Assembly (NCBI GenBank): GCA_043753505.1
Contig: JAYUXO010000274.1
Location: 1-48,853 of the forward strand
From: Comamonadaceae bacterium
Lineage (GTDB): Bacteria; Pseudomonadota; Gammaproteobacteria; Burkholderiales; Burkholderiaceae_C
Reading direction: 5' to 3'
DNA length: 48,853 nt
Part shown: positions 1 through 48,853 of the stretch, piece by piece
Position numbering within the stretch: position 1 is the first letter of the stretch
Layout of the letters: each line of letters opens with the position of its first letter
The notes under the pieces: model-generated
What the model saw: only the letters and a program-made list of their open reading frames with translations
Databases searched by the model: none
Told to the model about the DNA's origin: nothing
Made by a program: the position numbers and the translations under genes

Positions 1-642
1 TCGGCCGAACGTCTGCAAATGAAGCTCACCGGCAAGCTTCCGCCCGAGCAAGAGGCGCTGCTCAACAAGTCAGTGCGTACCATCGTGGATCAGGTGGACG
101 CCATGAAGCGCCTGGTCAACGAATTTCGCGACTTTGGGCGCCTGCCCGCTGCGCAACTGCACGCCGTGGATTTAAATGCCCTGGTAATCGACGTTCTGGC
201 TTTGTATGGCGGCGAGGAACGCGCAGACCGGTCCAGCATCATGCTGGAGCTGGACCCGGCATGTCCCCCGATCGTGGGTGACGCACAGCAGCTACGCCAG
301 GTCATCCATAACCTGCTGCAAAACGCGCAGGATGCAGTCGAACAAGACCACGCATGTTCATCGGGAACGTCACAAATTGTGACGGTGCGCACACAGTGGA
401 ACCCTACCAGTCGCCGAGTCCGCCTGGCAGTCAGAGACAACGGCCCTGGCTTTCCCGACTTTATTTTGAAGCGAGCGTTTGAACCTTACGTCACCACCAA
501 AGCAAAAGGCACCGGGTTGGGCCTGGCCGTTGTGAAAAAAATTGCTGACGAACATGGCGCACGCATTGACTTGGGCAACCGGGTCGTCGATGGTGTAACG
601 CTAGGCGCGCAAGTGTCGTTATCATTCGCAGTTGCGACATAA
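1..642 (+). CDS. sensor histidine kinase, C-terminal part (5' end outside the window)
   Basis: Frame 1 is open from base 1. The translation shows HATPase_c boxes (HNLLQNAQDA, RDNGPGF, GTGLGLAVV). A response regulator gene starts 27 nt downstream. Confidence 0.85.
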   Translation, partial: SAERLQMKLTGKLPPEQEALLNKSVRTIVDQVDAMKRLVNEFRDFGRLPAAQLHAVDLNALVIDVLALYGGEERADRSSIMLELDPACPPIVGDAQQLRQVIHNLLQNAQDAVEQDHACSSGTSQIVTVRTQWNPTSRRVRLAVRDNGPGFPDFILKRAFEPYVTTKAKGTGLGLAVVKKIADEHGARIDLGNRVVDGVTLGAQVSLSFAVAT

Positions 643-668
643 CAACACAGACTTATAAAGCATTCAAA

Positions 669-1361
669 ATGGCAAACATCCTGGTGGTGGACGATGAACT
701 GGGCATCCGCGACCTGCTCTCGGAAATATTGAACGATGAGGGACACACGGTTGAGCTTGCAGAAAACGCCGCGCAAGCCCGCAGCGCACGCGCGCGCATG
801 CGCCCCGACCTGGTGCTGCTGGACATCTGGATGCCTGACACCGATGGCGTGACATTGCTTAAAGAATGGGCCTCTAGCGGGCTGCTGACCATGCCGGTGG
901 TGATGATGAGTGGTCATGCCACCATCGATACGGCGGTACAGGCCACCAAGATTGGTGCGCAGGCATTCCTGGAAAAGCCCATCACACTGCAAAAGCTGCT
1001 GAAGGCGGTTGACCTGGCCTTGACCCGAAACCTGCCCCGTAAAGCTGTGGTTCTGCAGCACTTGGCACCCATCCAGATGGCCGCTTCCGACCTGACCGTT
1101 GAAGCCGCCATGACCGGCGGGCTAAGCCTGCCCGCAGTGGTTGAAATGGGCCCACAGCCCCGACAGCAATTCGAGTTGGACAAACCCCTGCGGGAAGCGC
1201 GTGACGATTTCGAAAAAGCTTACTTCGAATTTCATCTGGCCAAAGAAGGCGGCTCCATGACCCGCGTGGCCGAAAAAACCGGCCTGGAACGCACACATCT
1301 GTACCGAAAACTTAAACAGTTGGGCGTTGACCTTTCGCGCGGGAAGCGCACCGCCGGTTGA
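669..1361 (+). CDS. response regulator with REC domain and C-terminal Fis-type HTH, no sigma54 AAA+ module
   Basis: ATG at 669. N-terminus ILVVDDE...DLVLLDIWMPDTDG is a receiver domain. C-terminus MTRVAEKTGLERTHLYRKLKQLG is an HTH_8-type helix-turn-helix. At 230 aa it is too short to hold an AAA+ core. Confidence 0.8.
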   Translation: MANILVVDDELGIRDLLSEILNDEGHTVELAENAAQARSARARMRPDLVLLDIWMPDTDGVTLLKEWASSGLLTMPVVMMSGHATIDTAVQATKIGAQAFLEKPITLQKLLKAVDLALTRNLPRKAVVLQHLAPIQMAASDLTVEAAMTGGLSLPAVVEMGPQPRQQFELDKPLREARDDFEKAYFEFHLAKEGGSMTRVAEKTGLERTHLYRKLKQLGVDLSRGKRTAG

Positions 1362-1389
1362 GTAGTGTTGTAGAATCTGCCGCTGCCAT

Positions 1390-1465
1390 GGCCCGGTAGC
1401 TCAGTTGGTAGAGCAGCGGATTGAAAATCCGCGTGTCGGTGGTTCGATCCCGCCCCAGGCCACCA
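1390..1465 (+). tRNA. tRNA-Phe (GAA)
   Basis: 76-nt cloverleaf. D arm gctc-agttggta-gagc, anticodon arm gcgga-ttGAAaa-tccgc, T arm ggtgg-ttcgatc-ccgcc, encoded CCA end. One C5:A68 mismatch in the acceptor stem. Confidence 0.93.
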
Positions 1466-1472
1466 AATTTGA

Positions 1473-1506
1473 AAAGCCCTTGAACTTGCGTTCAAGGGCT
1501 TTTTTG
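1473..1506 (+). terminator. rho-independent terminator after tRNA-Phe
   Basis: 12-bp stem aagcccttgaac / gttcaagggctt followed by a T run. Confidence 0.7.
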
Positions 1507-1511
1507 CGTTG

Positions 1512-1568
1512 GCTCGAAATAAATTTACTAACTTTCGCTACTAAAAATATAGCGGCTTGAGCAATATC
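1512..1568. repeat. family B AT-rich bipartite element, copy B1 (reverse orientation)
   Basis: gctcgaaataaatttactaactttcgctactaaaaatatagcggcttgagcaatat aligns with the reverse complement of copy B5 (17246-17309). It is an AT-rich island in GC-rich DNA. Confidence 0.6.
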
Positions 1569-1616
1569 TGCGGGGGCAAATGCTCTTTTTATGCCTCGTT
1601 CGTCTATTTCGATTAC

Positions 1617-3047
1617 CTATTCCCGCGTCACTCGCACCAACTCTTCACGCGACGTAATGCCTTCGCGTACCAGCCGCTCGCCATCGTCGCGCATCAGGGT
1701 CATACCCGTCCCCAGTGCGGCGTGGCGGATGTCTGCTTCGGAGGTTTTGTTGTGAATTTGCGCGCGGATGGCTTCGTCGGTTACCAGCAATTCGAACACG
1801 CCAGTACGGCCCTGATAGCCAGTGTGTCCACAGTAACTGCAACCGGGTGCCGTTGAGCCATTCGGTGTGTGAACCACGCAGTGGGTGCACAGCTTGCGTA
1901 CCAGGCGCTGAGCCAACACGCCCAGCAAGGATGAGCTGAGCAAAAACGGCTCCACACCCATATCGGTCAGCCGCGTGACGGCGCTGGCGGCATCGTTGGT
2001 GTGCAGGGTGGCCAGCACGAGATGGCCGGTAAGAGACGCTTGAATGGCGATTTGTGCGGTTTCAAAGTCGCGAATCTCGCCGATCATGATCACGTCGGGG
2101 TCCTGGCGCAGGATGGCGCGCAGGGCTTTGGCAAAGGTCAGGTCAATCTTGGCATTAACCTGCGTTTGGCCGATGCCGGGCAGCTCGTATTCGATGGGGT
2201 CTTCGACCGTCATGATGTTGGCGCTGCCCGCGTCCAGACGGGAAAGCGCGGCATACAAGGTGGTGGTTTTGCCGGAGCCGGTGGGGCCGGTGACCAGAAT
2301 GATGCCGTGCGGCTGTGCAATCAGGTTCTGGATGCGGCGCAACACCTCGCCTTGCATGCCCACCGCTTCCAGATTGATTTTGCTTTCGCTTTTATCGAGC
2401 AAACGCAACACGGCGCGCTCGCCATGGGCACTGGGCAGGGTGCTCACGCGCACGTCCACCGCACGGGTGCCAATGCGCAGGGAGATGCGTCCGTCTTGCG
2501 GCAAGCGCTTCTCGGAAATGTCCAGCTCGGCCATGATTTTCAAGCGCGAAATCAGGGCGGCATGCAGCGCCCGGTTGGGTTGCACCACCTCGCGCAAGGT
2601 GCCGTCCACCCGAAAGCGCACCGAGCTGTGGCGCTCATAGGGCTCGATGTGAATGTCGCTGGCCCCGTCGCGCGCGGCCTGCGTGAGCAGGGCATTCAGC
2701 ATGCGGATGATGGGTGCGTCGTCGCTGGTTTCCAGCAGGTCTTCCACCGCGGGCAGCTCCTGCATCATGCGGGACAGGTCGGCGTCGTTTTGCACCTCAC
2801 TGACCACGGTGGCGGCGCTGGACTCGCCTTGTGCGTAAGCGGCGCTGATGCGTTGGGCTAGCGCCGGTGCGTCCATCTGCGCCACGGCGCGCACCGGGAA
2901 TTTGCGCATCACCTCGCTCCAGGCACTTTGAAAGCTGGCCACATTCGAGGAAGGCGCATGCCACAAGGTCAGGTCGTGGCCGTCGTCTTCCAGCAGCAGC
3001 TGGCTGGTGCGGGCAAAGGCATAGGGCAAAGGGTAGCGGGTGGCCAT
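1617..3047 (-). CDS. gspE: type II secretion ATPase GspE
   Basis: 476 aa. Walker [10 protein letters not shown], Asp/His boxes, C-terminal CxxC...CxxC zinc motif. The N-terminus PLPYAFAR is typical of GspE. Confidence 0.95.
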
Positions 3048-3056
3048 GGCGTTTGC

Positions 3057-5153
3057 TTACCTGGCCGGTTTGGCAGCGTCAGTCGGCGACACCGGGCGAC
3101 TGGGCAGCGCAGGTGCTTCATTGATCGGCATCATCACGCTGGAGGCGGGTTGCTGGCCCAACTGCTGGTTGCGGATCAGGTCGTAGCGGTCCATAGACAG
3201 CGTCTCGCTGGCATTGGCATCGCGCATCACGACAGGCCGCAAGAAAATCATCAAATTGGTTTTCTTGCGCGAGCGGATTTCGGTTTTGAACAGGTTGCCA
3301 ATGAGTGGCACATCGCCAATACCGGGAATCTTTTCCTGCTGGTCGGAATACTCGTCTTGCAGCAAACCACCCAGCACGATGATGGCACCGTCGTCCACCA
3401 GCACATTGCTCTCAATCGAGCGCTTGGCGGTAATCAAGCCCGCAGCCGAGTTGGACTGCACGCTGGAAACTTCCTGAAAAATCTGCATTTTGATGGTGCC
3501 GTTTTCGCTGATTTGCGGCTTCACACGCAAAGTGATGCCTACGTCTTTGCGCTCTACGGTCTGAAACGGGTTCACCGTGCCGCCGCCGCCGCTGCCCGTG
3601 TTGGTGAACGAGCCGGTGACGAACGGCACGTTCTGGCCGATCACGATTTTGGCTTCTTCGTTGTCCAGCGTGAGCAAATTGGGCGTGGACAAAATGTTGC
3701 CGTCGCCCTTGGTTTGCAGAAACCGGGCCAGAAATCCCAGCACGTAAATGCCGTTGGTTTTGTTGACCAGGCCGATATTGCCGCCGGTTGAAAAACTGGC
3801 GGCACCGCTGGCCGCGCCGGTGGCCAGGCTGATGATGTTTTGCCCGCCAATGCTGAAATTGGTACCCAGTACGCCCAGCACGCTGTCGCCGTTTTTGCCC
3901 GATACGCCCTGCCATTGAATGCCGAATTCGGCGGCCTTGTCGGCGTTCACCTCGGCAATCAGGCTTTCCACAAATACCTGGGCGCGCCGGGCGTCCAGTT
4001 TTTCAATCACCGCGCGCAACTGGCGGTATTGCGGCTCGGCGGCGGTGATGATGAGGGAGTTGGTGGCAGGGTCTGCCTGAATTTGCCCACCGGTAGAAGG
4101 TGCCGCAGACGCAGCAATCGGTGCAGTGGCCGGGGCGCCCGCGCCAAGCGCCGTTACCGGCGCGGCAGCTGTGGGAGCAGCGGCGGCAGTGTTGCCGCCC
4201 TGCAAAGCGGCGCGCAAGGTCACAGCCAGCTTGGTGGCGTCGGCGTTTTTCAAATACACCACGTAAATATTACCCAGCGGACTTTGCGAAATCGGCTGAT
4301 CCAGCTTTTCCACCAATGAGCGCACCAGGGCCATGCGGGCCGGGTTAGCGGCGCGGGCGATCAGGGTGTTGCTGCGCGACTCGGCAATCACCGTGGTGCG
4401 AAAGCTGGCATCGCCGCCCGGTGCGCCACCGCCGCCGGATTCGGCCAGGCGCGAAACCAGCGGGGCCAGGTCGCTGGCCAACGCGTGCTTCAAGGGAATG
4501 ATTTCCAGGTCGGTGGCGTTGGACACATCCAGCGCCGAGATGATGCGGCCCAGGCGTGCCAAGTTATCGGCGTAGTCGGTGATGATGAGCGAGTTGTTGC
4601 CGGGGTTGACGTTGATGGTGTTGTTGGGCGCGATCAAGGGCCGCAGGATGGGCACCAAATTGTTGGGGTTCTCGTAGTTCAGACGGAATATTTGCGTGAC
4701 GATGGCACTGTTGGCCGCCTGGACCGGGCCGGTGCCCGCCACCGACACGGTGCCGCCTTGCAGCTTGGCGTCGGCCTCGGGCACCACCTTGAGCAAGCCA
4801 CCCGAATCCACCACCGTGAAGCCAGACAACCGTAAGGTCGCTAAAAACTGGTTGTAAGCCGCGGCGGGTGTCACGGAATTTTCAGTGATCAGCGTGATGG
4901 TGCCCTTGACGCGCGGATCGACCACGATGTTGCGCCCGGTGGTGATTGCCATGGTGCGGGCCACGGCCTCAATGTCGGCGTTGGTGAAGTTCAGCGTGAC
5001 GGGCGCGTTGCGGTTGCCAGTGGCCACCGCCAGTGGCGTGGCTGCGGGCGCAGCCTGGGCCAACACTTGGGCATGAAAAAGGCTTCCAGCCCAAGCAAAT
5101 GCTGCTGAAGCAGCTATTAAATTAGTAGTGAATCTGGGGGGCAAGCGATACAT
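3057..5153 (-). CDS. gspD: type II secretion secretin GspD
   Basis: 698 aa. N0-N3 domains plus a C-terminal secretin domain (VLGGLL...IPGIGDVPLIGNLF). Start ATG lies 3 nt after the gspN stop. Confidence 0.95.
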   Translation of the reverse strand: MYRLPPRFTTNLIAASAAFAWAGSLFHAQVLAQAAPAATPLAVATGNRNAPVTLNFTNADIEAVARTMAITTGRNIVVDPRVKGTITLITENSVTPAAAYNQFLATLRLSGFTVVDSGGLLKVVPEADAKLQGGTVSVAGTGPVQAANSAIVTQIFRLNYENPNNLVPILRPLIAPNNTINVNPGNNSLIITDYADNLARLGRIISALDVSNATDLEIIPLKHALASDLAPLVSRLAESGGGGAPGGDASFRTTVIAESRSNTLIARAANPARMALVRSLVEKLDQPISQSPLGNIYVVYLKNADATKLAVTLRAALQGGNTAAAAPTAAAPVTALGAGAPATAPIAASAAPSTGGQIQADPATNSLIITAAEPQYRQLRAVIEKLDARRAQVFVESLIAEVNADKAAEFGIQWQGVSGKNGDSVLGVLGTNFSIGGQNIISLATGAASGAASFSTGGNIGLVNKTNGIYVLGFLARFLQTKGDGNILSTPNLLTLDNEEAKIVIGQNVPFVTGSFTNTGSGGGGTVNPFQTVERKDVGITLRVKPQISENGTIKMQIFQEVSSVQSNSAAGLITAKRSIESNVLVDDGAIIVLGGLLQDEYSDQQEKIPGIGDVPLIGNLFKTEIRSRKKTNLMIFLRPVVMRDANASETLSMDRYDLIRNQQLGQQPASSVMMPINEAPALPSRPVSPTDAAKPAR
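5072..5128. repeat. family B element, copy B2, inside the gspD signal-peptide codons
   Basis: The reverse complement reads AATAGCTGCTTCAGCAGCATTTGCTTGGGCTGGAAGCC, so both conserved blocks are present. It encodes NLIAASAAFAWAGSLF. Confidence 0.7.
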
Positions 5154-5156
5154 GGT

Positions 5157-6023
5157 TCAACCAATCGTGATGATGGAGCGGGGCCCGTTGCGGCGCCCGA
5201 TGATGTTAAGCAGGTTGGACAAGGCCGCTTCGTGCTCGGGCGCAGCGCTGGCCGAGCCCGAAAACCTCAGGCGGGAGCCCACCCATTGACCGGTTCCCAC
5301 TAATTGCAGACTGCCTTGCAAGGTGGACAGTTCCACGGTGGGCACATCGCCCCCCCGAATGGTCAAACGATAGCTGCCCATGGGCCGCAGGGTCGACAGA
5401 CGTGACGACAGGCTGGCCGCCTCCATTTGGGCAAGTCCCGCTATCAACATGCGCCCGGCCTGCCACTGCACATTCAAGGCTTGCGTGCGCAACTGCAGCT
5501 GCCCCTGCGGTTGCACCGTGTTCCAGGGCGTGCCCAGGCCAGCCAGCAGCGTGGCGGGCACGGTGCTGGTGTTGTCTTGTAACGTCACGCTCACGCCTTG
5601 CAAACTCAGTTGAATTTGCGCTTCCAGCGGCTGTGCGGTGCAGCAATCGGACCAAGCAACCAACCGCGCGCCGGTCAAGCCGGGTAGCAGCTTCCACTGC
5701 ACCCGGGTGGGGAGGCTGGCGGCGTCTTTACTGCCCAGCCCGCCTGTGAGCATGAGGCGGGCGGAGCCGCGCCAAACGGTGCCGCGCGCATCATTCAGCT
5801 GAAATGTGCCACCTGTGTTCTGGCTCAGCTGATGGGTCAACCAGCGTGCCGGCGCAAACGCGAGCAACGCCAGCGCCAGGCCAATCAGCAGACCCGCCAG
5901 CGCCCAGCCCCACGGCACACCGGCACGGTTGCGCACGGGGGCTGCGGACGCGCGCCCCCCCAGCAAAGCGCGGCTGGCCAGGCCTGAGGCTGGGCGCTGG
6001 GCGGAAGAAGCGAAAAGAGCCAA
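5157..6023 (-). CDS. gspN: type II secretion protein GspN
   Basis: Position between gspM and gspD. One N-terminal TM segment, then ARGTVWRGSA, typical of T2SS-N. The start is uncertain (the ORF-track start is TTG). Confidence 0.75.
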   Translation of the reverse strand: MALFASSAQRPASGLASRALLGGRASAAPVRNRAGVPWGWALAGLLIGLALALLAFAPARWLTHQLSQNTGGTFQLNDARGTVWRGSARLMLTGGLGSKDAASLPTRVQWKLLPGLTGARLVAWSDCCTAQPLEAQIQLSLQGVSVTLQDNTSTVPATLLAGLGTPWNTVQPQGQLQLRTQALNVQWQAGRMLIAGLAQMEAASLSSRLSTLRPMGSYRLTIRGGDVPTVELSTLQGSLQLVGTGQWVGSRLRFSGSASAAPEHEAALSNLLNIIGRRNGPRSIITIG

Positions 6024-6050
6024 TGTGCGGGCCGATGCAGGTTGCGCGGT

Positions 6051-6545
6051 TTAACGCGGCGGTAGAGAAAGCACGATGGAACCATCCCACGTGCCCGCAG
6101 CATTGCGGGTCAGGCGTGCCTCGCTGGGCAACACCCGCGCATTGCTGCGAGCTTGGGCCAGCCATTGAGCCAAAGTGTTTGGCGCTACGCCATTCAGCGT
6201 GACCGTGGTTCTGTCTCCGGCCGTGGCCACACGGGCGCTGGCACCCAGGCGTTCGCGCACCGACGCTTCCAGTGCGCGGCTGGCGTCGTCATACGACAGC
6301 TTGGGTTGTGCCTGTAAGGTTTGGGCTTGTGCTTGCAGTCGGCGCATGGTGTCCAGCTGCCGCTCCAGACTGGAAGTTTGGGTTTCGGCGGTTTTTAGCG
6401 TGGCACGGGCTGGTGCCACGCCGACCCACCAAAGCAAGGCGAGACCCACCACAGCGCAAGCACCGGCAGTCAGTGACTTTTCGCGCGGTGCCATTGAAGC
6501 CCAGCGTGCAGACAAGCCCGCCAGCAGCTCGGAACGGTTACTCAT
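6051..6545 (-). CDS. gspM: type II secretion protein GspM
   Basis: 164 aa. Single TM segment followed by a coiled region. Overlaps the gspL stop by 4 nt. Confidence 0.8.
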   Translation of the reverse strand: MSNRSELLAGLSARWASMAPREKSLTAGACAVVGLALLWWVGVAPARATLKTAETQTSSLERQLDTMRRLQAQAQTLQAQPKLSYDDASRALEASVRERLGASARVATAGDRTTVTLNGVAPNTLAQWLAQARSNARVLPSEARLTRNAAGTWDGSIVLSLPPR

Positions 6546-7786
6546 GGTGCGCCCTCCTGACGCACAACCAGGCTGTCGCCCTGGCGCTGCAGCGCGTAGC
6601 CTTTGGCGCGCAGTTGCGTGGTGATAGCGGCCATTTCGGCGTCATTCAAGCTGAGGCCTTTCATACGGGCTTCGTTCGCTACAAATTCAATAGCTGTCAC
6701 AGCTTTGCCTTCCGGGGCTACAGTACCAAAAGCACTCAAAACGGCCTCCAAATCGCGGCCCGACGTGCTACCGGTTGCCTGGCGCAGCAGCGCCACTTCA
6801 CGCTCCATTTGCACCGGCGCATCCAGAATCACCTTCACATTGGGAAAGGTTTGGCTCAAGGTGGCACGTATGGCTTGTTCTTTGGCTTGCAGCGCACGCC
6901 TCTCACCAAAGGCCCAGGCGTTCAGACCTAACACATGTGCCAGCACCAAAACTGCCACACCCCAGCGTGCAGGCCGCCAGCGCAGGGAAAAAAACAACTC
7001 TCGCCAGCTACCCGTGAACCGTTTCATCGCACGGGCACGGCCCGAACTGGCCAGGTCAAACTGAGCCAAATCCCAGTCACCCTGAGCGGCCTGCGCCAGC
7101 CGCTGGGCGCTTTGTTGCAAGGTCACGCGGCGGTGCAATCGCTGCTCGGCCAGCGCTGCCACAGCGGGTTCAGCCAGCAAAGGCGTGTCGTCTGCCAGCG
7201 GAGGCAGACCCGGCACTGATTGGGACATTAAATTGGTGTTGTGGCCTTCGGCTGCCAAAGGCAGCACAGTGACCCCCTGCTCGCTGCACACCACGAGTTG
7301 CGCATCGGCTGATTCGTCACCAGAGGCCAGCGCATGCCAGCGAACGGGCTGACCAGGCGCGAATTCCGGCACGATGCGGTTGGCCGGGCGCTGCGCCGCC
7401 TCCAGCGTTGCCAATGCCTGACGCAGCCAAGCCCGATTACAGGCTGCTACCCATACCGGCTCGCCAGCACGCGCAGCTGGCTGCAGGGCAAAGTGCAGGT
7501 TGTCGGGTTCATCCAGCAGACGGTCTTCGAGCAAACCATCCAGCACGGCGCGCAAACGCGGTGAGCTGGCGGTGGTGCCCTTGGGCAGCTCCACCTGGTG
7601 CCACGACAGCACCCGCACGGGCACAACAGCCACCACTTCGGCACCTGGCCCACTGGGCTTGGGCAGCAAGGCGGATAGGGCATTGGCATGGTGAACCGCA
7701 GTGCCATCGGCGCTGACCTGCACGAAGGCATATTCAGTGGCCGGGCCGCTTTCGGCCGTCGGCAGGACCACGATCAGGCTGCTCAT
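6542..7786 (-). CDS. gspL: type II secretion protein GspL
   Basis: Cytoplasmic actin-like domain, TM segment (WGVAVLVLAHVLGLNAWAF) and periplasmic domain. ATG at 7786 (MSSLIVVLP) is preferred and ATG at 7807 is possible. The longer ORF-track start would overlap gspK. Confidence 0.8.
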   Translation of the reverse strand: MSSLIVVLPTAESGPATEYAFVQVSADGTAVHHANALSALLPKPSGPGAEVVAVVPVRVLSWHQVELPKGTTASSPRLRAVLDGLLEDRLLDEPDNLHFALQPAARAGEPVWVAACNRAWLRQALATLEAAQRPANRIVPEFAPGQPVRWHALASGDESADAQLVVCSEQGVTVLPLAAEGHNTNLMSQSVPGLPPLADDTPLLAEPAVAALAEQRLHRRVTLQQSAQRLAQAAQGDWDLAQFDLASSGRARAMKRFTGSWRELFFSLRWRPARWGVAVLVLAHVLGLNAWAFGERRALQAKEQAIRATLSQTFPNVKVILDAPVQMEREVALLRQATGSTSGRDLEAVLSAFGTVAPEGKAVTAIEFVANEARMKGLSLNDAEMAAITTQLRAKGYALQRQGDSLVVRQEGAP

Positions 7787-7862
7787 AGGGTGGTTGGATA
7801 TTGGCATTGCACGGCAACGATTGTAGAGAGCGCTTGCGGCGCAAGGGTGCACACCGGCAGCT

Positions 7863-8837
7863 TCATTGCCGTCCCGGCACACGGCCCATAGCACTCTCGG
7901 GGGTCAGGGCTTCAGGTGAATCGACCAGGCGACGACGGCTCAGGGTGGTGACTTTCAGGCCGTCACGCTGCAGCACAGAACTCTCCATCACCATGTTTTG
8001 CTCCAGCCGAAGCCGCCCCTGCACCTCAAAAAACCGGCTGGCCACGCTGTGTTGACCTTCGACAAACTGGCCGGAGAATTCGGGCACCAACTTGCCCGCG
8101 TCGGCCAGCGTCGAAAAATGCGTACGCCCGCGCGCCACAACGATACGTTGGGCACCCGACATGTCCAGCCCGGGTACGCTGGCGTAAAGCGCTTCGGCGC
8201 TGGCTGTGTTCAGGTTCAGGCCCGTTCGCACTGGAAGCACCGTCACAAATGGTTTTAGCGCCGCGACGCTGGTCTCGCTCAAACCCAGCCACGTCAGTTG
8301 CTCCACCCGCTGCGGCACCAGATAGGCTTGCGATTTCGACAGGTTTTCCGGGCTGTTATCCAACGCAAATCGCAGGTTCTCCGCCATCTGACCCAGCTCA
8401 ACAGGAGGCAGGTTGAGTTGTTCAAAGAGCTTGGTAAAAGCTTTCAATGCGGGCTCAGACACCTTGTTGGCCTCTACCAGGTTCGTGACGTTCAGGCGCG
8501 ATTGCAAATCGAAAATCTGGCCCGACAAAAAAGCATCTTCACTATCAGACGTGTTGCTGCGATCCGCCGCCAGGAAGGTGGACATACGGGCCTCTTCCAG
8601 CGGCAACGCCCAGGGCTCCGACAGGTGGTCGGCACCCCCCGAGCGCGCGTCTTCGCGCAGAATGAGCCGCGCCCAGTCCAACGCGCCGGTGAGTACCCAA
8701 CCCGACTGCACGCGCGAGCGCTCTGCGGCTTCCACGGCCACGCTGCGCCATTGCTGCCACAGCGCGGCCGCCGCCAGGCTGGCCACCAGCGTGACGGTGA
8801 GCATGGCCAGCAACAGCGCTGCGCCACGCTGGGGCAT
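7863..8837 (-). CDS. gspK: type II secretion minor pseudopilin GspK
   Basis: MPQRGAALLLAMLTVTLVASLAAA N-terminus and a GspK-type body. ATG at 8837 lies at the inner end of repeat C1. The ORF is open upstream to ATG 8972. Confidence 0.85.
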   Translation of the reverse strand: MPQRGAALLLAMLTVTLVASLAAAALWQQWRSVAVEAAERSRVQSGWVLTGALDWARLILREDARSGGADHLSEPWALPLEEARMSTFLAADRSNTSDSEDAFLSGQIFDLQSRLNVTNLVEANKVSEPALKAFTKLFEQLNLPPVELGQMAENLRFALDNSPENLSKSQAYLVPQRVEQLTWLGLSETSVAALKPFVTVLPVRTGLNLNTASAEALYASVPGLDMSGAQRIVVARGRTHFSTLADAGKLVPEFSGQFVEGQHSVASRFFEVQGRLRLEQNMVMESSVLQRDGLKVTTLSRRRLVDSPEALTPESAMGRVPGRQ

Positions 8838-8974
8838 GACGCGCTTCGTGCATGACCTCGCTGCGCCTGAATGACTGATGACGCAGGCACCCGGTACCAG
8901 CACGTCATGGCGTGTAACGCCGTCATACACGCGCAGCGGTGCCATGGCGCGCCACGCCGTCACCCGCCTCATGA
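8836..8974. repeat. family C ATGAC/GTCAT-rich palindromic element, copy C1 (gspJ/gspK junction)
   Basis: About 135 bp, alignable with 9701-9831 and 10620-10760. It runs from the gspJ stop (TCATGA at 8969-8974) to the gspK ATG. Confidence 0.75.
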
Positions 8975-9766
8975 CTTACCCCCGCCCAGCGTGGGCCTGG
9001 CCCAGTCACGGGTAATGTTGCCGCCAAAGGTACCCGCTGGCAAACGCAGCACCAACCGCACACCATCGGGAATCACCACGGCGGGCGGTGGGGGGGCGCT
9101 GATAACCGGCGCATTGCCGCCAATCACAAATCCCGATGGCGGGGGCGGTTGTTCGGTGACTACGCTGCTCGATTGCGGGTTGGTCCAAGCGTCAGCGCGA
9201 AAGTAAAACAGCTGCCACTCGGTCACCGGCAGCACGGCCACCTCCAGGCGCTTGGACTCTTCATTCGGATTTTGCGCCCACAACCCAGCGCGCAGCCAGG
9301 ATTCTTCAAGCTGGCTTCGGTTAGCAATTGGAGGCGACTGCCAACGCAGCCATTGACCCGCACCGTCAGTGCTGCTGCCATTGTTGTTTCGCAGTGTCCA
9401 TGCCACCACGCGCAGGCCGCTGTCAATACCCAGGGCCGAATCAGCGGCCGTGCGAATCATGCGAAACACCTGGCCGTTCCAGTCCAGTGTGGTGGCTGCC
9501 CCATAGCTGGGCATTTGAACCAGCGCGTCCAGGTCGGTGCCCCATTGCGCCAATCCAGCCTGCAACGTAAGCACATCGTCAGCCCGGGCCTGCGTTTGCG
9601 TTTGTGCGCGACTCATGCCGTCCAGACCACGCCAGCTCATGACCGCCAGGATGGCCATGACGGATAGTGCCACCAGCACTTCGATGAGCGTGAAGCCTCC
9701 TATGACGCGCTTTGCGCATGATTTCGCTGCCCGTCGATGATGGATGAGTGGCACGGCTTGTCTCAT
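8969..9766 (-). CDS. gspJ: type II secretion minor pseudopilin GspJ
   Basis: Prepilin motif IGG/FTLIEVLVAL. The nearest in-frame starts are GTG 9751 and ATG 9766, both inside repeat C2. ATG 9829 overlaps the gspI stop (ATGA). Confidence 0.8.
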   Translation of the reverse strand: MRQAVPLIHHRRAAKSCAKRVIGGFTLIEVLVALSVMAILAVMSWRGLDGMSRAQTQTQARADDVLTLQAGLAQWGTDLDALVQMPSYGAATTLDWNGQVFRMIRTAADSALGIDSGLRVVAWTLRNNNGSSTDGAGQWLRWQSPPIANRSQLEESWLRAGLWAQNPNEESKRLEVAVLPVTEWQLFYFRADAWTNPQSSSVVTEQPPPPSGFVIGGNAPVISAPPPPAVVIPDGVRLVLRLPAGTFGGNITRDWARPTLGGGKS

Positions 9767-9831
9767 CAAGTCATGGCGTGCAGCGCCGTCATACACGTGC
9801 AGCGAGGTCATTGCGCGCCGCGCAGTCATCA
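9701..9831. repeat. family C element, copy C2 (gspI/gspJ junction)
   Basis: Termini are atgactgcgc... and ...gcgcgtcat on the gene strand, an inverted repeat. The core cgtgtatgacggcg.t.cacgccatgac is shared with C1. Confidence 0.75.
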
Positions 9832-10206
9832 GTGCCGCCCCACCACAGTGCTCAGCCGCAAAATCGGCGACGCGCCATCCAGCACTTGTGCGTCAACCCG
9901 ACGAAAGTTGGGGTTGGGCGTGGGCTGCACAGACACCGCCACCGTGAGGTTGCGACCGGCCTGCTCACATGCAACGGTACTGTCGCCCACACCCGGCATT
10001 TGTCTGGACAGCCGGGTTTTGACAAGTTCGTTTTCAGCACACACGTGCGCGAACAGCAAGTCCGATTGGCGCTGTGCGTTACGCGTTAAGGCCGATGTGG
10101 CTTGCAACCCCGCCGTCAAAGCCACTGCGACGATTCCCAGAGCCACCAGGATCTCGATAAGCGTGAAGCCGCGGTGGGTTCCACGCGTAACTTGTAGGCC
10201 TGTCAT
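9829..10206 (-). CDS. gspI: type II secretion minor pseudopilin GspI
   Basis: 125 aa. Leader MTGLQVTRGTHRG then FTLIEILVAL. ATGA overlap with the gspH stop. Confidence 0.85.
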   Translation of the reverse strand: MTGLQVTRGTHRGFTLIEILVALGIVAVALTAGLQATSALTRNAQRQSDLLFAHVCAENELVKTRLSRQMPGVGDSTVACEQAGRNLTVAVSVQPTPNPNFRRVDAQVLDGASPILRLSTVVGRH

Positions 10207-10721
10207 TGCTCTGGCGTGACCACCGAGAAAGGCCGCAGTCCGTCTGTGGCAATGCGCAGGGTATGAGGTGGATTGCCAGCGCTGAGCAACAAGCTCTGCG
10301 GGCCAATGATGGGCTCAGGCCCGAGTGTCAAGGTGGTGCTTCCCACCACCTGCGTGCCCAGTGAAAGCCAACGCGTAGGCAGAGCATCATTGTGCAAACC
10401 CACGAATGCAAAACCTTCTTCAGTGGCGACCCATCGCACCGGCACGCCGATGGCCCGTGACTGCAAGCGCGCCGCCTCCAGCAGCGCGGTCAAACGTTGG
10501 GCTTCGCGCTCCACCTGCGTGTGAGCTGGGTCGCGCATCGCAAAACTTACACCGGCTGACCCGATGGCAATGATAGTGATGACCACCAGCAACTCCAGCA
10601 GGGTGAAGCCCCTGGATGGAATGACGCGATTCGCGCATGACTTCGCAGCGCGTCGATGACTGATGGCCAAAGTTCTCCGGTCATGACGCGCAGCGTTGTC
10701 ATCTACGCAAATCGGGGTCAT
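10203..10721 (-). CDS. gspH: type II secretion minor pseudopilin GspH
   Basis: Prepilin motif SRG/FTLLELLVV. The in-frame starts available (ATG 10721, or a TTG near 10670) both lie inside repeat C3. Confidence 0.75.
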   Translation of the reverse strand: MTPICVDDNAARHDRRTLAISHRRAAKSCANRVIPSRGFTLLELLVVITIIAIGSAGVSFAMRDPAHTQVEREAQRLTALLEAARLQSRAIGVPVRWVATEEGFAFVGLHNDALPTRWLSLGTQVVGSTTLTLGPEPIIGPQSLLLSAGNPPHTLRIATDGLRPFSVVTPEQ

Positions 10722-10760
10722 CGAGTCCGAGCGCCGGTCATCGCGGCAGCAGGCGTCATT
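10620..10760. repeat. family C element, copy C3 (gspG/gspH junction)
   Basis: On the gene strand there are four ATGAC at about 17-20 nt spacing, a central GTCATGAC, then three more GTCAT. Termini are aatgacgc... and ...gcgtcatt. Confidence 0.75.
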
Positions 10761-11223
10761 GCCAGCTACCCACATCGGCATTTTTGCCCTCGCCGCCTGC
10801 CTGACCGTCAGCACCGAAAGACATCACATCAATTTCACCCTTCACACCTGGATTCAAGTACTGGTACGTGCGGCCCCAGGGATCATTGGGCAGCTTTTCC
10901 ACATAGGGCTTCCAGTTAGGTGGTACCGGTGAGGTGGCGGGCTTGGTCAGCAAAGCCTGAAGGCCCTGCTCGGATGTGGGGTAGCGCTGGTTATCCAGCT
11001 TGTACAGCTTCAAGGCCTGCACCACATTGTTGATGTCGGTTTTAGCGGCAGTCACACGCGCATCGTCTGCCCGATCCAACACGTTGGGCACGATTAACGC
11101 CGCCAGCACGCCGATGATGACCAGCACCACCATCAACTCAATCAAGGTAAAGCCCCGGGAGATTCTGGAACTTTTTGAAGCCAGAAAATCCGCAGGTACG
11201 AAAGGGATTAGGGTGTATTTCAT
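10756..11223 (-). CDS. gspG: type II secretion major pseudopilin GspG
   Basis: 155 aa. SRG/FTLIELMVVLVIIGVLAALIVP and the GspG body (DPWGRTYQY, GADGQAGGEG). Confidence 0.93.
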   Translation of the reverse strand: MKYTLIPFVPADFLASKSSRISRGFTLIELMVVLVIIGVLAALIVPNVLDRADDARVTAAKTDINNVVQALKLYKLDNQRYPTSEQGLQALLTKPATSPVPPNWKPYVEKLPNDPWGRTYQYLNPGVKGEIDVMSFGADGQAGGEGKNADVGSWQ

Positions 11224-11270
11224 GGCACTTCGAGACAGGTTGGGGCAATCCGTTCAATGATAATCGCCCT

Positions 11271-11792
11271 ATGCTGACCCTCTCAGACCCCGCGCGTTCC
11301 AAAGTATTGCTCAACGCAACCACGTTGTTGATCTGGCTGGCGGCTGCCGCCAGCGCCGCGTACTGGGCCCTGCGCCTGACCACCGCGACGGGCGTGCCCA
11401 CGGCGGCGCCAGTGGTGCTGCCCGCTCCTGTAGTGGCCGACACCAACGCCGTAGCTCGGCTGCTGGGCTGGGTATCCAACGCAAACCCCTCTGTCGTGGC
11501 GCTCCCGCCACCGCCCTTACTGGCCACACGATTGATTTTGGTCGGAGTGGTGGCGGACCGCAACACCCGCTCGGGCGCTGCCCTGATTGCCATCGACGGC
11601 AAGCCTCCCAGACCCTACCGGGTGGGGGCCAAGCTGGAAGAAGGTGTGTTCTTGCAGTCGGTTTACGGCCGAAGTGCGACGGTGGGCACTGCTGTTAACG
11701 GAACAGCGACCGTCAAGCTGGAAATGCCACCTGTGGCTGGTGCCAGTGCGCCGCCGACCTCTGCCGTGCCGAATGCAGCGCCACGGCCTTAA
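11271..11792 (+). CDS. gspC: type II secretion protein GspC-like
   Basis: Divergent from gspG. TM segment LLIWLAAAASAAYWAL, then an HR-type segment LILVGVVADRNTRSGAALIAIDGKPPRPYRVGAKLEEGVFLQSV. Starts at ATG 11271. No PDZ domain is evident. Confidence 0.6.
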   Translation: MLTLSDPARSKVLLNATTLLIWLAAAASAAYWALRLTTATGVPTAAPVVLPAPVVADTNAVARLLGWVSNANPSVVALPPPPLLATRLILVGVVADRNTRSGAALIAIDGKPPRPYRVGAKLEEGVFLQSVYGRSATVGTAVNGTATVKLEMPPVAGASAPPTSAVPNAAPRP

Positions 11793-11835
11793 GGAACCTC
11801 TGCAAAAAGCGTTTGGCATCACACAAATGCTATAA

Positions 11836-11893
11836 TTTATATAGCTGTTTGAGCAATACCCATAAGGGCTGGAAGCCAAAAACGCTTCAAAAC
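11836..11893. repeat. family B element, copy B3
   Basis: TATATAGCTGTTTGAGCAATACCCATAAGGGCTGGAAGCCAAAAACGCTTC, between the convergent 3' ends of gspC and ilvA. Confidence 0.7.
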
Positions 11894-11913
11894 CCTCACT
11901 GATCGGGCCCAAA

Positions 11914-13464
11914 TCAGCCTGCAGCCCTCAAAAACAGTCGATACGCCGGATTAAGCGTCTCTTCCACGCACGGATAGCCCAGGCTGGCCAAAAATTGCGC
12001 GAACACCGCCTGGTCTTGCTGGGGAACCTGCACCCCCACCAGAATGCGCCCGTAATCCGCGCCCTGGTTACGGTAATGAAACAGGCTGATGTTCCAGTTG
12101 GGTTGCATGGCGGCCAGAAATTTCATCAAGGCACCAGGCCGCTCAGGAAACACAAAGCGCAGCAGCCGCTCGTCCTGCGCCAGCGCAGAGTGCCCGCCAA
12201 CCATATGACGAATATGCTCCTTGGCCAGCTCGTCGTGCGTCAGATCGATGGCATCAAACCCGTGCTTGTTAAAGCTCGCTGCGATTTTGGTGCTCTCGCC
12301 TTTGCCCAACGTAGTAAGTCCCACAAACACATGCGCTTTGGCGGCGTCGTGGATGCGGTAGTTGAATTCGGTCACGTTGCGAGGCCCGCCTTTAAGTGAG
12401 GCAATCAGCTCGCAAAACCGCTTGAAACTGCCGCGCGCCTCCGGGATAGTGACAGCAAACAAGGCCTCGCGCTCCTCGCCCACCTCGGCCCGCTCAGCCA
12501 CAAAGCGCAAACGGTCGAAATTCATGTTGGCACCGCACAAAATTGCTGCGTAGGTTTCTCCCCTGGTCTTGTGCAACGCCACATATTTTTTGATGGCCGC
12601 CACCGCCATGGCCCCCGATGGCTCAACGATGCTACGCGTCTCGGTGAACACGTCTTTGATGGCCGCGCACACCGCATCGGTGTCCACCGTGATGTAGCCA
12701 TCCACCAGCGCACGGCTGATGCGAAATGTTTCAGCACCCACCTGTTTCACCGCAGTTCCATCAGCAAACAAGCCCACATCGCCCAGCGTGACGCGCCTCT
12801 TCGCTGCGACCGATTGCATCATGGCGTTGGAGTCATCCATCTGTACGCCAATCACCTGGATCTCAGGTCGAACCGCCTTGATGTAATTGGCTACGCCGGA
12901 GATCAGGCCACCGCCGCCGATTGCAACGAATACAGCGTGCAGCGGCCCCTGGTGCTGGCGCAAAATTTCCATCGCAATCGTGCCCTGTCCGGCAATTACA
13001 TCGGGGTCGTCAAACGGGTGAACAAAGGTCAGGCCCTGATTTTCTTGAAGCGCGAGTGCGTGGGTATGGGCGTCTGAATAGCTATCGCCAAACAGCACGA
13101 CTTCGCCGCCCAACGCGCGAACTGCATCAACCTTGATGTTGGGCGTGGTCGTGGGCATCACGATCACGGACCGTGCGCCAAGACGGGCAGACGCAAGCGC
13201 AACACCCTGCGCATGGTTACCCGCCGAAGCGCAAATAACACCTTTTTTTAGCTGCTGTGGCGTCAGCTGCACAATCTTGTTGTAAGCACCGCGGAGCTTG
13301 AACGTGCGCACAGACTGCTGGTCTTCGCGCTTGAGAAGTACTGTGTTGTGCAGACGCTTGCTCAAGGTTTTGGCAGTCTCCAGCGCACTTTCAACTGCCA
13401 CGTCATAAACCCGTGCAGTGAGGATTTTTTTTAGGTAATCAGCTGGTTTTAGGGGTTTGCTCAT
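11914..13464 (-). CDS. ilvA: biosynthetic threonine ammonia-lyase (threonine dehydratase)
   Basis: 516 aa from ATG 13464. PLP site FKLRGAYN, GGGGL loop and two C-terminal ACT-like regulatory repeats. Confidence 0.93.
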   Translation of the reverse strand: MSKPLKPADYLKKILTARVYDVAVESALETAKTLSKRLHNTVLLKREDQQSVRTFKLRGAYNKIVQLTPQQLKKGVICASAGNHAQGVALASARLGARSVIVMPTTTPNIKVDAVRALGGEVVLFGDSYSDAHTHALALQENQGLTFVHPFDDPDVIAGQGTIAMEILRQHQGPLHAVFVAIGGGGLISGVANYIKAVRPEIQVIGVQMDDSNAMMQSVAAKRRVTLGDVGLFADGTAVKQVGAETFRISRALVDGYITVDTDAVCAAIKDVFTETRSIVEPSGAMAVAAIKKYVALHKTRGETYAAILCGANMNFDRLRFVAERAEVGEEREALFAVTIPEARGSFKRFCELIASLKGGPRNVTEFNYRIHDAAKAHVFVGLTTLGKGESTKIAASFNKHGFDAIDLTHDELAKEHIRHMVGGHSALAQDERLLRFVFPERPGALMKFLAAMQPNWNISLFHYRNQGADYGRILVGVQVPQQDQAVFAQFLASLGYPCVEETLNPAYRLFLRAAG

Positions 13465-13515
13465 GCGCCAGGATGATAGGTGGGCTCCAACGCACCCCAA
13501 AAACTGCGCCTCAAG

Positions 13516-13546
13516 AAAAAAACCCCGAGTTTCGCAACCCGGGGTT
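13516..13546 (-). terminator. terminator-like hairpin plus T7 inside the ilvA 5' leader
   Basis: The minus strand reads aaccccgggttgcgaaactcggggttttttt, 52 nt upstream of the ilvA ATG. No minus-strand gene lies upstream for it to terminate. Confidence 0.5.
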
Positions 13547-13746
13547 GAATCCACCTGAGAAGGTGGAGGAGACAATCATCTGTCAAAGTAAGTGTGCTTT
13601 GCCAACGGTTTCAGTATAGCGTCGGTCTGCTGCAATGCAGCATGCATGACATGCGCTCCTTGTGCCTTAGTTTCTATTTGTCTGGCTGTAAACATAATTG
13701 ACGTATTGCCGGTTGAGGTGATAAATGATTGCGAAAGGATAAAAAA

Positions 13747-14199
13747 ATGGAATGCAATGTGAGTTGGACTGGCAATACGGGTGCCCGATCAGGAATGGGC
13801 TTTCTGGCTGAAACAGGAAGTGGACACACGCTGATGATGGACGGTGCACCCGATGCCGATAAGCCCCGGAACGGCGGTCAAAACCTCGCTCCAAGACCTA
13901 TGGAAATGATTTTGGCAGGGACAGGCGGTTGCACGGCTTACGACGTGGTTCTCATTTTGAAGCGCGGGCGGCACAACGTGCATTCCTGCTCTGTCAAGTT
14001 GACAGCACAGCGGGCCGACACCGACCCCAAAGTATTTACACACATACACATGCAGTTTTCTGTCGCAGGTCGTGCAGTTCCGCCCGCTGCAATTCAGCGG
14101 GCAATTGCCATGAGTCACGAAAAATATTGCTCGGCCAGCATCATGCTGGGCAAAACCGTGCAAATCACGACCGGCTTTGATCTGATCGAGATTGCGTGA
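13747..14199 (+). CDS. OsmC/Ohr-family protein
   Basis: About 150 aa, with an OsmC fold signature (LAGTGGCTAYDV ... HEKYCSAS, two conserved Cys). AAGGA lies about 8 nt before ATG 13747. Confidence 0.8.
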   Translation: MECNVSWTGNTGARSGMGFLAETGSGHTLMMDGAPDADKPRNGGQNLAPRPMEMILAGTGGCTAYDVVLILKRGRHNVHSCSVKLTAQRADTDPKVFTHIHMQFSVAGRAVPPAAIQRAIAMSHEKYCSASIMLGKTVQITTGFDLIEIA

Positions 14200-14226
14200 A
14201 ACACCCGATGCGGATTGCAATTTGCC

Positions 14227-14847
14227 CTAGATATAGAGAGCTGTCGTCGTCATCACTTTTGCAGCAGCTCGCATCGCCAACTTGACGGCATGCGGTAGCT
14301 CCGCCGCTCCTGCCGCCGCTGCATCAGCGGCATGCTGGGCTTCGTCAAGCTTCATTTGCGCGACGATGGCCCGCGACGCATGATCTTGTAGCGGTAACTG
14401 GTCCAAATGTGTTTGCAGATGCGCCTCTACCTGTTTTTCGGTCTCAACGACAAAAGCCAAGCTTGCCTTATCGCCCAGCTTGGCGGCTACAAAGCCCATT
14501 GCGAAAGCACCGGCATACCAAACCGGGTTGAGAAGCGAAGTTCGAGCCCCCAGTTCATCCAGTCGGGCATGCGTCCACGCCAAGTGGTCGGCTTCTTCCT
14601 GAGCGGCATTTGCAAATTGCTGGCGTAGTTTCGGGTTACTTGTTGCCAGCGCCTGTGCGCTGTACAGGGCCTGTGCGCAAATTTCGCCGACATGGTTAAC
14701 CCGCATCAAGGCGCCTGCCTGTGATGCCTCGTTTGGTGTCAGACGCGTGCTGTCCATCGCAACAACAGGGCATTCCCTGTGTGCACGCGGCGCAGAAAAC
14801 AGGGTGCGCAGTGCGCGTTCGGAGGCCTGAATGATGGGTGTTAACAC
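14227..14847 (-). CDS. coq7: demethoxyubiquinone hydroxylase (di-iron Coq7 family)
   Basis: Two ExxH di-iron motifs (EEADHL, DEAQHA) in a ferritin-like four-helix layout. LMRVNHVGEICAQALY is typical of Coq7. Confidence 0.85.
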   Translation of the reverse strand: MLTPIIQASERALRTLFSAPRAHRECPVVAMDSTRLTPNEASQAGALMRVNHVGEICAQALYSAQALATSNPKLRQQFANAAQEEADHLAWTHARLDELGARTSLLNPVWYAGAFAMGFVAAKLGDKASLAFVVETEKQVEAHLQTHLDQLPLQDHASRAIVAQMKLDEAQHAADAAAAGAAELPHAVKLAMRAAAKVMTTTALYI

Positions 14848-14915
14848 GGTAAATACTCGTTAGTCGGTATCGGCATTGCAGTGTACGCATGAGACCGCTC
14901 TCCAGCAGAGCCAAC

Positions 14916-14965
14916 CTAATTAGTCCCAACTAGTTACAAAGTCAATTTGCTGAAGCAATTTGTGC
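14916..14965. repeat. possible degenerate family B element, copy B4
   Basis: ctaattagtcccaactagttacaaagtcaatttgctgaagcaatttg has a palindromic core TTGCTGAAGCAA and a ctagtta flank resembling B5. The match is weaker than the other copies. Confidence 0.35.
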
Positions 14966-15215
14966 AGATCGCAAACGTCCCTATGCCAATCATGGCGCGA
15001 GAGAGAAGCGCGCCTGTTGTTGAGGTGCAACGAAACGAAAGCCCGAGGGCTAAATACTTTGCGAAACAAACCAGCGTCTGGTGCAATACGTCAACTTCCT
15101 GAATTGGAGGTTGGCCCGGGGAACCGGCGGTGGCACGGAAATGCGTTCATCACAGCGCACCATAAGTAGCCGCCATCGCACCGGAGCCCTATGTTTAACC
15201 TTGGAGAAACTTGCA

Positions 15216-16313
15216 ATGAAAAAATCCCTGATTGCACTGGCTGTGCTGGCCTCTGCTGGCGTGGCTTCTGCCCAATCTTCCGTCACCTTGTTTGGTGTCG
15301 TTGACGCGACTTACGCACACGGTTCTGGCAGCATTGCCAAGCGTACGCAACTGACCAACTCTGGTTACAACAGCAGCCGTTTGGGCTTCCGTGGTGTTGA
15401 AGACCTGGGCGGCGGTATGTCGGCCAGTTTCTGGCTCGAAGCCGGTATCAGCAATGATGATGGCCGTGCAGGTGGCGGTATTGCTGCTGGCAACCAAGGC
15501 ACCACGGTGGCTGGTAACACTGGTTTGAACTTCAACCGTCGTTCAACTGTCAGCTTGTCTGGCGGTTTCGGTGAAGTTCGTCTGGGTCGCGACTACACAC
15601 CACAATTCTGGAATTTGACGGTGTTTGATCCGTTTGGCACAAACGGCGTTGGCACAACCCAGACATTGATCAGCAGCCTGGGTGGTCCAACCACTGTCCG
15701 CGCTTCGAACAGCATTGGCTACTTCCTGCCACGCGACCTGGGTGGTTTCTACGGTCAAATCCAGTACTACTTGGGTGAGAATGCCAGCAACTCAACAACT
15801 GCGGCAGTTGCCCCAGCAGTTGGTGTGAGCAACAAGAAAGACGGCAATGGCTTGGCTTTCCGTGTTGGTTACGCCAACGGCCCGATCAACGTTGCTCTGG
15901 CATCTAGCCGCACCGAGTATGTTGCCGGCAATATCAGCCAGTTCAATTTAGGTGGTCAATACGACCTGGGCGTTGCCAAATTGATGGCTCACTATGTTGA
16001 CGACAAAGTTTCAACATCGCCTAATTCCACCAAAGGCAGGGGTTACTTGTTGGGTGGTTTGATTCCTTTGGGCGCTGGTGAAGTTCGTGTTGCTTACTCC
16101 ACTTACAAAGCTAAAATTGGTTCCGCCAGCGTTGGCAAGAGCAACAAGTTTGCTCTGGGTTATGTGCACAACTTGTCCAAGCGTACAGCTCTGTACGGTA
16201 CCTACGCTCGCGTGAGCAACAAGGACGGCGCTTCTTTTGCTTTGAACGGATCTTCTACTGCTGCCAATAACAGCTCTAACGGCTACGACTTCGGCGTTCG
16301 CCATTCCTTCTAA
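15216..16313 (+). CDS. trimeric general porin (Omp32/OmpC-like)
   Basis: Signal peptide MKKSLIALAVLASAGVASAQ, then SVTLFGVVD, alternating beta-strand pattern, terminal F. GGAGA lies 8 nt before ATG 15216. Confidence 0.9.
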   Translation: MKKSLIALAVLASAGVASAQSSVTLFGVVDATYAHGSGSIAKRTQLTNSGYNSSRLGFRGVEDLGGGMSASFWLEAGISNDDGRAGGGIAAGNQGTTVAGNTGLNFNRRSTVSLSGGFGEVRLGRDYTPQFWNLTVFDPFGTNGVGTTQTLISSLGGPTTVRASNSIGYFLPRDLGGFYGQIQYYLGENASNSTTAAVAPAVGVSNKKDGNGLAFRVGYANGPINVALASSRTEYVAGNISQFNLGGQYDLGVAKLMAHYVDDKVSTSPNSTKGRGYLLGGLIPLGAGEVRVAYSTYKAKIGSASVGKSNKFALGYVHNLSKRTALYGTYARVSNKDGASFALNGSSTAANNSSNGYDFGVRHSF

Positions 16314-16353
16314 TCTTTTTCTGGCATTCAGCCAGATGTGATTTGGAAAAATT

Positions 16354-16383
16354 AAAAGCCGCCCGGAAGGGCGGCTTTTTTTA
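16354..16383 (+). terminator. rho-independent terminator of the porin gene
   Basis: aaaagccgccc-ggaa-gggcggctttt followed by a T run. Confidence 0.8.
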
Positions 16384-16419
16384 TGTGCCTGGAAAATCTG
16401 TTGCTTCAGCTCCTGTCTT

Positions 16420-17253
16420 ATGCGCACACTTAAACCTCGTTTTCCTGGCTTTTCATTGGCCGTATTACTGCTGATCGCTTCATTGATGGCGGCTTGCACG
16501 GTTGCCCCCCGTACGTTGAGTGAATCACGGGTAATCGCAGCGCACGCAGCACTAGAGATGAACAACGCTTGGGCAGCTCAGTCCATGCATTCTTTACGCG
16601 AGGCCGACGGTGGGGTGGCATCCGGCTGGCATCATTTCAAACTACCCGGCAAGAAACCTAGTGAATTTGAATATGCGCGCCTGGACGGACGCGATGCGAT
16701 GCGCGTACGGTCTCATTCGGCGGCTAGCATGTTGCGCTTACCCATGCATGTGGCGTCGGCAGATTTGGGAAATTTGCGCTTTTCCTGGCATGTGCCTCAA
16801 CTGATTTCACAGGCGGATCTGGCGCTACGCGAGGCAGACGACTCGCCCGTCCGTATCGTGTTGGCTTTTGAAGGAGACCGTGCCAAGTTTTCCGCCAAAA
16901 ACGCCATGCTCAACGAACTGACCCGCGCGATCACCGGCGAAGAGATGCCGTATGCAACGCTGATGTACGTCTGGAGCAACGAACGCCCGGTGGGCACGCT
17001 GATCCACAACGCCCGCACTGATCGGGTGCGCAAGCTGGTGGTTCAGTCCGGCCCCGTCCAGCTGAACCAGTGGTTGGAATACGAGCGCGATATTCGTGCC
17101 GATTATGAGCAAGCATTTGGTGAAACACCTGGTGCCCTGGTCGGCATTGCCATCATGACGGATACCGACAACACCCAAAGCGAAACGAAAGCCTGGTATG
17201 GCCCCTTGAAGTTCGCTCCTGCTGTCAACACTCGAACGCTATTAAATAAATAG
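16420..17253 (+). CDS. DUF3047-family lipoprotein
   Basis: Lipobox LMAAC. WHHFKLPGKK...YARLDGRDAMRV...DDSPVRIVLAF matches my recollection of DUF3047. The last 8 codons and the stop lie in repeat B5. Confidence 0.65.
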   Translation: MRTLKPRFPGFSLAVLLLIASLMAACTVAPRTLSESRVIAAHAALEMNNAWAAQSMHSLREADGGVASGWHHFKLPGKKPSEFEYARLDGRDAMRVRSHSAASMLRLPMHVASADLGNLRFSWHVPQLISQADLALREADDSPVRIVLAFEGDRAKFSAKNAMLNELTRAITGEEMPYATLMYVWSNERPVGTLIHNARTDRVRKLVVQSGPVQLNQWLEYERDIRADYEQAFGETPGALVGIAIMTDTDNTQSETKAWYGPLKFAPAVNTRTLLNK

Positions 17254-17309
17254 CTGCTTGAGCAGTATTTAAAAGGGCTAGACAGCTAATTAACTAGAAA
17301 TCTTCGAGC
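17246..17309. repeat. family B element, copy B5 (reference copy)
   Basis: AAATAAATAGCTGCTTGAGCAGTATTTAAAAGGGCTAGACAGCTAATTAACTAGAAATCTTCGAGC. A ctcgaa at 17231 pairs with ttcgag at 17303-17308. Confidence 0.75.
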
Positions 17310-17403
17310 TGTCTCCTACGCTACATACGTTGCGGGAAACCCCTTTTGACGTGCCCGGCGCGCTTGTTGCATAGTGGCTGCATCATCGACTCAAGAGGTT
17401 TAC

Positions 17404-18990
17404 ATGAAACTCACTACCACCGCACTTTCCGCAGCAGCCATTACGTTGGTCGCCTTGACAGCGACATCAACGCTACAGGCCAAACCCTTCAAATGGTCTA
17501 GCGCCAGCGACATTCCCACTCTGGACATTCACTCCCAGAACAACGCCCTGGGCAACGGTGTGCATGCCGCCGTTTATGACGCGCTGGTTTACTACAACAG
17601 CACTACGTTCAAGCCCGAGCCGCAACTGGCCACCAGTTGGCGTGATGTGTCCCCCACCCAGGTACGCTTTACTCTACGTACCGGCGTGAAATTTAGCGAT
17701 GGCTCGCCGCTGACGGCGGATGACGTCGTGTTTTCGCTAACCCGTGCGATGGCTAAAACTTCAAATTACAACGTCTACACCCAAGGCATCGACAAGGTGG
17801 TGAAAGTCAACGACAACACCATTGACATCATGATGAAAGGCCCTAATCCGGTGCTGCTTAACCAGCTCACCGAATTGCGCATCATGAGTAAACCATGGGC
17901 TGAAAAGAACAAGTCCTCCGAGCCCAAAGACATCAAGACAAAAGACGAGAGCTTTGCCCACCGCAACGCCATGGGTAGCGGCCCTTTCATGGTCAAAGAG
18001 TGGCAACCCGACCAGAAACTGGTGATGGTGAAAAATCCCAACTATTGGGGTGCTGTACCCACCAACGTCACTGAAATTATCTACACCCCTATCAAATCTG
18101 AAGCCACCCGCGTCGCTGCTTTGTTGTCGGGCGAAGTCGACCTGGTGCTTGACCCCAGCCCGCAAGACCTGGCCCGACTACGCTCAGGCGGCAACCTGAA
18201 GGTGATGGATGGCGTGGAAAACCGCACCATATTCTTCGGCATGGATCAATTCCGCGAAGAGTTGCCCGGCTCCAACATCAAAGGCAAAAATCCGCTGAAA
18301 GACCTGCGTGTGCGCAAGGCGCTGTATCAGGCCATCGACATCGACAGCATCAACAAAGTGACTATGCGCGGCCTGAGTCAGCCCACCGGGTCGCTCGTTG
18401 CGCCGCAGGTGACCGGCTGGACAGAAGCGGTGCACAAACGCTGGCCGTATGACCCTGAGGCTTCAAAGAAACAACTGGCAGAAGCTGGCTACCCGCAAGG
18501 CTTTGAAGTGGACTTTGCCTGCCCCAACAATCGCTACATCAACGACGAAGAAATTTGTCAGGCCGTTACCAGCATGTGGGCCAGAATTGGTGTCAAGGCC
18601 AAGCTCCGCACCCTTCCGCTGGTCACATACTTCCCGATGATCCAGCGCTTCGAAGCCAGCATTTACATGCTGGGCTGGGGCGTGCCGACCTTTGACGCCC
18701 TGTACAGCTTGCAGTCTTTAACCCGTAGCCTGGGTGAGGGAGGCGATGGCAACTACAACGTGGGTCGCTACAAAAATGAGCGCATGGACTACGTGGTTGA
18801 CCGCATTAAAACTGAGACCGATTTGCCGGTGCGCAACCGTTTGCTCACCGAAGGTCTGGCGCTGTCGCACGAAACTGTCTCACACATTCCGCTACACAAC
18901 CAGATCATTCCCTGGGCTATGAAGAAGAACATTGAGCTGGTTCACAGGGCAGACAACCGACTGGACTGGCGCCTGATCAAAGTCAATTAA
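17404..18990 (+). CDS. ABC transporter substrate-binding protein, family 5 (peptide/nickel type)
   Basis: Signal peptide plus SBP_bac_5 architecture. AGAGG precedes ATG 17404. Confidence 0.9.
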   Translation: MKLTTTALSAAAITLVALTATSTLQAKPFKWSSASDIPTLDIHSQNNALGNGVHAAVYDALVYYNSTTFKPEPQLATSWRDVSPTQVRFTLRTGVKFSDGSPLTADDVVFSLTRAMAKTSNYNVYTQGIDKVVKVNDNTIDIMMKGPNPVLLNQLTELRIMSKPWAEKNKSSEPKDIKTKDESFAHRNAMGSGPFMVKEWQPDQKLVMVKNPNYWGAVPTNVTEIIYTPIKSEATRVAALLSGEVDLVLDPSPQDLARLRSGGNLKVMDGVENRTIFFGMDQFREELPGSNIKGKNPLKDLRVRKALYQAIDIDSINKVTMRGLSQPTGSLVAPQVTGWTEAVHKRWPYDPEASKKQLAEAGYPQGFEVDFACPNNRYINDEEICQAVTSMWARIGVKAKLRTLPLVTYFPMIQRFEASIYMLGWGVPTFDALYSLQSLTRSLGEGGDGNYNVGRYKNERMDYVVDRIKTETDLPVRNRLLTEGLALSHETVSHIPLHNQIIPWAMKKNIELVHRADNRLDWRLIKVN

Positions 18991-19009
18991 AGACCGCGTT
19001 CGGTATTTA

Positions 19010-19043
19010 AAAAGGGGAAGGCCGGGTGCCTTCCCCTTTTTGC
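19010..19043 (+). terminator. intrinsic terminator/attenuator after the first binding-protein gene
   Basis: aaaaggggaagg-ccgggtg-ccttcccctttt followed by T residues. Confidence 0.7.
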
Positions 19044-19163
19044 TCTTACCTGCTGATTGCGCGCCCACACCAGCCCCACACAACACCCAAGAAAACCCGC
19101 TAACGGCACGCGTTTTGCTCGATTAGCATCACTCGACCCTGTCCTGCGTTATGCGCTGAATCC

Positions 19164-20144
19164 ATGTTTGCTTTCATCATCCAACGTCTTCTGCAAGCTG
19201 TGATCGTGATGGTCACGGTAGCTTTCATCGCCTTTTTGCTGTTTCAGTACGTCGGCGATCCTGTGGTTTTCTTACTAGGACAAGATGCGACACCGCAGCA
19301 GATCAGAGAACTGCGGGCCGATCTGGGGCTGGACAAGCCTTTTTTCGTGCAGTTCTGGCACTTCCTTTTCAATGCCGTGCAAGGTGAATTTGGCTTGAGC
19401 TTGCGCCAGGGTGCCAAGGTGTCGCGACTGATTGCCGAAAGGCTTCCCGCAACACTCGAGCTTGCGTTTGTGGCCGCCACGCTGGCGCTGGTAGTCGGCG
19501 TGCCCATGGGGGTTTATGCGGCATTGAAGCGAGGCACTTTTCTAAGCCAGGCGTTCATGATGATTTCGCTGCTGGGCGTGTCTCTGCCCACGTTTTTGAT
19601 CGGCATCCTGCTGATCTTGCTGTTCGCAGTGGGGCTGGGCTGGTTCCCCAGCTTTGGCCGGGGCGACACGGTGCAATTCGGCTGGTTTAGCAGCGGCCTG
19701 ATGACGGCTAAAGGCTGGCATCACATTGTCTTGCCCGCTGTGACGCTGGCGGTGTTCCAGCTCACGCTCATCATGCGGCTGGTACGCGCCGAAATGCTGG
19801 AAGTGCTGCGTACCGACTACATCAAGTTTGCACGGGCGCGCGGCTTGTCAAACCGGGCAATTCACTTCGGCCACGCTTTGAAAAACACGCTCGTTCCGGT
19901 GATGACAATTACTGGACTTCAGTTGGGTGGCTTGATTGCGTTTGCCATCATCACCGAGACTGTTTTCCAGTGGCCGGGCATGGGACTGCTGTTTATTCAA
20001 GCGGTCACCTTCGCCGACATTCCCGTGATGGCCGCTTATCTGTGTTTGATCGCCCTGATTTTTGTTGTGATCAATCTGATCGTGGATTTGCTGTATTTCG
20101 CCGTAGACCCACGCCTGCGCGTGGGCAAGGCGGGAGGGCATTGA
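19164..20144 (+). CDS. ABC transporter permease (DppB/OppB-like)
   Basis: 326 aa, six TM segments, BPD_transp_1 EAA-type loop (ARARGLSNRAI). Confidence 0.9.
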   Translation: MFAFIIQRLLQAVIVMVTVAFIAFLLFQYVGDPVVFLLGQDATPQQIRELRADLGLDKPFFVQFWHFLFNAVQGEFGLSLRQGAKVSRLIAERLPATLELAFVAATLALVVGVPMGVYAALKRGTFLSQAFMMISLLGVSLPTFLIGILLILLFAVGLGWFPSFGRGDTVQFGWFSSGLMTAKGWHHIVLPAVTLAVFQLTLIMRLVRAEMLEVLRTDYIKFARARGLSNRAIHFGHALKNTLVPVMTITGLQLGGLIAFAIITETVFQWPGMGLLFIQAVTFADIPVMAAYLCLIALIFVVINLIVDLLYFAVDPRLRVGKAGGH

Positions 20145-21394
20145 TGTTGATGCCCACACGGCCACAGCCAGCGGCCTACCAGGTCAATGGGCGAGCCTTT
20201 GCCCACATCGCCCACTTTCACCCGGAGCTCACCGCTTTTAGACGCGACCTGCACGCCCACCCCGAGTTGGGCTTTCAGGAGTTCTACACATCGGGTCGTG
20301 TGGTCGAAGCCTTGAAGGTCTGTGGGGTTGACGAGCTGCACACCGGCATTGGCAAAACCGGCGTGGTGGCTGTCATCAAAGGCAAAAGCACTCAAAGCGG
20401 CCGCATGCTGGGCCTGCGTGCTGATATGGACGCGCTGCCCATACCCGAGAAAAACGAATTCGGCTGGCGCTCGGTCACGCCCGGACTGATGCACGGCTGC
20501 GGCCACGACGGCCACACCGCCATGCTGGTCGGAGCGGCCCGTTATCTGGCGGAAACACGCAACTTTGACGGCACGGTAGTACTGATTTTCCAACCTGGCG
20601 AGGAAGGTTACGCCGGTGCACGCGAAATGATTCAAGACGGTTTGTTTGACCGCTTCCCGGTAGATTCCGTCTATGCCATGCACAACTGGCCAGGGCTGGA
20701 GCCTGGCATGGTCGGCATTTGCCCCGGCCCCATGATGGCTGCAGCTGACCGCATCACCATCACCATCACCGGCAAGGGCGGCCACGGTGCCCATGCTTAC
20801 CAAACCGTCGATCCAGTGCTGGTAGCGGGGCACATCATCACCGCTGTGCAGAGCATCGTGTCGCGCAACGTGCGGGCAGTTGACGCGGCGGTGATCAGCC
20901 TGTGCGCCATGCAGGCCGGCGACCTGGGCGCCATGAGTGTGGTGCCCAGTACCGCCACCCTGGTGGGCACGGTGCGCAGCTTTGACCCGCAGATACAAGA
21001 GACGCTGGAGCGTCGCCTGCACGCGTTATGCACGGGCATCGCACAAGGCTTGGGTGCCACTGCGGTGGTGGACTACGAGCACATTTACCCGGCCACTATC
21101 AACTCCCGTGCTGAAGCGCTGTTTGCCACTGAGGTGCTGGATGGCCTGGTAGGTGCTGACAAGGTGGTCCGCAATATGGACTTGAGCATGGGCTCGGAAG
21201 ACTTTTCTTTCATGCTGCAGGCCAAGCCCGGCGCGTATTTGCGCATTGGTCAAGGGCTTGGAAACGGGACAAGTGGAGGGGATGGCGGTTGCTTCCTTCA
21301 CAACAACCACTACGACTTCAACGACGAAATTTTGCCTCTGGGCAGCGCCATACACGCCAGCTTGATTGAGCGCGGGATGCCATCTGTAGCCTGA
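20144..21394 (+). CDS. M20D-family amidohydrolase (aminoacylase/hippurate hydrolase-like)
   Basis: ATG 20144 overlaps the permease TGA. HAHPELGFQE ... MHGCGHDGH ... FQPGEEG metal ligands are typical of peptidase M20D. Confidence 0.85.
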   Translation: MLMPTRPQPAAYQVNGRAFAHIAHFHPELTAFRRDLHAHPELGFQEFYTSGRVVEALKVCGVDELHTGIGKTGVVAVIKGKSTQSGRMLGLRADMDALPIPEKNEFGWRSVTPGLMHGCGHDGHTAMLVGAARYLAETRNFDGTVVLIFQPGEEGYAGAREMIQDGLFDRFPVDSVYAMHNWPGLEPGMVGICPGPMMAAADRITITITGKGGHGAHAYQTVDPVLVAGHIITAVQSIVSRNVRAVDAAVISLCAMQAGDLGAMSVVPSTATLVGTVRSFDPQIQETLERRLHALCTGIAQGLGATAVVDYEHIYPATINSRAEALFATEVLDGLVGADKVVRNMDLSMGSEDFSFMLQAKPGAYLRIGQGLGNGTSGGDGGCFLHNNHYDFNDEILPLGSAIHASLIERGMPSVA

Positions 21395-21427
21395 ATCTGT
21401 TTTTTACTTTATCTATAGGAGTTCACC

Positions 21428-23023
21428 GTGATTTTTAAACAAAATATGCTTGCAGCCCTTGTATTGACTGCTGGAGCAGCTATTATTTCAGGAGCTTACA
21501 CAAACGCTGGTGCGCAGACCGTACGCGTAGCGAATCAGGGCGATGCGCTGTCAATGGACCCGCATTCGCTGAATGAATCGCTGCAGCTGTCCGTCACCGG
21601 CAACCTGTTTGAACCTCTGGTCGGACGCAACAAAGACCTGAGCCTGACCCCGGCCCTTGCCACCGCCTGGACACAGCCTTCACCCAACGTCTGGCGCTTC
21701 GAGTTGCGCAAAGGCGTGCAATTTCATGATGGCAGTCCTTTCACTGCAGACGACGTGGTGTTCAGCTTCGCCCGCGCGTCGGGCGACGGCTCCGACATGA
21801 AGAGCTCCACCAACGACATCAAGGAAGTGCGCAAGGTCAATGACCATGTGGTGGAAATTGAAACCAAGGCGCCGTTTCCCATCCTGCCCGACGTGATTTC
21901 GCTGGTGTATGTGATGAGCAAGAAATGGTGCGAAACCAACCAGGCTACCAAGCCGGTAGACCGCCGCAAAGGCATTGAAAACGCAGCATCCTTCCGCGCC
22001 AATGGCACCGGCCCCTATCGTTTGCGCGAGCGTCAGCCCAATGTGCGCAGCGTGTTTGCCAAAAGCGGCACTTATTGGGGAAAGATTGAAGGCAATGCGG
22101 CGGAGGTGATTTTCACTCCCATTGGCAACGACGCCACCCGCGTGGCTGCGCTGTTGTCGGGCGAGATTGACGTGATGGAACCCGTGCCGGTGCAAGACAT
22201 CGCCCGGGTGAATGCCAGCGCCAATGCCCGCGCGATGACCGGCCCCGAGCTGCGCACCATTTTTCTGGGCATGGACCAAAAGCGCGACGAGTTGCTGTAT
22301 TCCAGCGTGAAAGGCAAAAACCCGTTCAAAGACAAGCGCGTGCGTCAGGCTTTCTACCAGGCCATTGACATTGAAGGCATCAAGCGCACGGTGATGCGCG
22401 GCGCATCCAACCCCACGGCCATCATGGTCGGCCCCGGCATCAACGGCTTTAACACCGACCTGAACAAGCGCTTACCGTTTGACGTGGAGGCCTCTAAAAA
22501 ACTGATGACAGATGCCGGCTACGGCGCGGGCTTTGAAGTGACCATGAATTGCCCGAACGACCGCTATGTAAACGACGGTCAGATTTGTGAAGCAGTGGCC
22601 GCCAACCTGTCGCGCATCGGCGTCAAGATCAATCTGCAAGCCGAAACCAAAGGCACCTATTTCCCCAAAATCCTGCGTCGGGACACCAGTTTTTACATGC
22701 TGGGTTGGACCCCTGGCACCTACGACTCGCACAACGCGTTGAACGCCCTGTTTCGCTGCGTCGACGACAAGGGCTCCGGCCAGTTCAACCTGGGAAATTA
22801 TTGCAACCCCAAGGTGGACGAGATGACCTTGAAAATCCAGTCGGAGACGGACAAGGCCAAGCGCGGCGAGATGATCAAAGAGGCCTTCAAGCTGCACCAG
22901 GACGACATTGGTCACCTGCCTCTGCACCAGCAGGCACTGGCCTGGGGCGTGAGCAAGAAGATTGATCTGGTCCAGATGGCCGATAACTTCATGCCCTTCA
23001 AGTATTTCACCGTGACGAAGTAG
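21428..23023 (+). CDS. second ABC substrate-binding protein, family 5
   Basis: Paralogous to 17404-18990. AGGAG lies 6 nt before GTG 21428. The signal-peptide codons coincide with repeat B6. Confidence 0.9.
   Translation: MIFKQNMLAALVLTAGAAIISGAYTNAGAQTVRVANQGDALSMDPHSLNESLQLSVTGNLFEPLVGRNKDLSLTPALATAWTQPSPNVWRFELRKGVQFHDGSPFTADDVVFSFARASGDGSDMKSSTNDIKEVRKVNDHVVEIETKAPFPILPDVISLVYVMSKKWCETNQATKPVDRRKGIENAASFRANGTGPYRLRERQPNVRSVFAKSGTYWGKIEGNAAEVIFTPIGNDATRVAALLSGEIDVMEPVPVQDIARVNASANARAMTGPELRTIFLGMDQKRDELLYSSVKGKNPFKDKRVRQAFYQAIDIEGIKRTVMRGASNPTAIMVGPGINGFNTDLNKRLPFDVEASKKLMTDAGYGAGFEVTMNCPNDRYVNDGQICEAVAANLSRIGVKINLQAETKGTYFPKILRRDTSFYMLGWTPGTYDSHNALNALFRCVDDKGSGQFNLGNYCNPKVDEMTLKIQSETDKAKRGEMIKEAFKLHQDDIGHLPLHQQALAWGVSKKIDLVQMADNFMPFKYFTVTK
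21446..21500. repeat. family B element, copy B6, inside signal-peptide codons
   Basis: The reverse complement reads GAAATAATAGCTGCTCCAGCAGTCAATACAAGGGCTGCAAGC. It encodes MLAALVLTAGAAIISGA. Confidence 0.65.
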
Positions 23024-23030
23024 TTACCTG

Positions 23031-23969
23031 ATGAGCAACGTACCTGCCAGCTCGCCTGGCAACCCCATCACCCGCTGGCTCGACAGCGACGTCGGCTACA
23101 GCTTTCGCACGTCTCCCGTGGCCATGGTGGCTGCGGCGGTAGCGTTTGTTTGCCTGTTTTGCGCGCTCGGTGCGGGCTGGGTAGCCCCGCACAATCCGTT
23201 TGATTTGAAGACGCTGGAGTTAAGTGACGCACGCCTGCCGCCAGCTTGGGATGCCGAGAAAGGCACCACCAAGTACCTGCTGGGCACCGATGACCAGGGC
23301 CGCGACATTCTTTCGGCGTTGATGTATGGCGCGCGCATCTCGCTGATCGTGGGCATCATCTCGGTGATTTTGTCGATGCTGATTGGCGTGTCGCTGGGCT
23401 TGCTGGCGGGCTTTCGCGGTGGCTGGATTGATTCGGCGCTGATGCGGCTATGCGACGTGATGCTGTCGTTTCCCCCCATTCTGGTGGCGCTGCTAATTGC
23501 CGGCGTGGGGCGTGCTCTGTTTCCCAACGCGCCCGACACGCTGGCCTTTGGCGTGCTCATCGTCTCCATCACGCTGACAGGCTGGGTGCAGTACGCACGC
23601 ACCGTGCGCGGCACCACCATGGTGGAGCGCAACAAGGAATACGTGCAGGCGGCGCGCGTCACGGGTGTGGCACCGCTGCGCATCATGTTCCGCCATGTGC
23701 TGCCCAACGTCATGGGCCCGGTGATGGTGCTGGCCACCATTCAGGTGGCTACCGCCATCATCACCGAGGCCACCCTGTCGTTCCTGGGTGTCGGCGCACC
23801 GCCCACCTCGCCCTCGCTGGGCACCTTGATCCGCATCGGCAACGACTATCTGTTCTCGGGCGAGTGGTGGATTACCGTGTTCCCAGGGCTGATGCTGGTG
23901 ATCATTGCGCTGAGCGTGAATTTGCTGGGGGATTGGTTGCGGGATGCGCTGAATCCGAGGTTGCGGTGA
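23031..23969 (+). CDS. ABC transporter permease (DppC/OppC-like)
   Basis: 312 aa. OppC N-terminal segment plus a BPD_transp_1 core. Confidence 0.9.
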   Translation: MSNVPASSPGNPITRWLDSDVGYSFRTSPVAMVAAAVAFVCLFCALGAGWVAPHNPFDLKTLELSDARLPPAWDAEKGTTKYLLGTDDQGRDILSALMYGARISLIVGIISVILSMLIGVSLGLLAGFRGGWIDSALMRLCDVMLSFPPILVALLIAGVGRALFPNAPDTLAFGVLIVSITLTGWVQYARTVRGTTMVERNKEYVQAARVTGVAPLRIMFRHVLPNVMGPVMVLATIQVATAIITEATLSFLGVGAPPTSPSLGTLIRIGNDYLFSGEWWITVFPGLMLVIIALSVNLLGDWLRDALNPRLR

Positions 23970-23990
23970 GCACCCGGTTCAAACAGCCTT

Positions 23991-24090
23991 CACTGCAGAG
24001 GCGCAGAGAGCGCAGAGGGCCGCAAAGTTAAAGAAACGCAACGTTTTTATCTTCTCTGCGTAACTTTGCGTTCTCTGCGCCTCCGCGGTA
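23991..24090. repeat. family A CGCAGAG-type palindromic element, copy A1
   Basis: cactgcagaggcgcagagagcgcagaggg...ttctctgcgcctccgcggta. The arms are built of GCAGAG units at 9-10 nt spacing. It lies between the permease and ATPase genes of one operon. Confidence 0.75.
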
Positions 24091-24128
24091 AATGCTTTTC
24101 TGTCTTCACCTAAGTCTGTTGGTTGCAA

Positions 24129-25097
24129 ATGAGTCTTCTACAAGTCAAAAACCTCGTCGTCGAGTTCCCCAACCGCCGCGGCACGTTGCGTGCTTTGGAC
24201 GATATTTCGTTCGGCATTGCACCTGGTGAGATTCTCGGTGTCGTGGGTGAATCGGGCGCCGGCAAGTCGCTCACCGGTGCAGCCATCATTGGCTTGCTGG
24301 AGCCGCCGGGGCGCATTGCCAGCGGGCAAATCCTGCTGGAGGGCCAGCGCATTGACAACCTTCCCTACGAACAGATGCGTCACATCCGTGGCCGCCAGAT
24401 TGGTGCGATTTTTCAAGACCCGCTGACCTCGCTGAACCCGCTGTACAGCATTGGCAAGCAGTTGACAGAAACCATTCAAGCGCACTTGCCCGTCAATGAC
24501 GCCGAAGCCCGCAAGCGCGCCATTGCCCTGCTGGAGGACACCGGCATCCCGGCTGCCGCCGAGCGCATTGATCATTACCCGCACCAATTTTCCGGCGGCA
24601 TGCGCCAGCGGGTGGTGATTGCACTGGCGCTGGCCGCGCAACCCAAACTCATCGTGGCCGACGAGCCCACTACGGCCCTGGACGTGTCAATTCAGGCGCA
24701 AATCATCACGCTGCTCAAAAACATCTGCAAAGACCGGGGCGCTGCCGTGATGCTGATCACCCACGACATGGGCGTGATCGCCGAAACCTGCGACCGTGTG
24801 GCCGTGTTGTATGCCGGGCGCGTAGCTGAAATTGGCCCCGTGCACGAGGTTATCAACCACCCGGCGCACCCCTACACCGCAGGCTTGATGGCGGCCATTC
24901 CCGACATCACCCAAGACCGCGAGCGGCTGCATCAGATCGACGGTGCGATGCCGCGCCTGAACGCCATTCCCCCTGGCTGCGCCTACAACCCACGCTGCCC
25001 GAAAGTGTTTGAGCGCTGCACCCGCGAGCGACCGGATTTACTGCCGGCGGGTGCCACGCGCGCGGCCTGCTGGCTGCATGCAAAGGAGGCTGTATGA
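24129..25097 (+). CDS. ABC transporter ATP-binding protein (DppD-like)
   Basis: Walker A GESGAGKS, signature FSGGMRQR, Walker [13 protein letters not shown], oligopeptide C-terminal domain. Confidence 0.9.
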
Positions 25098-26152
25098 CCG
25101 CCTTCAAAGTGGCCCTCTCGGGGGGCAGCGCAGCACACGCAGTGGCAAGCGTGGGGGCCGGGCCTGCACTGGTTCAGGCGCACGACCTGGCCAAAACCTT
25201 CGACGTATCCGCCCCCTGGCTCAACCGCGTGCTGGAAGGCAAGCCCCGCCAGTTGCTCAATGCGGTGGACGGCGTGAGCTTCGAGATTGAGAAGGGCAAA
25301 ACGCTCGCGTTGGTCGGCGAATCCGGCTGCGGCAAAAGCACGGTGGCCCGCCTGCTGGTGGGTTTATACGAGCCCACGCGTGGCGGGTTCACGTTTGACG
25401 GGCAGGACGCGCACGCCGCCTTCAAAACGCCGGAAGGCCGCAAGCTGCGCCGCCGCATCCAGATGATTTTTCAAGACCCCTATGCCAGCTTGAACCCGCG
25501 CTGGATTGTGGAAAACATCGTGGGCGAGCCACTGAAAGAGCACGGCTTGATCACCGATGCCGCGCAACTGAAAGACCGCGTGGGTGAGTTGCTCAAGTCG
25601 GTGGGCCTCAGCCCGCTGGACGGCCCCAAGTACCCGCACCAGTTCTCGGGTGGCCAGCGCCAGCGCATCTCGATTGCCCGCGCTTTGGCAACACAACCGG
25701 AGTTTCTGGTTTGTGATGAGCCCACCAGCGCGCTGGATGTAAGCGTGCAGGCTCAAGTGCTGAACATCATGAAAGACCTGCAACGCGAACGCGGGTTGAC
25801 TTACCTGTTCATCTCGCACAACCTGGCCGTGGTGCGCCACGTGAGCGACCAGGTGGGCGTGATGTACCTGGGTCGCCTGGTGGAGCTGGCCAACAAGCAA
25901 GACCTGTTTGCCACACCACAGCACCCCTACACCAAGATGCTGCTGGATGCAATTCCCAAAATGCACGACACCGGTCGCGCCCGCACACCGGTGCAAGGCG
26001 AGGTGCCCAACCCGCTGAACCCGCCGACCGGCTGCACCTTCCACCCGCGCTGCCCGCATGTGAACGAACGCTGCAAGGCTGAGCGCCCTGCACTGCTGGA
26101 ATTGCGCGGCGTGAAGATTGCCTGTCACGCGGTGCAGGAAGATCGGATTTAG
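25094..26152 (+). CDS. ABC transporter ATP-binding protein (DppF-like)
   Basis: Walker [10 protein letters not shown], signature FSGGQRQR, Walker [12 protein letters not shown]. 4-nt overlap with the preceding gene. Confidence 0.9.
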
Positions 26153-26170
26153 TGTTGCGGTACGCTACTG

Positions 26171-26222
26171 AATTAATAGCTGTTTGAGCAGATTTTGTAT
26201 GGGCTAGTGGCGCAAATTGCCA
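26171..26222. repeat. family B element, copy B7
   Basis: AATTAATAGCTGTTTGAGCAGATTTTGTATGGGCTAGTGGCGCAAATTGCC, between the convergent 3' ends of the ABC ATPase gene and vapC. Confidence 0.7.
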
Positions 26223-26234
26223 TCAACTGACCTT

Positions 26235-26633
26235 TCAAATCACCGTAACGTCGTCACCCAGGCCCCGCATCTTGCGGTCAAACGTGGCAGTCGCTGTGCA
26301 GCCCGCTGCCTGGTTTCGGTGGGCAATCAGGCAATCGGTGAAACCGGCTTTGCTGGTGGCGAAGGCGAGAACGGCTTTGTGCAGGGTGGCGCGGTCATTG
26401 AAATCGTAAGCAGGCTCGGCCAGCAACGCGCGCAACACCCCTAATACCGCAGCAGGCTTGAGCCGATAGGACGTGCCGAGCGTCCAGACTGCTTCGACCA
26501 GCACGATGTCCGAAATATGAACCGATTCTGCAGCCTGTGCGTGTTCGGCCAGCAATTGTTCAATGCTCTGGGCCTGCGCCGGATCGTCATTGAGCAAAAT
26601 TCGCAGCAAGATGTTGGTGTCGATGCCGATCAT
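26235..26633 (-). CDS. vapC: PIN-domain toxin VapC
   Basis: 132 aa. Begins MIGIDTNILLR (first acidic PIN residue), with later conserved acidic positions. 4-nt overlap with the upstream antitoxin gene. Confidence 0.85.
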   Translation of the reverse strand: MIGIDTNILLRILLNDDPAQAQSIEQLLAEHAQAAESVHISDIVLVEAVWTLGTSYRLKPAAVLGVLRALLAEPAYDFNDRATLHKAVLAFATSKAGFTDCLIAHRNQAAGCTATATFDRKMRGLGDDVTVI

Positions 26634-26920
26634 CTGCGGCCTGCTTCTGGCAAAACCACCGACTCAACAGATTCAGGCACGTACTTGGGCCTGAGACCAC
26701 CTGCCACGCCTTGCTGCTCCTCCCGCCGCGTCAGTGCCTTCGAATGAGGCGATTTGACTAGGCCTCGCACCGATAAGGCGTTGACTTTCACAGGCTGCGC
26801 CAGAAATCCGCCATCGGCCGTCAAAGAGAAATTCAGTTTAGTGCCGGTGTCCAGGTTCAAGGCATCGCGCAGGGCTTTGGGTAGCGTGATCTGGCCTTTG
26901 GAGGTGAGCGTTGCCAGCAT
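26630..26920 (-). CDS. vapB: AbrB/SpoVT-type antitoxin VapB
   Basis: MLATLTSKGQITLPKALRDAL is the AbrB/MazE swapped-hairpin motif. An AT-rich promoter with aaatt/aattt dyads lies upstream. Confidence 0.8.
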   Translation of the reverse strand: MLATLTSKGQITLPKALRDALNLDTGTKLNFSLTADGGFLAQPVKVNALSVRGLVKSPHSKALTRREEQQGVAGGLRPKYVPESVESVVLPEAGRR

Positions 26921-27126
26921 TTTTTTCCTTACTTATGGTTAAAATTCTGAAAAATTTAATTGTAAGGCGATGAGGCGTGTGAAAGGAATGGGTTAATTTG
27001 TTACTTGCAGTTTCGTATGAACACCCAACCGTCACAGTCGCGACAAAACCCGAGTTTTGGAGCTAACCACCACTTTAAAACAGGCGTAGGCTGAAACTTC
27101 CTGTTCAACAACACAAGGTGATTGAG

Positions 27127-28584
27127 ATGAGACAAGCCTCCATTCCAACGGTCATCCGCAAACCTGTTTACGCCGCTACGCTGGCCCTGGTCAGCTTGCT
27201 GGCTGCATGCGGCGGTGACGATTCCCCTGCGCCGGTGGTACCCGAAGAGACCCGGGCGCAAGACACCCGTGTGTTTGCACCCACACCCGACACCACCTTC
27301 ACAGCCCTGGCTGGCAGCACCGTGGCCGCCGACCGCTGGACGGGTGTGCTGGCAGGCTCGGCCTATCGCATGGAGGTGCCTGCCAACTGGAACGGCAAGC
27401 TGGTGATGTGGGCACACGGCTTTCGCGGCACTGGCCCCAACCTCACGGCTGACAACCCCATCATGCGTCGCTACCTGCTGGACAACGGCTACGCCTGGGC
27501 GGCCTCCAGCTACAGCAAAAATTACTACGACGTGCGGGCCGGTGTGGAAGACACCAACGCACTCGCGCTGAACTTCGTCAAAATCGCCGCCGAAAAAGGT
27601 CGCACGCTGGCCCCCCCGAGCAAAATTTTCATCACTGGCGTGTCCATGGGCGGCCACATCACCGCGGCTGCCATTGACGCAGAAGCTCAGGTGTATGCGA
27701 AGAACAAAGTCAAATACGCCGGTGCCGTGCCGCTGTGCGGCGTGCTGGGTGACAACGAGTTGTTCAACTACTTTGCAGGCTACCAGGTGGCCGCGCAGCA
27801 ACTGGCCAACGTGCCGCTGACCCGTTTCCCCATCTCTGCCACAGACTTTGCTGCCATCGCGCCCACCGTTCAAGCCGCGCTGTGGAGCAGCTTCCCCACG
27901 GTCAGCAACGCCCAAGGAGACAAACTGAAAAACGTGGTCATGAACCTCAGTGGCGGTGCCCGCCCGTTCTATGAAGAGGGCTGGGCCAACGCGGGTAACC
28001 AGGGCAATATCTGGGCGTCACTGGGTGGCGACGGCACCATCAGCGGCATCTTGAACGCCAACATCCTGGACACCACCCAGCTGTTCTACAAGGTTGATGC
28101 GGGCAGCGCCAGCAACACAGTGGTCGACACCGCTTTCAACGCCGCCGCTTTCAAAATCACACCCACCGCCGATGCCAACCGTCTGCGCCGCGACGGCTTG
28201 CGCTGGATTCCTACCAGCCCTGGTGACGTGAACATTCCCATCGTGAGCATTCACACGCTGGGTGACTTGTTTGTGCCGTTCAAGATGGAGCAGGTCTACG
28301 CCGCGCGCCTGAAGGCCAAGGGCAACGACAAATGGCTGGTGCAGCGCGCCATTCGCGACGTGGGCCACTGCGCGTTCACCGCCGCAGAGGCCATTACCGC
28401 GTTTGATGACATGGTCAAGTGGGAGGCAGGTGGTGCGAAACCGGCCGGCGACGATGTGCTGACCCCCGCCACGCTGGCCTCGCCGCTGTACGGTTGCGCC
28501 CACACCAAAAACACCCCCAGCACCGAAGACTTCGCCGCACCCGCCACGCGTGCAGGCTTTCAGGCGCGCTACCCGGCTTGTTGA
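27127..28584 (+). CDS. alpha/beta-hydrolase-fold lipoprotein
   Basis: Lipobox LLAACGG, nucleophile elbow GVSMGGH, late conserved D/H (RDVGHC). The specific family was not recognised. Confidence 0.6.
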   Translation: MRQASIPTVIRKPVYAATLALVSLLAACGGDDSPAPVVPEETRAQDTRVFAPTPDTTFTALAGSTVAADRWTGVLAGSAYRMEVPANWNGKLVMWAHGFRGTGPNLTADNPIMRRYLLDNGYAWAASSYSKNYYDVRAGVEDTNALALNFVKIAAEKGRTLAPPSKIFITGVSMGGHITAAAIDAEAQVYAKNKVKYAGAVPLCGVLGDNELFNYFAGYQVAAQQLANVPLTRFPISATDFAAIAPTVQAALWSSFPTVSNAQGDKLKNVVMNLSGGARPFYEEGWANAGNQGNIWASLGGDGTISGILNANILDTTQLFYKVDAGSASNTVVDTAFNAAAFKITPTADANRLRRDGLRWIPTSPGDVNIPIVSIHTLGDLFVPFKMEQVYAARLKAKGNDKWLVQRAIRDVGHCAFTAAEAITAFDDMVKWEAGGAKPAGDDVLTPATLASPLYGCAHTKNTPSTEDFAAPATRAGFQARYPAC

Positions 28585-28646
28585 TGGGGTCAGGCTCCCG
28601 TCTCTTGGGCAACGTGTCCGTACCTCTTTGCAGCTGGCGGGATTTG

Positions 28647-28681
28647 CTCCCTCTCCCCTCGGGGAGAGGGCTGGGGTGAGG
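28647..28681. repeat. REP-type element (ccctctcccc-tc-ggggagaggg + ctggggtgagg)
   Basis: Perfect 10-bp stem followed by a GGGGTGAGG tail, in a convergent intergenic region. Confidence 0.7.
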
Positions 28682-28716
28682 ACGCAGCGCGAGAGAACAC
28701 TCGGACAACGCTAAGG

Positions 28717-28762
28717 CCCCTCGCCCCAACCCTCTCCCGCAAGCGGGCAAGCGGGCAAGGGG
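28717..28762. repeat. second REP-type element, inverted orientation, partly degenerate
   Basis: The reverse complement reads cttgcccgcttgcccgcttgcgggagagggttggggcgagggg, the same GGGAGAGGG-TGGGG-GAGG core as 28647-28681. Confidence 0.65.
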
Positions 28763-28808
28763 GTTACTCCTTTTGATTTTCCATGTTGGTGGATGGAACC
28801 ATGCCTCT

Positions 28809-29675
28809 TCACGCGTACCGCTTGGCCCGCAGGTTGTTCTTCATTTCCTGCAAACCCGCCTGTAATGGCGCGCCAATGCGCAGCGCCACGGTGGTGGCCA
28901 GCACGTCGATGACCAGTAGGTGCAGCAGGCGCGAGACCATTGGGCTGTAGCGGTCGTAGCCTTCGGGGTGGTCTGCAGCCAGGTGAATGCACAAGGTGTC
29001 GAAGGCGGTGTCGCACAGCTTGGCCAGCGGTGAGCCAGAGGCGGTGATGACGATGGTGGTCGCGCCGTTTTTTCGCGCGATGTCGACAGCGTCCATCAAA
29101 TCGCGCGTGCGCCCGGAGTTGGAAATGACCACCACGCAGTCGCCCGGTTTAAGCAGGGTGGCGCTCATCACCTGCATGTGGCCATCGCTGTAGGCAATGG
29201 TGTTCAGGCCCAGCCGGAAAAATTTGTGCTGTGCGTCCTGCGCCACGATGCCGGAATTGCCCACACCATAAAACTCGATGCGTCCGCGCGTGGCGTGCGT
29301 AGCCGCCAGCGCTTTGGCCGCTTTGTCCAGTGCGCTGGCACTGGCGTCGTTGCGGTACTTCAAAAACGCGGCCACGGTGTTGTCAATCACCTTGACCAGC
29401 ACATCGCCGGTCTTGTCGTCCACGTCCACGCTGCGGTGAATGAAGGGCACGCCCTCGCTCACACTACCGGCCAGTTTCAGCTTGAAATCGGTCAGCCCGT
29501 CATAGCCCACGCTGCGGCAAAACCGCACCACGGTGGGTTTGCTCACATTGGCGCGGTCGGCCAGATGGCTGATCGGCTGGTTGGCAAACCAGCGCGGGTC
29601 ATCCAGCACCAGACGGCCCACGCGCGCTTCGGCGGGAGCCAGGGAATGCAAAGAGGCGGCAATTCGGTCAAGCAT
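28809..29675 (-). CDS. hexR: RpiR-family regulator, HexR-type
   Basis: HTH_6 (ISHLADRANVSKPTVVRFCRSVGYDG) plus a SIS domain. Immediately downstream of zwf on the same strand. Confidence 0.85.
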   Translation of the reverse strand: MLDRIAASLHSLAPAEARVGRLVLDDPRWFANQPISHLADRANVSKPTVVRFCRSVGYDGLTDFKLKLAGSVSEGVPFIHRSVDVDDKTGDVLVKVIDNTVAAFLKYRNDASASALDKAAKALAATHATRGRIEFYGVGNSGIVAQDAQHKFFRLGLNTIAYSDGHMQVMSATLLKPGDCVVVISNSGRTRDLMDAVDIARKNGATTIVITASGSPLAKLCDTAFDTLCIHLAADHPEGYDRYSPMVSRLLHLLVIDVLATTVALRIGAPLQAGLQEMKNNLRAKRYA

Positions 29676-29713
29676 GGTGGGTATCAGCGCGCAAAAGAAA
29701 TTCGCACAGCCGT

Positions 29714-29830
29714 CACCGCAGAGGCGCAGAGAACGCAGAGGGACGCGGAGAAGGCAGACGTTTCACAAGCAGATTTGGATTTGTATCTCTCTGAACCGCT
29801 TCCCCTGCGCTCTCTGCGTTCTCTGCGGTG
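29714..29830. repeat. family A element, copy A2
   Basis: caccgcagaggcgcagagaacgcagaggg ... ccctgcgctctctgcgttctctgcggtg, between the zwf stop and the hexR start. Confidence 0.8.
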
Positions 29831-29850
29831 AATGACTTGGATGTCCGACT

Positions 29851-31320
29851 TCACAGCTCCTCCGACCAGCTATGCCCGTCGCGCGCAATCATGGCGCTGG
29901 CAGCGCTGGGTCCCCAGGTGCCGGCTGCGTAAGGCTTGAGGCCGTCTTCGCCGCTGTCTTTCCAGTGCCGCATGACAGGCTCCACCCAGCGCCAGGCTTC
30001 TTCCTGCTCGTCGCTGCGCACAAACAAGTTCAGGCGGCCGTCTATCACGTCCAGCAGCAGGCGCTCGTAAGCACCCACGCGCTCGCTGCCGAAGCGTTTG
30101 TCGAAGTCCAGGTCGAGTTGCACGGGCGCAAGCGACTGGCTCCCACCCACACCAGATGTCGTACGCTTGTCTTGCCCCTGCGCAAAGAGATGAAGCGCCA
30201 GACCATCTTTGGGTTGCAGGTGAATCACCAGGCGGTTGGCCGAGCCCAGGGGCGACTTGAAAATAGCGTGCGGCGTAGGCCGAAAGTTCACGGCGATGTG
30301 CGCCTCGCGCCCCGCCAGACGTTTACCGGTGCGGATGTAAAACGGCACACCCGCCCAGCGCCAGTTGGCAATTTCGGTGCGCAGGGCCACAAAGGTTTCG
30401 GTGGTGCTGTGCGCATCGACACCCGGCTCATCGCGGTACGCCAACATGTCGCCCCCGTTGTTGGAAGCGGCGTATTGCCCGCGCACCACATGCTGGGCCA
30501 GCGTTTGCGCGGTCCAGGGCGTCAATGACCGAAGCACCTTGAGTTTTTCGTCGCGAATGGCGTCCGCGTGTGCATTGATGGGCGGCTCCATGGCCACGGC
30601 ACAAAGCAGTTGCAGGGCATGGTTTTGCACCATGTCGCGCAGCGCGCCGGTCTGGTCGTAAAAGCTGCCTCGCTTTTCCACACCCAGGTCTTCGGCAATG
30701 GTGATCTGGATGTTGGCAATGGTTTCGCGCCGCCACAGCGGCTCAAACAATGCGTTGCCAAAGCGCAGCGCAAACAGGTTTTGCACCGACGGTTTACCCA
30801 GGTAATGGTCAATACGAAAAATCTGCTTTTCCGCGAAACCTTTGCGCACTGCTTCGTTGATGGCACGGTTGCTGGCCAGGTCATGCCCCAGCGGCTTTTC
30901 CAGCACGATGCGGGTGTTTGCCTGGTTCAGCCCGCAGGCCACCAACTGGTCGCAGGCGGTGGTGAACAGGCCCGGCGCAGTGGCCAGGTACAGCACGCGG
31001 GCATCCACCTCACGGGCATTCAACACACTGACCAGCGCCGCATAGTCCGCCGGTTTGGACAGGTCGACGCGCAGGTAGTGCAGCAGCTGCGCGAAGCCCG
31101 AAAACTCGTCAGCCGTGGGGCGTTTGGCCAGCTCTACCTGCGCCAGACGGCCTTCGATCAGCGTACGAAACGCCGCATCGTCTAGCTCGTCACGCGCGAC
31201 GCCGATGATGCGGCCACCGGCGGGCAAAGTGCCATGGCGGTAGGCCTGAAACAACGCCGGCATCAGCTTGCGCCACACCAGATCACCCGTGCCGCCAAAC
31301 AAAACCAGATCAAAACTCAC
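29851..31320 (-). CDS. zwf: glucose-6-phosphate 1-dehydrogenase
   Basis: GTG 31320 gives MSFDLVLFGGTGDL, with AAGGA 6 nt upstream. The active-site motif RIDHYLGK is present. Confidence 0.93.
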   Translation of the reverse strand: MSFDLVLFGGTGDLVWRKLMPALFQAYRHGTLPAGGRIIGVARDELDDAAFRTLIEGRLAQVELAKRPTADEFSGFAQLLHYLRVDLSKPADYAALVSVLNAREVDARVLYLATAPGLFTTACDQLVACGLNQANTRIVLEKPLGHDLASNRAINEAVRKGFAEKQIFRIDHYLGKPSVQNLFALRFGNALFEPLWRRETIANIQITIAEDLGVEKRGSFYDQTGALRDMVQNHALQLLCAVAMEPPINAHADAIRDEKLKVLRSLTPWTAQTLAQHVVRGQYAASNNGGDMLAYRDEPGVDAHSTTETFVALRTEIANWRWAGVPFYIRTGKRLAGREAHIAVNFRPTPHAIFKSPLGSANRLVIHLQPKDGLALHLFAQGQDKRTTSGVGGSQSLAPVQLDLDFDKRFGSERVGAYERLLLDVIDGRLNLFVRSDEQEEAWRWVEPVMRHWKDSGEDGLKPYAAGTWGPSAASAMIARDGHSWSEEL

Positions 31321-31332
31321 AGCCGTCCTTTG

Positions 31333-31361
31333 GTTACATGACAAATTGATTTTAATGTAAC
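31333..31361. promoter_or_regulatory. inverted repeat GTTACAT-N15-ATGTAAC just upstream of zwf (candidate operator or 5'-UTR hairpin)
   Basis: 7-bp perfect arms 13-41 nt upstream of the zwf start. The TGTAA/TTACA half-sites resemble HexR boxes, but their arrangement is everted relative to what I recall. Confidence 0.25.
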
Positions 31362-31382
31362 TTTGTTTCGGATGGGCTTTTG

Positions 31383-31417
31383 AAAAGGGCGCAGGTTTTT
31401 TGAAAAACCTGCGCCCC
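31383..31417 (-). terminator. terminator hairpin after the CHRD gene
   Basis: 14-bp stem gggcgcaggttttt / aaaaacctgcgccc. The minus strand continues with tttt. Confidence 0.6.
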
Positions 31418-31431
31418 GATGCTTATGCGGT

Positions 31432-32697
31432 TCAGCGAATCTGACCGCGAATTTCGCCGCCGGGAAATGCCGCGCTGTGTGCGTTGAAGTACAGGTTGCC
31501 CTGCTTGAAAGCTTTGAACTGCTCGGCCGTCAGGCTGGCACTGGCGTTGGCCGGCACGCTCCAGATGCCGTTGCCCTGATCCGACAAATCAACAATCACC
31601 GGACCATTCACGCCTGTCGCGCCGGTATGAACATGCGCCGCGCGGGCCACTACGCCGGTCAGCGCAATCTCGCCTCCGACCACGGCGCGGTTCAAGGGGT
31701 TAATGACCAGACTGCCCGTGCCTGTGGCAACCGAGGCGTTGGTGGGCACTTCCTGCGCTGCATCCAGGGCTGCAAAGCGCACGTTGCGACCGATCTGGCC
31801 ACGAATTTCGCCGCCGGGAAAGCGCGCGCTGTGGGCGTTGAAATACAGGCCGCCGTTGCTAAGCAGGTCCATTTGCACACTGGTCAAAGTGGCGTTGGGC
31901 GCTGACAACCAGATGCCGCTGCCAGGGGCGGTTTGCGTCAAATCCACAATTACCGGGCCGTTGGTGCCCACGTTGGCGGCGTGAATGTGGGCTACCGTTC
32001 CGGTCATGCCGAATAACGTCAGACGGGCGGCAATGCGGCCGGTTGCAGCATCCAGCGTGACAAAGCCGGTGCCCGTAGCAGTTGATGCGTTAGTCGGCAC
32101 TTCTTGCCCAGCAGACATTTGGGCGGCCAACACACTACGGCCAATCTGGCCGCGGATTTCACCACCGGGAAATTCGGCGCTGTGGGCGTTAAAGTACAGG
32201 CCGCCAGCCATCACGGCAGCGGCTTGCGCTTCAGTGACGACCACGCCGTTGCCAGCCACCGTCCAGATGCCCGAGCCGGGAGCGGTTTGTGCCAAATCCA
32301 CAATCACCGGGCCGTTCACACCGACCTCGCCGATGTGGATGTGCGCGACGGTGCCGGTCATGCCCTGCAGGGTGACCGTTCCACGCACGGTGCGCGATGG
32401 CATTTCCAGCTGCAGGGTACCGGTACCCAAAGCGCCCGTGTTGGTAGGCGTGGGCTCCTGGTCGCCCGAGAGCAGTGCGCGGGCGATGGTGATGGTGGTC
32501 GTTGCGGGGCTTACAACGGTTGGTGTTGGGGTAGGTACTGGGGCTGGCGTGGAGGTGGCAGGGGCCGTCACGGTTGTGGTGGTAACCGGGCTGTCGTCGT
32601 TTCCGCCACAGGCACCCAGCGCCAGGGCGCTGGCCGCTGCCAGGGCCAGCAAGGCGTGAAGGGGTCGGAGTTTGTTGAAAAAATCAGGTCGTTTCAT
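31432..32697 (-). CDS. lipoprotein with three tandem CHRD domains
   Basis: Lipobox LALGACGG and a Thr/Pro linker, then three ~125-aa repeats each ending GGLYFNAHSA.FPGGEIRGQI, the CHRD signature. Confidence 0.8.
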   Translation of the reverse strand: MKRPDFFNKLRPLHALLALAAASALALGACGGNDDSPVTTTTVTAPATSTPAPVPTPTPTVVSPATTTITIARALLSGDQEPTPTNTGALGTGTLQLEMPSRTVRGTVTLQGMTGTVAHIHIGEVGVNGPVIVDLAQTAPGSGIWTVAGNGVVVTEAQAAAVMAGGLYFNAHSAEFPGGEIRGQIGRSVLAAQMSAGQEVPTNASTATGTGFVTLDAATGRIAARLTLFGMTGTVAHIHAANVGTNGPVIVDLTQTAPGSGIWLSAPNATLTSVQMDLLSNGGLYFNAHSARFPGGEIRGQIGRNVRFAALDAAQEVPTNASVATGTGSLVINPLNRAVVGGEIALTGVVARAAHVHTGATGVNGPVIVDLSDQGNGIWSVPANASASLTAEQFKAFKQGNLYFNAHSAAFPGGEIRGQIR

Positions 32698-32913
32698 GGT
32701 GATGCTTTCTACGGGTTGGATTGAGGCGGTAACTATTAACACTTTAATTAGTATTAGTCAGCATCGATACAACCCCGAAGGATTGCAGGGGAATAGACGA
32801 CGGTGATCCAAAAACGGATGCGTCCGTCTTGAACTTTTTTTCGCATCCAGCGGAGCCGATGCGTAAGCTTCGCGTTTTCCGTGTTCGAAACCCGTTTACC
32901 CACTGCATCACAC

Positions 32914-33897
32914 ATGAACCAACTCCAAGTCCTCAAGCAATACACCACCGTGGTGGCCGACACCGGTGACTTCAACCAATTGGCCGCGTTCAAGCCGCAG
33001 GACGCGACCACCAACCCCTCGCTCATACTTAAGGCCGTTCAAAAACCGGCGTACGCGCCCTTGCTCGCGCAGACCGTGGCCCGCTTCAAAGACCGCAGCA
33101 TGGATGAGCAGGTGGACCGTTTGCTGGTGCGGTTTGGCTGCGAAATATTGCAGATGGTGCCGGGCCGTGTGTCCACCGAGGTCGATGCGCGCCTGAGCTT
33201 TGACATGGAAGCCACTTATTCGCGCGGTGAGCGCATCGTGGAGCTGTACCAGGCTGAAGGCGTGCACATCGACCGCGTGCTGATCAAGGTGGCCGCCACC
33301 TGGGAAGGCATACAAGCGGCTGAAAAGCTGGAGCGGCGTGGCATCCACACCAACCTGACCCTGCTGTTCTCGTTTTGCCAGGCGGTGGCCTGTGGGCAAG
33401 CCAAGGTGCAGCTGATCTCGCCCTTTGTGGGCCGTATTTACGACTGGTACAAAAAGTCAGCTGGGCAAACCTGGAATGAGGAGCAAAAGGCCGGTGCCAA
33501 CGATCCCGGCGTGCTCTCGGTGCGCCAGATTTACCACCACTACAAGCACTTCGGCATCGCCACCGAGGTGATGGGTGCCAGCTTTCGCAACATCGGGCAG
33601 ATTCAGGCGCTGGCCGGATGTGATTTGCTGACCATCAGCCCCGAACTGCTCGCCCAATTGGCCGCCACTGAAGATCCGCTGCCCCGCGCGCTGGACGCAC
33701 AAGCTGCGAAAGCGCTGGACTTGCCTGCCGTGAACTACGACGAAGCGGGCTTTCGCTTTGCGTTGAACGAAGACGCCATGGCCACCGAAAAACTGGCTGA
33801 AGGCATTCGCGCCTTCGTGGCCGATGCGATGAAGCTGGAAGCCTTGATGAGGGCAGAAACCTCCATGCGTCCCGAAACTCCAATGCGTACCGCATGA
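32914..33897 (+). CDS. tal: transaldolase
   Basis: [20 protein letters not shown], Schiff-base Lys context [10 protein letters not shown]. Its stop overlaps the pgi start (ATGA). Confidence 0.92.
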
Positions 33898-35621
33898 GCG
33901 CCGACCTGAACTGGGCTTTCCGCCCCCGCTGCGACGCCACACCCGCCTGGACGGCCCTGACCCAACAGTTTGAAAACTCGGGCCGCGCCTTGCATCTGCG
34001 CACCGCGTTTGCCCAAGATCCGTCCCGCGTCGAGCACTTCAGCCAGCGCGCCCCGCACCTGTTTGCTGATCTGTCCAAAAATCTGATTGACGCGCCCACT
34101 GAGGCTTTGCTGCTCGACCTGGCCCGACAGTGCGGCGTCGAAACCTTGCGCGACGCGATGTTTGCGGGGCAAGCCATCAACACCACTGAACAGCGCGCCG
34201 TGATGCACTGGCTGCTGCGTTGCCCTCAAGCGGCGTTGGGGCACGATTTAGTGCCAAATCAACCACCAGCTCTTTTAGATACTGCTCAAGCAGCTATCAA
34301 AACAGGAGTGAATCAAGGTTTAGCCACGCAGCTGGAGCACGTCCATCACACGCTGGACGCCATGCTGGCCTATGCCATGCGCGTGCGTGCCAACCGCGCC
34401 ATCACCGATGTGGTGACCATTGGCATCGGCGGCTCCGACCTCGGTCCCCAAATGGCCGTGCGCGCGCTGGATGCCTACATCGACAACGGCCAACGCTTTC
34501 ATTTCGTCTCCAACGTTGACCCTCACGAGTTGGCCCGCACGCTGCGCCCGCTCCAGGCTGCCAGCACGCTGTTTCTTGTCGCCTCCAAAACCTTCACCAC
34601 CGCCGAAACCATGGCCAACGCAGAGGCGGCGCGTGACTGGTTCCTTTCCAACGGTGGGACGGACATCAACCAACACTTCGCCGCGCTCACCACCAACATC
34701 AGCGCGGCCCGGGACTTCGGCATCACCGCCTGCTTTGGCTTTTGGGACTGGGTGGGCGGCCGCTATTCGCTGTGGTCGGCCATTGGTTTGCCCATTGCCA
34801 TCGCCGTCGGTCCAGTGCATTTCAAAGCCATGCTGGCCGGCGCGCACGAGATGGACACGCACTTTCAAAACGCCCCGCTGGCGCGCAACCTGCCCGTGCG
34901 TCTGGCGCTCATCGACGTCTGGTATCGCAACTTCCACCACTTCACCAGCCGCAGCATCGCCCCCTACCACAGCCTGCTGTCCCGCCTGCCCGCTTACCTG
35001 CAACAGCTGGAGATGGAAAGCAATGGCAAGCGGGTGGACGTGCAAGGCCGCGCCCTGCCCTACGCCACGGCCCCCGTGCTCTGGGGCGAGCCCGGCACCA
35101 ACGGCCAGCATGCCTATTTTCAGATGCTGCATCAGGGCACTGACGTGGTGCCCGTTGAGATCGTTTTGGCCGCTCAGCCCAATCAGAATATGCTGGAGCA
35201 GCTATCAAATAGTGAGCATCAACATATCCAGTTGTGTGCCAACGCACTGGCCCAGGCCCAGGCCCTGATGCTGGGTAAGGCCGATGAAGGAGGCCACAAA
35301 CACTTCCCCGGCAACCGCCCCAGCACGGTGCTGCTGCTGGACGCGCTGTCGCCGGCCAGCCTGGGTGCGCTGATTGCGCTGCAGGAACACCGCGTGTTTG
35401 TCAGCGGTGCGATTTGGGGCATCAACAGTTTTGACCAATGGGGCGTGGAGCTGGGCAAGGTACTGGCGCAAAACCTGGGTGCGCGTTTGCAGGCTCCAGC
35501 AGGTCCTGTCGATGTTGCGGGCCTGGACGGCTCAACGGCGGCCCTTTTAGCGCGTCTGCGCACTACACTGGCCGCGCCCGACGCATCCAGCCCAGGGCAC
35601 AGCAGTCAAACAATCGTCTAA
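33894..35621 (+). CDS. pgi: glucose-6-phosphate isomerase
   Basis: [32 protein letters not shown] signatures. At 575 aa it is longer than I would expect for this family. Confidence 0.92.
34246..34324. repeat. family B element, copy B8, in frame inside pgi
   Basis: gatttagtgccaaatcaaccaccagctcttttagatactgctcaagcagctatcaaaacaggagtgaatcaagg. The reverse complement carries both conserved blocks. It encodes [25 protein letters not shown]. Confidence 0.7.
35157..35213. repeat. family B element, copy B9, in frame inside pgi (different frame from B8)
   Basis: The reverse complement reads TTTGATAGCTGCTCCAGCATATTCTGATTGGGCTGAGCGGCCAAAACG. It encodes part of [17 protein letters not shown]. Confidence 0.55.
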
Positions 35622-35636
35622 ACGAGGAGCTTCGTC

Positions 35637-35999
35637 ATGGACTTCATGCAATCCGTCAAATCGTGCTTCAACCAGTACGTGGGCTTTTCGGGCCGCGCGG
35701 CCCGTTCGGAATACTGGTGGTTTTTCCTGTTCCAGTTTCTCGTCAGCATCATGCTGAGCTTCCTGGGTGACATTGCCAGCCTGCTTGCGCTGGGCCTGCT
35801 GCTGCCCGCCCTCTCCGTAGGTGCCCGCCGCCTGCACGACATCAACAAAAGCGGCTGGCTGCAACTGATCTGGCTCATTCCCCTGATTGGTTGGGCCATC
35901 ATGATTTACTGGCATGTGCAGCCCAGCGACGCAGGCAGCAACAACCACGGCGCGCCCCCGTCATCGGGCGGAACCGATCTGGTGGCCGGTCAGCAGTAA
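35637..35999 (+). CDS. DUF805-family inner-membrane protein
   Basis: GRAARSEYWWFFLF ... VGARRLHDINKSGW ... LIPLIGWAIMIYW is the DUF805 (YhaH/YhaI-like) pattern. Confidence 0.8.
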   Translation: MDFMQSVKSCFNQYVGFSGRAARSEYWWFFLFQFLVSIMLSFLGDIASLLALGLLLPALSVGARRLHDINKSGWLQLIWLIPLIGWAIMIYWHVQPSDAGSNNHGAPPSSGGTDLVAGQQ

Positions 36000-36068
36000 A
36001 TCCGTTTCTTGCGCGATACAGCAGCGGCTCAACATGGTCGCCAGTCCACTGTTTTTGCTACACCCGAC

Positions 36069-38111
36069 ATGCCTATTCGTATCAGTGTTGGTATTTGTGC
36101 TTTTCTAGTCGCTGGCGCAGCCATCGCCATTGCCGCCCCAGGCTTTGCGCAGCCTGCGCCCGGCACCGCCAACACCCGCTGGGTCATCGGCTCGCCCGTG
36201 AACCTGCGCGCGCAAGCCAGCACCAGCGCACCTGTGGTGATGCGCCTTCGCTATGGAACCCCCGTCACACTGCTCGGGCCTGCTTCTGAATCCAGCGTGG
36301 GCGGCGTGGCGTTTTGCGAGGTGCAAACCCAGGTGACGGCGCAGCGCGGCTTCGCGGCCTGCGAATACCTGGCCAGCAAACCGCCTGCCGGGGGACAGGC
36401 CGCAACCGCCGTAGCGCCCCGCAGCCCCAGCGTCGAGTTACCCGCCGCAGCAGCGGTGCCTGCGCCACCACCTGTGGCCATCACACCGCCCGCCCGCCCA
36501 ACATCGGCCCCTGCTGGCGCAGCGTCAGCAACAGCCGCAACCGCCCCCGAGCCACGCTGGATCAACGCCTCCGGCGTCAACCTGCGCGACCAAGCCTCCA
36601 CCCGTGCGTCCGTGCTCGCGCGCTTGAGCCGCAATGCGCCGGTTCAACTCATCGCGGCGCAGCCAGACGGGGTTTTTTGCGAAGTCGTCACACAAAACGA
36701 AGTCACTGCAGCGCAGCGCGGCTTTGTGGCTTGTCAATATTTAGGCGTGCGGGAAGCCGATGTCCGCGGCGTGGTCGGCGTTGCCGATGCGCGCACAACC
36801 CAGACACCGGGCACCACCGACAGACCCGCAGCTGCCACAACGCCCCTACCGGATGCTGCAAGCCCCAAGCCCGGCTCCACCCCCGCAAGCTCCGCCAGCG
36901 CGCTGGAACGTGCCTTCTGGCAAGAACCCACGCCCATGCGCCTGTTTGTTTATGGCAAATACCTGGAGCAAACCCGCCTGTCGTCCGACCAAAAAGCCTC
37001 TGAGCAAGATACCCGCCCGGTCGAGTTTGTGGCCAGGCCCGAACCCATCTTGCAGCGCCCCAAGGTTCGCGAGTTCGAAACCATGAAAGCCCGCTTGGCA
37101 CAAGGCGTGGTCGGCACCACACCGCCGGCACCCCTGCTGGCCTGGCGCGACCTGCAAAAAGCCTTTGCCGCCGCTGAAACTGACATTGCACAAGCCCGCA
37201 AAACCAGCAAACTGCAAGCCCGCCGCGACCAGCCGTGGCAATACCTGCAACCAGGCCAAACCGCGTTTGAGGCCAAACTGGCCGGCTTGGTCAGCACCTC
37301 CGCAGCCGCCGCGCGCCGCCCCGCCAAAGGTGCCGATGTGAGCGCTTCTGCTCCTTCGCCGCTTAGCGCCCGCGTGGCCGGGTTGGCCTTGGTGATGGAC
37401 AAAATCGAGCTGCCCCCCGTTACACCCTCGTTCTTCAAAAATTGGGCAGACATCGCCCCCCCGTCGGCCACCGTGCCCGAGCTCAGCGCCAAGTGGGGCA
37501 TGCCCTACACCCTGGAGACCCAGCCCGGCCCGCGCTGGGTCTCCAACCGCCGCAACGGCACCAGCCAGATCGCAGGCAGCTGGGATGTTGGCCGTGCTGT
37601 GGTGCAACTGACCTCGCCGGTGGTGCGGCTATCGGTGGCTCGCGACGGCCAGGTGGTGGCCGGTGTGAGCGGCTTGAACAGCGTGGTGCTCGACGACAAA
37701 GACGCCTTTGGCGGCTGCCAGTTGGGCTTTCGCTACGGCGATGCCGGCGTGGACCTGCTCAACCCCAACGTGAACTACAGCCCGCAAGACATCAAAAGCG
37801 CCAACCCCACGCTGATCCGGCTGTTCCTGCGCAACCCCGCAGCCAGCCTGAGCACCAACGCAAGCGTCAAATCAACCCCGGTCACCACCCTGTCAGAACC
37901 CGAAACCGGCTTCACCGCCGCCGAGCAACTGAGCATTGACCTGGACGGCGACGGCGTGCCTGACCTGGCGGTCTGGGAAGCCACTGGTCAGCCCCACGAC
38001 AGCATCTACACCCCGCAGCGGCAAGACCCGTATTTCCGGGTGTATGCGATCAACCTGGCGGGAGCGTGGTATTTGCTGGGGCGGGATGAGTTTGTTTATG
38101 GGTGCGGGTAG
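36069..38111 (+). CDS. secreted protein with two SH3b-like domains, Pro/Ala linkers and an unassigned ~400-aa C-terminal region
   Basis: Signal peptide MPIRISVGICAFLVAGAAIAIAAPGFAQ. Two homologous modules (W.I.S.VNLR.QAST.A.V..RL....PV.L....FCEV.T...RGF.AC.YL). C-terminal IDLDGDGVPDLAVWE is an FG-GAP-like loop. Confidence 0.65.
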   Translation: MPIRISVGICAFLVAGAAIAIAAPGFAQPAPGTANTRWVIGSPVNLRAQASTSAPVVMRLRYGTPVTLLGPASESSVGGVAFCEVQTQVTAQRGFAACEYLASKPPAGGQAATAVAPRSPSVELPAAAAVPAPPPVAITPPARPTSAPAGAASATAATAPEPRWINASGVNLRDQASTRASVLARLSRNAPVQLIAAQPDGVFCEVVTQNEVTAAQRGFVACQYLGVREADVRGVVGVADARTTQTPGTTDRPAAATTPLPDAASPKPGSTPASSASALERAFWQEPTPMRLFVYGKYLEQTRLSSDQKASEQDTRPVEFVARPEPILQRPKVREFETMKARLAQGVVGTTPPAPLLAWRDLQKAFAAAETDIAQARKTSKLQARRDQPWQYLQPGQTAFEAKLAGLVSTSAAAARRPAKGADVSASAPSPLSARVAGLALVMDKIELPPVTPSFFKNWADIAPPSATVPELSAKWGMPYTLETQPGPRWVSNRRNGTSQIAGSWDVGRAVVQLTSPVVRLSVARDGQVVAGVSGLNSVVLDDKDAFGGCQLGFRYGDAGVDLLNPNVNYSPQDIKSANPTLIRLFLRNPAASLSTNASVKSTPVTTLSEPETGFTAAEQLSIDLDGDGVPDLAVWEATGQPHDSIYTPQRQDPYFRVYAINLAGAWYLLGRDEFVYGCG

Positions 38112-38134
38112 TGATGTTGATGACGCACGAAATA

Positions 38135-38258
38135 CGGAGGCAAGGACGCAGAGTTCGCAGAAGTTGCGCAGAAGTCGCAAAAGAAACGCCATGTGGTTTC
38201 AACAATCTCTTCTGCGCTTTCTGCGTCATTTTTGCGGATTCTGCGTCCTTGCCTCCGG
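38135..38258. repeat. family A element, copy A3 (GCAGAAG subtype)
   Basis: acggaggcaaggacgcagagttcgcagaagttgcgcagaagtcgc ... gcgctttctgcgtcatttttgcggattctgcgtccttgcctccgg, a long imperfect palindrome. Confidence 0.8.
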
Positions 38259-38295
38259 ATTGGTGAGCGGGGGAAGAATACATACGGCAAGCTGT

Positions 38296-38362
38296 TTCAG
38301 TGCCAAGCAAGCCTCCAGCCCTTTTCCAAACTGCTCAAGCAGCTATTTATTCAGTAGCATTT
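38296..38362. repeat. family B element, copy B10
   Basis: The reverse complement reads GAATAAATAGCTGCTTGAGCAGTTTGGAAAAGGGCTGGAGGCTTGCTTGGCAC. Confidence 0.7.
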
Positions 38363-38381
38363 CATGTGCTGAACCTGCAAC

Positions 38382-38965
38382 TCAAACCAACTCCCGGGCC
38401 CGCTCCAACCGCAGCACATTGCCTGCGCAAATGCGGCGAAACTCTGCAGATACACGCCCGTCAGTCGCCGCCTGGCTCCAGAACGCCAGCGCCACTGTAC
38501 ATGCCATTTGCCACACCGCCGCTTCTGGCGGCAACGGCAAGGGCGGCTCCCATTTCGCCGGTGGCACCTCGCCACCGGGCAGCGGAGCGTAGGCCATTGG
38601 GAGCATGTCGCAGACCGGCGCCAACTGAAAATGCGGTGACGGAACCGACTGGCAAAACAACGCCAGATTGCCACAGTGCATGTCGGCGTTGGCGATCAGG
38701 CGGCCAAACCACCACAGGTGAGCCACGGCTTGGGCATCCGCTGGTGGCAGCAACTTGCCGGCTGTCAGGGCTTGCGCTTGACTGGGCCAATCGTCTGTCA
38801 TGCCCAGCAGGTGGTGACTCGCGCTGGCCAAACTCACTAACGCACGACGGCCGTGTGAGCCGATGCGGTCAAACCCGCCGCTTCAGCCAGTTGCGGGGCA
38901 CTGCGCACACCGAGTGCCAAAGATGCCCAGAGGGCGGCATGGGCGTCAGTATTGGATATTCGCAC
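38382..38965 (-). pseudogene. decayed HipA/YjjJ-like toxin gene: N-terminal HTH remnant, frameshift, then only the C-terminal ~150 aa
   Basis: 38382-38837 encodes WWFGRLIANADMHCGNL...LAPVCDMLPMAYAP (HipA_C-like). 38837-38965, in another frame, encodes ...LGVRSAPQLAEAAGLTASAHTAVVR* (HTH-like). The expected ~230-aa middle section is missing. Confidence 0.5.
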
Positions 38966-39110
38966 GGCAATATGTCGAGAACTATGTCTATCTATTACGA
39001 TTTTTTATCGTTATTTAGCAACGACTTGTGAGTGATGAAGGTTTTATTAAGTCGAGATGTAAGTCAAGAAATATGCATAAACTGATGCGGCTGTGACGAA
39101 TACAGACAGC

Positions 39111-39216
39111 CGGACCCAGAATTCGTAAAAACTGCGCAGAAGCCGCAAAAATACAGCGGCACTTTGGTTTTTTCTGCGGCTTCTGCGCAACCTCCGCGAA
39201 TCCTGCGTCCTGCCCC
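39111..39216. repeat. family A element, copy A4 (GCAGAAG subtype)
   Basis: tgcgcagaagccgcaaaaa ... tttttctgcggcttctgcgca, with outer arms ggacccagaattcg / cgaatcctgcgtcc. It abuts the glcF stop. Confidence 0.7.
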
Positions 39217-40463
39217 TAAAAGCGCTGTTTCTGCTGCGTCAGCGCCTCATCCAACACCTGCACCCAATGCTTGACCGGTGTGGTCGTGCCGCTTTGCAAA
39301 TGCGTGATGCAACCGATGTTGGCGCTGGTGATGACGTCGGGCTGCAGTTCGATCAGATGGCCCAGTTTGCGGTCACGCAGTTGGTAAGCCAGCACCGGTT
39401 GCAACACGCTGTAGGTGCCTGCCGAACCGCAGCAAAGGTGGGCTTCGCAGGCGGCGGTTTTGATGTTGAAACCCAGCTGCGTGAGGTACTTTTCCACGTC
39501 ACCTTTGAGTTGCTGGCCGTGCTGCAGGGTGCAGGGCGGGTGAAAGGCGATGCGGGGTGCGCCTGGGGCCGAGAGCTTGTCTTTCAACGCGGGCAGGAGC
39601 TCGGGCAGCAATTCGCTCAGGTCTTTGGTCAATGCGCTGATGCGCGCGGCTTTGGCGGCATACGCAGGCTCATGCTGGAAGGTGTGGCCGTATTCCTTGA
39701 CGGTGACACCGCAGCCCGAGGCGTTCATGACAATGGCCTCTACTGGATTGGCCTGCTCCACATACGGCCACCAGGCGTCGATGTTGGCGCGCATCTGCTG
39801 CTTGCCGCCGTCCTGGTCGTTCAAGTGAAATTTGACGGCACCGCAACAACCTGCTTGCGGTGCCACCAGGGTTTGAATGCCTGCCGCGTCGAGCACGCGG
39901 GCGGTGGCGGTGTTGATGCCGGGCATCATGGCCGGTTGCACGCAGCCCGCGAGCATGAGCACTTTGCGCGGGTGCTGGGCGATCGGCCAGGCACCAGCGG
40001 GTTGGGCGGCCGGCACTTTGTTTTTGAGCGATGCAGGCAGCAGGCCACGCACGGCCTGGCCCATCTTCATGGCCGGGCCAAACAGCGGTGAAGGCAAGCC
40101 TTCTTTCAGCGCCCAGCGCACGGTTTTCTCAGCCAGCGGGCGGGGTACTTTTTCATCGACCAGCTTGCGGCCAATGTCAATCAGGTGGCCGTATTCCACG
40201 CCGCTGGGGCAGGTGGTTTCGCAGTTACGGCAGGTGAGACACCGGTCCAGATGCAACTGGGTTTTACGGGTGGGTGCCTGGCCTTCCAGCACTTGCTTGA
40301 TGAGGTAGATGCGGCCACGCGGACCGTCCAGCTCGTCGCCCAGTAGTAGATAGGTGGGGCAGGTGGCGGTGCAAAAACCGCAGTGCACACACTTGCGCAA
40401 GATATCTTGCGCGGCCAGGCCGTCAGGGGTGTTCTGGTATTGAGGAGCGAGGGTGGTTTGCAT
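39216..40463 (-). CDS. glcF: glycolate oxidase iron-sulfur subunit
   Basis: Two 4Fe-4S motifs (CVHCGFCTATCP, CLTCRNCETTCP) plus two CCG domains. Confidence 0.9.
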   Translation of the reverse strand: MQTTLAPQYQNTPDGLAAQDILRKCVHCGFCTATCPTYLLLGDELDGPRGRIYLIKQVLEGQAPTRKTQLHLDRCLTCRNCETTCPSGVEYGHLIDIGRKLVDEKVPRPLAEKTVRWALKEGLPSPLFGPAMKMGQAVRGLLPASLKNKVPAAQPAGAWPIAQHPRKVLMLAGCVQPAMMPGINTATARVLDAAGIQTLVAPQAGCCGAVKFHLNDQDGGKQQMRANIDAWWPYVEQANPVEAIVMNASGCGVTVKEYGHTFQHEPAYAAKAARISALTKDLSELLPELLPALKDKLSAPGAPRIAFHPPCTLQHGQQLKGDVEKYLTQLGFNIKTAACEAHLCCGSAGTYSVLQPVLAYQLRDRKLGHLIELQPDVITSANIGCITHLQSGTTTPVKHWVQVLDEALTQQKQRF

Positions 40464-40484
40464 GGCGGGTGGTGTCAGAGGTCA

Positions 40485-41294
40485 TCACGGAACGGGAACG
40501 ACAACAGGCGGGCGAGCGCGCCGGTGCAGGTGTCGCAGACGTTGCAAGTGGCGCAAATCGGCCAGCAGCGGCGGCAGGGCCAACACCATCAACACCGCTA
40601 CCAGCGGCAGCACGGAGACAAAGCCTGCGTACTTGAAACCGATGGCGCCGACAATCCCGCCCGTCAAAAAAGCCAGCAGCAACCCACTGAGCAACTTCAG
40701 TTTGCCGCGGTTGGCGCGCACCAGCATGTCGGCGCTCTGGTGACCACGATTCCAGTACAGCAGCTTACCCAGCTCAATGCCCAGGTCGGTGATCACGCCG
40801 GTCATGTGCGTGGTGCGGATTTGCGCGAACGACAGCTTGGAGACCACCGCGTTTTGCAGGCCCATGGTGTAGGCCAGCAGCAGCACGGTGAGCGGCACAG
40901 CAAAGGGCGTCTGGCGGTTCAAAGTGGCCCCCACCAGGCCGAATAACAACAGCAAGCTGGCCTCCAGCATCAGCGGCAAAGCAAATCCACTGCGCAGGTG
41001 GTGGCGCTGAGCCCAGTTGACCAACACTGCCGTGCTGGCGGCACCGCCCACAAAAAACAGCAACGCGCCAATCGCGCCCAGCACCAACGCCATGTTGCCC
41101 AGCACCAGGTTGTCGGCCACGATGGAGACAAAGCCGGTCATGTGTGAGGTGTACAGGCTGACCACCAGAAAGCCACCTGCATTGATGGCACCCGCGTTGA
41201 AAGCCAGCAGCACGCCGAGCAGCCGGTTGATGGACGGCGTCCGGTGGCGACCGGTAAGGTGGCGCAGGTAGCGCAGGCGATGCAAAGGTCGCAT
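40485..41294 (-). CDS. DUF1275 (YoaK-family) membrane protein
   Basis: GAINAGGFL...TSHMTG ... TTHMTGVITDLG repeat pattern of DUF1275. ATG 41294 is chosen to avoid overlap with glcE. Confidence 0.8.
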   Translation of the reverse strand: MRPLHRLRYLRHLTGRHRTPSINRLLGVLLAFNAGAINAGGFLVVSLYTSHMTGFVSIVADNLVLGNMALVLGAIGALLFFVGGAASTAVLVNWAQRHHLRSGFALPLMLEASLLLLFGLVGATLNRQTPFAVPLTVLLLAYTMGLQNAVVSKLSFAQIRTTHMTGVITDLGIELGKLLYWNRGHQSADMLVRANRGKLKLLSGLLLAFLTGGIVGAIGFKYAGFVSVLPLVAVLMVLALPPLLADLRHLQRLRHLHRRARPPVVVPVP

Positions 41295-41310
41295 GGTAAA
41301 GGCTGGCAAG

Positions 41311-42438
41311 CTACCAGGCAGCGGACAACCGTCCACGGTTGAAGATGCCAGCGGGGTCGAACTCTGCCTTCAGTTGCAGATGAATGCGCTGCAAAGGCGC
41401 CGAAACTGAATCAAATCGGCTGATAGACCTTGTAGATACTGCTGAACCAGCTATGAAAACGCTAGCATGTCCGCCTGCTTTCGTGGCTAATGTGCGCAGC
41501 CGTGTGGCTTGATCAGTGTCGCCCGCATCGACCCTCACCCAGCGCTGGCCGCCGTGCCATTCGATTAGCGGTGACTCGGGCAAGTCGAGCACCGGCGCGG
41601 TTTGCGGCACCGACAGGCGCCACAGGTTTTGGGCGTCACTGCGCGCGGTAAACCAGGGTAGTTGCTGGTCGCGGCACAGCATCCAGTCACTCGTGGTTTC
41701 AGCACTGTTCTGGTGTCGCCCACCCATTGTTTTACACGCGGACTCCACGGCGGCAACAGCGCCGCGCAAGCGCAGGTACAGGGTGTCCACGCCGTTGTCA
41801 CGCACCCAACAGCTGGCGTTCAGCGGCAGGGGCAGGCCGCCCCACTCGTGGAGTTTTTGCAGGGCTTGCAACTGGTTCATCTCAAACTTGAGCGTGGCTT
41901 CTGCGGGGGCCACTGGCATGACTTTCAGACTGATGTCGGTGAGCAAGCCCAAGGTGCCCAGCGAGCCGACCAGCATGCGGGAGACGTCGTAACCCGCGAC
42001 GTTTTTCATCACCTGGCCACCGAAAGTCAGGTGCTCGGCACGACCGTTGATGAGTTGGATGCCCAGCACGTAGTCACGCACGCTACCTGCGTTGGCGCGG
42101 GCGGGGCCTGAGAGGCCTGCGGCAACCATGCCGCCGACGGTGGCGGTGGCGGTGGCCCTTTTGGAATCGAAATGCGGTGGCTCAAACGGGAGGCACTGGC
42201 CACGCCCGGCCAGCGTGGACTCAAGTTCGGCCAGCGGGGTGCCAGCGCGGGCGGTGATGTACAACTCGCTGGGTTCGTAGGCGGTGATACCGGTGTAGGG
42301 GCGGGTGTCGAGCACGTCACCTATCGTGGTGGGCTCACCGTAAAAGTCTTTGCTGCCACCACCGCGAATGTGCAGCGGGGTTTTGCTGGCGGCAGCCGCC
42401 TGGATGCGGTCGATGAAGGATTGGAGTACGGCTTGCAT
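41311..42438 (-). CDS. glcE: glycolate oxidase FAD-binding subunit
   Basis: FAD_binding_4 core (GGGSKDFYG, KNVAGYDVSR) and tail LKAEFDPAGIFNRGRL. Confidence 0.88.
   Translation of the reverse strand: MQAVLQSFIDRIQAAAASKTPLHIRGGGSKDFYGEPTTIGDVLDTRPYTGITAYEPSELYITARAGTPLAELESTLAGRGQCLPFEPPHFDSKRATATATVGGMVAAGLSGPARANAGSVRDYVLGIQLINGRAEHLTFGGQVMKNVAGYDVSRMLVGSLGTLGLLTDISLKVMPVAPAEATLKFEMNQLQALQKLHEWGGLPLPLNASCWVRDNGVDTLYLRLRGAVAAVESACKTMGGRHQNSAETTSDWMLCRDQQLPWFTARSDAQNLWRLSVPQTAPVLDLPESPLIEWHGGQRWVRVDAGDTDQATRLRTLATKAGGHASVFIAGSAVSTRSISRFDSVSAPLQRIHLQLKAEFDPAGIFNRGRLSAAW
41403..41466. repeat. family B element, copy B11, in frame inside glcE
   Basis: The reverse complement reads GCTAGCGTTTTCATAGCTGGTTCAGCAGTATCTACAAGGTCTATCAGCCGATTTGATTC. 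It encodes ASVFIAGSAVSTRSISRFDS. Confidence 0.65.
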
Positions 42439-42755
42439 AACCTAGAAACCGCAGTTGGACACGCCCGAATGGGCTGTCATGGGGTGGGCTGGCAAGGCCC
42501 AGCGCAGGCTTGTCCTGCGCTGGGCTTGGCTTGGATGACGCAGGCTCTTGCCTGCTGGAAGGAGCAACGCGGCCAGCGCGCGCCAGGGCAGCCCACTCGG
42601 GTGGGTAGCGCGCACACCCAGGTGATGAGCTTGATCAACGCTACAAATGCTTGATTTCATAGGTAAGGGTAACCGTGACAAGCGGTCAATTACGGTTTTT
42701 AGGTTCACTGCATGGTACGCGCGGGGCAGCGCGAGGCGGCTTGATGTTTTTGCGG

Positions 42756-43655
42756 TCAGTCGATGAAAAAATTGACGGGCAGGCCGGGTACAGCGACCCG
42801 CATGGACAGCACACAACCCGACAGTGGCAACGCTTGCAGTTCGGCGTTGGGGCGTTTCTCGCTGGCGGTGGTCAGATACAGCGTTTGCAAATCGTCACCA
42901 CCAAAACAAGGCATGGTGGGGCATTGAGCGGGTACGGGAATGTCATCCAACACATCCCCGGTGGGCGATAGCTTGACCAGGCGCGCGCCTTCGTAAAGGG
43001 CACACCAGTAATTGCCTTGGCTGTCAATCGCCGCCCCGTCTGGGCGGCCGCCATAGCCCAGATGGCCAGGCTGCCAGCCTGGCGGCTTGATGGAAAACTG
43101 CTGAAAAACGCGCTCTCCCGACAAGGCGTTGGCCTGCGCATTCCAGTCCCACGCGCGGATTACATGCGCGGTGGTGTCGGCCCAGTACAGCTTGCGCGCG
43201 TCGGGCGAAAAGGCCAGACCGTTGGCCACGGTGGCGTGGCTGGCTTTGGCCTGCAGGCCGTCGCCGCTCATGCAGAACAGTTGCGCCGCCGGGCTGGTGC
43301 GCGGCTCGTAAATGGTGCCCACCCAAAAGCGGCCCAGCGCATCGGCCTTGCCATCGTTGAACCGGGTGGTTGCAGGGTCGTGTAAAGCGGGTGCGATCAG
43401 CTCCAGCGCGCCGCCCCACTCCCGCGCCTTGTAAATGCCATCACGCAACGCAATGACCAAGCCACCACGGGCCGCAGGTGCCATGCAGCCGGGCGTTTGG
43501 GGCAGCAACCAGCGCTCGGTGGTACCCATATAAACATTGGCACGCAGCACAGTGTTGGCCGCAATGTCCAGCCAGTAAAGCGTTTGCTCCTGCGGATGCC
43601 AGAAGGGCGATTCGCCCAGGCCAAAACGTTCGGGGGTGAGGGGTTGCCAGGTCAT
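42756..43655 (-). CDS. SMP-30/gluconolactonase/LRE-family protein
   Basis: MTWQPLTPERFGLGESPFWHPQEQTLYWLDI and a six-bladed propeller repeat pattern. Starts at ATG 43655. Confidence 0.85.
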   Translation of the reverse strand: MTWQPLTPERFGLGESPFWHPQEQTLYWLDIAANTVLRANVYMGTTERWLLPQTPGCMAPAARGGLVIALRDGIYKAREWGGALELIAPALHDPATTRFNDGKADALGRFWVGTIYEPRTSPAAQLFCMSGDGLQAKASHATVANGLAFSPDARKLYWADTTAHVIRAWDWNAQANALSGERVFQQFSIKPPGWQPGHLGYGGRPDGAAIDSQGNYWCALYEGARLVKLSPTGDVLDDIPVPAQCPTMPCFGGDDLQTLYLTTASEKRPNAELQALPLSGCVLSMRVAVPGLPVNFFID

Positions 43656-43680
43656 TGCGGAATGGTGCTTCGTGGGTTGA

Positions 43681-43781
43681 GAACGCAAAGTGCGCAAAGG
43701 TTACGCGAAGTGCGCAAAGAACAGCCAACTTCTCTGGCTTCCTTTCTGCGACCTTGCGTAACCTTTGCGCACTTTGCGTTC
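43681..43781. repeat. family A element, copy A5 (GCAAAG subtype)
   Basis: Perfect 25-bp terminal inverted repeats: gaacgcaaagtgcgcaaaggttacg (43681-43705) and cgtaacctttgcgcactttgcgttc (43757-43781). Confidence 0.85.
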
Positions 43782-43806
43782 AAACATCCCGTGATTCACA
43801 TCACCC

Positions 43807-43834
43807 AAAAAAAGAGCCCGCACGCGGCGGGCTC
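43807..43834 (-). terminator. rho-independent terminator of amtB
   Basis: The minus strand reads gagcccgc-cgcgt-gcgggctc followed by T7. Confidence 0.8.
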
Positions 43835-43889
43835 AATAACCTTTGGAGACTACTTACCCTTTATCTAACCCTATCGCAATGTGTGCAGC

Positions 43890-45440
43890 TCAACGGTTGT
43901 AGGCCGTCTCGCCGTGGCTGGAAATGTCCAGGCCTTCGCGCTCTTCTTCCTCCGTTACGCGCAGGCCAATTACCAGATCCACCAACTTGAACGCGATGAA
44001 CGACACCACGGCTGACCACACCACGGTGATCAGCACCGCTTTGGCCTGGATCCACACCTGGCCGGCAATGCTGTAGTCCTCAGGTTTGATCATGGTGGCT
44101 GTAACCCAGTCGCCCATGGCGCTGGGGCCGCCCAGGCTGGGCGATGCGAACACACCGGTCAGCAGCGCACCCAAAATACCGCCGATACCGTGCACGCCAA
44201 ACACGTCAAGTGAGTCGTCGGCACCCAGCACGCGTTTGAGGCCATTCACACCCCACAAGCACACAAAGCCCGCCAACACACCAATAACCAATGCGCCGCC
44301 AGGGCCTACATTTCCCGCAGCCGGCGTGATGGCAACCAAACCGGCCACTGCACCCGACGCAGCACCCAGCATGGAAGCCTTGCCTTTGGATAAGGCTTCA
44401 CCCACGCACCAGGCCAACACGGCAGCAGCGGCGGCTGCAAAGGTGTTGATAAAGGCCAACGCGGCAAAACCGTTGGCTTCCAATGCAGAACCGGCGTTAA
44501 AGCCAAACCAACCCACCCACAGCAGGGCCGCGCCCACCATGGTCAGTGTCAGGCTGTGCGGGGTCATGGACTCTTTGCCGTAGCCAATGCGTTTGCCAAT
44601 CACATAAGCGCCTACCAAGCCCGCCACACCGGCGTTGATGTGCACCACAGTGCCGCCCGCAAAGTCCAGCGCGCCCATTTGCCAGATCATGCCGGCCTTG
44701 GCGTTCATCGCGTCCACCACGTCTTTGGCGCTGTAAGCATCGGGGCCCATCCAGAACCAGACCATGTGAGCGATCGGCAAGTAGCTGAAGGTGAACCACA
44801 GCACCATGAAAGCCAGCACGGCGGAAAACTTGATACGTTCGGCAAATGCGCCCGCAATCAGGCAGCAGGTGATGCCCGCAAACGTGGCCTGGAAAGCGGC
44901 AAACACAATTTCGGGGATGTAGACGCCTTTGCTGAAGGTGGCCGCGTTGGCAAATGTGCCCGCCGTGTTGTCCCACACACCTTTGAGGAACAGGCGGTCG
45001 GTGCCGCCAATGAACTGGTTGCCTTCAGTGAACGCGAAGCTGTAGCCGTAGATGATCCACAACACGCTGATCAAGCTGAAAGTCACCATGACCTGCATCA
45101 GCACCGACAACATGTTCTTGCTGCGCACCAAGCCACCATAGAACAAGGCCAGACCCGGCAGGGTCATCAAGATCACCAGCAAGGTGGCCATCATCATCCA
45201 GGCGGTGTCGCCTTTGTTGGGTACAGGTGCTGGCGTGGCGGCGGCAGCGGGTGCCGATGCGGGGGCAGCGGCCATCGCGGCGGCGCCCGCAGCAACCGCT
45301 TCAGCCGGTTTGGCCTCCGAGGCGGCTGTTGCCGCAGTGGTCGCAGCGGCAATAGGCGCGGGGGATGTTTGGGCTACAACCAGACCGTTGCCCATCAACA
45401 AGCTCAAGCCAATGGCCAGAGAAGCGAGTAGTTTTTTCAT
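43890..45440 (-). CDS. amtB: ammonium transporter AmtB
   Basis: 516 aa from ATG 45440. Signal peptide, Ala/Pro-rich spacer and an Amt core (DFAGGTVVHINAG, FGVHGIGGILG). Confidence 0.93.
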   Translation of the reverse strand: MKKLLASLAIGLSLLMGNGLVVAQTSPAPIAAATTAATAASEAKPAEAVAAGAAAMAAAPASAPAAAATPAPVPNKGDTAWMMMATLLVILMTLPGLALFYGGLVRSKNMLSVLMQVMVTFSLISVLWIIYGYSFAFTEGNQFIGGTDRLFLKGVWDNTAGTFANAATFSKGVYIPEIVFAAFQATFAGITCCLIAGAFAERIKFSAVLAFMVLWFTFSYLPIAHMVWFWMGPDAYSAKDVVDAMNAKAGMIWQMGALDFAGGTVVHINAGVAGLVGAYVIGKRIGYGKESMTPHSLTLTMVGAALLWVGWFGFNAGSALEANGFAALAFINTFAAAAAAVLAWCVGEALSKGKASMLGAASGAVAGLVAITPAAGNVGPGGALVIGVLAGFVCLWGVNGLKRVLGADDSLDVFGVHGIGGILGALLTGVFASPSLGGPSAMGDWVTATMIKPEDYSIAGQVWIQAKAVLITVVWSAVVSFIAFKLVDLVIGLRVTEEEEREGLDISSHGETAYNR

Positions 45441-45465
45441 GTCGTGTCTTTCTGATGGGGGCGTT

Positions 45466-45834
<369 letters not shown>

Positions 45835-45876
45835 TCAGAAGCTGTGTATCGGAAACTGGGCATCGAAAGCTGCGTT

Positions 45877-46647
45877 TCAGAAGCTGTATTTCGCGCCGAG
45901 AACCAGGGTGCTGTTGCCCAGGTATTTGCCTTTGAGGTCTGTGTAGAAAGCCTTTTTGGCATCTGTGCCAATGGCTGCTGCGCTCAGTGAAAGGCCATTG
46001 CCCAGGTCTTTGGACAGCGTCAGCGAGTAGTCGGTGTAATCGAAATCCTTGTTGTTTTTCACTTTTTGCACACCGATGTGTGGTGTCAGCGTGAAGCCAT
46101 CGCCCAGATCAAAGGCCGCGCTCAAATCAAGGTAGTTGCTGCCGGAGCTTCGCAAAAAGCCCAGGAAGTTGCTGGTGCTGTGGCTGTACTTCAGCGTGAA
46201 CATTTTGTAGCTGAGTCCGCCGTACACCTCAGTGGTGTTCGCATTCGTCACGGTGCCTGCGCCGGGTGTGCCCGCTGCGCCGGAGTTGTTATCCGGATAT
46301 TGGTAAGTGATCAAGCCCAGATCGAAGCCCAGATCTGTCGCGATCGAACCTTTGTAACCACCGTACAGATCAATTTCGAGGCTGCCTTTGGTCGCACCGT
46401 TGAAGTCTTTGATCCATCTGACATTCGAACCCCACGCACCCAGGTAGAAACCGTTTTGGTGTGTGAAATCCAGGCCGCCTTGCAAGGCGGCTTTTTTGGA
46501 GGTTTGAGTGATGCCGCGGAAGCGGTAATCTGTGACCACACCGACGTTAAAACCCAGGGTGTAGTCGGGCTCGGGTGCCTTGGCTTGAGCAAATGCAGCG
46601 CTGGAACACACAAGGGCTGACAGGATGAGGGTTTTCTTCAACTGCAT
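45877..46647 (-). CDS. TorF-family (TIGR02001-like) putative outer-membrane porin
   Basis: Signal peptide MQLKKTLILSALVCSSAAFAQ, TDYRFRGITQT motif, terminal YSF. GGAG lies 8 nt before ATG 46647. Confidence 0.75.
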   Translation of the reverse strand: MQLKKTLILSALVCSSAAFAQAKAPEPDYTLGFNVGVVTDYRFRGITQTSKKAALQGGLDFTHQNGFYLGAWGSNVRWIKDFNGATKGSLEIDLYGGYKGSIATDLGFDLGLITYQYPDNNSGAAGTPGAGTVTNANTTEVYGGLSYKMFTLKYSHSTSNFLGFLRSSGSNYLDLSAAFDLGDGFTLTPHIGVQKVKNNKDFDYTDYSLTLSKDLGNGLSLSAAAIGTDAKKAFYTDLKGKYLGNSTLVLGAKYSF

Positions 46648-46687
46648 AAGGAACTCCGGTTTGTAAAAAGAAAGGATGCGGGAAGTA

Positions 46688-46703
46688 AGCAGGGACTGTG
46701 CCA
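46688..46703 (-). promoter_or_regulatory. candidate sigma54 (-24/-12) promoter for the porin-glnK-amtB operon
   Basis: The minus strand reads TGGCACagtccCTGCT, against the consensus TGGCAC-N5-TTGCW. GG and GC are at the correct spacing, 41 nt upstream of the porin ATG. Confidence 0.55.
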
Positions 46704-46835
46704 AATTGCACAGACCGGATCCTGTCGTCAAATCACACTGCTGTGACGTTAGGCGTGCGGGACGTAACACAGCCCTTGCGCCCGAGTTTGGTGCAAATCA
46801 TTAACAAAAGCACCTTAATAGGGAGTGAACACGGT

Positions 46836-48377
46836 ATGAGCTTGTCTTTGGTGCGCAGTCGAGCGCTTGTGGGCTTGGTGGCCGCGCCAGTCACCGTCGA
46901 GGTGCATCTGGCTAATGGTCTGCCCAGCTTCACCCTGGTCGGTCTGGCCGAAACCGAGGTGAAAGAAGCGCGTGAGCGGGTGCGCAGCGCTTTGCAAAAC
47001 AGCGGGCTGGAGTTTCCAACCAACAAACGCATCACCGTAAACCTGGCCCCCGCCGACCTGCCCAAAGACTCCGGCCGGTTTGATTTCCCCATTGCGCTGG
47101 GTATTCTGGCGGCCAGCGGGCAGATTGATGGCACCAGACTGGCGGGGCATGAGTTTGCCGGTGAGCTGTCTTTGTCAGGAGAGCTGCGGCCCATTCGCGG
47201 TGCGCTGGCCATGAGTCTGGCTTTGCATGCGCAAGCTGTGGAATCAACGCTGGTTTTGCCGCCCGGTAGCGCGGAGGAAGCAGCGCTGGTGCCGGACGCA
47301 ACCGTCGTTCGCGTGGCGCACCTGCTGGATGCCGTACAGCAATTTCTGCCGCAGAAACCTGATGCTGCACCAAGTCCCCACACCGCCTCAGGCTGGACGC
47401 GCGTGCAGTCTGTTCCTTTTGCAAGCCAGGCCCACTACGCCGATCTGGCCGACGTGAAAGGCCAAGCCGGGGCCAAGCGCGCACTCGAAATCGCCGCTGC
47501 CGGCGGCCACAGCCTGCTGCTGGTGGGGCCTCCGGGCTCAGGCAAGTCGATGTTGGCGCAGCGCTTTGCCGGTTTGCTACCGGCCATGACCACCACGCAG
47601 GCGCTGGAAAGCGCTGCTGTGGCCAGCCTGGCCGGGCGGTTCCGGCTGGAGCAGTTTGGCCAGCGCCCGACGCTGGCCCCGCACCACACAGCCAGCGCGG
47701 TGGCTCTTGTGGGCGGCGGCTCACCGCCCAAGCCGGGCGAGATTTCGCTGGCGCACGAAGGCGTGTTGTTCCTTGATGAGCTGCCCGAATTTCCCCGCGC
47801 CGCGCTGGAGGCGCTGCGCGAGCCGCTGGAGACGGGGCAAATCCGTATCTCCCGCGCTGCACGCCAAGCCGAGTTTCCAGCGCGCTTCCAGCTGATTGCA
47901 GCCATGAACCCCTGCCCTTGTGGATACCTCGGCTCCACACTCAAAGCCTGCCGCTGCACGCCCGATCAGGTCTCGCGCTACCAGAGCCGCATCAGCGGGC
48001 CTTTGCTGGACCGGCTGGACCTGCATATTGAAGTTCCCGCCATTTCACCGGACGAGCTGCTGGGCGCACCAGCGGGCGAGAGCACCGCCCGCATTCGCGA
48101 GCGCTGCGCCGCCGCCCGGGAGCGTTCCGTAGCGCGTCAGGGCAAGTCCAATCAGGCACTACAAGGCAAAGAAATTGACCTGCATGTGTTGCTGGATCCG
48201 CCCGCAGGTAAATTTTTGAATACCGCAGCCGCCCGCCTGGGCTGGAGCGCCCGCAGTACGCACCGCGCTTTGAAAGTGGCGCGCACAATTGCCGATTTGG
48301 CCGGGGCTCAGCTCACGCAGGTCACGCATGTGGCGGAAGCCATCCAATACCGGCGGGCGTTGAAGATGTTGGGGTGA
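46836..48377 (+). CDS. comM: YifB/ComM-family Mg-chelatase-like AAA+ ATPase
   Basis: MSLSLVRSRALVGL...VEVHL N-terminal Lon-protease-like domain, Walker A GPPGSGKS, LFLDELPEF, and a Mg_chelatase C-terminal domain. Confidence 0.92.
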   Translation: MSLSLVRSRALVGLVAAPVTVEVHLANGLPSFTLVGLAETEVKEARERVRSALQNSGLEFPTNKRITVNLAPADLPKDSGRFDFPIALGILAASGQIDGTRLAGHEFAGELSLSGELRPIRGALAMSLALHAQAVESTLVLPPGSAEEAALVPDATVVRVAHLLDAVQQFLPQKPDAAPSPHTASGWTRVQSVPFASQAHYADLADVKGQAGAKRALEIAAAGGHSLLLVGPPGSGKSMLAQRFAGLLPAMTTTQALESAAVASLAGRFRLEQFGQRPTLAPHHTASAVALVGGGSPPKPGEISLAHEGVLFLDELPEFPRAALEALREPLETGQIRISRAARQAEFPARFQLIAAMNPCPCGYLGSTLKACRCTPDQVSRYQSRISGPLLDRLDLHIEVPAISPDELLGAPAGESTARIRERCAAARERSVARQGKSNQALQGKEIDLHVLLDPPAGKFLNTAAARLGWSARSTHRALKVARTIADLAGAQLTQVTHVAEAIQYRRALKMLG

Positions 48378-48423
48378 TTGACATAAATTGCGCGTCGGTA
48401 CGGACAACCAGCAACATGGACCA

Positions 48424-48771
48424 CTAACTAAGCTGTGCAGGGCCCATGCCGGCGTAAATCACTTGAACCTCCTCACGTCGGGGGTCAGTTTCAATGCGTG
48501 CCCTCAGCGCACGCACGGTCGCTTCAATTCCTGCCAGCCACTGCGTAAAGTGGCCTGCGGCATAAAGCAACACGCCGCGAATACCTCGTTTGCTGTTGTA
48601 TGTCTGCGCTGTTTTCTGGATGTCGGCCAACATGGACTGGGTTACATCGTCGCCGACAGGACCGGCTTCATGGGCAACGCTGGTGGGGCTAAGGTAAACC
48701 AGCGAGAAAGCGTCGGGGGTTTGTTTTTTTGCTGTCACGATGTGTTTAAAGGGTAGGGAACCTCCCAGCAA
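48424..48771 (-). CDS. short BLUF-like protein, degenerate
   Basis: FSLVYLS ... GIRGVLLYAAGHFTQWLAG ... RIETDPRREEVQVIY aligns with the BLUF pattern YRLIYxS ... GITGxLLYxxGxFxQxLEG ... DxRH. The start is uncertain (TTG 48771 or GTG 48738). Confidence 0.5.
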   Translation of the reverse strand: MLGGSLPFKHIVTAKKQTPDAFSLVYLSPTSVAHEAGPVGDDVTQSMLADIQKTAQTYNSKRGIRGVLLYAAGHFTQWLAGIEATVRALRARIETDPRREEVQVIYAGMGPAQLS

Positions 48772-48853
48772 TTGTCAAAATTCATGGTTAAAAAAGCCAC
48801 AATTAGGTGAAGCTATGCACTCATTGCCATGAACTTAACGTTAATTTGACAAC

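Follow-up and report, generated by a model that had tools for sequence, protein, structure and literature searches.

A recurrent 68-bp AT-rich motif of freshwater Comamonadaceae, probably recognised by a protein and maintained in place

Results

Genes and motif copies in the window

The window, a stretch of 48,853 nt from a Comamonadaceae bacterium, contains a tRNA-Phe gene, several gsp genes, ilvA, genes of solute-binding proteins, pgi and glcE, and copies of an AT-rich motif lie between and inside its genes (Table 1). A ComM-like gene is also present in the window; such genes are widespread. Matches to AATAGCTGYTTSAGCAG with up to three mismatches were counted against a background of 100 dinucleotide shuffles. 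Ten were obtained in the window versus 0.32 expected, none of the shuffles (0/100) reached ten, and the same ten places were recovered with a profile made from the copies. An earlier note on this DNA had listed eleven copies, ten of which proved to be true members. The remaining one (14916-14965), which the note itself had called weak, was rejected as a family member, with 1.1 bits and its two blocks 19 nt apart versus 9. The spacing of the copies in the window was more even than random (CV 0.45, P = 0.015).

Table 1. Copies of the motif in the window, with their genomic context and profile scores
Feature	Position	Strand	Location	Score	Remarks
Motif copy	1533-1590	+	Intergenic, tRNA-Phe with terminator / gspE 3' end	34.5 bits	Most diverged of the ten; 3 mismatches in block 1
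Motif copy	5068-5134	-	gspD (secretin) ORF, codons ~7-28, signal-peptide region, sense	54.1 bits	
Degenerate copy, absent from the earlier list	6673-6741	+	Antisense in gspL	14.0 bits, E 0.0013	CGCTACAAATTCAATAGCTGTCACAGC...GGGGCTACAG
Motif copy	11825-11894	+	Intergenic, 3' ends of gspC-like ORF and ilvA	46.9 bits	
Motif copy, perfect core	17234-17302	+	Intergenic, DUF3047 gene / family-5 solute-binding protein gene	51.2 bits	0 mismatches in block 1
Motif copy	21430-21495	-	Antisense, start codon region and signal peptide of second solute-binding protein (MIFKQNMLAALVLTAGAAIISGAY)	50.9 bits	
Motif copy	26161-26230	+	Intergenic, 3' ends of ABC ATPase gene and PIN toxin gene	51.0 bits	Kept at the orthologous place in JAAFIW (L048 5247-5204)
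Motif copy	34243-34314	-	Antisense in pgi, 22 residues encoded	55.6 bits	Retained in the ortholog in L025
Motif copy	35162-35222	-	Antisense in pgi, in another frame than 34243-34314, 19 residues encoded	41.3 / 25.0 bits (two profile searches)	
Motif copy, perfect core	38292-38362	-	Intergenic, SH3-domain protein gene / HipA-like fragment	51.3 bits	Also in metagenome contig L195 (99.6% identical)
Motif copy	41404-41468	-	glcE, sense, encodes HASVFIAGSAVSTRSISRFDSVS	46.9 bits	

Pfam-based gene calls bore out the earlier statement that the copies are divided between intergenic places and uninterrupted reading frames. Five are intergenic, each of them placed either at the 3' end of a gene or between co-directional genes; the other five occupy reading frames and introduce no stop, namely in the signal peptides of GspD and of a solute-binding protein, twice in pgi and once in glcE. 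In the gspD copy TTGA is changed to TTCA, and thus an in-frame stop is removed; the translation contains ...TTNLIAASAAFAWAGSLF... and secretin domains were found in the ORF. As the note had also stated, there is no transposase in the window, since a transposase domain was found in none of the ORFs scanned, and no gene for RAYT, the Y1 transposase that goes with REP/REPIN elements, was found in the window either.

Architecture of the motif

The unit spans about 68 bp with sharp edges and consists of GCTAYT, 9 nt, ATAGCTGCTTGAGCAG, 9 nt, GGGCTRG and a GCC-ATTTGGC-TTAAAA tail. Of the architecture proposed previously, two blocks with a 9-10 nt spacer, the blocks were confirmed; the spacer is constant at 9 nt, and the unit is larger, with the GCTAYT block 9 nt upstream and the tail. 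The information content amounts to ~65-70 bits, and 25 strongly conserved positions (a 16-bp core plus 4- and 5-bp blocks) hold ~40 bits. The left block is variable (GCTACT, GCTATT, GCTCCT), the distance between blocks is ~18-19 bp, and an inverted, half-site-like hexamer, GCTATT/AATAGC, occurs 5 nt apart. The palindrome is limited to CTGC/GCAG pairing, that is, a 4-bp stem with a 4-nt loop. Column counts give TTGTAA-N16-TATnAA on the reverse strand. The spacers are AT-rich, and the GC content of the copies is 0.41 versus 0.59 in the flanks, in agreement with their earlier description as AT-rich islands in GC-rich DNA.

Distribution in other Comamonadaceae

The 68-bp motif is real and recurs across a group of freshwater Comamonadaceae. 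The enrichment extends far beyond the window: 653 kb from two further genomes of the family gave 210 profile matches, and 520 kb of metagenome contigs gave 175. The density is ~1 per 3-5 kb in metagenomes and in three or more related genomes of Comamonadaceae. The earlier view of a dense dispersed family with an unnamed consensus, found in frame inside genes, therefore holds. Orientation was balanced (109 copies on the + strand and 111 on the - strand) and was unrelated to GC skew. Of 220 copies overall, about 45 are located well within ORFs. They occur in all six frames, and frame use tracks the stops in the consensus: the open frame holds 24 copies, the one-stop frame 11 and the others fewer. 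The open frame encodes a helix-like peptide.

Copies inside genes

A 68-bp insertion in a gene is expected to add 22-23 codons. The net length change at the GlcE copy was 0 versus every Comamonadaceae homolog. The three copies in JAAFIW PutA gave 0, +3 and +11 residues in comparison with the solved Bradyrhizobium PutA (3HAZ); the change was 0 at PutA site B, and the gain at PutA site A was +11 to +20. PGI is longer by 17 residues than the Rhodoferax enzyme at copy 34243-34314, and the net difference from it at the other pgi copy is +7. For further in-gene copies we obtained +6 (ProA), +11 (GlnRS) and -6 (RarA) residues. With net changes of 0, 0, +3, +6, +7, +11, +11, +17 and -6 versus the 22-23 expected, an insertion of the kind made by Rickettsia palindromic elements (RPE) was rejected.

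Residues encoded by several in-gene copies are conserved in homologs from other families. The AIExIAARA stretch of PutA is encoded by motif DNA (GCT ATT GAA AAA ATA GCT GCT CGA GCA), the codons for SYxxWSK in the same protein are the reverse complement of GCTCCA...ATAGCT, and HATLFIA of GlcE reads CAT GCT ACx yTx TTy ATA GCx in five genera, including Variovorax terrae (GC3 0.905). Conserved native residues thus use unusual AT-rich codons from motif DNA, even in Variovorax (GC3 0.90). At PutA site B relatives have AGC GCA GAC AGC TAT versus TGC TCA AGC AGC TAT in the focal lineage; the substitutions run toward the motif.

The glcE site is motif-like in Polaromonas and Variovorax, and so is the site of the second solute-binding protein in a Rhodoferax relative, where L087 2111-2044 aligns. 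The earlier note had reasoned that the same sequence at orthologous loci of distant relatives would point to ancestral local sequence. This was found in part, since Rhodoferax, Polaromonas and Variovorax are motif-like at the same sites within genes. The focal lineage has the full unit at PGI site 1 and PutA site A, and relatives carry the centre alone; together with the net gains at these sites (PGI +17 and PutA site A), this indicates that some templated addition may occur.

Search for hallmarks of mobility

MITEs have terminal inverted repeats, target-site duplications and presence/absence polymorphism. None of these hallmarks was found for the motif. In three copies tested no terminal inverted repeats joined the ends, only short internal or copy-specific pairs being present, and the ends of the consensus, ATTGCTATT... 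and ...GGCTTAAAAA, do not complement each other. Target-site duplications were not enriched over permuted flanks in 218 copies (k = 2-8, all boundary offsets). Empty orthologous sites, a search for which had been suggested, were not observed, 11/11 sites being occupied between genomes 78-88% identical, and contigs 99.4-99.6% identical to the window retain the copies. Of the earlier likeness to RPE or Correia/MITE-type repeats, the dispersal and the in-frame location stand and the mobility does not.

No copy gave an Rfam match at the gathering threshold, and two copies gave none at E <= 1. A promoter scan of positions 1-20000 produced no call on any copy, and trivial 5-bp hairpins were seen on one copy.

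Constraint at individual sites and lineage dialects

Seven usable orthologous pairs were compared, with correction for how the loci were chosen. The core positions differed at 14/175 versus 74/301 for the other positions (p = 4e-6); the 25 core positions change ~3 times more slowly than the spacers between orthologous copies. In pairs without a pattern-selected member, 8/75 core and 29/129 other positions differed. Non-core differences amounted to 55% between unrelated copies and to 22-25% between orthologs. As the spacers are near-random between copies and conserved between orthologs, neither recent descent from a master copy nor conversion of whole units is indicated. Neither long-range covariation nor subfamily structure was found among the copies. 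Unrelated copies share almost nothing beyond the core and, at the level of sequence, look like instances of a binding site.

A sister lineage, represented by an organism from JGI sample 3300079094 (44 kb, one organism), has a GCGGTAG-type block 3 in place of GGGCTRG in 9/11 copies, among them those at the orthologous sites PutA B, PutA C and GlcE; the count was 0/175 in a set collected without regard to dialect. In a small sample of Rhodoferax relatives, GGGCTGG is kept but ...CGCA replaces GAGCAG in block 2. These comparisons show lineage-specific dialects of the motif, also at orthologous sites.

Discussion

Comparison with known repeats

Like REP/REPIN elements, the motif is short, very abundant, species-specific, vertically inherited, long-persisting and located mostly at gene 3' ends. 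REPs are extragenic imperfect palindromes of 20-40 nt that carry a GTAG or CGTC tag (PMC3733652). The motif was rejected as a REP/REPIN because its unit is 68 bp with CTGC/GCAG pairing alone, it has no conserved tag and no covarying hairpin, and copies lie inside genes. With Correia/NEMIS and other MITEs it shares a small, non-autonomous-looking, dispersed, AT-rich unit between genes. BRE, a beta-proteobacterial repeat element of Polaromonas and Rhodoferax (Hot et al. 2011), is likewise a Comamonadaceae repeat that is mostly intergenic with some copies in coding sequences; its unit is GC-rich, ~90 bp long (…GGCCGCGGGCCGCCCAAGGCAAAAAAGCCCCC…) and often in tandem (PMC3110155). An identity of the motif with BRE was discarded, the published BRE sequences being GC-rich and showing no sequence similarity to it (PMC3110155).

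DNA uptake sequences, namely the USS of Pasteurellaceae and the DUS of Neisseriaceae, occur like the motif in hundreds of copies per genome in equal orientations, with a strict core and lower-information AT-rich flanks (PMC2817400, PMC3630211, PMC3458573). They have 34-65% of their copies inside genes, preferring poorly conserved residues (PMC2817400), and family-wide dialects (PMC3630211). Both are found in intergenic DNA and, where proteins tolerate it, in genes without change of protein length; both are conserved at orthologous sites and family-wide with lineage dialects. Over-representation, orientation balance, in-place origin by substitution and dialects (from small samples of other lineages) are thus all present in the motif. 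It departs from USS/DUS in size: their cores are of 9-12 bp, within ~30 bp at most, and the motif has a 16-bp core and two further blocks of 4 and 5 bp over ~68 bp. It also has a lower density (~1 per 3-5 kb versus ~1 per kb), a much stronger intergenic bias and some sites with net sequence gain.

HIP1, the highly iterated palindrome GCGATCGC of cyanobacteria, is 8 bp long, occurs ~1 per 0.3-1 kb and has an unsettled function. It spreads by in-place substitution, including coding regions via codon choice, as the motif does; HIP1 is, however, a short palindrome and the motif is long, asymmetric and composite.

A recognition motif maintained in place

The copies are probably a protein-recognised motif maintained in situ and not a mobile insertion family. 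The motif originates in place, is constrained at each site, has dialects at orthologous sites, lacks polarity and shows no hallmarks of transposition. Through substitutions and small indels, pre-existing sequence would be brought closer to the motif, both between genes and in codons whose change the protein tolerates. A sequence-specific force would hold ~25 core positions per site, and its preference would differ among lineages, giving rise to the dialects.

Because the motif is written into existing DNA, the codons of conserved enzymes included, and has lineage dialects, its behaviour resembles that of a DNA uptake sequence rather than that of an inserted mobile element. By this analogy, the leading mechanism for the driver, although we propose it only tentatively, is DNA uptake of the USS/DUS kind, and we infer that the protein which recognises the motif acts in DNA uptake. 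Within the transformation machinery, a DNA receptor would prefer fragments that carry the motif, and better-matching alleles would be taken up and recombined more often; the motif would thereby accumulate by molecular drive and follow changes in the receptor. A contrary point is that 68 bp and ~65-70 bits are hard to build by graded drive alone. To our knowledge, Pasteurellaceae and Neisseriaceae are the only families with sequence-biased DNA uptake, and we know of no report of natural competence or sequence-biased uptake in Comamonadaceae. That the Comamonadaceae are a third bacterial family with uptake sequences, in the form of a long modular ~68-bp signal whose blocks change independently between lineages, is a doubtful extension of the uptake reading. 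In more general terms, long genomic recognition motifs would form a class that spreads through in-place overwriting and not by transposition.

Alternatively, the copies could be binding sites of an intracellular chromosomal protein (a nucleoid-associated, topology-related or domain-boundary factor), selected by the host and spaced along the chromosome. This rests on the same evidence of in-situ origin, constraint and dialects as the uptake reading. A multimeric or DNA-wrapping protein would fit the long footprint of 68 AT-rich bp, in which three or four contact blocks lie ~18-19 bp apart, and the half-site-like hexamer, the fairly even spacing in the window and the preference for intergenic places at gene 3' ends are all in its favour. 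We consider it unlikely, since selection could hold ~25 exact positions at hundreds of sites only if each site had an appreciable effect on fitness, a motif so long and strict is without precedent among known architectural proteins, drive accounts more easily than host selection acting site by site for a concerted change of dialect, and no candidate protein was found.

Quite unlikely is an old selfish family of RPE/MITE type, or one spreading by templated short-patch overwriting, that came into genes and spacers early, was later trimmed by compensating deletions and is now partly domesticated or homogenised by conversion from other copies. The discrete, sharp-edged, AT-rich unit, the net gains of 6-17 residues at several sites and the full-length units where relatives carry just the centre would suit such a family, and the use of frames according to their number of stops is the pattern expected from a filter on insertions. 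RPEs, too, are short in-frame repeats in unrelated housekeeping genes, conserved across species and without obvious transposon ends (PMC10969869), and 5/10 window copies are in frame in unrelated protein genes. RPEs, however, are real insertions of 100-150 bp that add a peptide segment, and several copies of the motif add nothing and encode native conserved residues. GlcE and PutA site B show zero net gain and RarA none, with native residues at conserved spacing. The absence of inverted ends, target duplications and empty sites, and of a transposase in the window, also argues against a selfish family, as do the constraint on the core alone at each site and the spacers, near-random between copies yet conserved between orthologs. 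A true insertion-type repeat of the same lineage looks different: it is GC-rich and adds ~25 residues to JAAFIW GlcE.

An RNA-level or transcription signal carried by the repeat (terminator, processing site, small RNA or portable promoter) would agree with the many copies directly 3' of genes, the stem-loop of the core and the TTGTAA-N16-TATnAA reverse strand, but is very improbable, as most copies fold no better than shuffles (z -2.4 to +1.35), compensatory covariation is absent and copies lie inside genes in both orientations.

Implications

Whatever the driver, the likeness of a repeat to a MITE or an RPE can mask a recognition motif that was written into genes already present, which calls for caution in repeat annotation: an in-frame repeat is not always an insertion. 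In genomes whose GC3 reaches 0.9, rare AT-rich codons specify native residues of GlcE, PutA, ProA and RarA, and two signal peptides in the window are encoded by the motif, which is of relevance for interpreting codon-usage anomalies and AT-rich islands. The motif illustrates that DNA-level forces shape protein sequence. If the uptake reading is true, sequence-biased uptake would extend to a large environmental family, and the motif would offer an unusually information-rich modular signal for finding the receptor and for studying signal-receptor co-evolution; since cultured strains of Rhodoferax, Polaromonas and Variovorax exist, the idea is directly testable. If the Comamonadaceae are indeed a third family with uptake sequences, the drive would be so strong as to rewrite core enzymes in their codons, signal peptides and surface loops.

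A motif unit of about 68 bp is repeated in the window and in related genomes

The window is part of a betaproteobacterial chromosome. In it, Pfam and Rfam searches identified a type II secretion operon, ilvA, coq7, a porin gene, two peptide ABC transporter operons, a toxin-antitoxin pair, zwf, tal, pgi, glcE, glcF, amtB, a comM-like gene and a tRNA-Phe gene. When the 17-mer AATAGCTGYTTSAGCAG was searched with up to 3 mismatches, 10 matches were found in the window, whereas shuffled sequences gave a mean of 0.32 and none of 100 shuffles reached 10. The dispersed motif family proposed in the earlier note is therefore real, although one copy described there as weak is not a member (1.1 bits, with its blocks 19 nt apart) and one degenerate copy had been overlooked.

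Alignment of all ten places revealed a longer common unit, and a profile built from the ten copies recovered the identical ten window places. The information profile (214 copies) is sharp-edged, with a unit of ~68 bp and no information in the flanks. From left to right, the unit consists of GCTAYT (left block), 9 AT-rich bases, the core ATAGCTGCTTGAGCAG, 9 bases, GGGCTRG (block 3) and the tail GCC-ATTTGGC-TTAAAA. It holds ~65-70 bits, ~40 of them in 25 core positions, and is less GC-rich (0.41) than its flanks (0.59). Five window copies are intergenic and five lie in reading frames (gspD signal peptide, solute-binding protein (SBP) signal peptide, two in pgi, and glcE). Their spacing is more even than that of random points (CV 0.45, P = 0.015), which is suggestive only.

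In 653 kb of sequence from other genomes, the profile detected 210 further copies. When one genome per species was scanned for the exact pattern, at least 86 loci were obtained; of the matches listed, nearly all belong to two MAGs of Comamonadaceae, JAAFIW01 and JANOQJ01 (hereafter JAAFIW and JANOQJ), and the window represents a third related genome, with 78-90% identity to JAAFIW across syntenic stretches. In metagenomes at least 120 loci with at least 175 copies were found, and some of the contigs were 99.4-99.6% identical to the window. Strains with 99% identity to it are contained in the ENA assemblies OFCE01, OFCX01 and OFDP01. The matches of both scans therefore indicate that the motif family is genome-wide, with ~1 copy per 3-5 kb. 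The enrichment thus extends outside the window. The consensus was not recognised as a named family in the earlier note, and no description of the motif was found when the literature was searched by sequence or for repeats and uptake sequences of Comamonadaceae.

Positions of motif copies and other features (window coordinates unless a fetched locus, L, is named)
Feature	Position	Strand	Remarks
Motif DNA encoding the GspD secretin signal peptide	5068-5153		Orientation opposite to that of the SBP copy
Degenerate motif copy	6673-6741
RF02278 match, 'Betaproteobacteria toxic small RNA' (Rfam)	13515-13574	-	56 bits; at upstream end of ilvA ORF as listed
Strong terminator-like hairpin of the RF02278 match	13546-13521
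Non-member of the motif family	14916-14965
Perfect 11-bp bidirectional terminator-like hairpin	16354-16379		Between porin and DUF3047 genes; unrelated to motif family
Motif DNA encoding the SBP signal peptide	21428-21500		Shared with a Rhodoferax relative (L087 2044-2111)
Motif copy	26161-26230
PIN-toxin/MazE-type antitoxin pair	26235-26920	-	Directly adjoins the preceding motif copy; absent at the orthologous place in JAAFIW (L048 about 5087-5157)
PGI C-terminal extension	35562-35621		~20 residues, 3' end of pgi; Rhodoferax homologs lack it, only partial in sister genomes
Motif copy in glcE	41404-41468
ComM/YifB-like Mg-chelatase-family ATPase gene	46698-48377	+
putA with three motif copies	L091 10001-13117
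GC-rich repeat in GlcE of JAAFIW	L215 565-678		In-frame, ~25 residues; also in GlcE of P0243
GC-rich repeat at another locus	L076 3349-3385, 3680-3730, 4049-4087		Further copies

The core is constrained at each site and the blocks vary between lineages

A first estimate of the divergence between orthologous copies (core 5.5% vs 24.5%) gave too strong a contrast, since an exact core match had served to pick many of the loci, and it was recomputed without the pairs in which both members had been chosen in this way. Core positions then differed between orthologs in 14/175 cases (8%) and other unit positions in 74/301 (24.6%; core vs rest of unit, p = 4e-6), the flanks differing at about 22%. In pairs without any chosen member the values were 8/75 for the core and 29/129 for the rest (p = 0.04). 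Non-core differences amounted to 55% between unrelated copies and 22-25% between orthologs; therefore, each copy has kept its own spacers, and neither whole-unit conversion nor recent descent from a master copy has occurred. Mutual information (218 copies) revealed variants in neighbouring columns only, without paired columns, and the sole subfamily-like signal was a tail variant (T-tract or A-tract). This pattern is typical of the instances of a recognition motif, rather than of copies by descent.

One organism from JGI sample 3300079094 is represented by two contigs, which were retrieved via PutA and GlcE homologs and hence were not selected by the motif. Nine of their 11 copies have a GCGGTAG-type block 3 instead of GGGCTRG with the core unchanged, including those at the orthologous GlcE site and at B and C of the three in-gene sites of putA (A, B and C). 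This type was present in 0/175 of the metagenome copies among the matches listed, which had been gathered without regard to dialect; a metagenome scan for the GCGGTAG dialect gave 0 matches in a collection that seems to be without its source sample. In Rhodoferax relatives GGGCTGG-AGGCC-ATTTGGC is kept and the core has ...CGCA for GAGCAG, with the copies occupying identical SBP, PGI and PutA sites. These dialects at orthologous sites suggest, thus, that each block changes on its own from one lineage to another, that the changes are concerted within a genome and that the spacers remain specific to the site. A reader protein whose specificity had shifted would explain the dialects; independent re-insertion at the same sites would not.

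In-gene copies overlie native coding sequence

Of 220 copies, about 45 are located well within ORFs, and reading-frame usage follows how many stop codons the consensus has in each frame. The sole frame open in the consensus, encoding FKPNxPxALVNTAQAAI..., is used by 24 copies, the one-stop frame by 11 (with TTGA altered to TTCA or TCGA) and the other four frames together by 15. Insertion of 68 bp would be expected to add 22-23 residues, and the net changes observed were far smaller. The window GlcE copy changes the length by 0 residues compared with every Comamonadaceae homolog, and the three copies in PutA of JAAFIW by 0, +3 and +11 compared with the solved Bradyrhizobium PutA 3HAZ. Against PDB homologs the values were +6 for ProA, +11 for GlnRS and -6 for RarA, and the two copies in the window PGI gave +17 and +7 against Rhodoferax PGI.

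In addition, some residues encoded by motif DNA are conserved also in homologs lacking the strict motif. PutA AIExIAARA is encoded by GCT ATT GAA AAA ATA GCT GCT CGA GCA, and PutA SYxxWSK by the reverse complement of the left block plus the start of the core. In the window, in JAAFIW and in the JGI organism, and also in Polaromonas aquatica and Variovorax terrae, the codons for GlcE HATLFIA are CAT GCT ACx yTx TTy ATA GCx; since GC3 is 0.905 in V. terrae, ATA, CAT, GCT and CTT are strongly disfavoured there. The signal therefore lies at the DNA level, is old and overlies native coding sequence. At PutA site B, where relatives have AGC GCA GAC AGC TAT, the focal lineage has TGC TCA AGC AGC TAT, that is, five core-ward changes. 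The three putA copies stand in three different frames and orientations within one gene (also in L030 of JANOQJ and L067 of JAAFIW) and all are kept across four lineages. Compared in this way, the in-gene copies do not appear to be insertions. In contrast, a true insertion-type repeat of the same lineage, which is GC-rich, adds ~25 residues to GlcE of JAAFIW and is absent from the window GlcE; its sequence is CTCCCTCCCCCCCTGGGGAAGGGCGGGGGTGGGGGC and its peptide SLPPWGRAGVGA.

Origin and maintenance of the motif

The comparisons indicate that the copies were probably made in place, that a sequence-specific force on ~25 positions holds them and that the sequence preferred by this force differs by lineage. 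To our knowledge, the molecular drive of DNA uptake sequences is the sole well-understood process with in-place origin, site constraint and lineage dialects, and because of this an uptake-sequence-like drive is tentatively preferred as the most likely mechanism; it would propagate and maintain the motif as it does the uptake sequences of Pasteurellaceae (USS) and Neisseriaceae (DUS). From 34 to 65% of USS/DUS lie inside genes, preferring poorly conserved residues (PMC2817400), their dialects are family-wide, with a receptor that matches them (PMC3630211), and AT-rich stretches border the strict core (PMC3458573). The uptake reading is weakened by the length of the motif, which is five times that of any known uptake sequence, by its lower density and by sites with a net sequence gain or with a complete unit where only the centre is present in relatives. 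ComM aids recombination in natural transformation of other bacteria, and since its gene is widespread, the ComM-like gene alone is no evidence for uptake.

It is doubtful, but deserves consideration, that a chromosomal architectural protein binds the copies and that selection on the host maintains these binding sites. A Chi- or KOPS-like polar signal was rejected: block 3 is often the Chi-like GCTGGTGG or GCTGGAGG, but these positions vary and orientation is even (109 copies on the + strand vs 111 on the -) and independent of GC skew.

An ancient selfish family, which would have arrived through insertion or templated overwriting and been trimmed afterwards, is unlikely. Target-site duplications were absent at any boundary offset in 218 copies, no terminal inverted repeats were found in the three copies examined, and no transposase domain was detected in any window ORF scanned. 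Empty sites numbered 0, since 11/11 comparable orthologous sites among the three genomes were occupied in both. The earlier note had likened the family to Rickettsia palindromic, Correia or MITE-type elements; the dispersed unnamed family stands, but the mobile-insertion reading is not supported by these results or by the small in-gene length changes. The beta-proteobacterial repeat element BRE (Hot et al. 2011; PMC3110155) was also discarded, its published sequences being GC-rich and unrelated to the motif.

An RNA or transcription signal is very improbable, as single-copy folds on both strands were mostly no better than those of shuffles, and no covariation and no Rfam match were found. For the copies in 1-20000, a consensus scan gave no promoter, and the only hairpins on them, terminator-like and of 5 bp, were those of one copy; promoter or terminator was rejected as a general role.

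Among recognition motifs propagated in situ, the motif would stand out by its length, by its modular dialects and by the extent to which it rewrites protein-coding sequence.

What the first reader, a model, noticed from the sequence alone, without database searches (positions are those of the whole stretch)
8836..10760. About 135-bp ATGAC/GTCAT-rich palindromic element (family C) at three consecutive pseudopilin gene junctions of the gsp operon
Three homologous segments fill the G/H, I/J and J/K junctions exactly: 8836-8974, 9701-9831 and 10620-10760. The H/I junction is a plain ATGA overlap.

Each element runs from the stop codon of the upstream gene to the mature N-terminus or start of the next gene.

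On the gene strand, C3 carries four ATGAC at about 17-20 nt spacing, a central GTCATGAC, then three more GTCAT. The left arm aligns with the reverse complement of the right arm (AATGACGC..., GC.ATGAC, TCGATGAC). The whole element could therefore fold into a long imperfect hairpin in the polycistronic mRNA.

In C1, a GTCATG hexamer flanks both ends, which resembles a target-site duplication.

I found no other copies in the window. The family therefore looks locus-specific here. It could be a regulatory or processing module for pseudopilin stoichiometry, or a MITE with a preference for ATGA junctions.
Basis: partly seen in the sequence, partly recalled or inferred. Interest (0 to 1): 0.65.

Follow-up and report, generated by a model that had tools for sequence, protein, structure and literature searches.

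The report
Selfish palindromic repeats in pseudopilin leaders
Three copies of a genome-wide, REP-like mobile palindromic repeat sit in the starts of three neighbouring type II secretion pseudopilin genes, where they are most likely translated as extra-long leader peptides that are later cut off; this is an ordinary kind of selfish DNA in an unusual, tolerant spot.

Summary
Three homologous segments of about 115-140 nt lie at the gspG/H, gspI/J and gspJ/K junctions on the minus strand. They are rich in ATGAC/GTCAT and fold into long imperfect hairpins (z -3.0 to -3.8).

They are not locus-specific. The same family has about 55 loci in this 3.3-Mb MAG and many more in two genomes of the same genus. 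True copies also occur in a few other Comamonadaceae.

Each element is a REPIN-like doublet. Each of its two inverted arms reads [GTCAT-N2-GTCAT], then a GC-rich mini-hairpin, then [GTCAT-N2-3-GTCAT]. The mini-hairpin stems covary (58 distinct hairpins in 78 arms).

I found no target-site duplication. The single RAYT gene is flanked by a different REP family.

Both same-genus genomes have empty gsp junctions with normal 7-14 aa leaders. A sister species shares two of the insertions.

The inserted sequence is not conserved as protein. Even so, its frame stays open, its indels are multiples of three, and gspJ has no canonical start codon closer than 24 codons to the mature end here, and none closer than 33 in the sister species. 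The repeats are therefore most likely translated as 39-50 aa leaders that prepilin peptidase removes.

Other lineages carry unrelated REP insertions at the same place. A regulatory role could not be tested. This is a new member of a known kind.

The parts
10620..10760 (-). Element C3 at the gspG/gspH junction. It is a REPIN-like doublet, a net +118 nt compared with genomes G001 and G002.
   Evidence: Alignment of the three copies. Empty sites in G001 and G002. Junction lengths. Fold of -61.4 kcal/mol, z -3.77. Family HMM hit at E 2.9e-23.
9701..9831 (-). Element C2 at the gspI/gspJ junction, a net +114 nt (38 codons). It is in frame with gspJ from the ancestral ATG at 9829-9827.
   Evidence: The sister-species contig L174 also carries it, at 80% identity with a 3-nt indel.
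8836..8974 (-). Element C1 at the gspJ/gspK junction, a net +117 nt (39 codons) against G002. It is in frame with gspK from the ancestral ATG at 8972-8970.
   Evidence: L174 carries it with an 18-nt indel and the frame still open.
10756..11223 (-). gspG, the major pseudopilin (155 aa, with a native 24-aa leader).
   Evidence: Pfam T2SSG at 4.8e-42 and N_methyl at residues 22-44.
10203..10721 (-). gspH. The first in-frame ATG after the gspG stop is at 10721-10719, giving a 39-aa leader made of element sequence. Gene callers choose an earlier ATG inside gspG, giving 192 aa.
   Evidence: ORF list. N_methyl at residues 36-58 of the 172-aa form. Called genes in conspecific contigs.
10718..10759 (-). 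A 13-codon mini-ORF inside C3. Its ATG overlaps the gspG stop as ATGA, and its TGA overlaps the in-frame gspH ATG as ATGA. This could act as a translational coupling relay, which is an inference.
   Evidence: Read directly from the sequence.
9829..10206 (-). gspI (125 aa, 13-aa leader, no insertion). It has an ATGA overlap with gspH and a TGATG overlap with gspJ.
   Evidence: Pfam T2SSI at 2.9e-23. Sequence.
8969..9829 (-). gspJ (286 aa). The leader is 45 aa, compared with 7 aa in G001 and G002.
   Evidence: N_methyl at residues 44-64. Homologues are typically 228-240 aa. Empty sites.
7863..8972 (-). gspK (369 aa). The leader is 50 aa from the ancestral ATG. It would be 5 aa if the derived in-frame ATG at 8837-8835 is used instead.
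   Evidence: Pfam T2SSK and T2SSK_1st. Sequence. Relatives have leaders of 11 and 14 aa.

Best explanation
The three segments are copies of a dispersed, non-autonomous, REP/REPIN-like palindromic repeat family of a Rhodoferax-like Comamonadaceae lineage.

Each copy is a doublet of two inverted arms. Each arm is a GC-rich mini-hairpin bracketed by pairs of GTCAT (ATGAC on the other strand).

The copies entered the stop/start junctions of gspH, gspJ and gspK after this lineage split from the two sequenced congeners and before it split from a sister species. That places them in the leader-coding 5' ends of these genes.

Only copies that left the downstream reading frame open survived. The repeats are now translated as part of abnormally long class III signal-peptide leaders (39, 45 and up to 50 aa). 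These leaders stay in the cytoplasm and are cut off after the conserved Gly by prepilin peptidase, so the mature pseudopilins are unchanged.

The ATGAC motif supplies both ATG and TGA. This keeps ATGA-type translational coupling intact and lets ribosomes melt the hairpin.

Shown: family membership, dispersal, empty sites, frame conservation, and the absence of amino-acid conservation. Inferred: translation of the inserts, cleavage of the long leaders, and near-neutrality of the insertions.
For: Dispersal:
- nhmmer finds about 55 loci in the genome.
- The arm pattern occurs 11, 45 and 25 times in G000, G001 and G002. It occurs 0 times in 38 other genomes (37 other genera) sampled, and 0 times in the reversed-pattern controls.
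- True doublets are present in Hydrogenophaga, Ottowia and other MAGs.

Anatomy:
- 78 arms carry 58 distinct mini-hairpins. The mean best stem is 4.55 bp against 3.13 bp in shuffles.

Insertion:
- G001 and G002 have empty sites at all three junctions, with leaders of 7-14 aa.
- Six other loci are polymorphic between the three genomes.
- All conspecific contigs shown from independent assemblies (13 distinct loci; 23 contigs carry the identical GspI protein) are 99.85-100% identical across the region and carry the elements.
- Sister-species contig L174 has C2 and C1.

Translated but not selected as protein (differences between G000 and L174 by codon position 1/2/3):
- gspI: 6/7/39 of 125 codons.
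- Mature gspJ: 11/8/72 of 237 codons.
- C2: 7/5/12 of 44 codons.
- C1: 9/9/8 of 32 codons.
- The indels are 3 and 18 nt, and both frames stay open.
- gspJ has no in-frame ATG, GTG or TTG closer than 24 codons to the mature end in G000, and none closer than 33 codons in L174. Mature gspJ is nevertheless under strong purifying selection.
- Only 23 of 252 strand/frame combinations (9%) of the 42 other copies are open. All three gsp copies are open in the gene's frame.

Generality:
- In 51 related gsp loci, 10 of 10 I/J gaps of 60 nt or more, and 8 of 8 such H/I gaps, are open over their whole length.
- Several of these are an unrelated REP that translates as MAPTLV..ALPPEGA.

Supporting facts:
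- A prepilin peptidase gene is present.
- Leaders stay cytoplasmic and are cleaved after Gly (PMC4471445).
Against:
- Leaders of 39-50 aa exceed the 6-26 aa range given in the literature (PMC4471445). Processing by the peptidase is therefore assumed, not shown.
- gspK has a derived in-frame ATG right at the end of the element (8837-8835) that would give a normal 5-aa leader.
- gspH and gspJ have ATT and ATA at the same place, which might act as weak non-canonical starts.
- In gspH the ancestral ATG is out of frame, so its start codon is uncertain.
- Three copies within 2 kb is far more than the genome-wide density of about 1 per 60 kb predicts. All ATGAC/GTCAT motifs of C2 are kept in the sister species. 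Both facts would also fit a selected function or concerted evolution.
- The enzyme that mobilises the family is unknown.
Confidence: 0.75

Rival explanations
1. Co-opted regulator. In the polycistronic gsp mRNA the hairpins set pseudopilin stoichiometry. They could shield the gspG message from 3' exonucleases, act as processing sites, or slow the ribosomes that must melt structures of -55 to -72 kcal/mol. The result would be much GspG and little GspH, GspJ and GspK.
For: - The folds are stable on the gene strand.
- The three copies are clustered at consecutive junctions, and the first lies directly after the major pseudopilin gene.
- The copies are retained and fixed in two species, with all ATGAC/GTCAT motifs of C2 conserved.
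- G/H junctions of 60 nt or more occur in 20 of 51 related loci.
- REP hairpins are known, from my own knowledge of the E. coli mal operon work, to stabilise upstream cistrons.
Against: - The two congeners and most relatives run the same operon with plain overlaps.
- The same family sits at about 50 unrelated places.
- There is no intrinsic terminator or T-run after the hairpins.
- If the hairpin is translated, ribosomes open it.
- No expression data are available.
Confidence: 0.15
2. Genuine functional protein extension. The inserted 38-39 codons would encode a conserved propeptide with a role of its own.
For: The three copies give similar peptides in one frame (..VYDGAARHD..HRRAAKSCAKRVI..). 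The frames are kept open.
Against: - The extension is absent from the congeners.
- In the sister species there is no synonymous bias: 9/9/8 and 7/5/12 differences by codon position, against 11/8/72 in mature gspJ. About 29% of the leader residues differ, against about 5% in the mature part.
- The peptide similarity follows from nucleotide homology with about 50 mostly untranslated copies.
Confidence: 0.02
3. A classical MITE cut down from an insertion sequence. It would be moved by a DDE transposase and leave target-site duplications, with GTCATG as the duplication at C1.
For: The element has long terminal inverted repeats and a small size, is dispersed, and shows presence/absence polymorphism.
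Against: - Both GTCAT motifs that flank C1 pre-exist in the empty site of G002.
- The flanks of 45 copies show no direct repeat.
- The repeat unit is a covarying mini-hairpin, as in REPs, rather than a transposase-binding end.
- No parent insertion sequence was seen. The assembly is fragmented and I made no dedicated search.
Confidence: 0.05
4. One original insertion that spread within the operon by gene conversion or duplication between the paralogous pseudopilin 5' ends, rather than three independent transpositions.
For: - The I/J and J/K copies are each other's nearest relatives (90/115 identical).
- The G/H copy is nearest to the I/J copy.
- Three copies in 2 kb against about 1 per 60 kb genome-wide.
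- All three have the same orientation and the same variant architecture with extra 13-nt hairpin modules.
Against: - Copy C146 elsewhere in the genome is about as close to the G/H copy as the other gsp copies are.
- The upstream flanks (3' ends of gspG, gspI and gspJ) share no homology that could guide conversion.
- Identity between the copies is only 73-78%.
Confidence: 0.35

Closest known systems
REP sequences and REPIN doublets mobilised by RAYT transposases (Pseudomonas, Enterobacteria; PMC3116915, PMC3337134)
   Same: Both have short GC-rich imperfect hairpins next to a conserved short motif, tens to hundreds of copies, and two units in inverted orientation around a spacer that together form a long hairpin. 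Both lack a target-site duplication, are confined to a lineage, are mostly inherited vertically, and usually lie just after genes.
   Different: The only RAYT gene in G000 and G001, and the orthologous one of two PF01797 hits in G002, is flanked by another REP family (ATAGCTGCTTGAGCAGTAT), not by this one; the second G002 hit has neither family in its locus. The conserved motif here is a doubled pentamer (GTCAT-N2-GTCAT) on both sides of the hairpin, not a 5' GTAG-type tetranucleotide. Some copies are translated.
BIMEs (bacterial interspersed mosaic elements of E. coli)
   Same: Both are mosaics of hairpin units and short linker motifs in alternating orientation. Here, variants arise by adding extra 13-nt hairpin modules between ATGAC motifs. 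Both are found between the genes of operons.
   Different: There is no sequence relation. Known BIME functions such as IHF or gyrase binding were not tested here. This comparison rests on my own knowledge.
Rickettsia palindromic elements (RPE; review PMC10969869)
   Same: Both are palindromic repeats of about 100-150 bp that are found in frame inside protein-coding genes and are tolerated at permissive places. Here those places are the pseudopilin leaders and the photolyase interdomain linker.
   Different: The host clade and the sequence differ. Most copies here are extragenic, and most have stop codons in all frames. The RPE peptide is conserved, whereas this one is not.
Correia elements (Neisseria) and ERIC/IRU (Enterobacteria)
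   Same: Both are imperfect palindromes of about 100-150 bp that are co-transcribed inside operons and able to form long RNA hairpins.
   Different: As I recall, Correia elements have TA duplications, an IHF site and RNase III processing. None of these was seen or tested here, and there is no Rfam match.

Membership tests
REP / REPIN-RAYT system | A short GC-rich imperfect palindrome, repeated many times in the genome | tested here: met
   About 55 loci in G000. 78 arms carry 58 distinct, covarying mini-hairpins.
REP / REPIN-RAYT system | Two REP units in inverted orientation around a spacer (the REPIN doublet) | tested here: met
   The family alignment shows left and right arms around a loop of 20-40 nt. 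Paired inverted arm hits in G001 and G002 lie 10-30 nt apart.
REP / REPIN-RAYT system | A cognate RAYT (Y1 transposase, PF01797) gene flanked by the same REP | tested here: not met
   The single PF01797 gene of G000 and of G001, and one of the two PF01797 hits in G002, is flanked by a different repeat (ATAGCTGCTTGAGCAGTAT). The family HMM and the ATGAC-pair scan find nothing nearby. G000 is only 87% complete, so a second RAYT cannot be excluded there.
REP / REPIN-RAYT system | No target-site duplication | tested here: met
   The flanks of 45 copies show no direct repeats. The J/K 'duplication' pre-exists in the empty site.
MITE derived from an insertion sequence | Terminal inverted repeats together with a target-site duplication | tested here: not met
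   Inverted arms are present, but no duplications.
MITE derived from an insertion sequence | A parent insertion sequence with the same ends | not tested
   I made no dedicated search. G000 is in 527 contigs, and the other genomes could not be downloaded whole.
Rickettsia palindromic elements | In-frame insertion into ORFs with a conserved encoded peptide | tested here: inconclusive
   In-frame copies exist in the gsp leaders and in the photolyase linker at C303:3525-3644. The peptide is not conserved, and most copies are closed in all frames.
Any curated RNA family (Rfam 15) | A covariance-model match at or near the gathering score | tested here: not met
   The only hit was a chance-level mir-15_2 match, at 21.5 bits against a gathering score of 80 and E 0.55.
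Type II secretion pseudopilin operon gspG-K | A class III signal peptide (Gly, then a hydrophobic helix with Glu5) and T2SS G, I and K domains in the canonical order | tested here: met
   Pfam gives N_methyl in GspG, GspH, GspI and GspJ, and T2SSG, T2SSI, T2SSK and T2SSK_1st. GspL, GspC and the rest appear in conspecific contigs. Peptidase_A24 is present.

The most novel reading that the evidence does not exclude
Prepilin leader peptides act as recurrent safe harbours for REP-type selfish DNA. Because prepilin peptidase discards the leader, in-frame palindromic repeats can accumulate there. This produces functional pseudopilin precursors with leaders of 39-50 aa here and up to about 60-70 aa in related lineages, well beyond the 6-26 aa regarded as the range. 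It has happened independently with at least two unrelated repeat families in Comamonadaceae type II secretion operons.
Probability: 0.5. Interest if true: 0.55.

Novelty: new member of a known kind. Interest (0 to 1): 0.38.

Why it matters
- The work explains three odd 'long leader' gene calls as selfish-DNA insertions, and it warns annotators that the extended GspH, GspJ and GspK ORFs contain repeat sequence.
- It adds a lineage-restricted REPIN-like family whose units are bracketed by doubled GTCAT pentamers and which has no RAYT gene flanked by its own repeat. That makes it a useful case for asking what else can mobilise such repeats.
- If the inserts are translated, the locus is a natural experiment on how long and how arbitrary a class III signal-peptide leader can be while still being processed.
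- It is also an example outside Rickettsia of palindromic repeats surviving inside genes at permissive sites.

Tried and rejected
- **Rfam scan of the region:** it gave only a chance-level microRNA match.
- **RNAalifold on a MAFFT alignment of 29 copies:** it returned no structure, because indels between modules wreck the alignment. I replaced it with a direct per-arm hairpin analysis against shuffles.
- **Strict inner-arm pattern:** it found 0 copies, so I relaxed the pattern.
- **Scan of genome contigs:** Unrelated GTCATCT heptamer tandem arrays in cyanobacteria, Bacteroidota and Streptomyces contaminated the hits, and only the Comamonadaceae and other Pseudomonadota hits are real.
- **Target-site duplication:** rejected.
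- **RAYT association:** rejected for the genes found.
- **Conserved protein extension:** rejected.
- **Assembly artefact:** rejected. Independent assemblies and a sister species carry the elements.
- **Search for intermediate relatives in metagenome contigs:** it returned only one conspecific contig and relatives at 57% identity or less, so the order of the three insertions is unresolved.
- **Literature:** I found no description of this family, but only four searches were made.
Full report
**Observation.** The gsp genes lie on the minus strand:
- gspG at 10756-11223
- gspH, ending at 10203
- gspI at 9829-10206
- gspJ at 8969-9829
- gspK at 7863-8972

Pfam confirms T2SSG, T2SSI, T2SSK and the N_methyl motif. 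They contain the described runs of ATGAC followed by GTCAT.

On the gene strand they fold into long imperfect hairpins of -72.6, -55.7 and -61.4 kcal/mol. The z-scores are -3.05, -3.10 and -3.77 against dinucleotide shuffles. The H/I junction is a plain ATGA overlap.

**Not locus-specific.** An HMM built from the three copies, then iterated, finds about 55 loci spread over the 527 contigs of this 3.29-Mb, 87%-complete MAG. It finds no further copy in the window. The 12-mer GTCATCTGTCAT occurs 55 times, where about 0.4 is expected.

An arm pattern (GTCATCTGTCAT, N8-24, GTCAT, N2-3, GTCAT) occurs 11 times in this genome. It occurs 45 and 25 times in the two same-genus genomes G001 and G002. It occurs 0 times in 38 other genomes (37 other genera) of the family and order that were sampled, and 0 times for the reversed control pattern.

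A scan of named genomes shows true doublets in a few other Comamonadaceae and other Pseudomonadota:
- an uncultured Hydrogenophaga
- Ottowia beijingensis
- several MAGs

G001 is 'Comamonadaceae bacterium bin27.maxbin.ball.053'.

**Anatomy.** A canonical copy has four parts, in order:
- a left arm: GATGAC-N2-3-ATGAC, a GC-rich mini-hairpin, then GATGAC-N2-ATGAC
- a loop of 20-40 nt
- a right arm that mirrors the left: GTCAT-CT-GTCATC, a mini-hairpin, then GTCAT-N2-3-GTCATC

This is seen.

In 78 arms from three genomes the mini-hairpin takes 58 different sequences, for example CGCC(GCA)GGCG, GCCC(GAA)GGGC and GGCTGC(GCA)GCAGCC. Complementarity is kept throughout. The mean best stem is 4.55 bp against 3.13 bp in shuffles. 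This is the signature of REP units arranged as a REPIN-like doublet.

The gsp copies belong to a variant that carries extra 13-nt hairpin modules between ATGAC motifs (GGCGCTGCACGCC, GCGCAAAGCGC). Copies of that variant also lie elsewhere, at C146, C441, C506, C341 and C239.

The flanks of 45 copies show no direct repeats.

The only PF01797 (RAYT-type) gene of G000 is flanked by a different repeat, ATAGCTGCTTGAGCAGTAT. The same holds for the single hit in G001 and for one of the two PF01797 hits in G002. The ATGAC family is not found next to any of these genes, including the second G002 hit. What mobilises the family is therefore unknown. A pentamer next to a hairpin recalls the way HUH/Y1 enzymes recognise their sites, but that is only an analogy.

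**Insertions.** In G001 and G002 the gsp operon aligns at 78-86% identity. The alignment breaks exactly at the three elements. The junctions there encode ordinary leaders:

| Gene | Leaders in G002 / G001 |
|---|---|
| GspH | MRFAPTGVARG\|FTLLE / MRLVSAASKG\|FTLLE |
| GspJ | MRAPSKG\|FTLIE / MRNRTRG\|FTLIE |
| GspK | MRASRVIPQRG\|AALL / MRRRVGSGVSAQRG\|AALL |

The net gains in this genome are +118, +114 and +117 nt.

Both GTCAT motifs that flank C1 already exist in the empty G002 site, so they are not a duplication made by insertion.

Six further copies elsewhere are present or absent in different combinations among the three genomes. The family has therefore been mobile within the genus.

Every conspecific contig shown carries all three elements wherever it covers the junction. 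These are 13 distinct loci from independent assemblies; 23 contigs in all carry the identical GspI protein. They come from ENA, Logan and glacier-type metagenomes and are 99.85-100% identical to the window.

A sister-species contig, L174, has a GspJ 90% identical to this one. It carries C2 and C1 as well.

**Are the inserts translated?** Several lines point the same way.

First, gspJ and gspK remain in frame with the ancestral, translationally coupled ATG through the whole insert, for 45 and 50 codons. gspH is open from an ATG inside the element, giving 39 codons.

Second, I compared this genome with L174 by codon position:

| Region | Differences at positions 1 / 2 / 3 | Codons |
|---|---|---|
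| gspI | 6 / 7 / 39 | 125 |
| mature gspJ | 11 / 8 / 72 | 237 |
| C2 | 7 / 5 / 12 | 44 |
| C1 | 9 / 9 / 8 | 32 |

The mature parts are under strong purifying selection. The inserts are not conserved as protein. Yet their indels are 3 and 18 nt, and both frames stay open.

Third, gspJ has no in-frame ATG, GTG or TTG closer than 24 codons to the mature end here. In L174 there is none closer than 33 codons. A functional gspJ must therefore be translated through most of the element.

Fourth, only 23 of 252 strand/frame combinations (9%) of the 42 other copies are free of stop codons. All three gsp copies are open in the gene's own frame. If the three events were independent, the chance of this would be about 7e-4.

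Fifth, I examined 51 related gsp loci:
- The I/J gap is 60 nt or more in 10 loci, and all 10 are open over the whole gap.
- The H/I gap is 60 nt or more in 8 loci, and all 8 are open.
- The G/H gap is 60 nt or more in 20 loci, and 15 are open.
- Several I/J expansions are an unrelated REP that reads MAPTLV..ALPPEGA in frame.

A prepilin peptidase gene is present. The literature states that leaders are 6-26 aa, stay in the cytoplasm and are removed after the conserved Gly (PMC4471445).

The most economical reading is that the repeats are translated as leader extensions and discarded. This makes the leader a permissive landing site.

The ATGAC motif itself offers ATG and TGA in neighbouring frames. 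In C3 a 13-codon mini-ORF links the gspG stop to the in-frame gspH ATG by two ATGA overlaps, which I read directly from the sequence.

Genome-wide, 35 of 96 element sides abut the end of a long ORF. In 28 of these the stop codon lies inside the element. 30 of the 35 stops are TGA, against 58% genome-wide (this is a crude ORF-based count).

**Rivals.**
- A regulatory role in mRNA stability, processing or translation rate cannot be excluded and was not testable. Clustering of three copies in 2 kb and the conservation of all ATGAC/GTCAT motifs of C2 in the sister species would fit it. Against it, the congeners do without the elements, and there are no terminator-like T-runs.
- A conserved functional propeptide is rejected.
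- A classical MITE with a target-site duplication is not supported.
- Whether the three copies arose independently or by spread within the operon is open. The I/J and J/K copies are each other's closest relatives (90/115 identical), but the G/H copy is about as close to a copy on another contig.

**Comparison and novelty.** The element works like a REP/REPIN or BIME-type repeat. In its in-frame copies it behaves like the Rickettsia palindromic elements (PMC3116915, PMC3337134, PMC10969869).

It fails one defining REPIN criterion, namely a cognate RAYT gene flanked by the same REP, and it has no Rfam match. I therefore file it as a new member of a known kind.

The mildly new points are its bracket of doubled GTCAT pentamers, the lack of an identified mobilising gene, and the recurrent use of pseudopilin leader regions as landing sites.

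**Limits.**
- There are no expression or protein data.
- The exact insertion boundaries are blurred by about 15% divergence from the nearest empty sites.
- The genome is fragmented and incomplete.
- The ORF-based context counts are approximate.

Noticed in passing
It gives dozens of hits in G001 and G002. This looks like a classical REPIN-RAYT pair.
   Followed up: partly
G000 contig C303:3525-3644 (locus L016:526-645): A copy of the ATGAC family lies in frame inside a photolyase/cryptochrome-like gene, in the linker between the DNA_photolyase and FAD_binding_7 domains. The copy is present in G001 and absent from G002.
   Followed up: partly
G000 contig C65:3242-3386: The frame of a long upstream ORF (no family search was run on it; it looks like an NAD-binding epimerase/dehydratase by eye) runs straight through a family copy. 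This gives a C-terminal extension of about 60 aa that ends 43 nt beyond the element.
   Followed up: no
G000 contig C285:21225-21365: A family copy lies in a gene junction that looks like ddl-ftsQ of the cell-division cluster (my reading of the flanks; no family search was run). The stop TGA of the upstream gene lies about 6 nt before the family-HMM match, in an ATGAC at the element's edge, and a GGAGG ribosome-binding site follows the element.
   Followed up: no
G000 contig C455:7968-8081 (locus L015:2969-3082): A copy shared with G002 sits where G001 has a 4-nt GTGA stop/start overlap between two cistrons. This is a second example of insertion into a translationally coupled junction.
   Followed up: partly
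Loci L194, L195, L212, L218 and L222 (I/J junction); proteins P0011, P0015, P0021 and P0049: Other Comamonadaceae lineages carry an unrelated GC-rich palindromic repeat in frame in the GspJ leader. It translates as MAPTLV..ALPPEGA..GRPG and gives leaders of about 36-60 aa. L220 has a different 191-nt expansion, which folds at -110.6 kcal/mol with z -4.19.
   Followed up: partly
Locus L009 (G009) G/H junction; locus L212 G/H junction: The gspG/gspH gap is 234 nt in G009, with a sequence that translates as ..DPRLRGDDG.. and looks like another common betaproteobacterial REP. In L212 the gap is 601 nt. G/H gaps of 60 nt or more occur in 20 of 51 related loci.
   Followed up: no
G000 contig C503:5791-5823; G001 C14:24509-24541: Short tandem arrays of the heptamer GTCATCT. 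This heptamer is the period of the family's doubled end motif. Similar arrays in unrelated phyla caused false hits in the collection scan.
   Followed up: no
window 11152-11223 (minus strand): GspG has a native 24-aa leader (MKYTLIPFVPADFLASKSSRISRG|FTLIE). It is conserved in G001 and G002 and contains no repeat, so it is already near the upper end of the range given in the literature.
   Followed up: no
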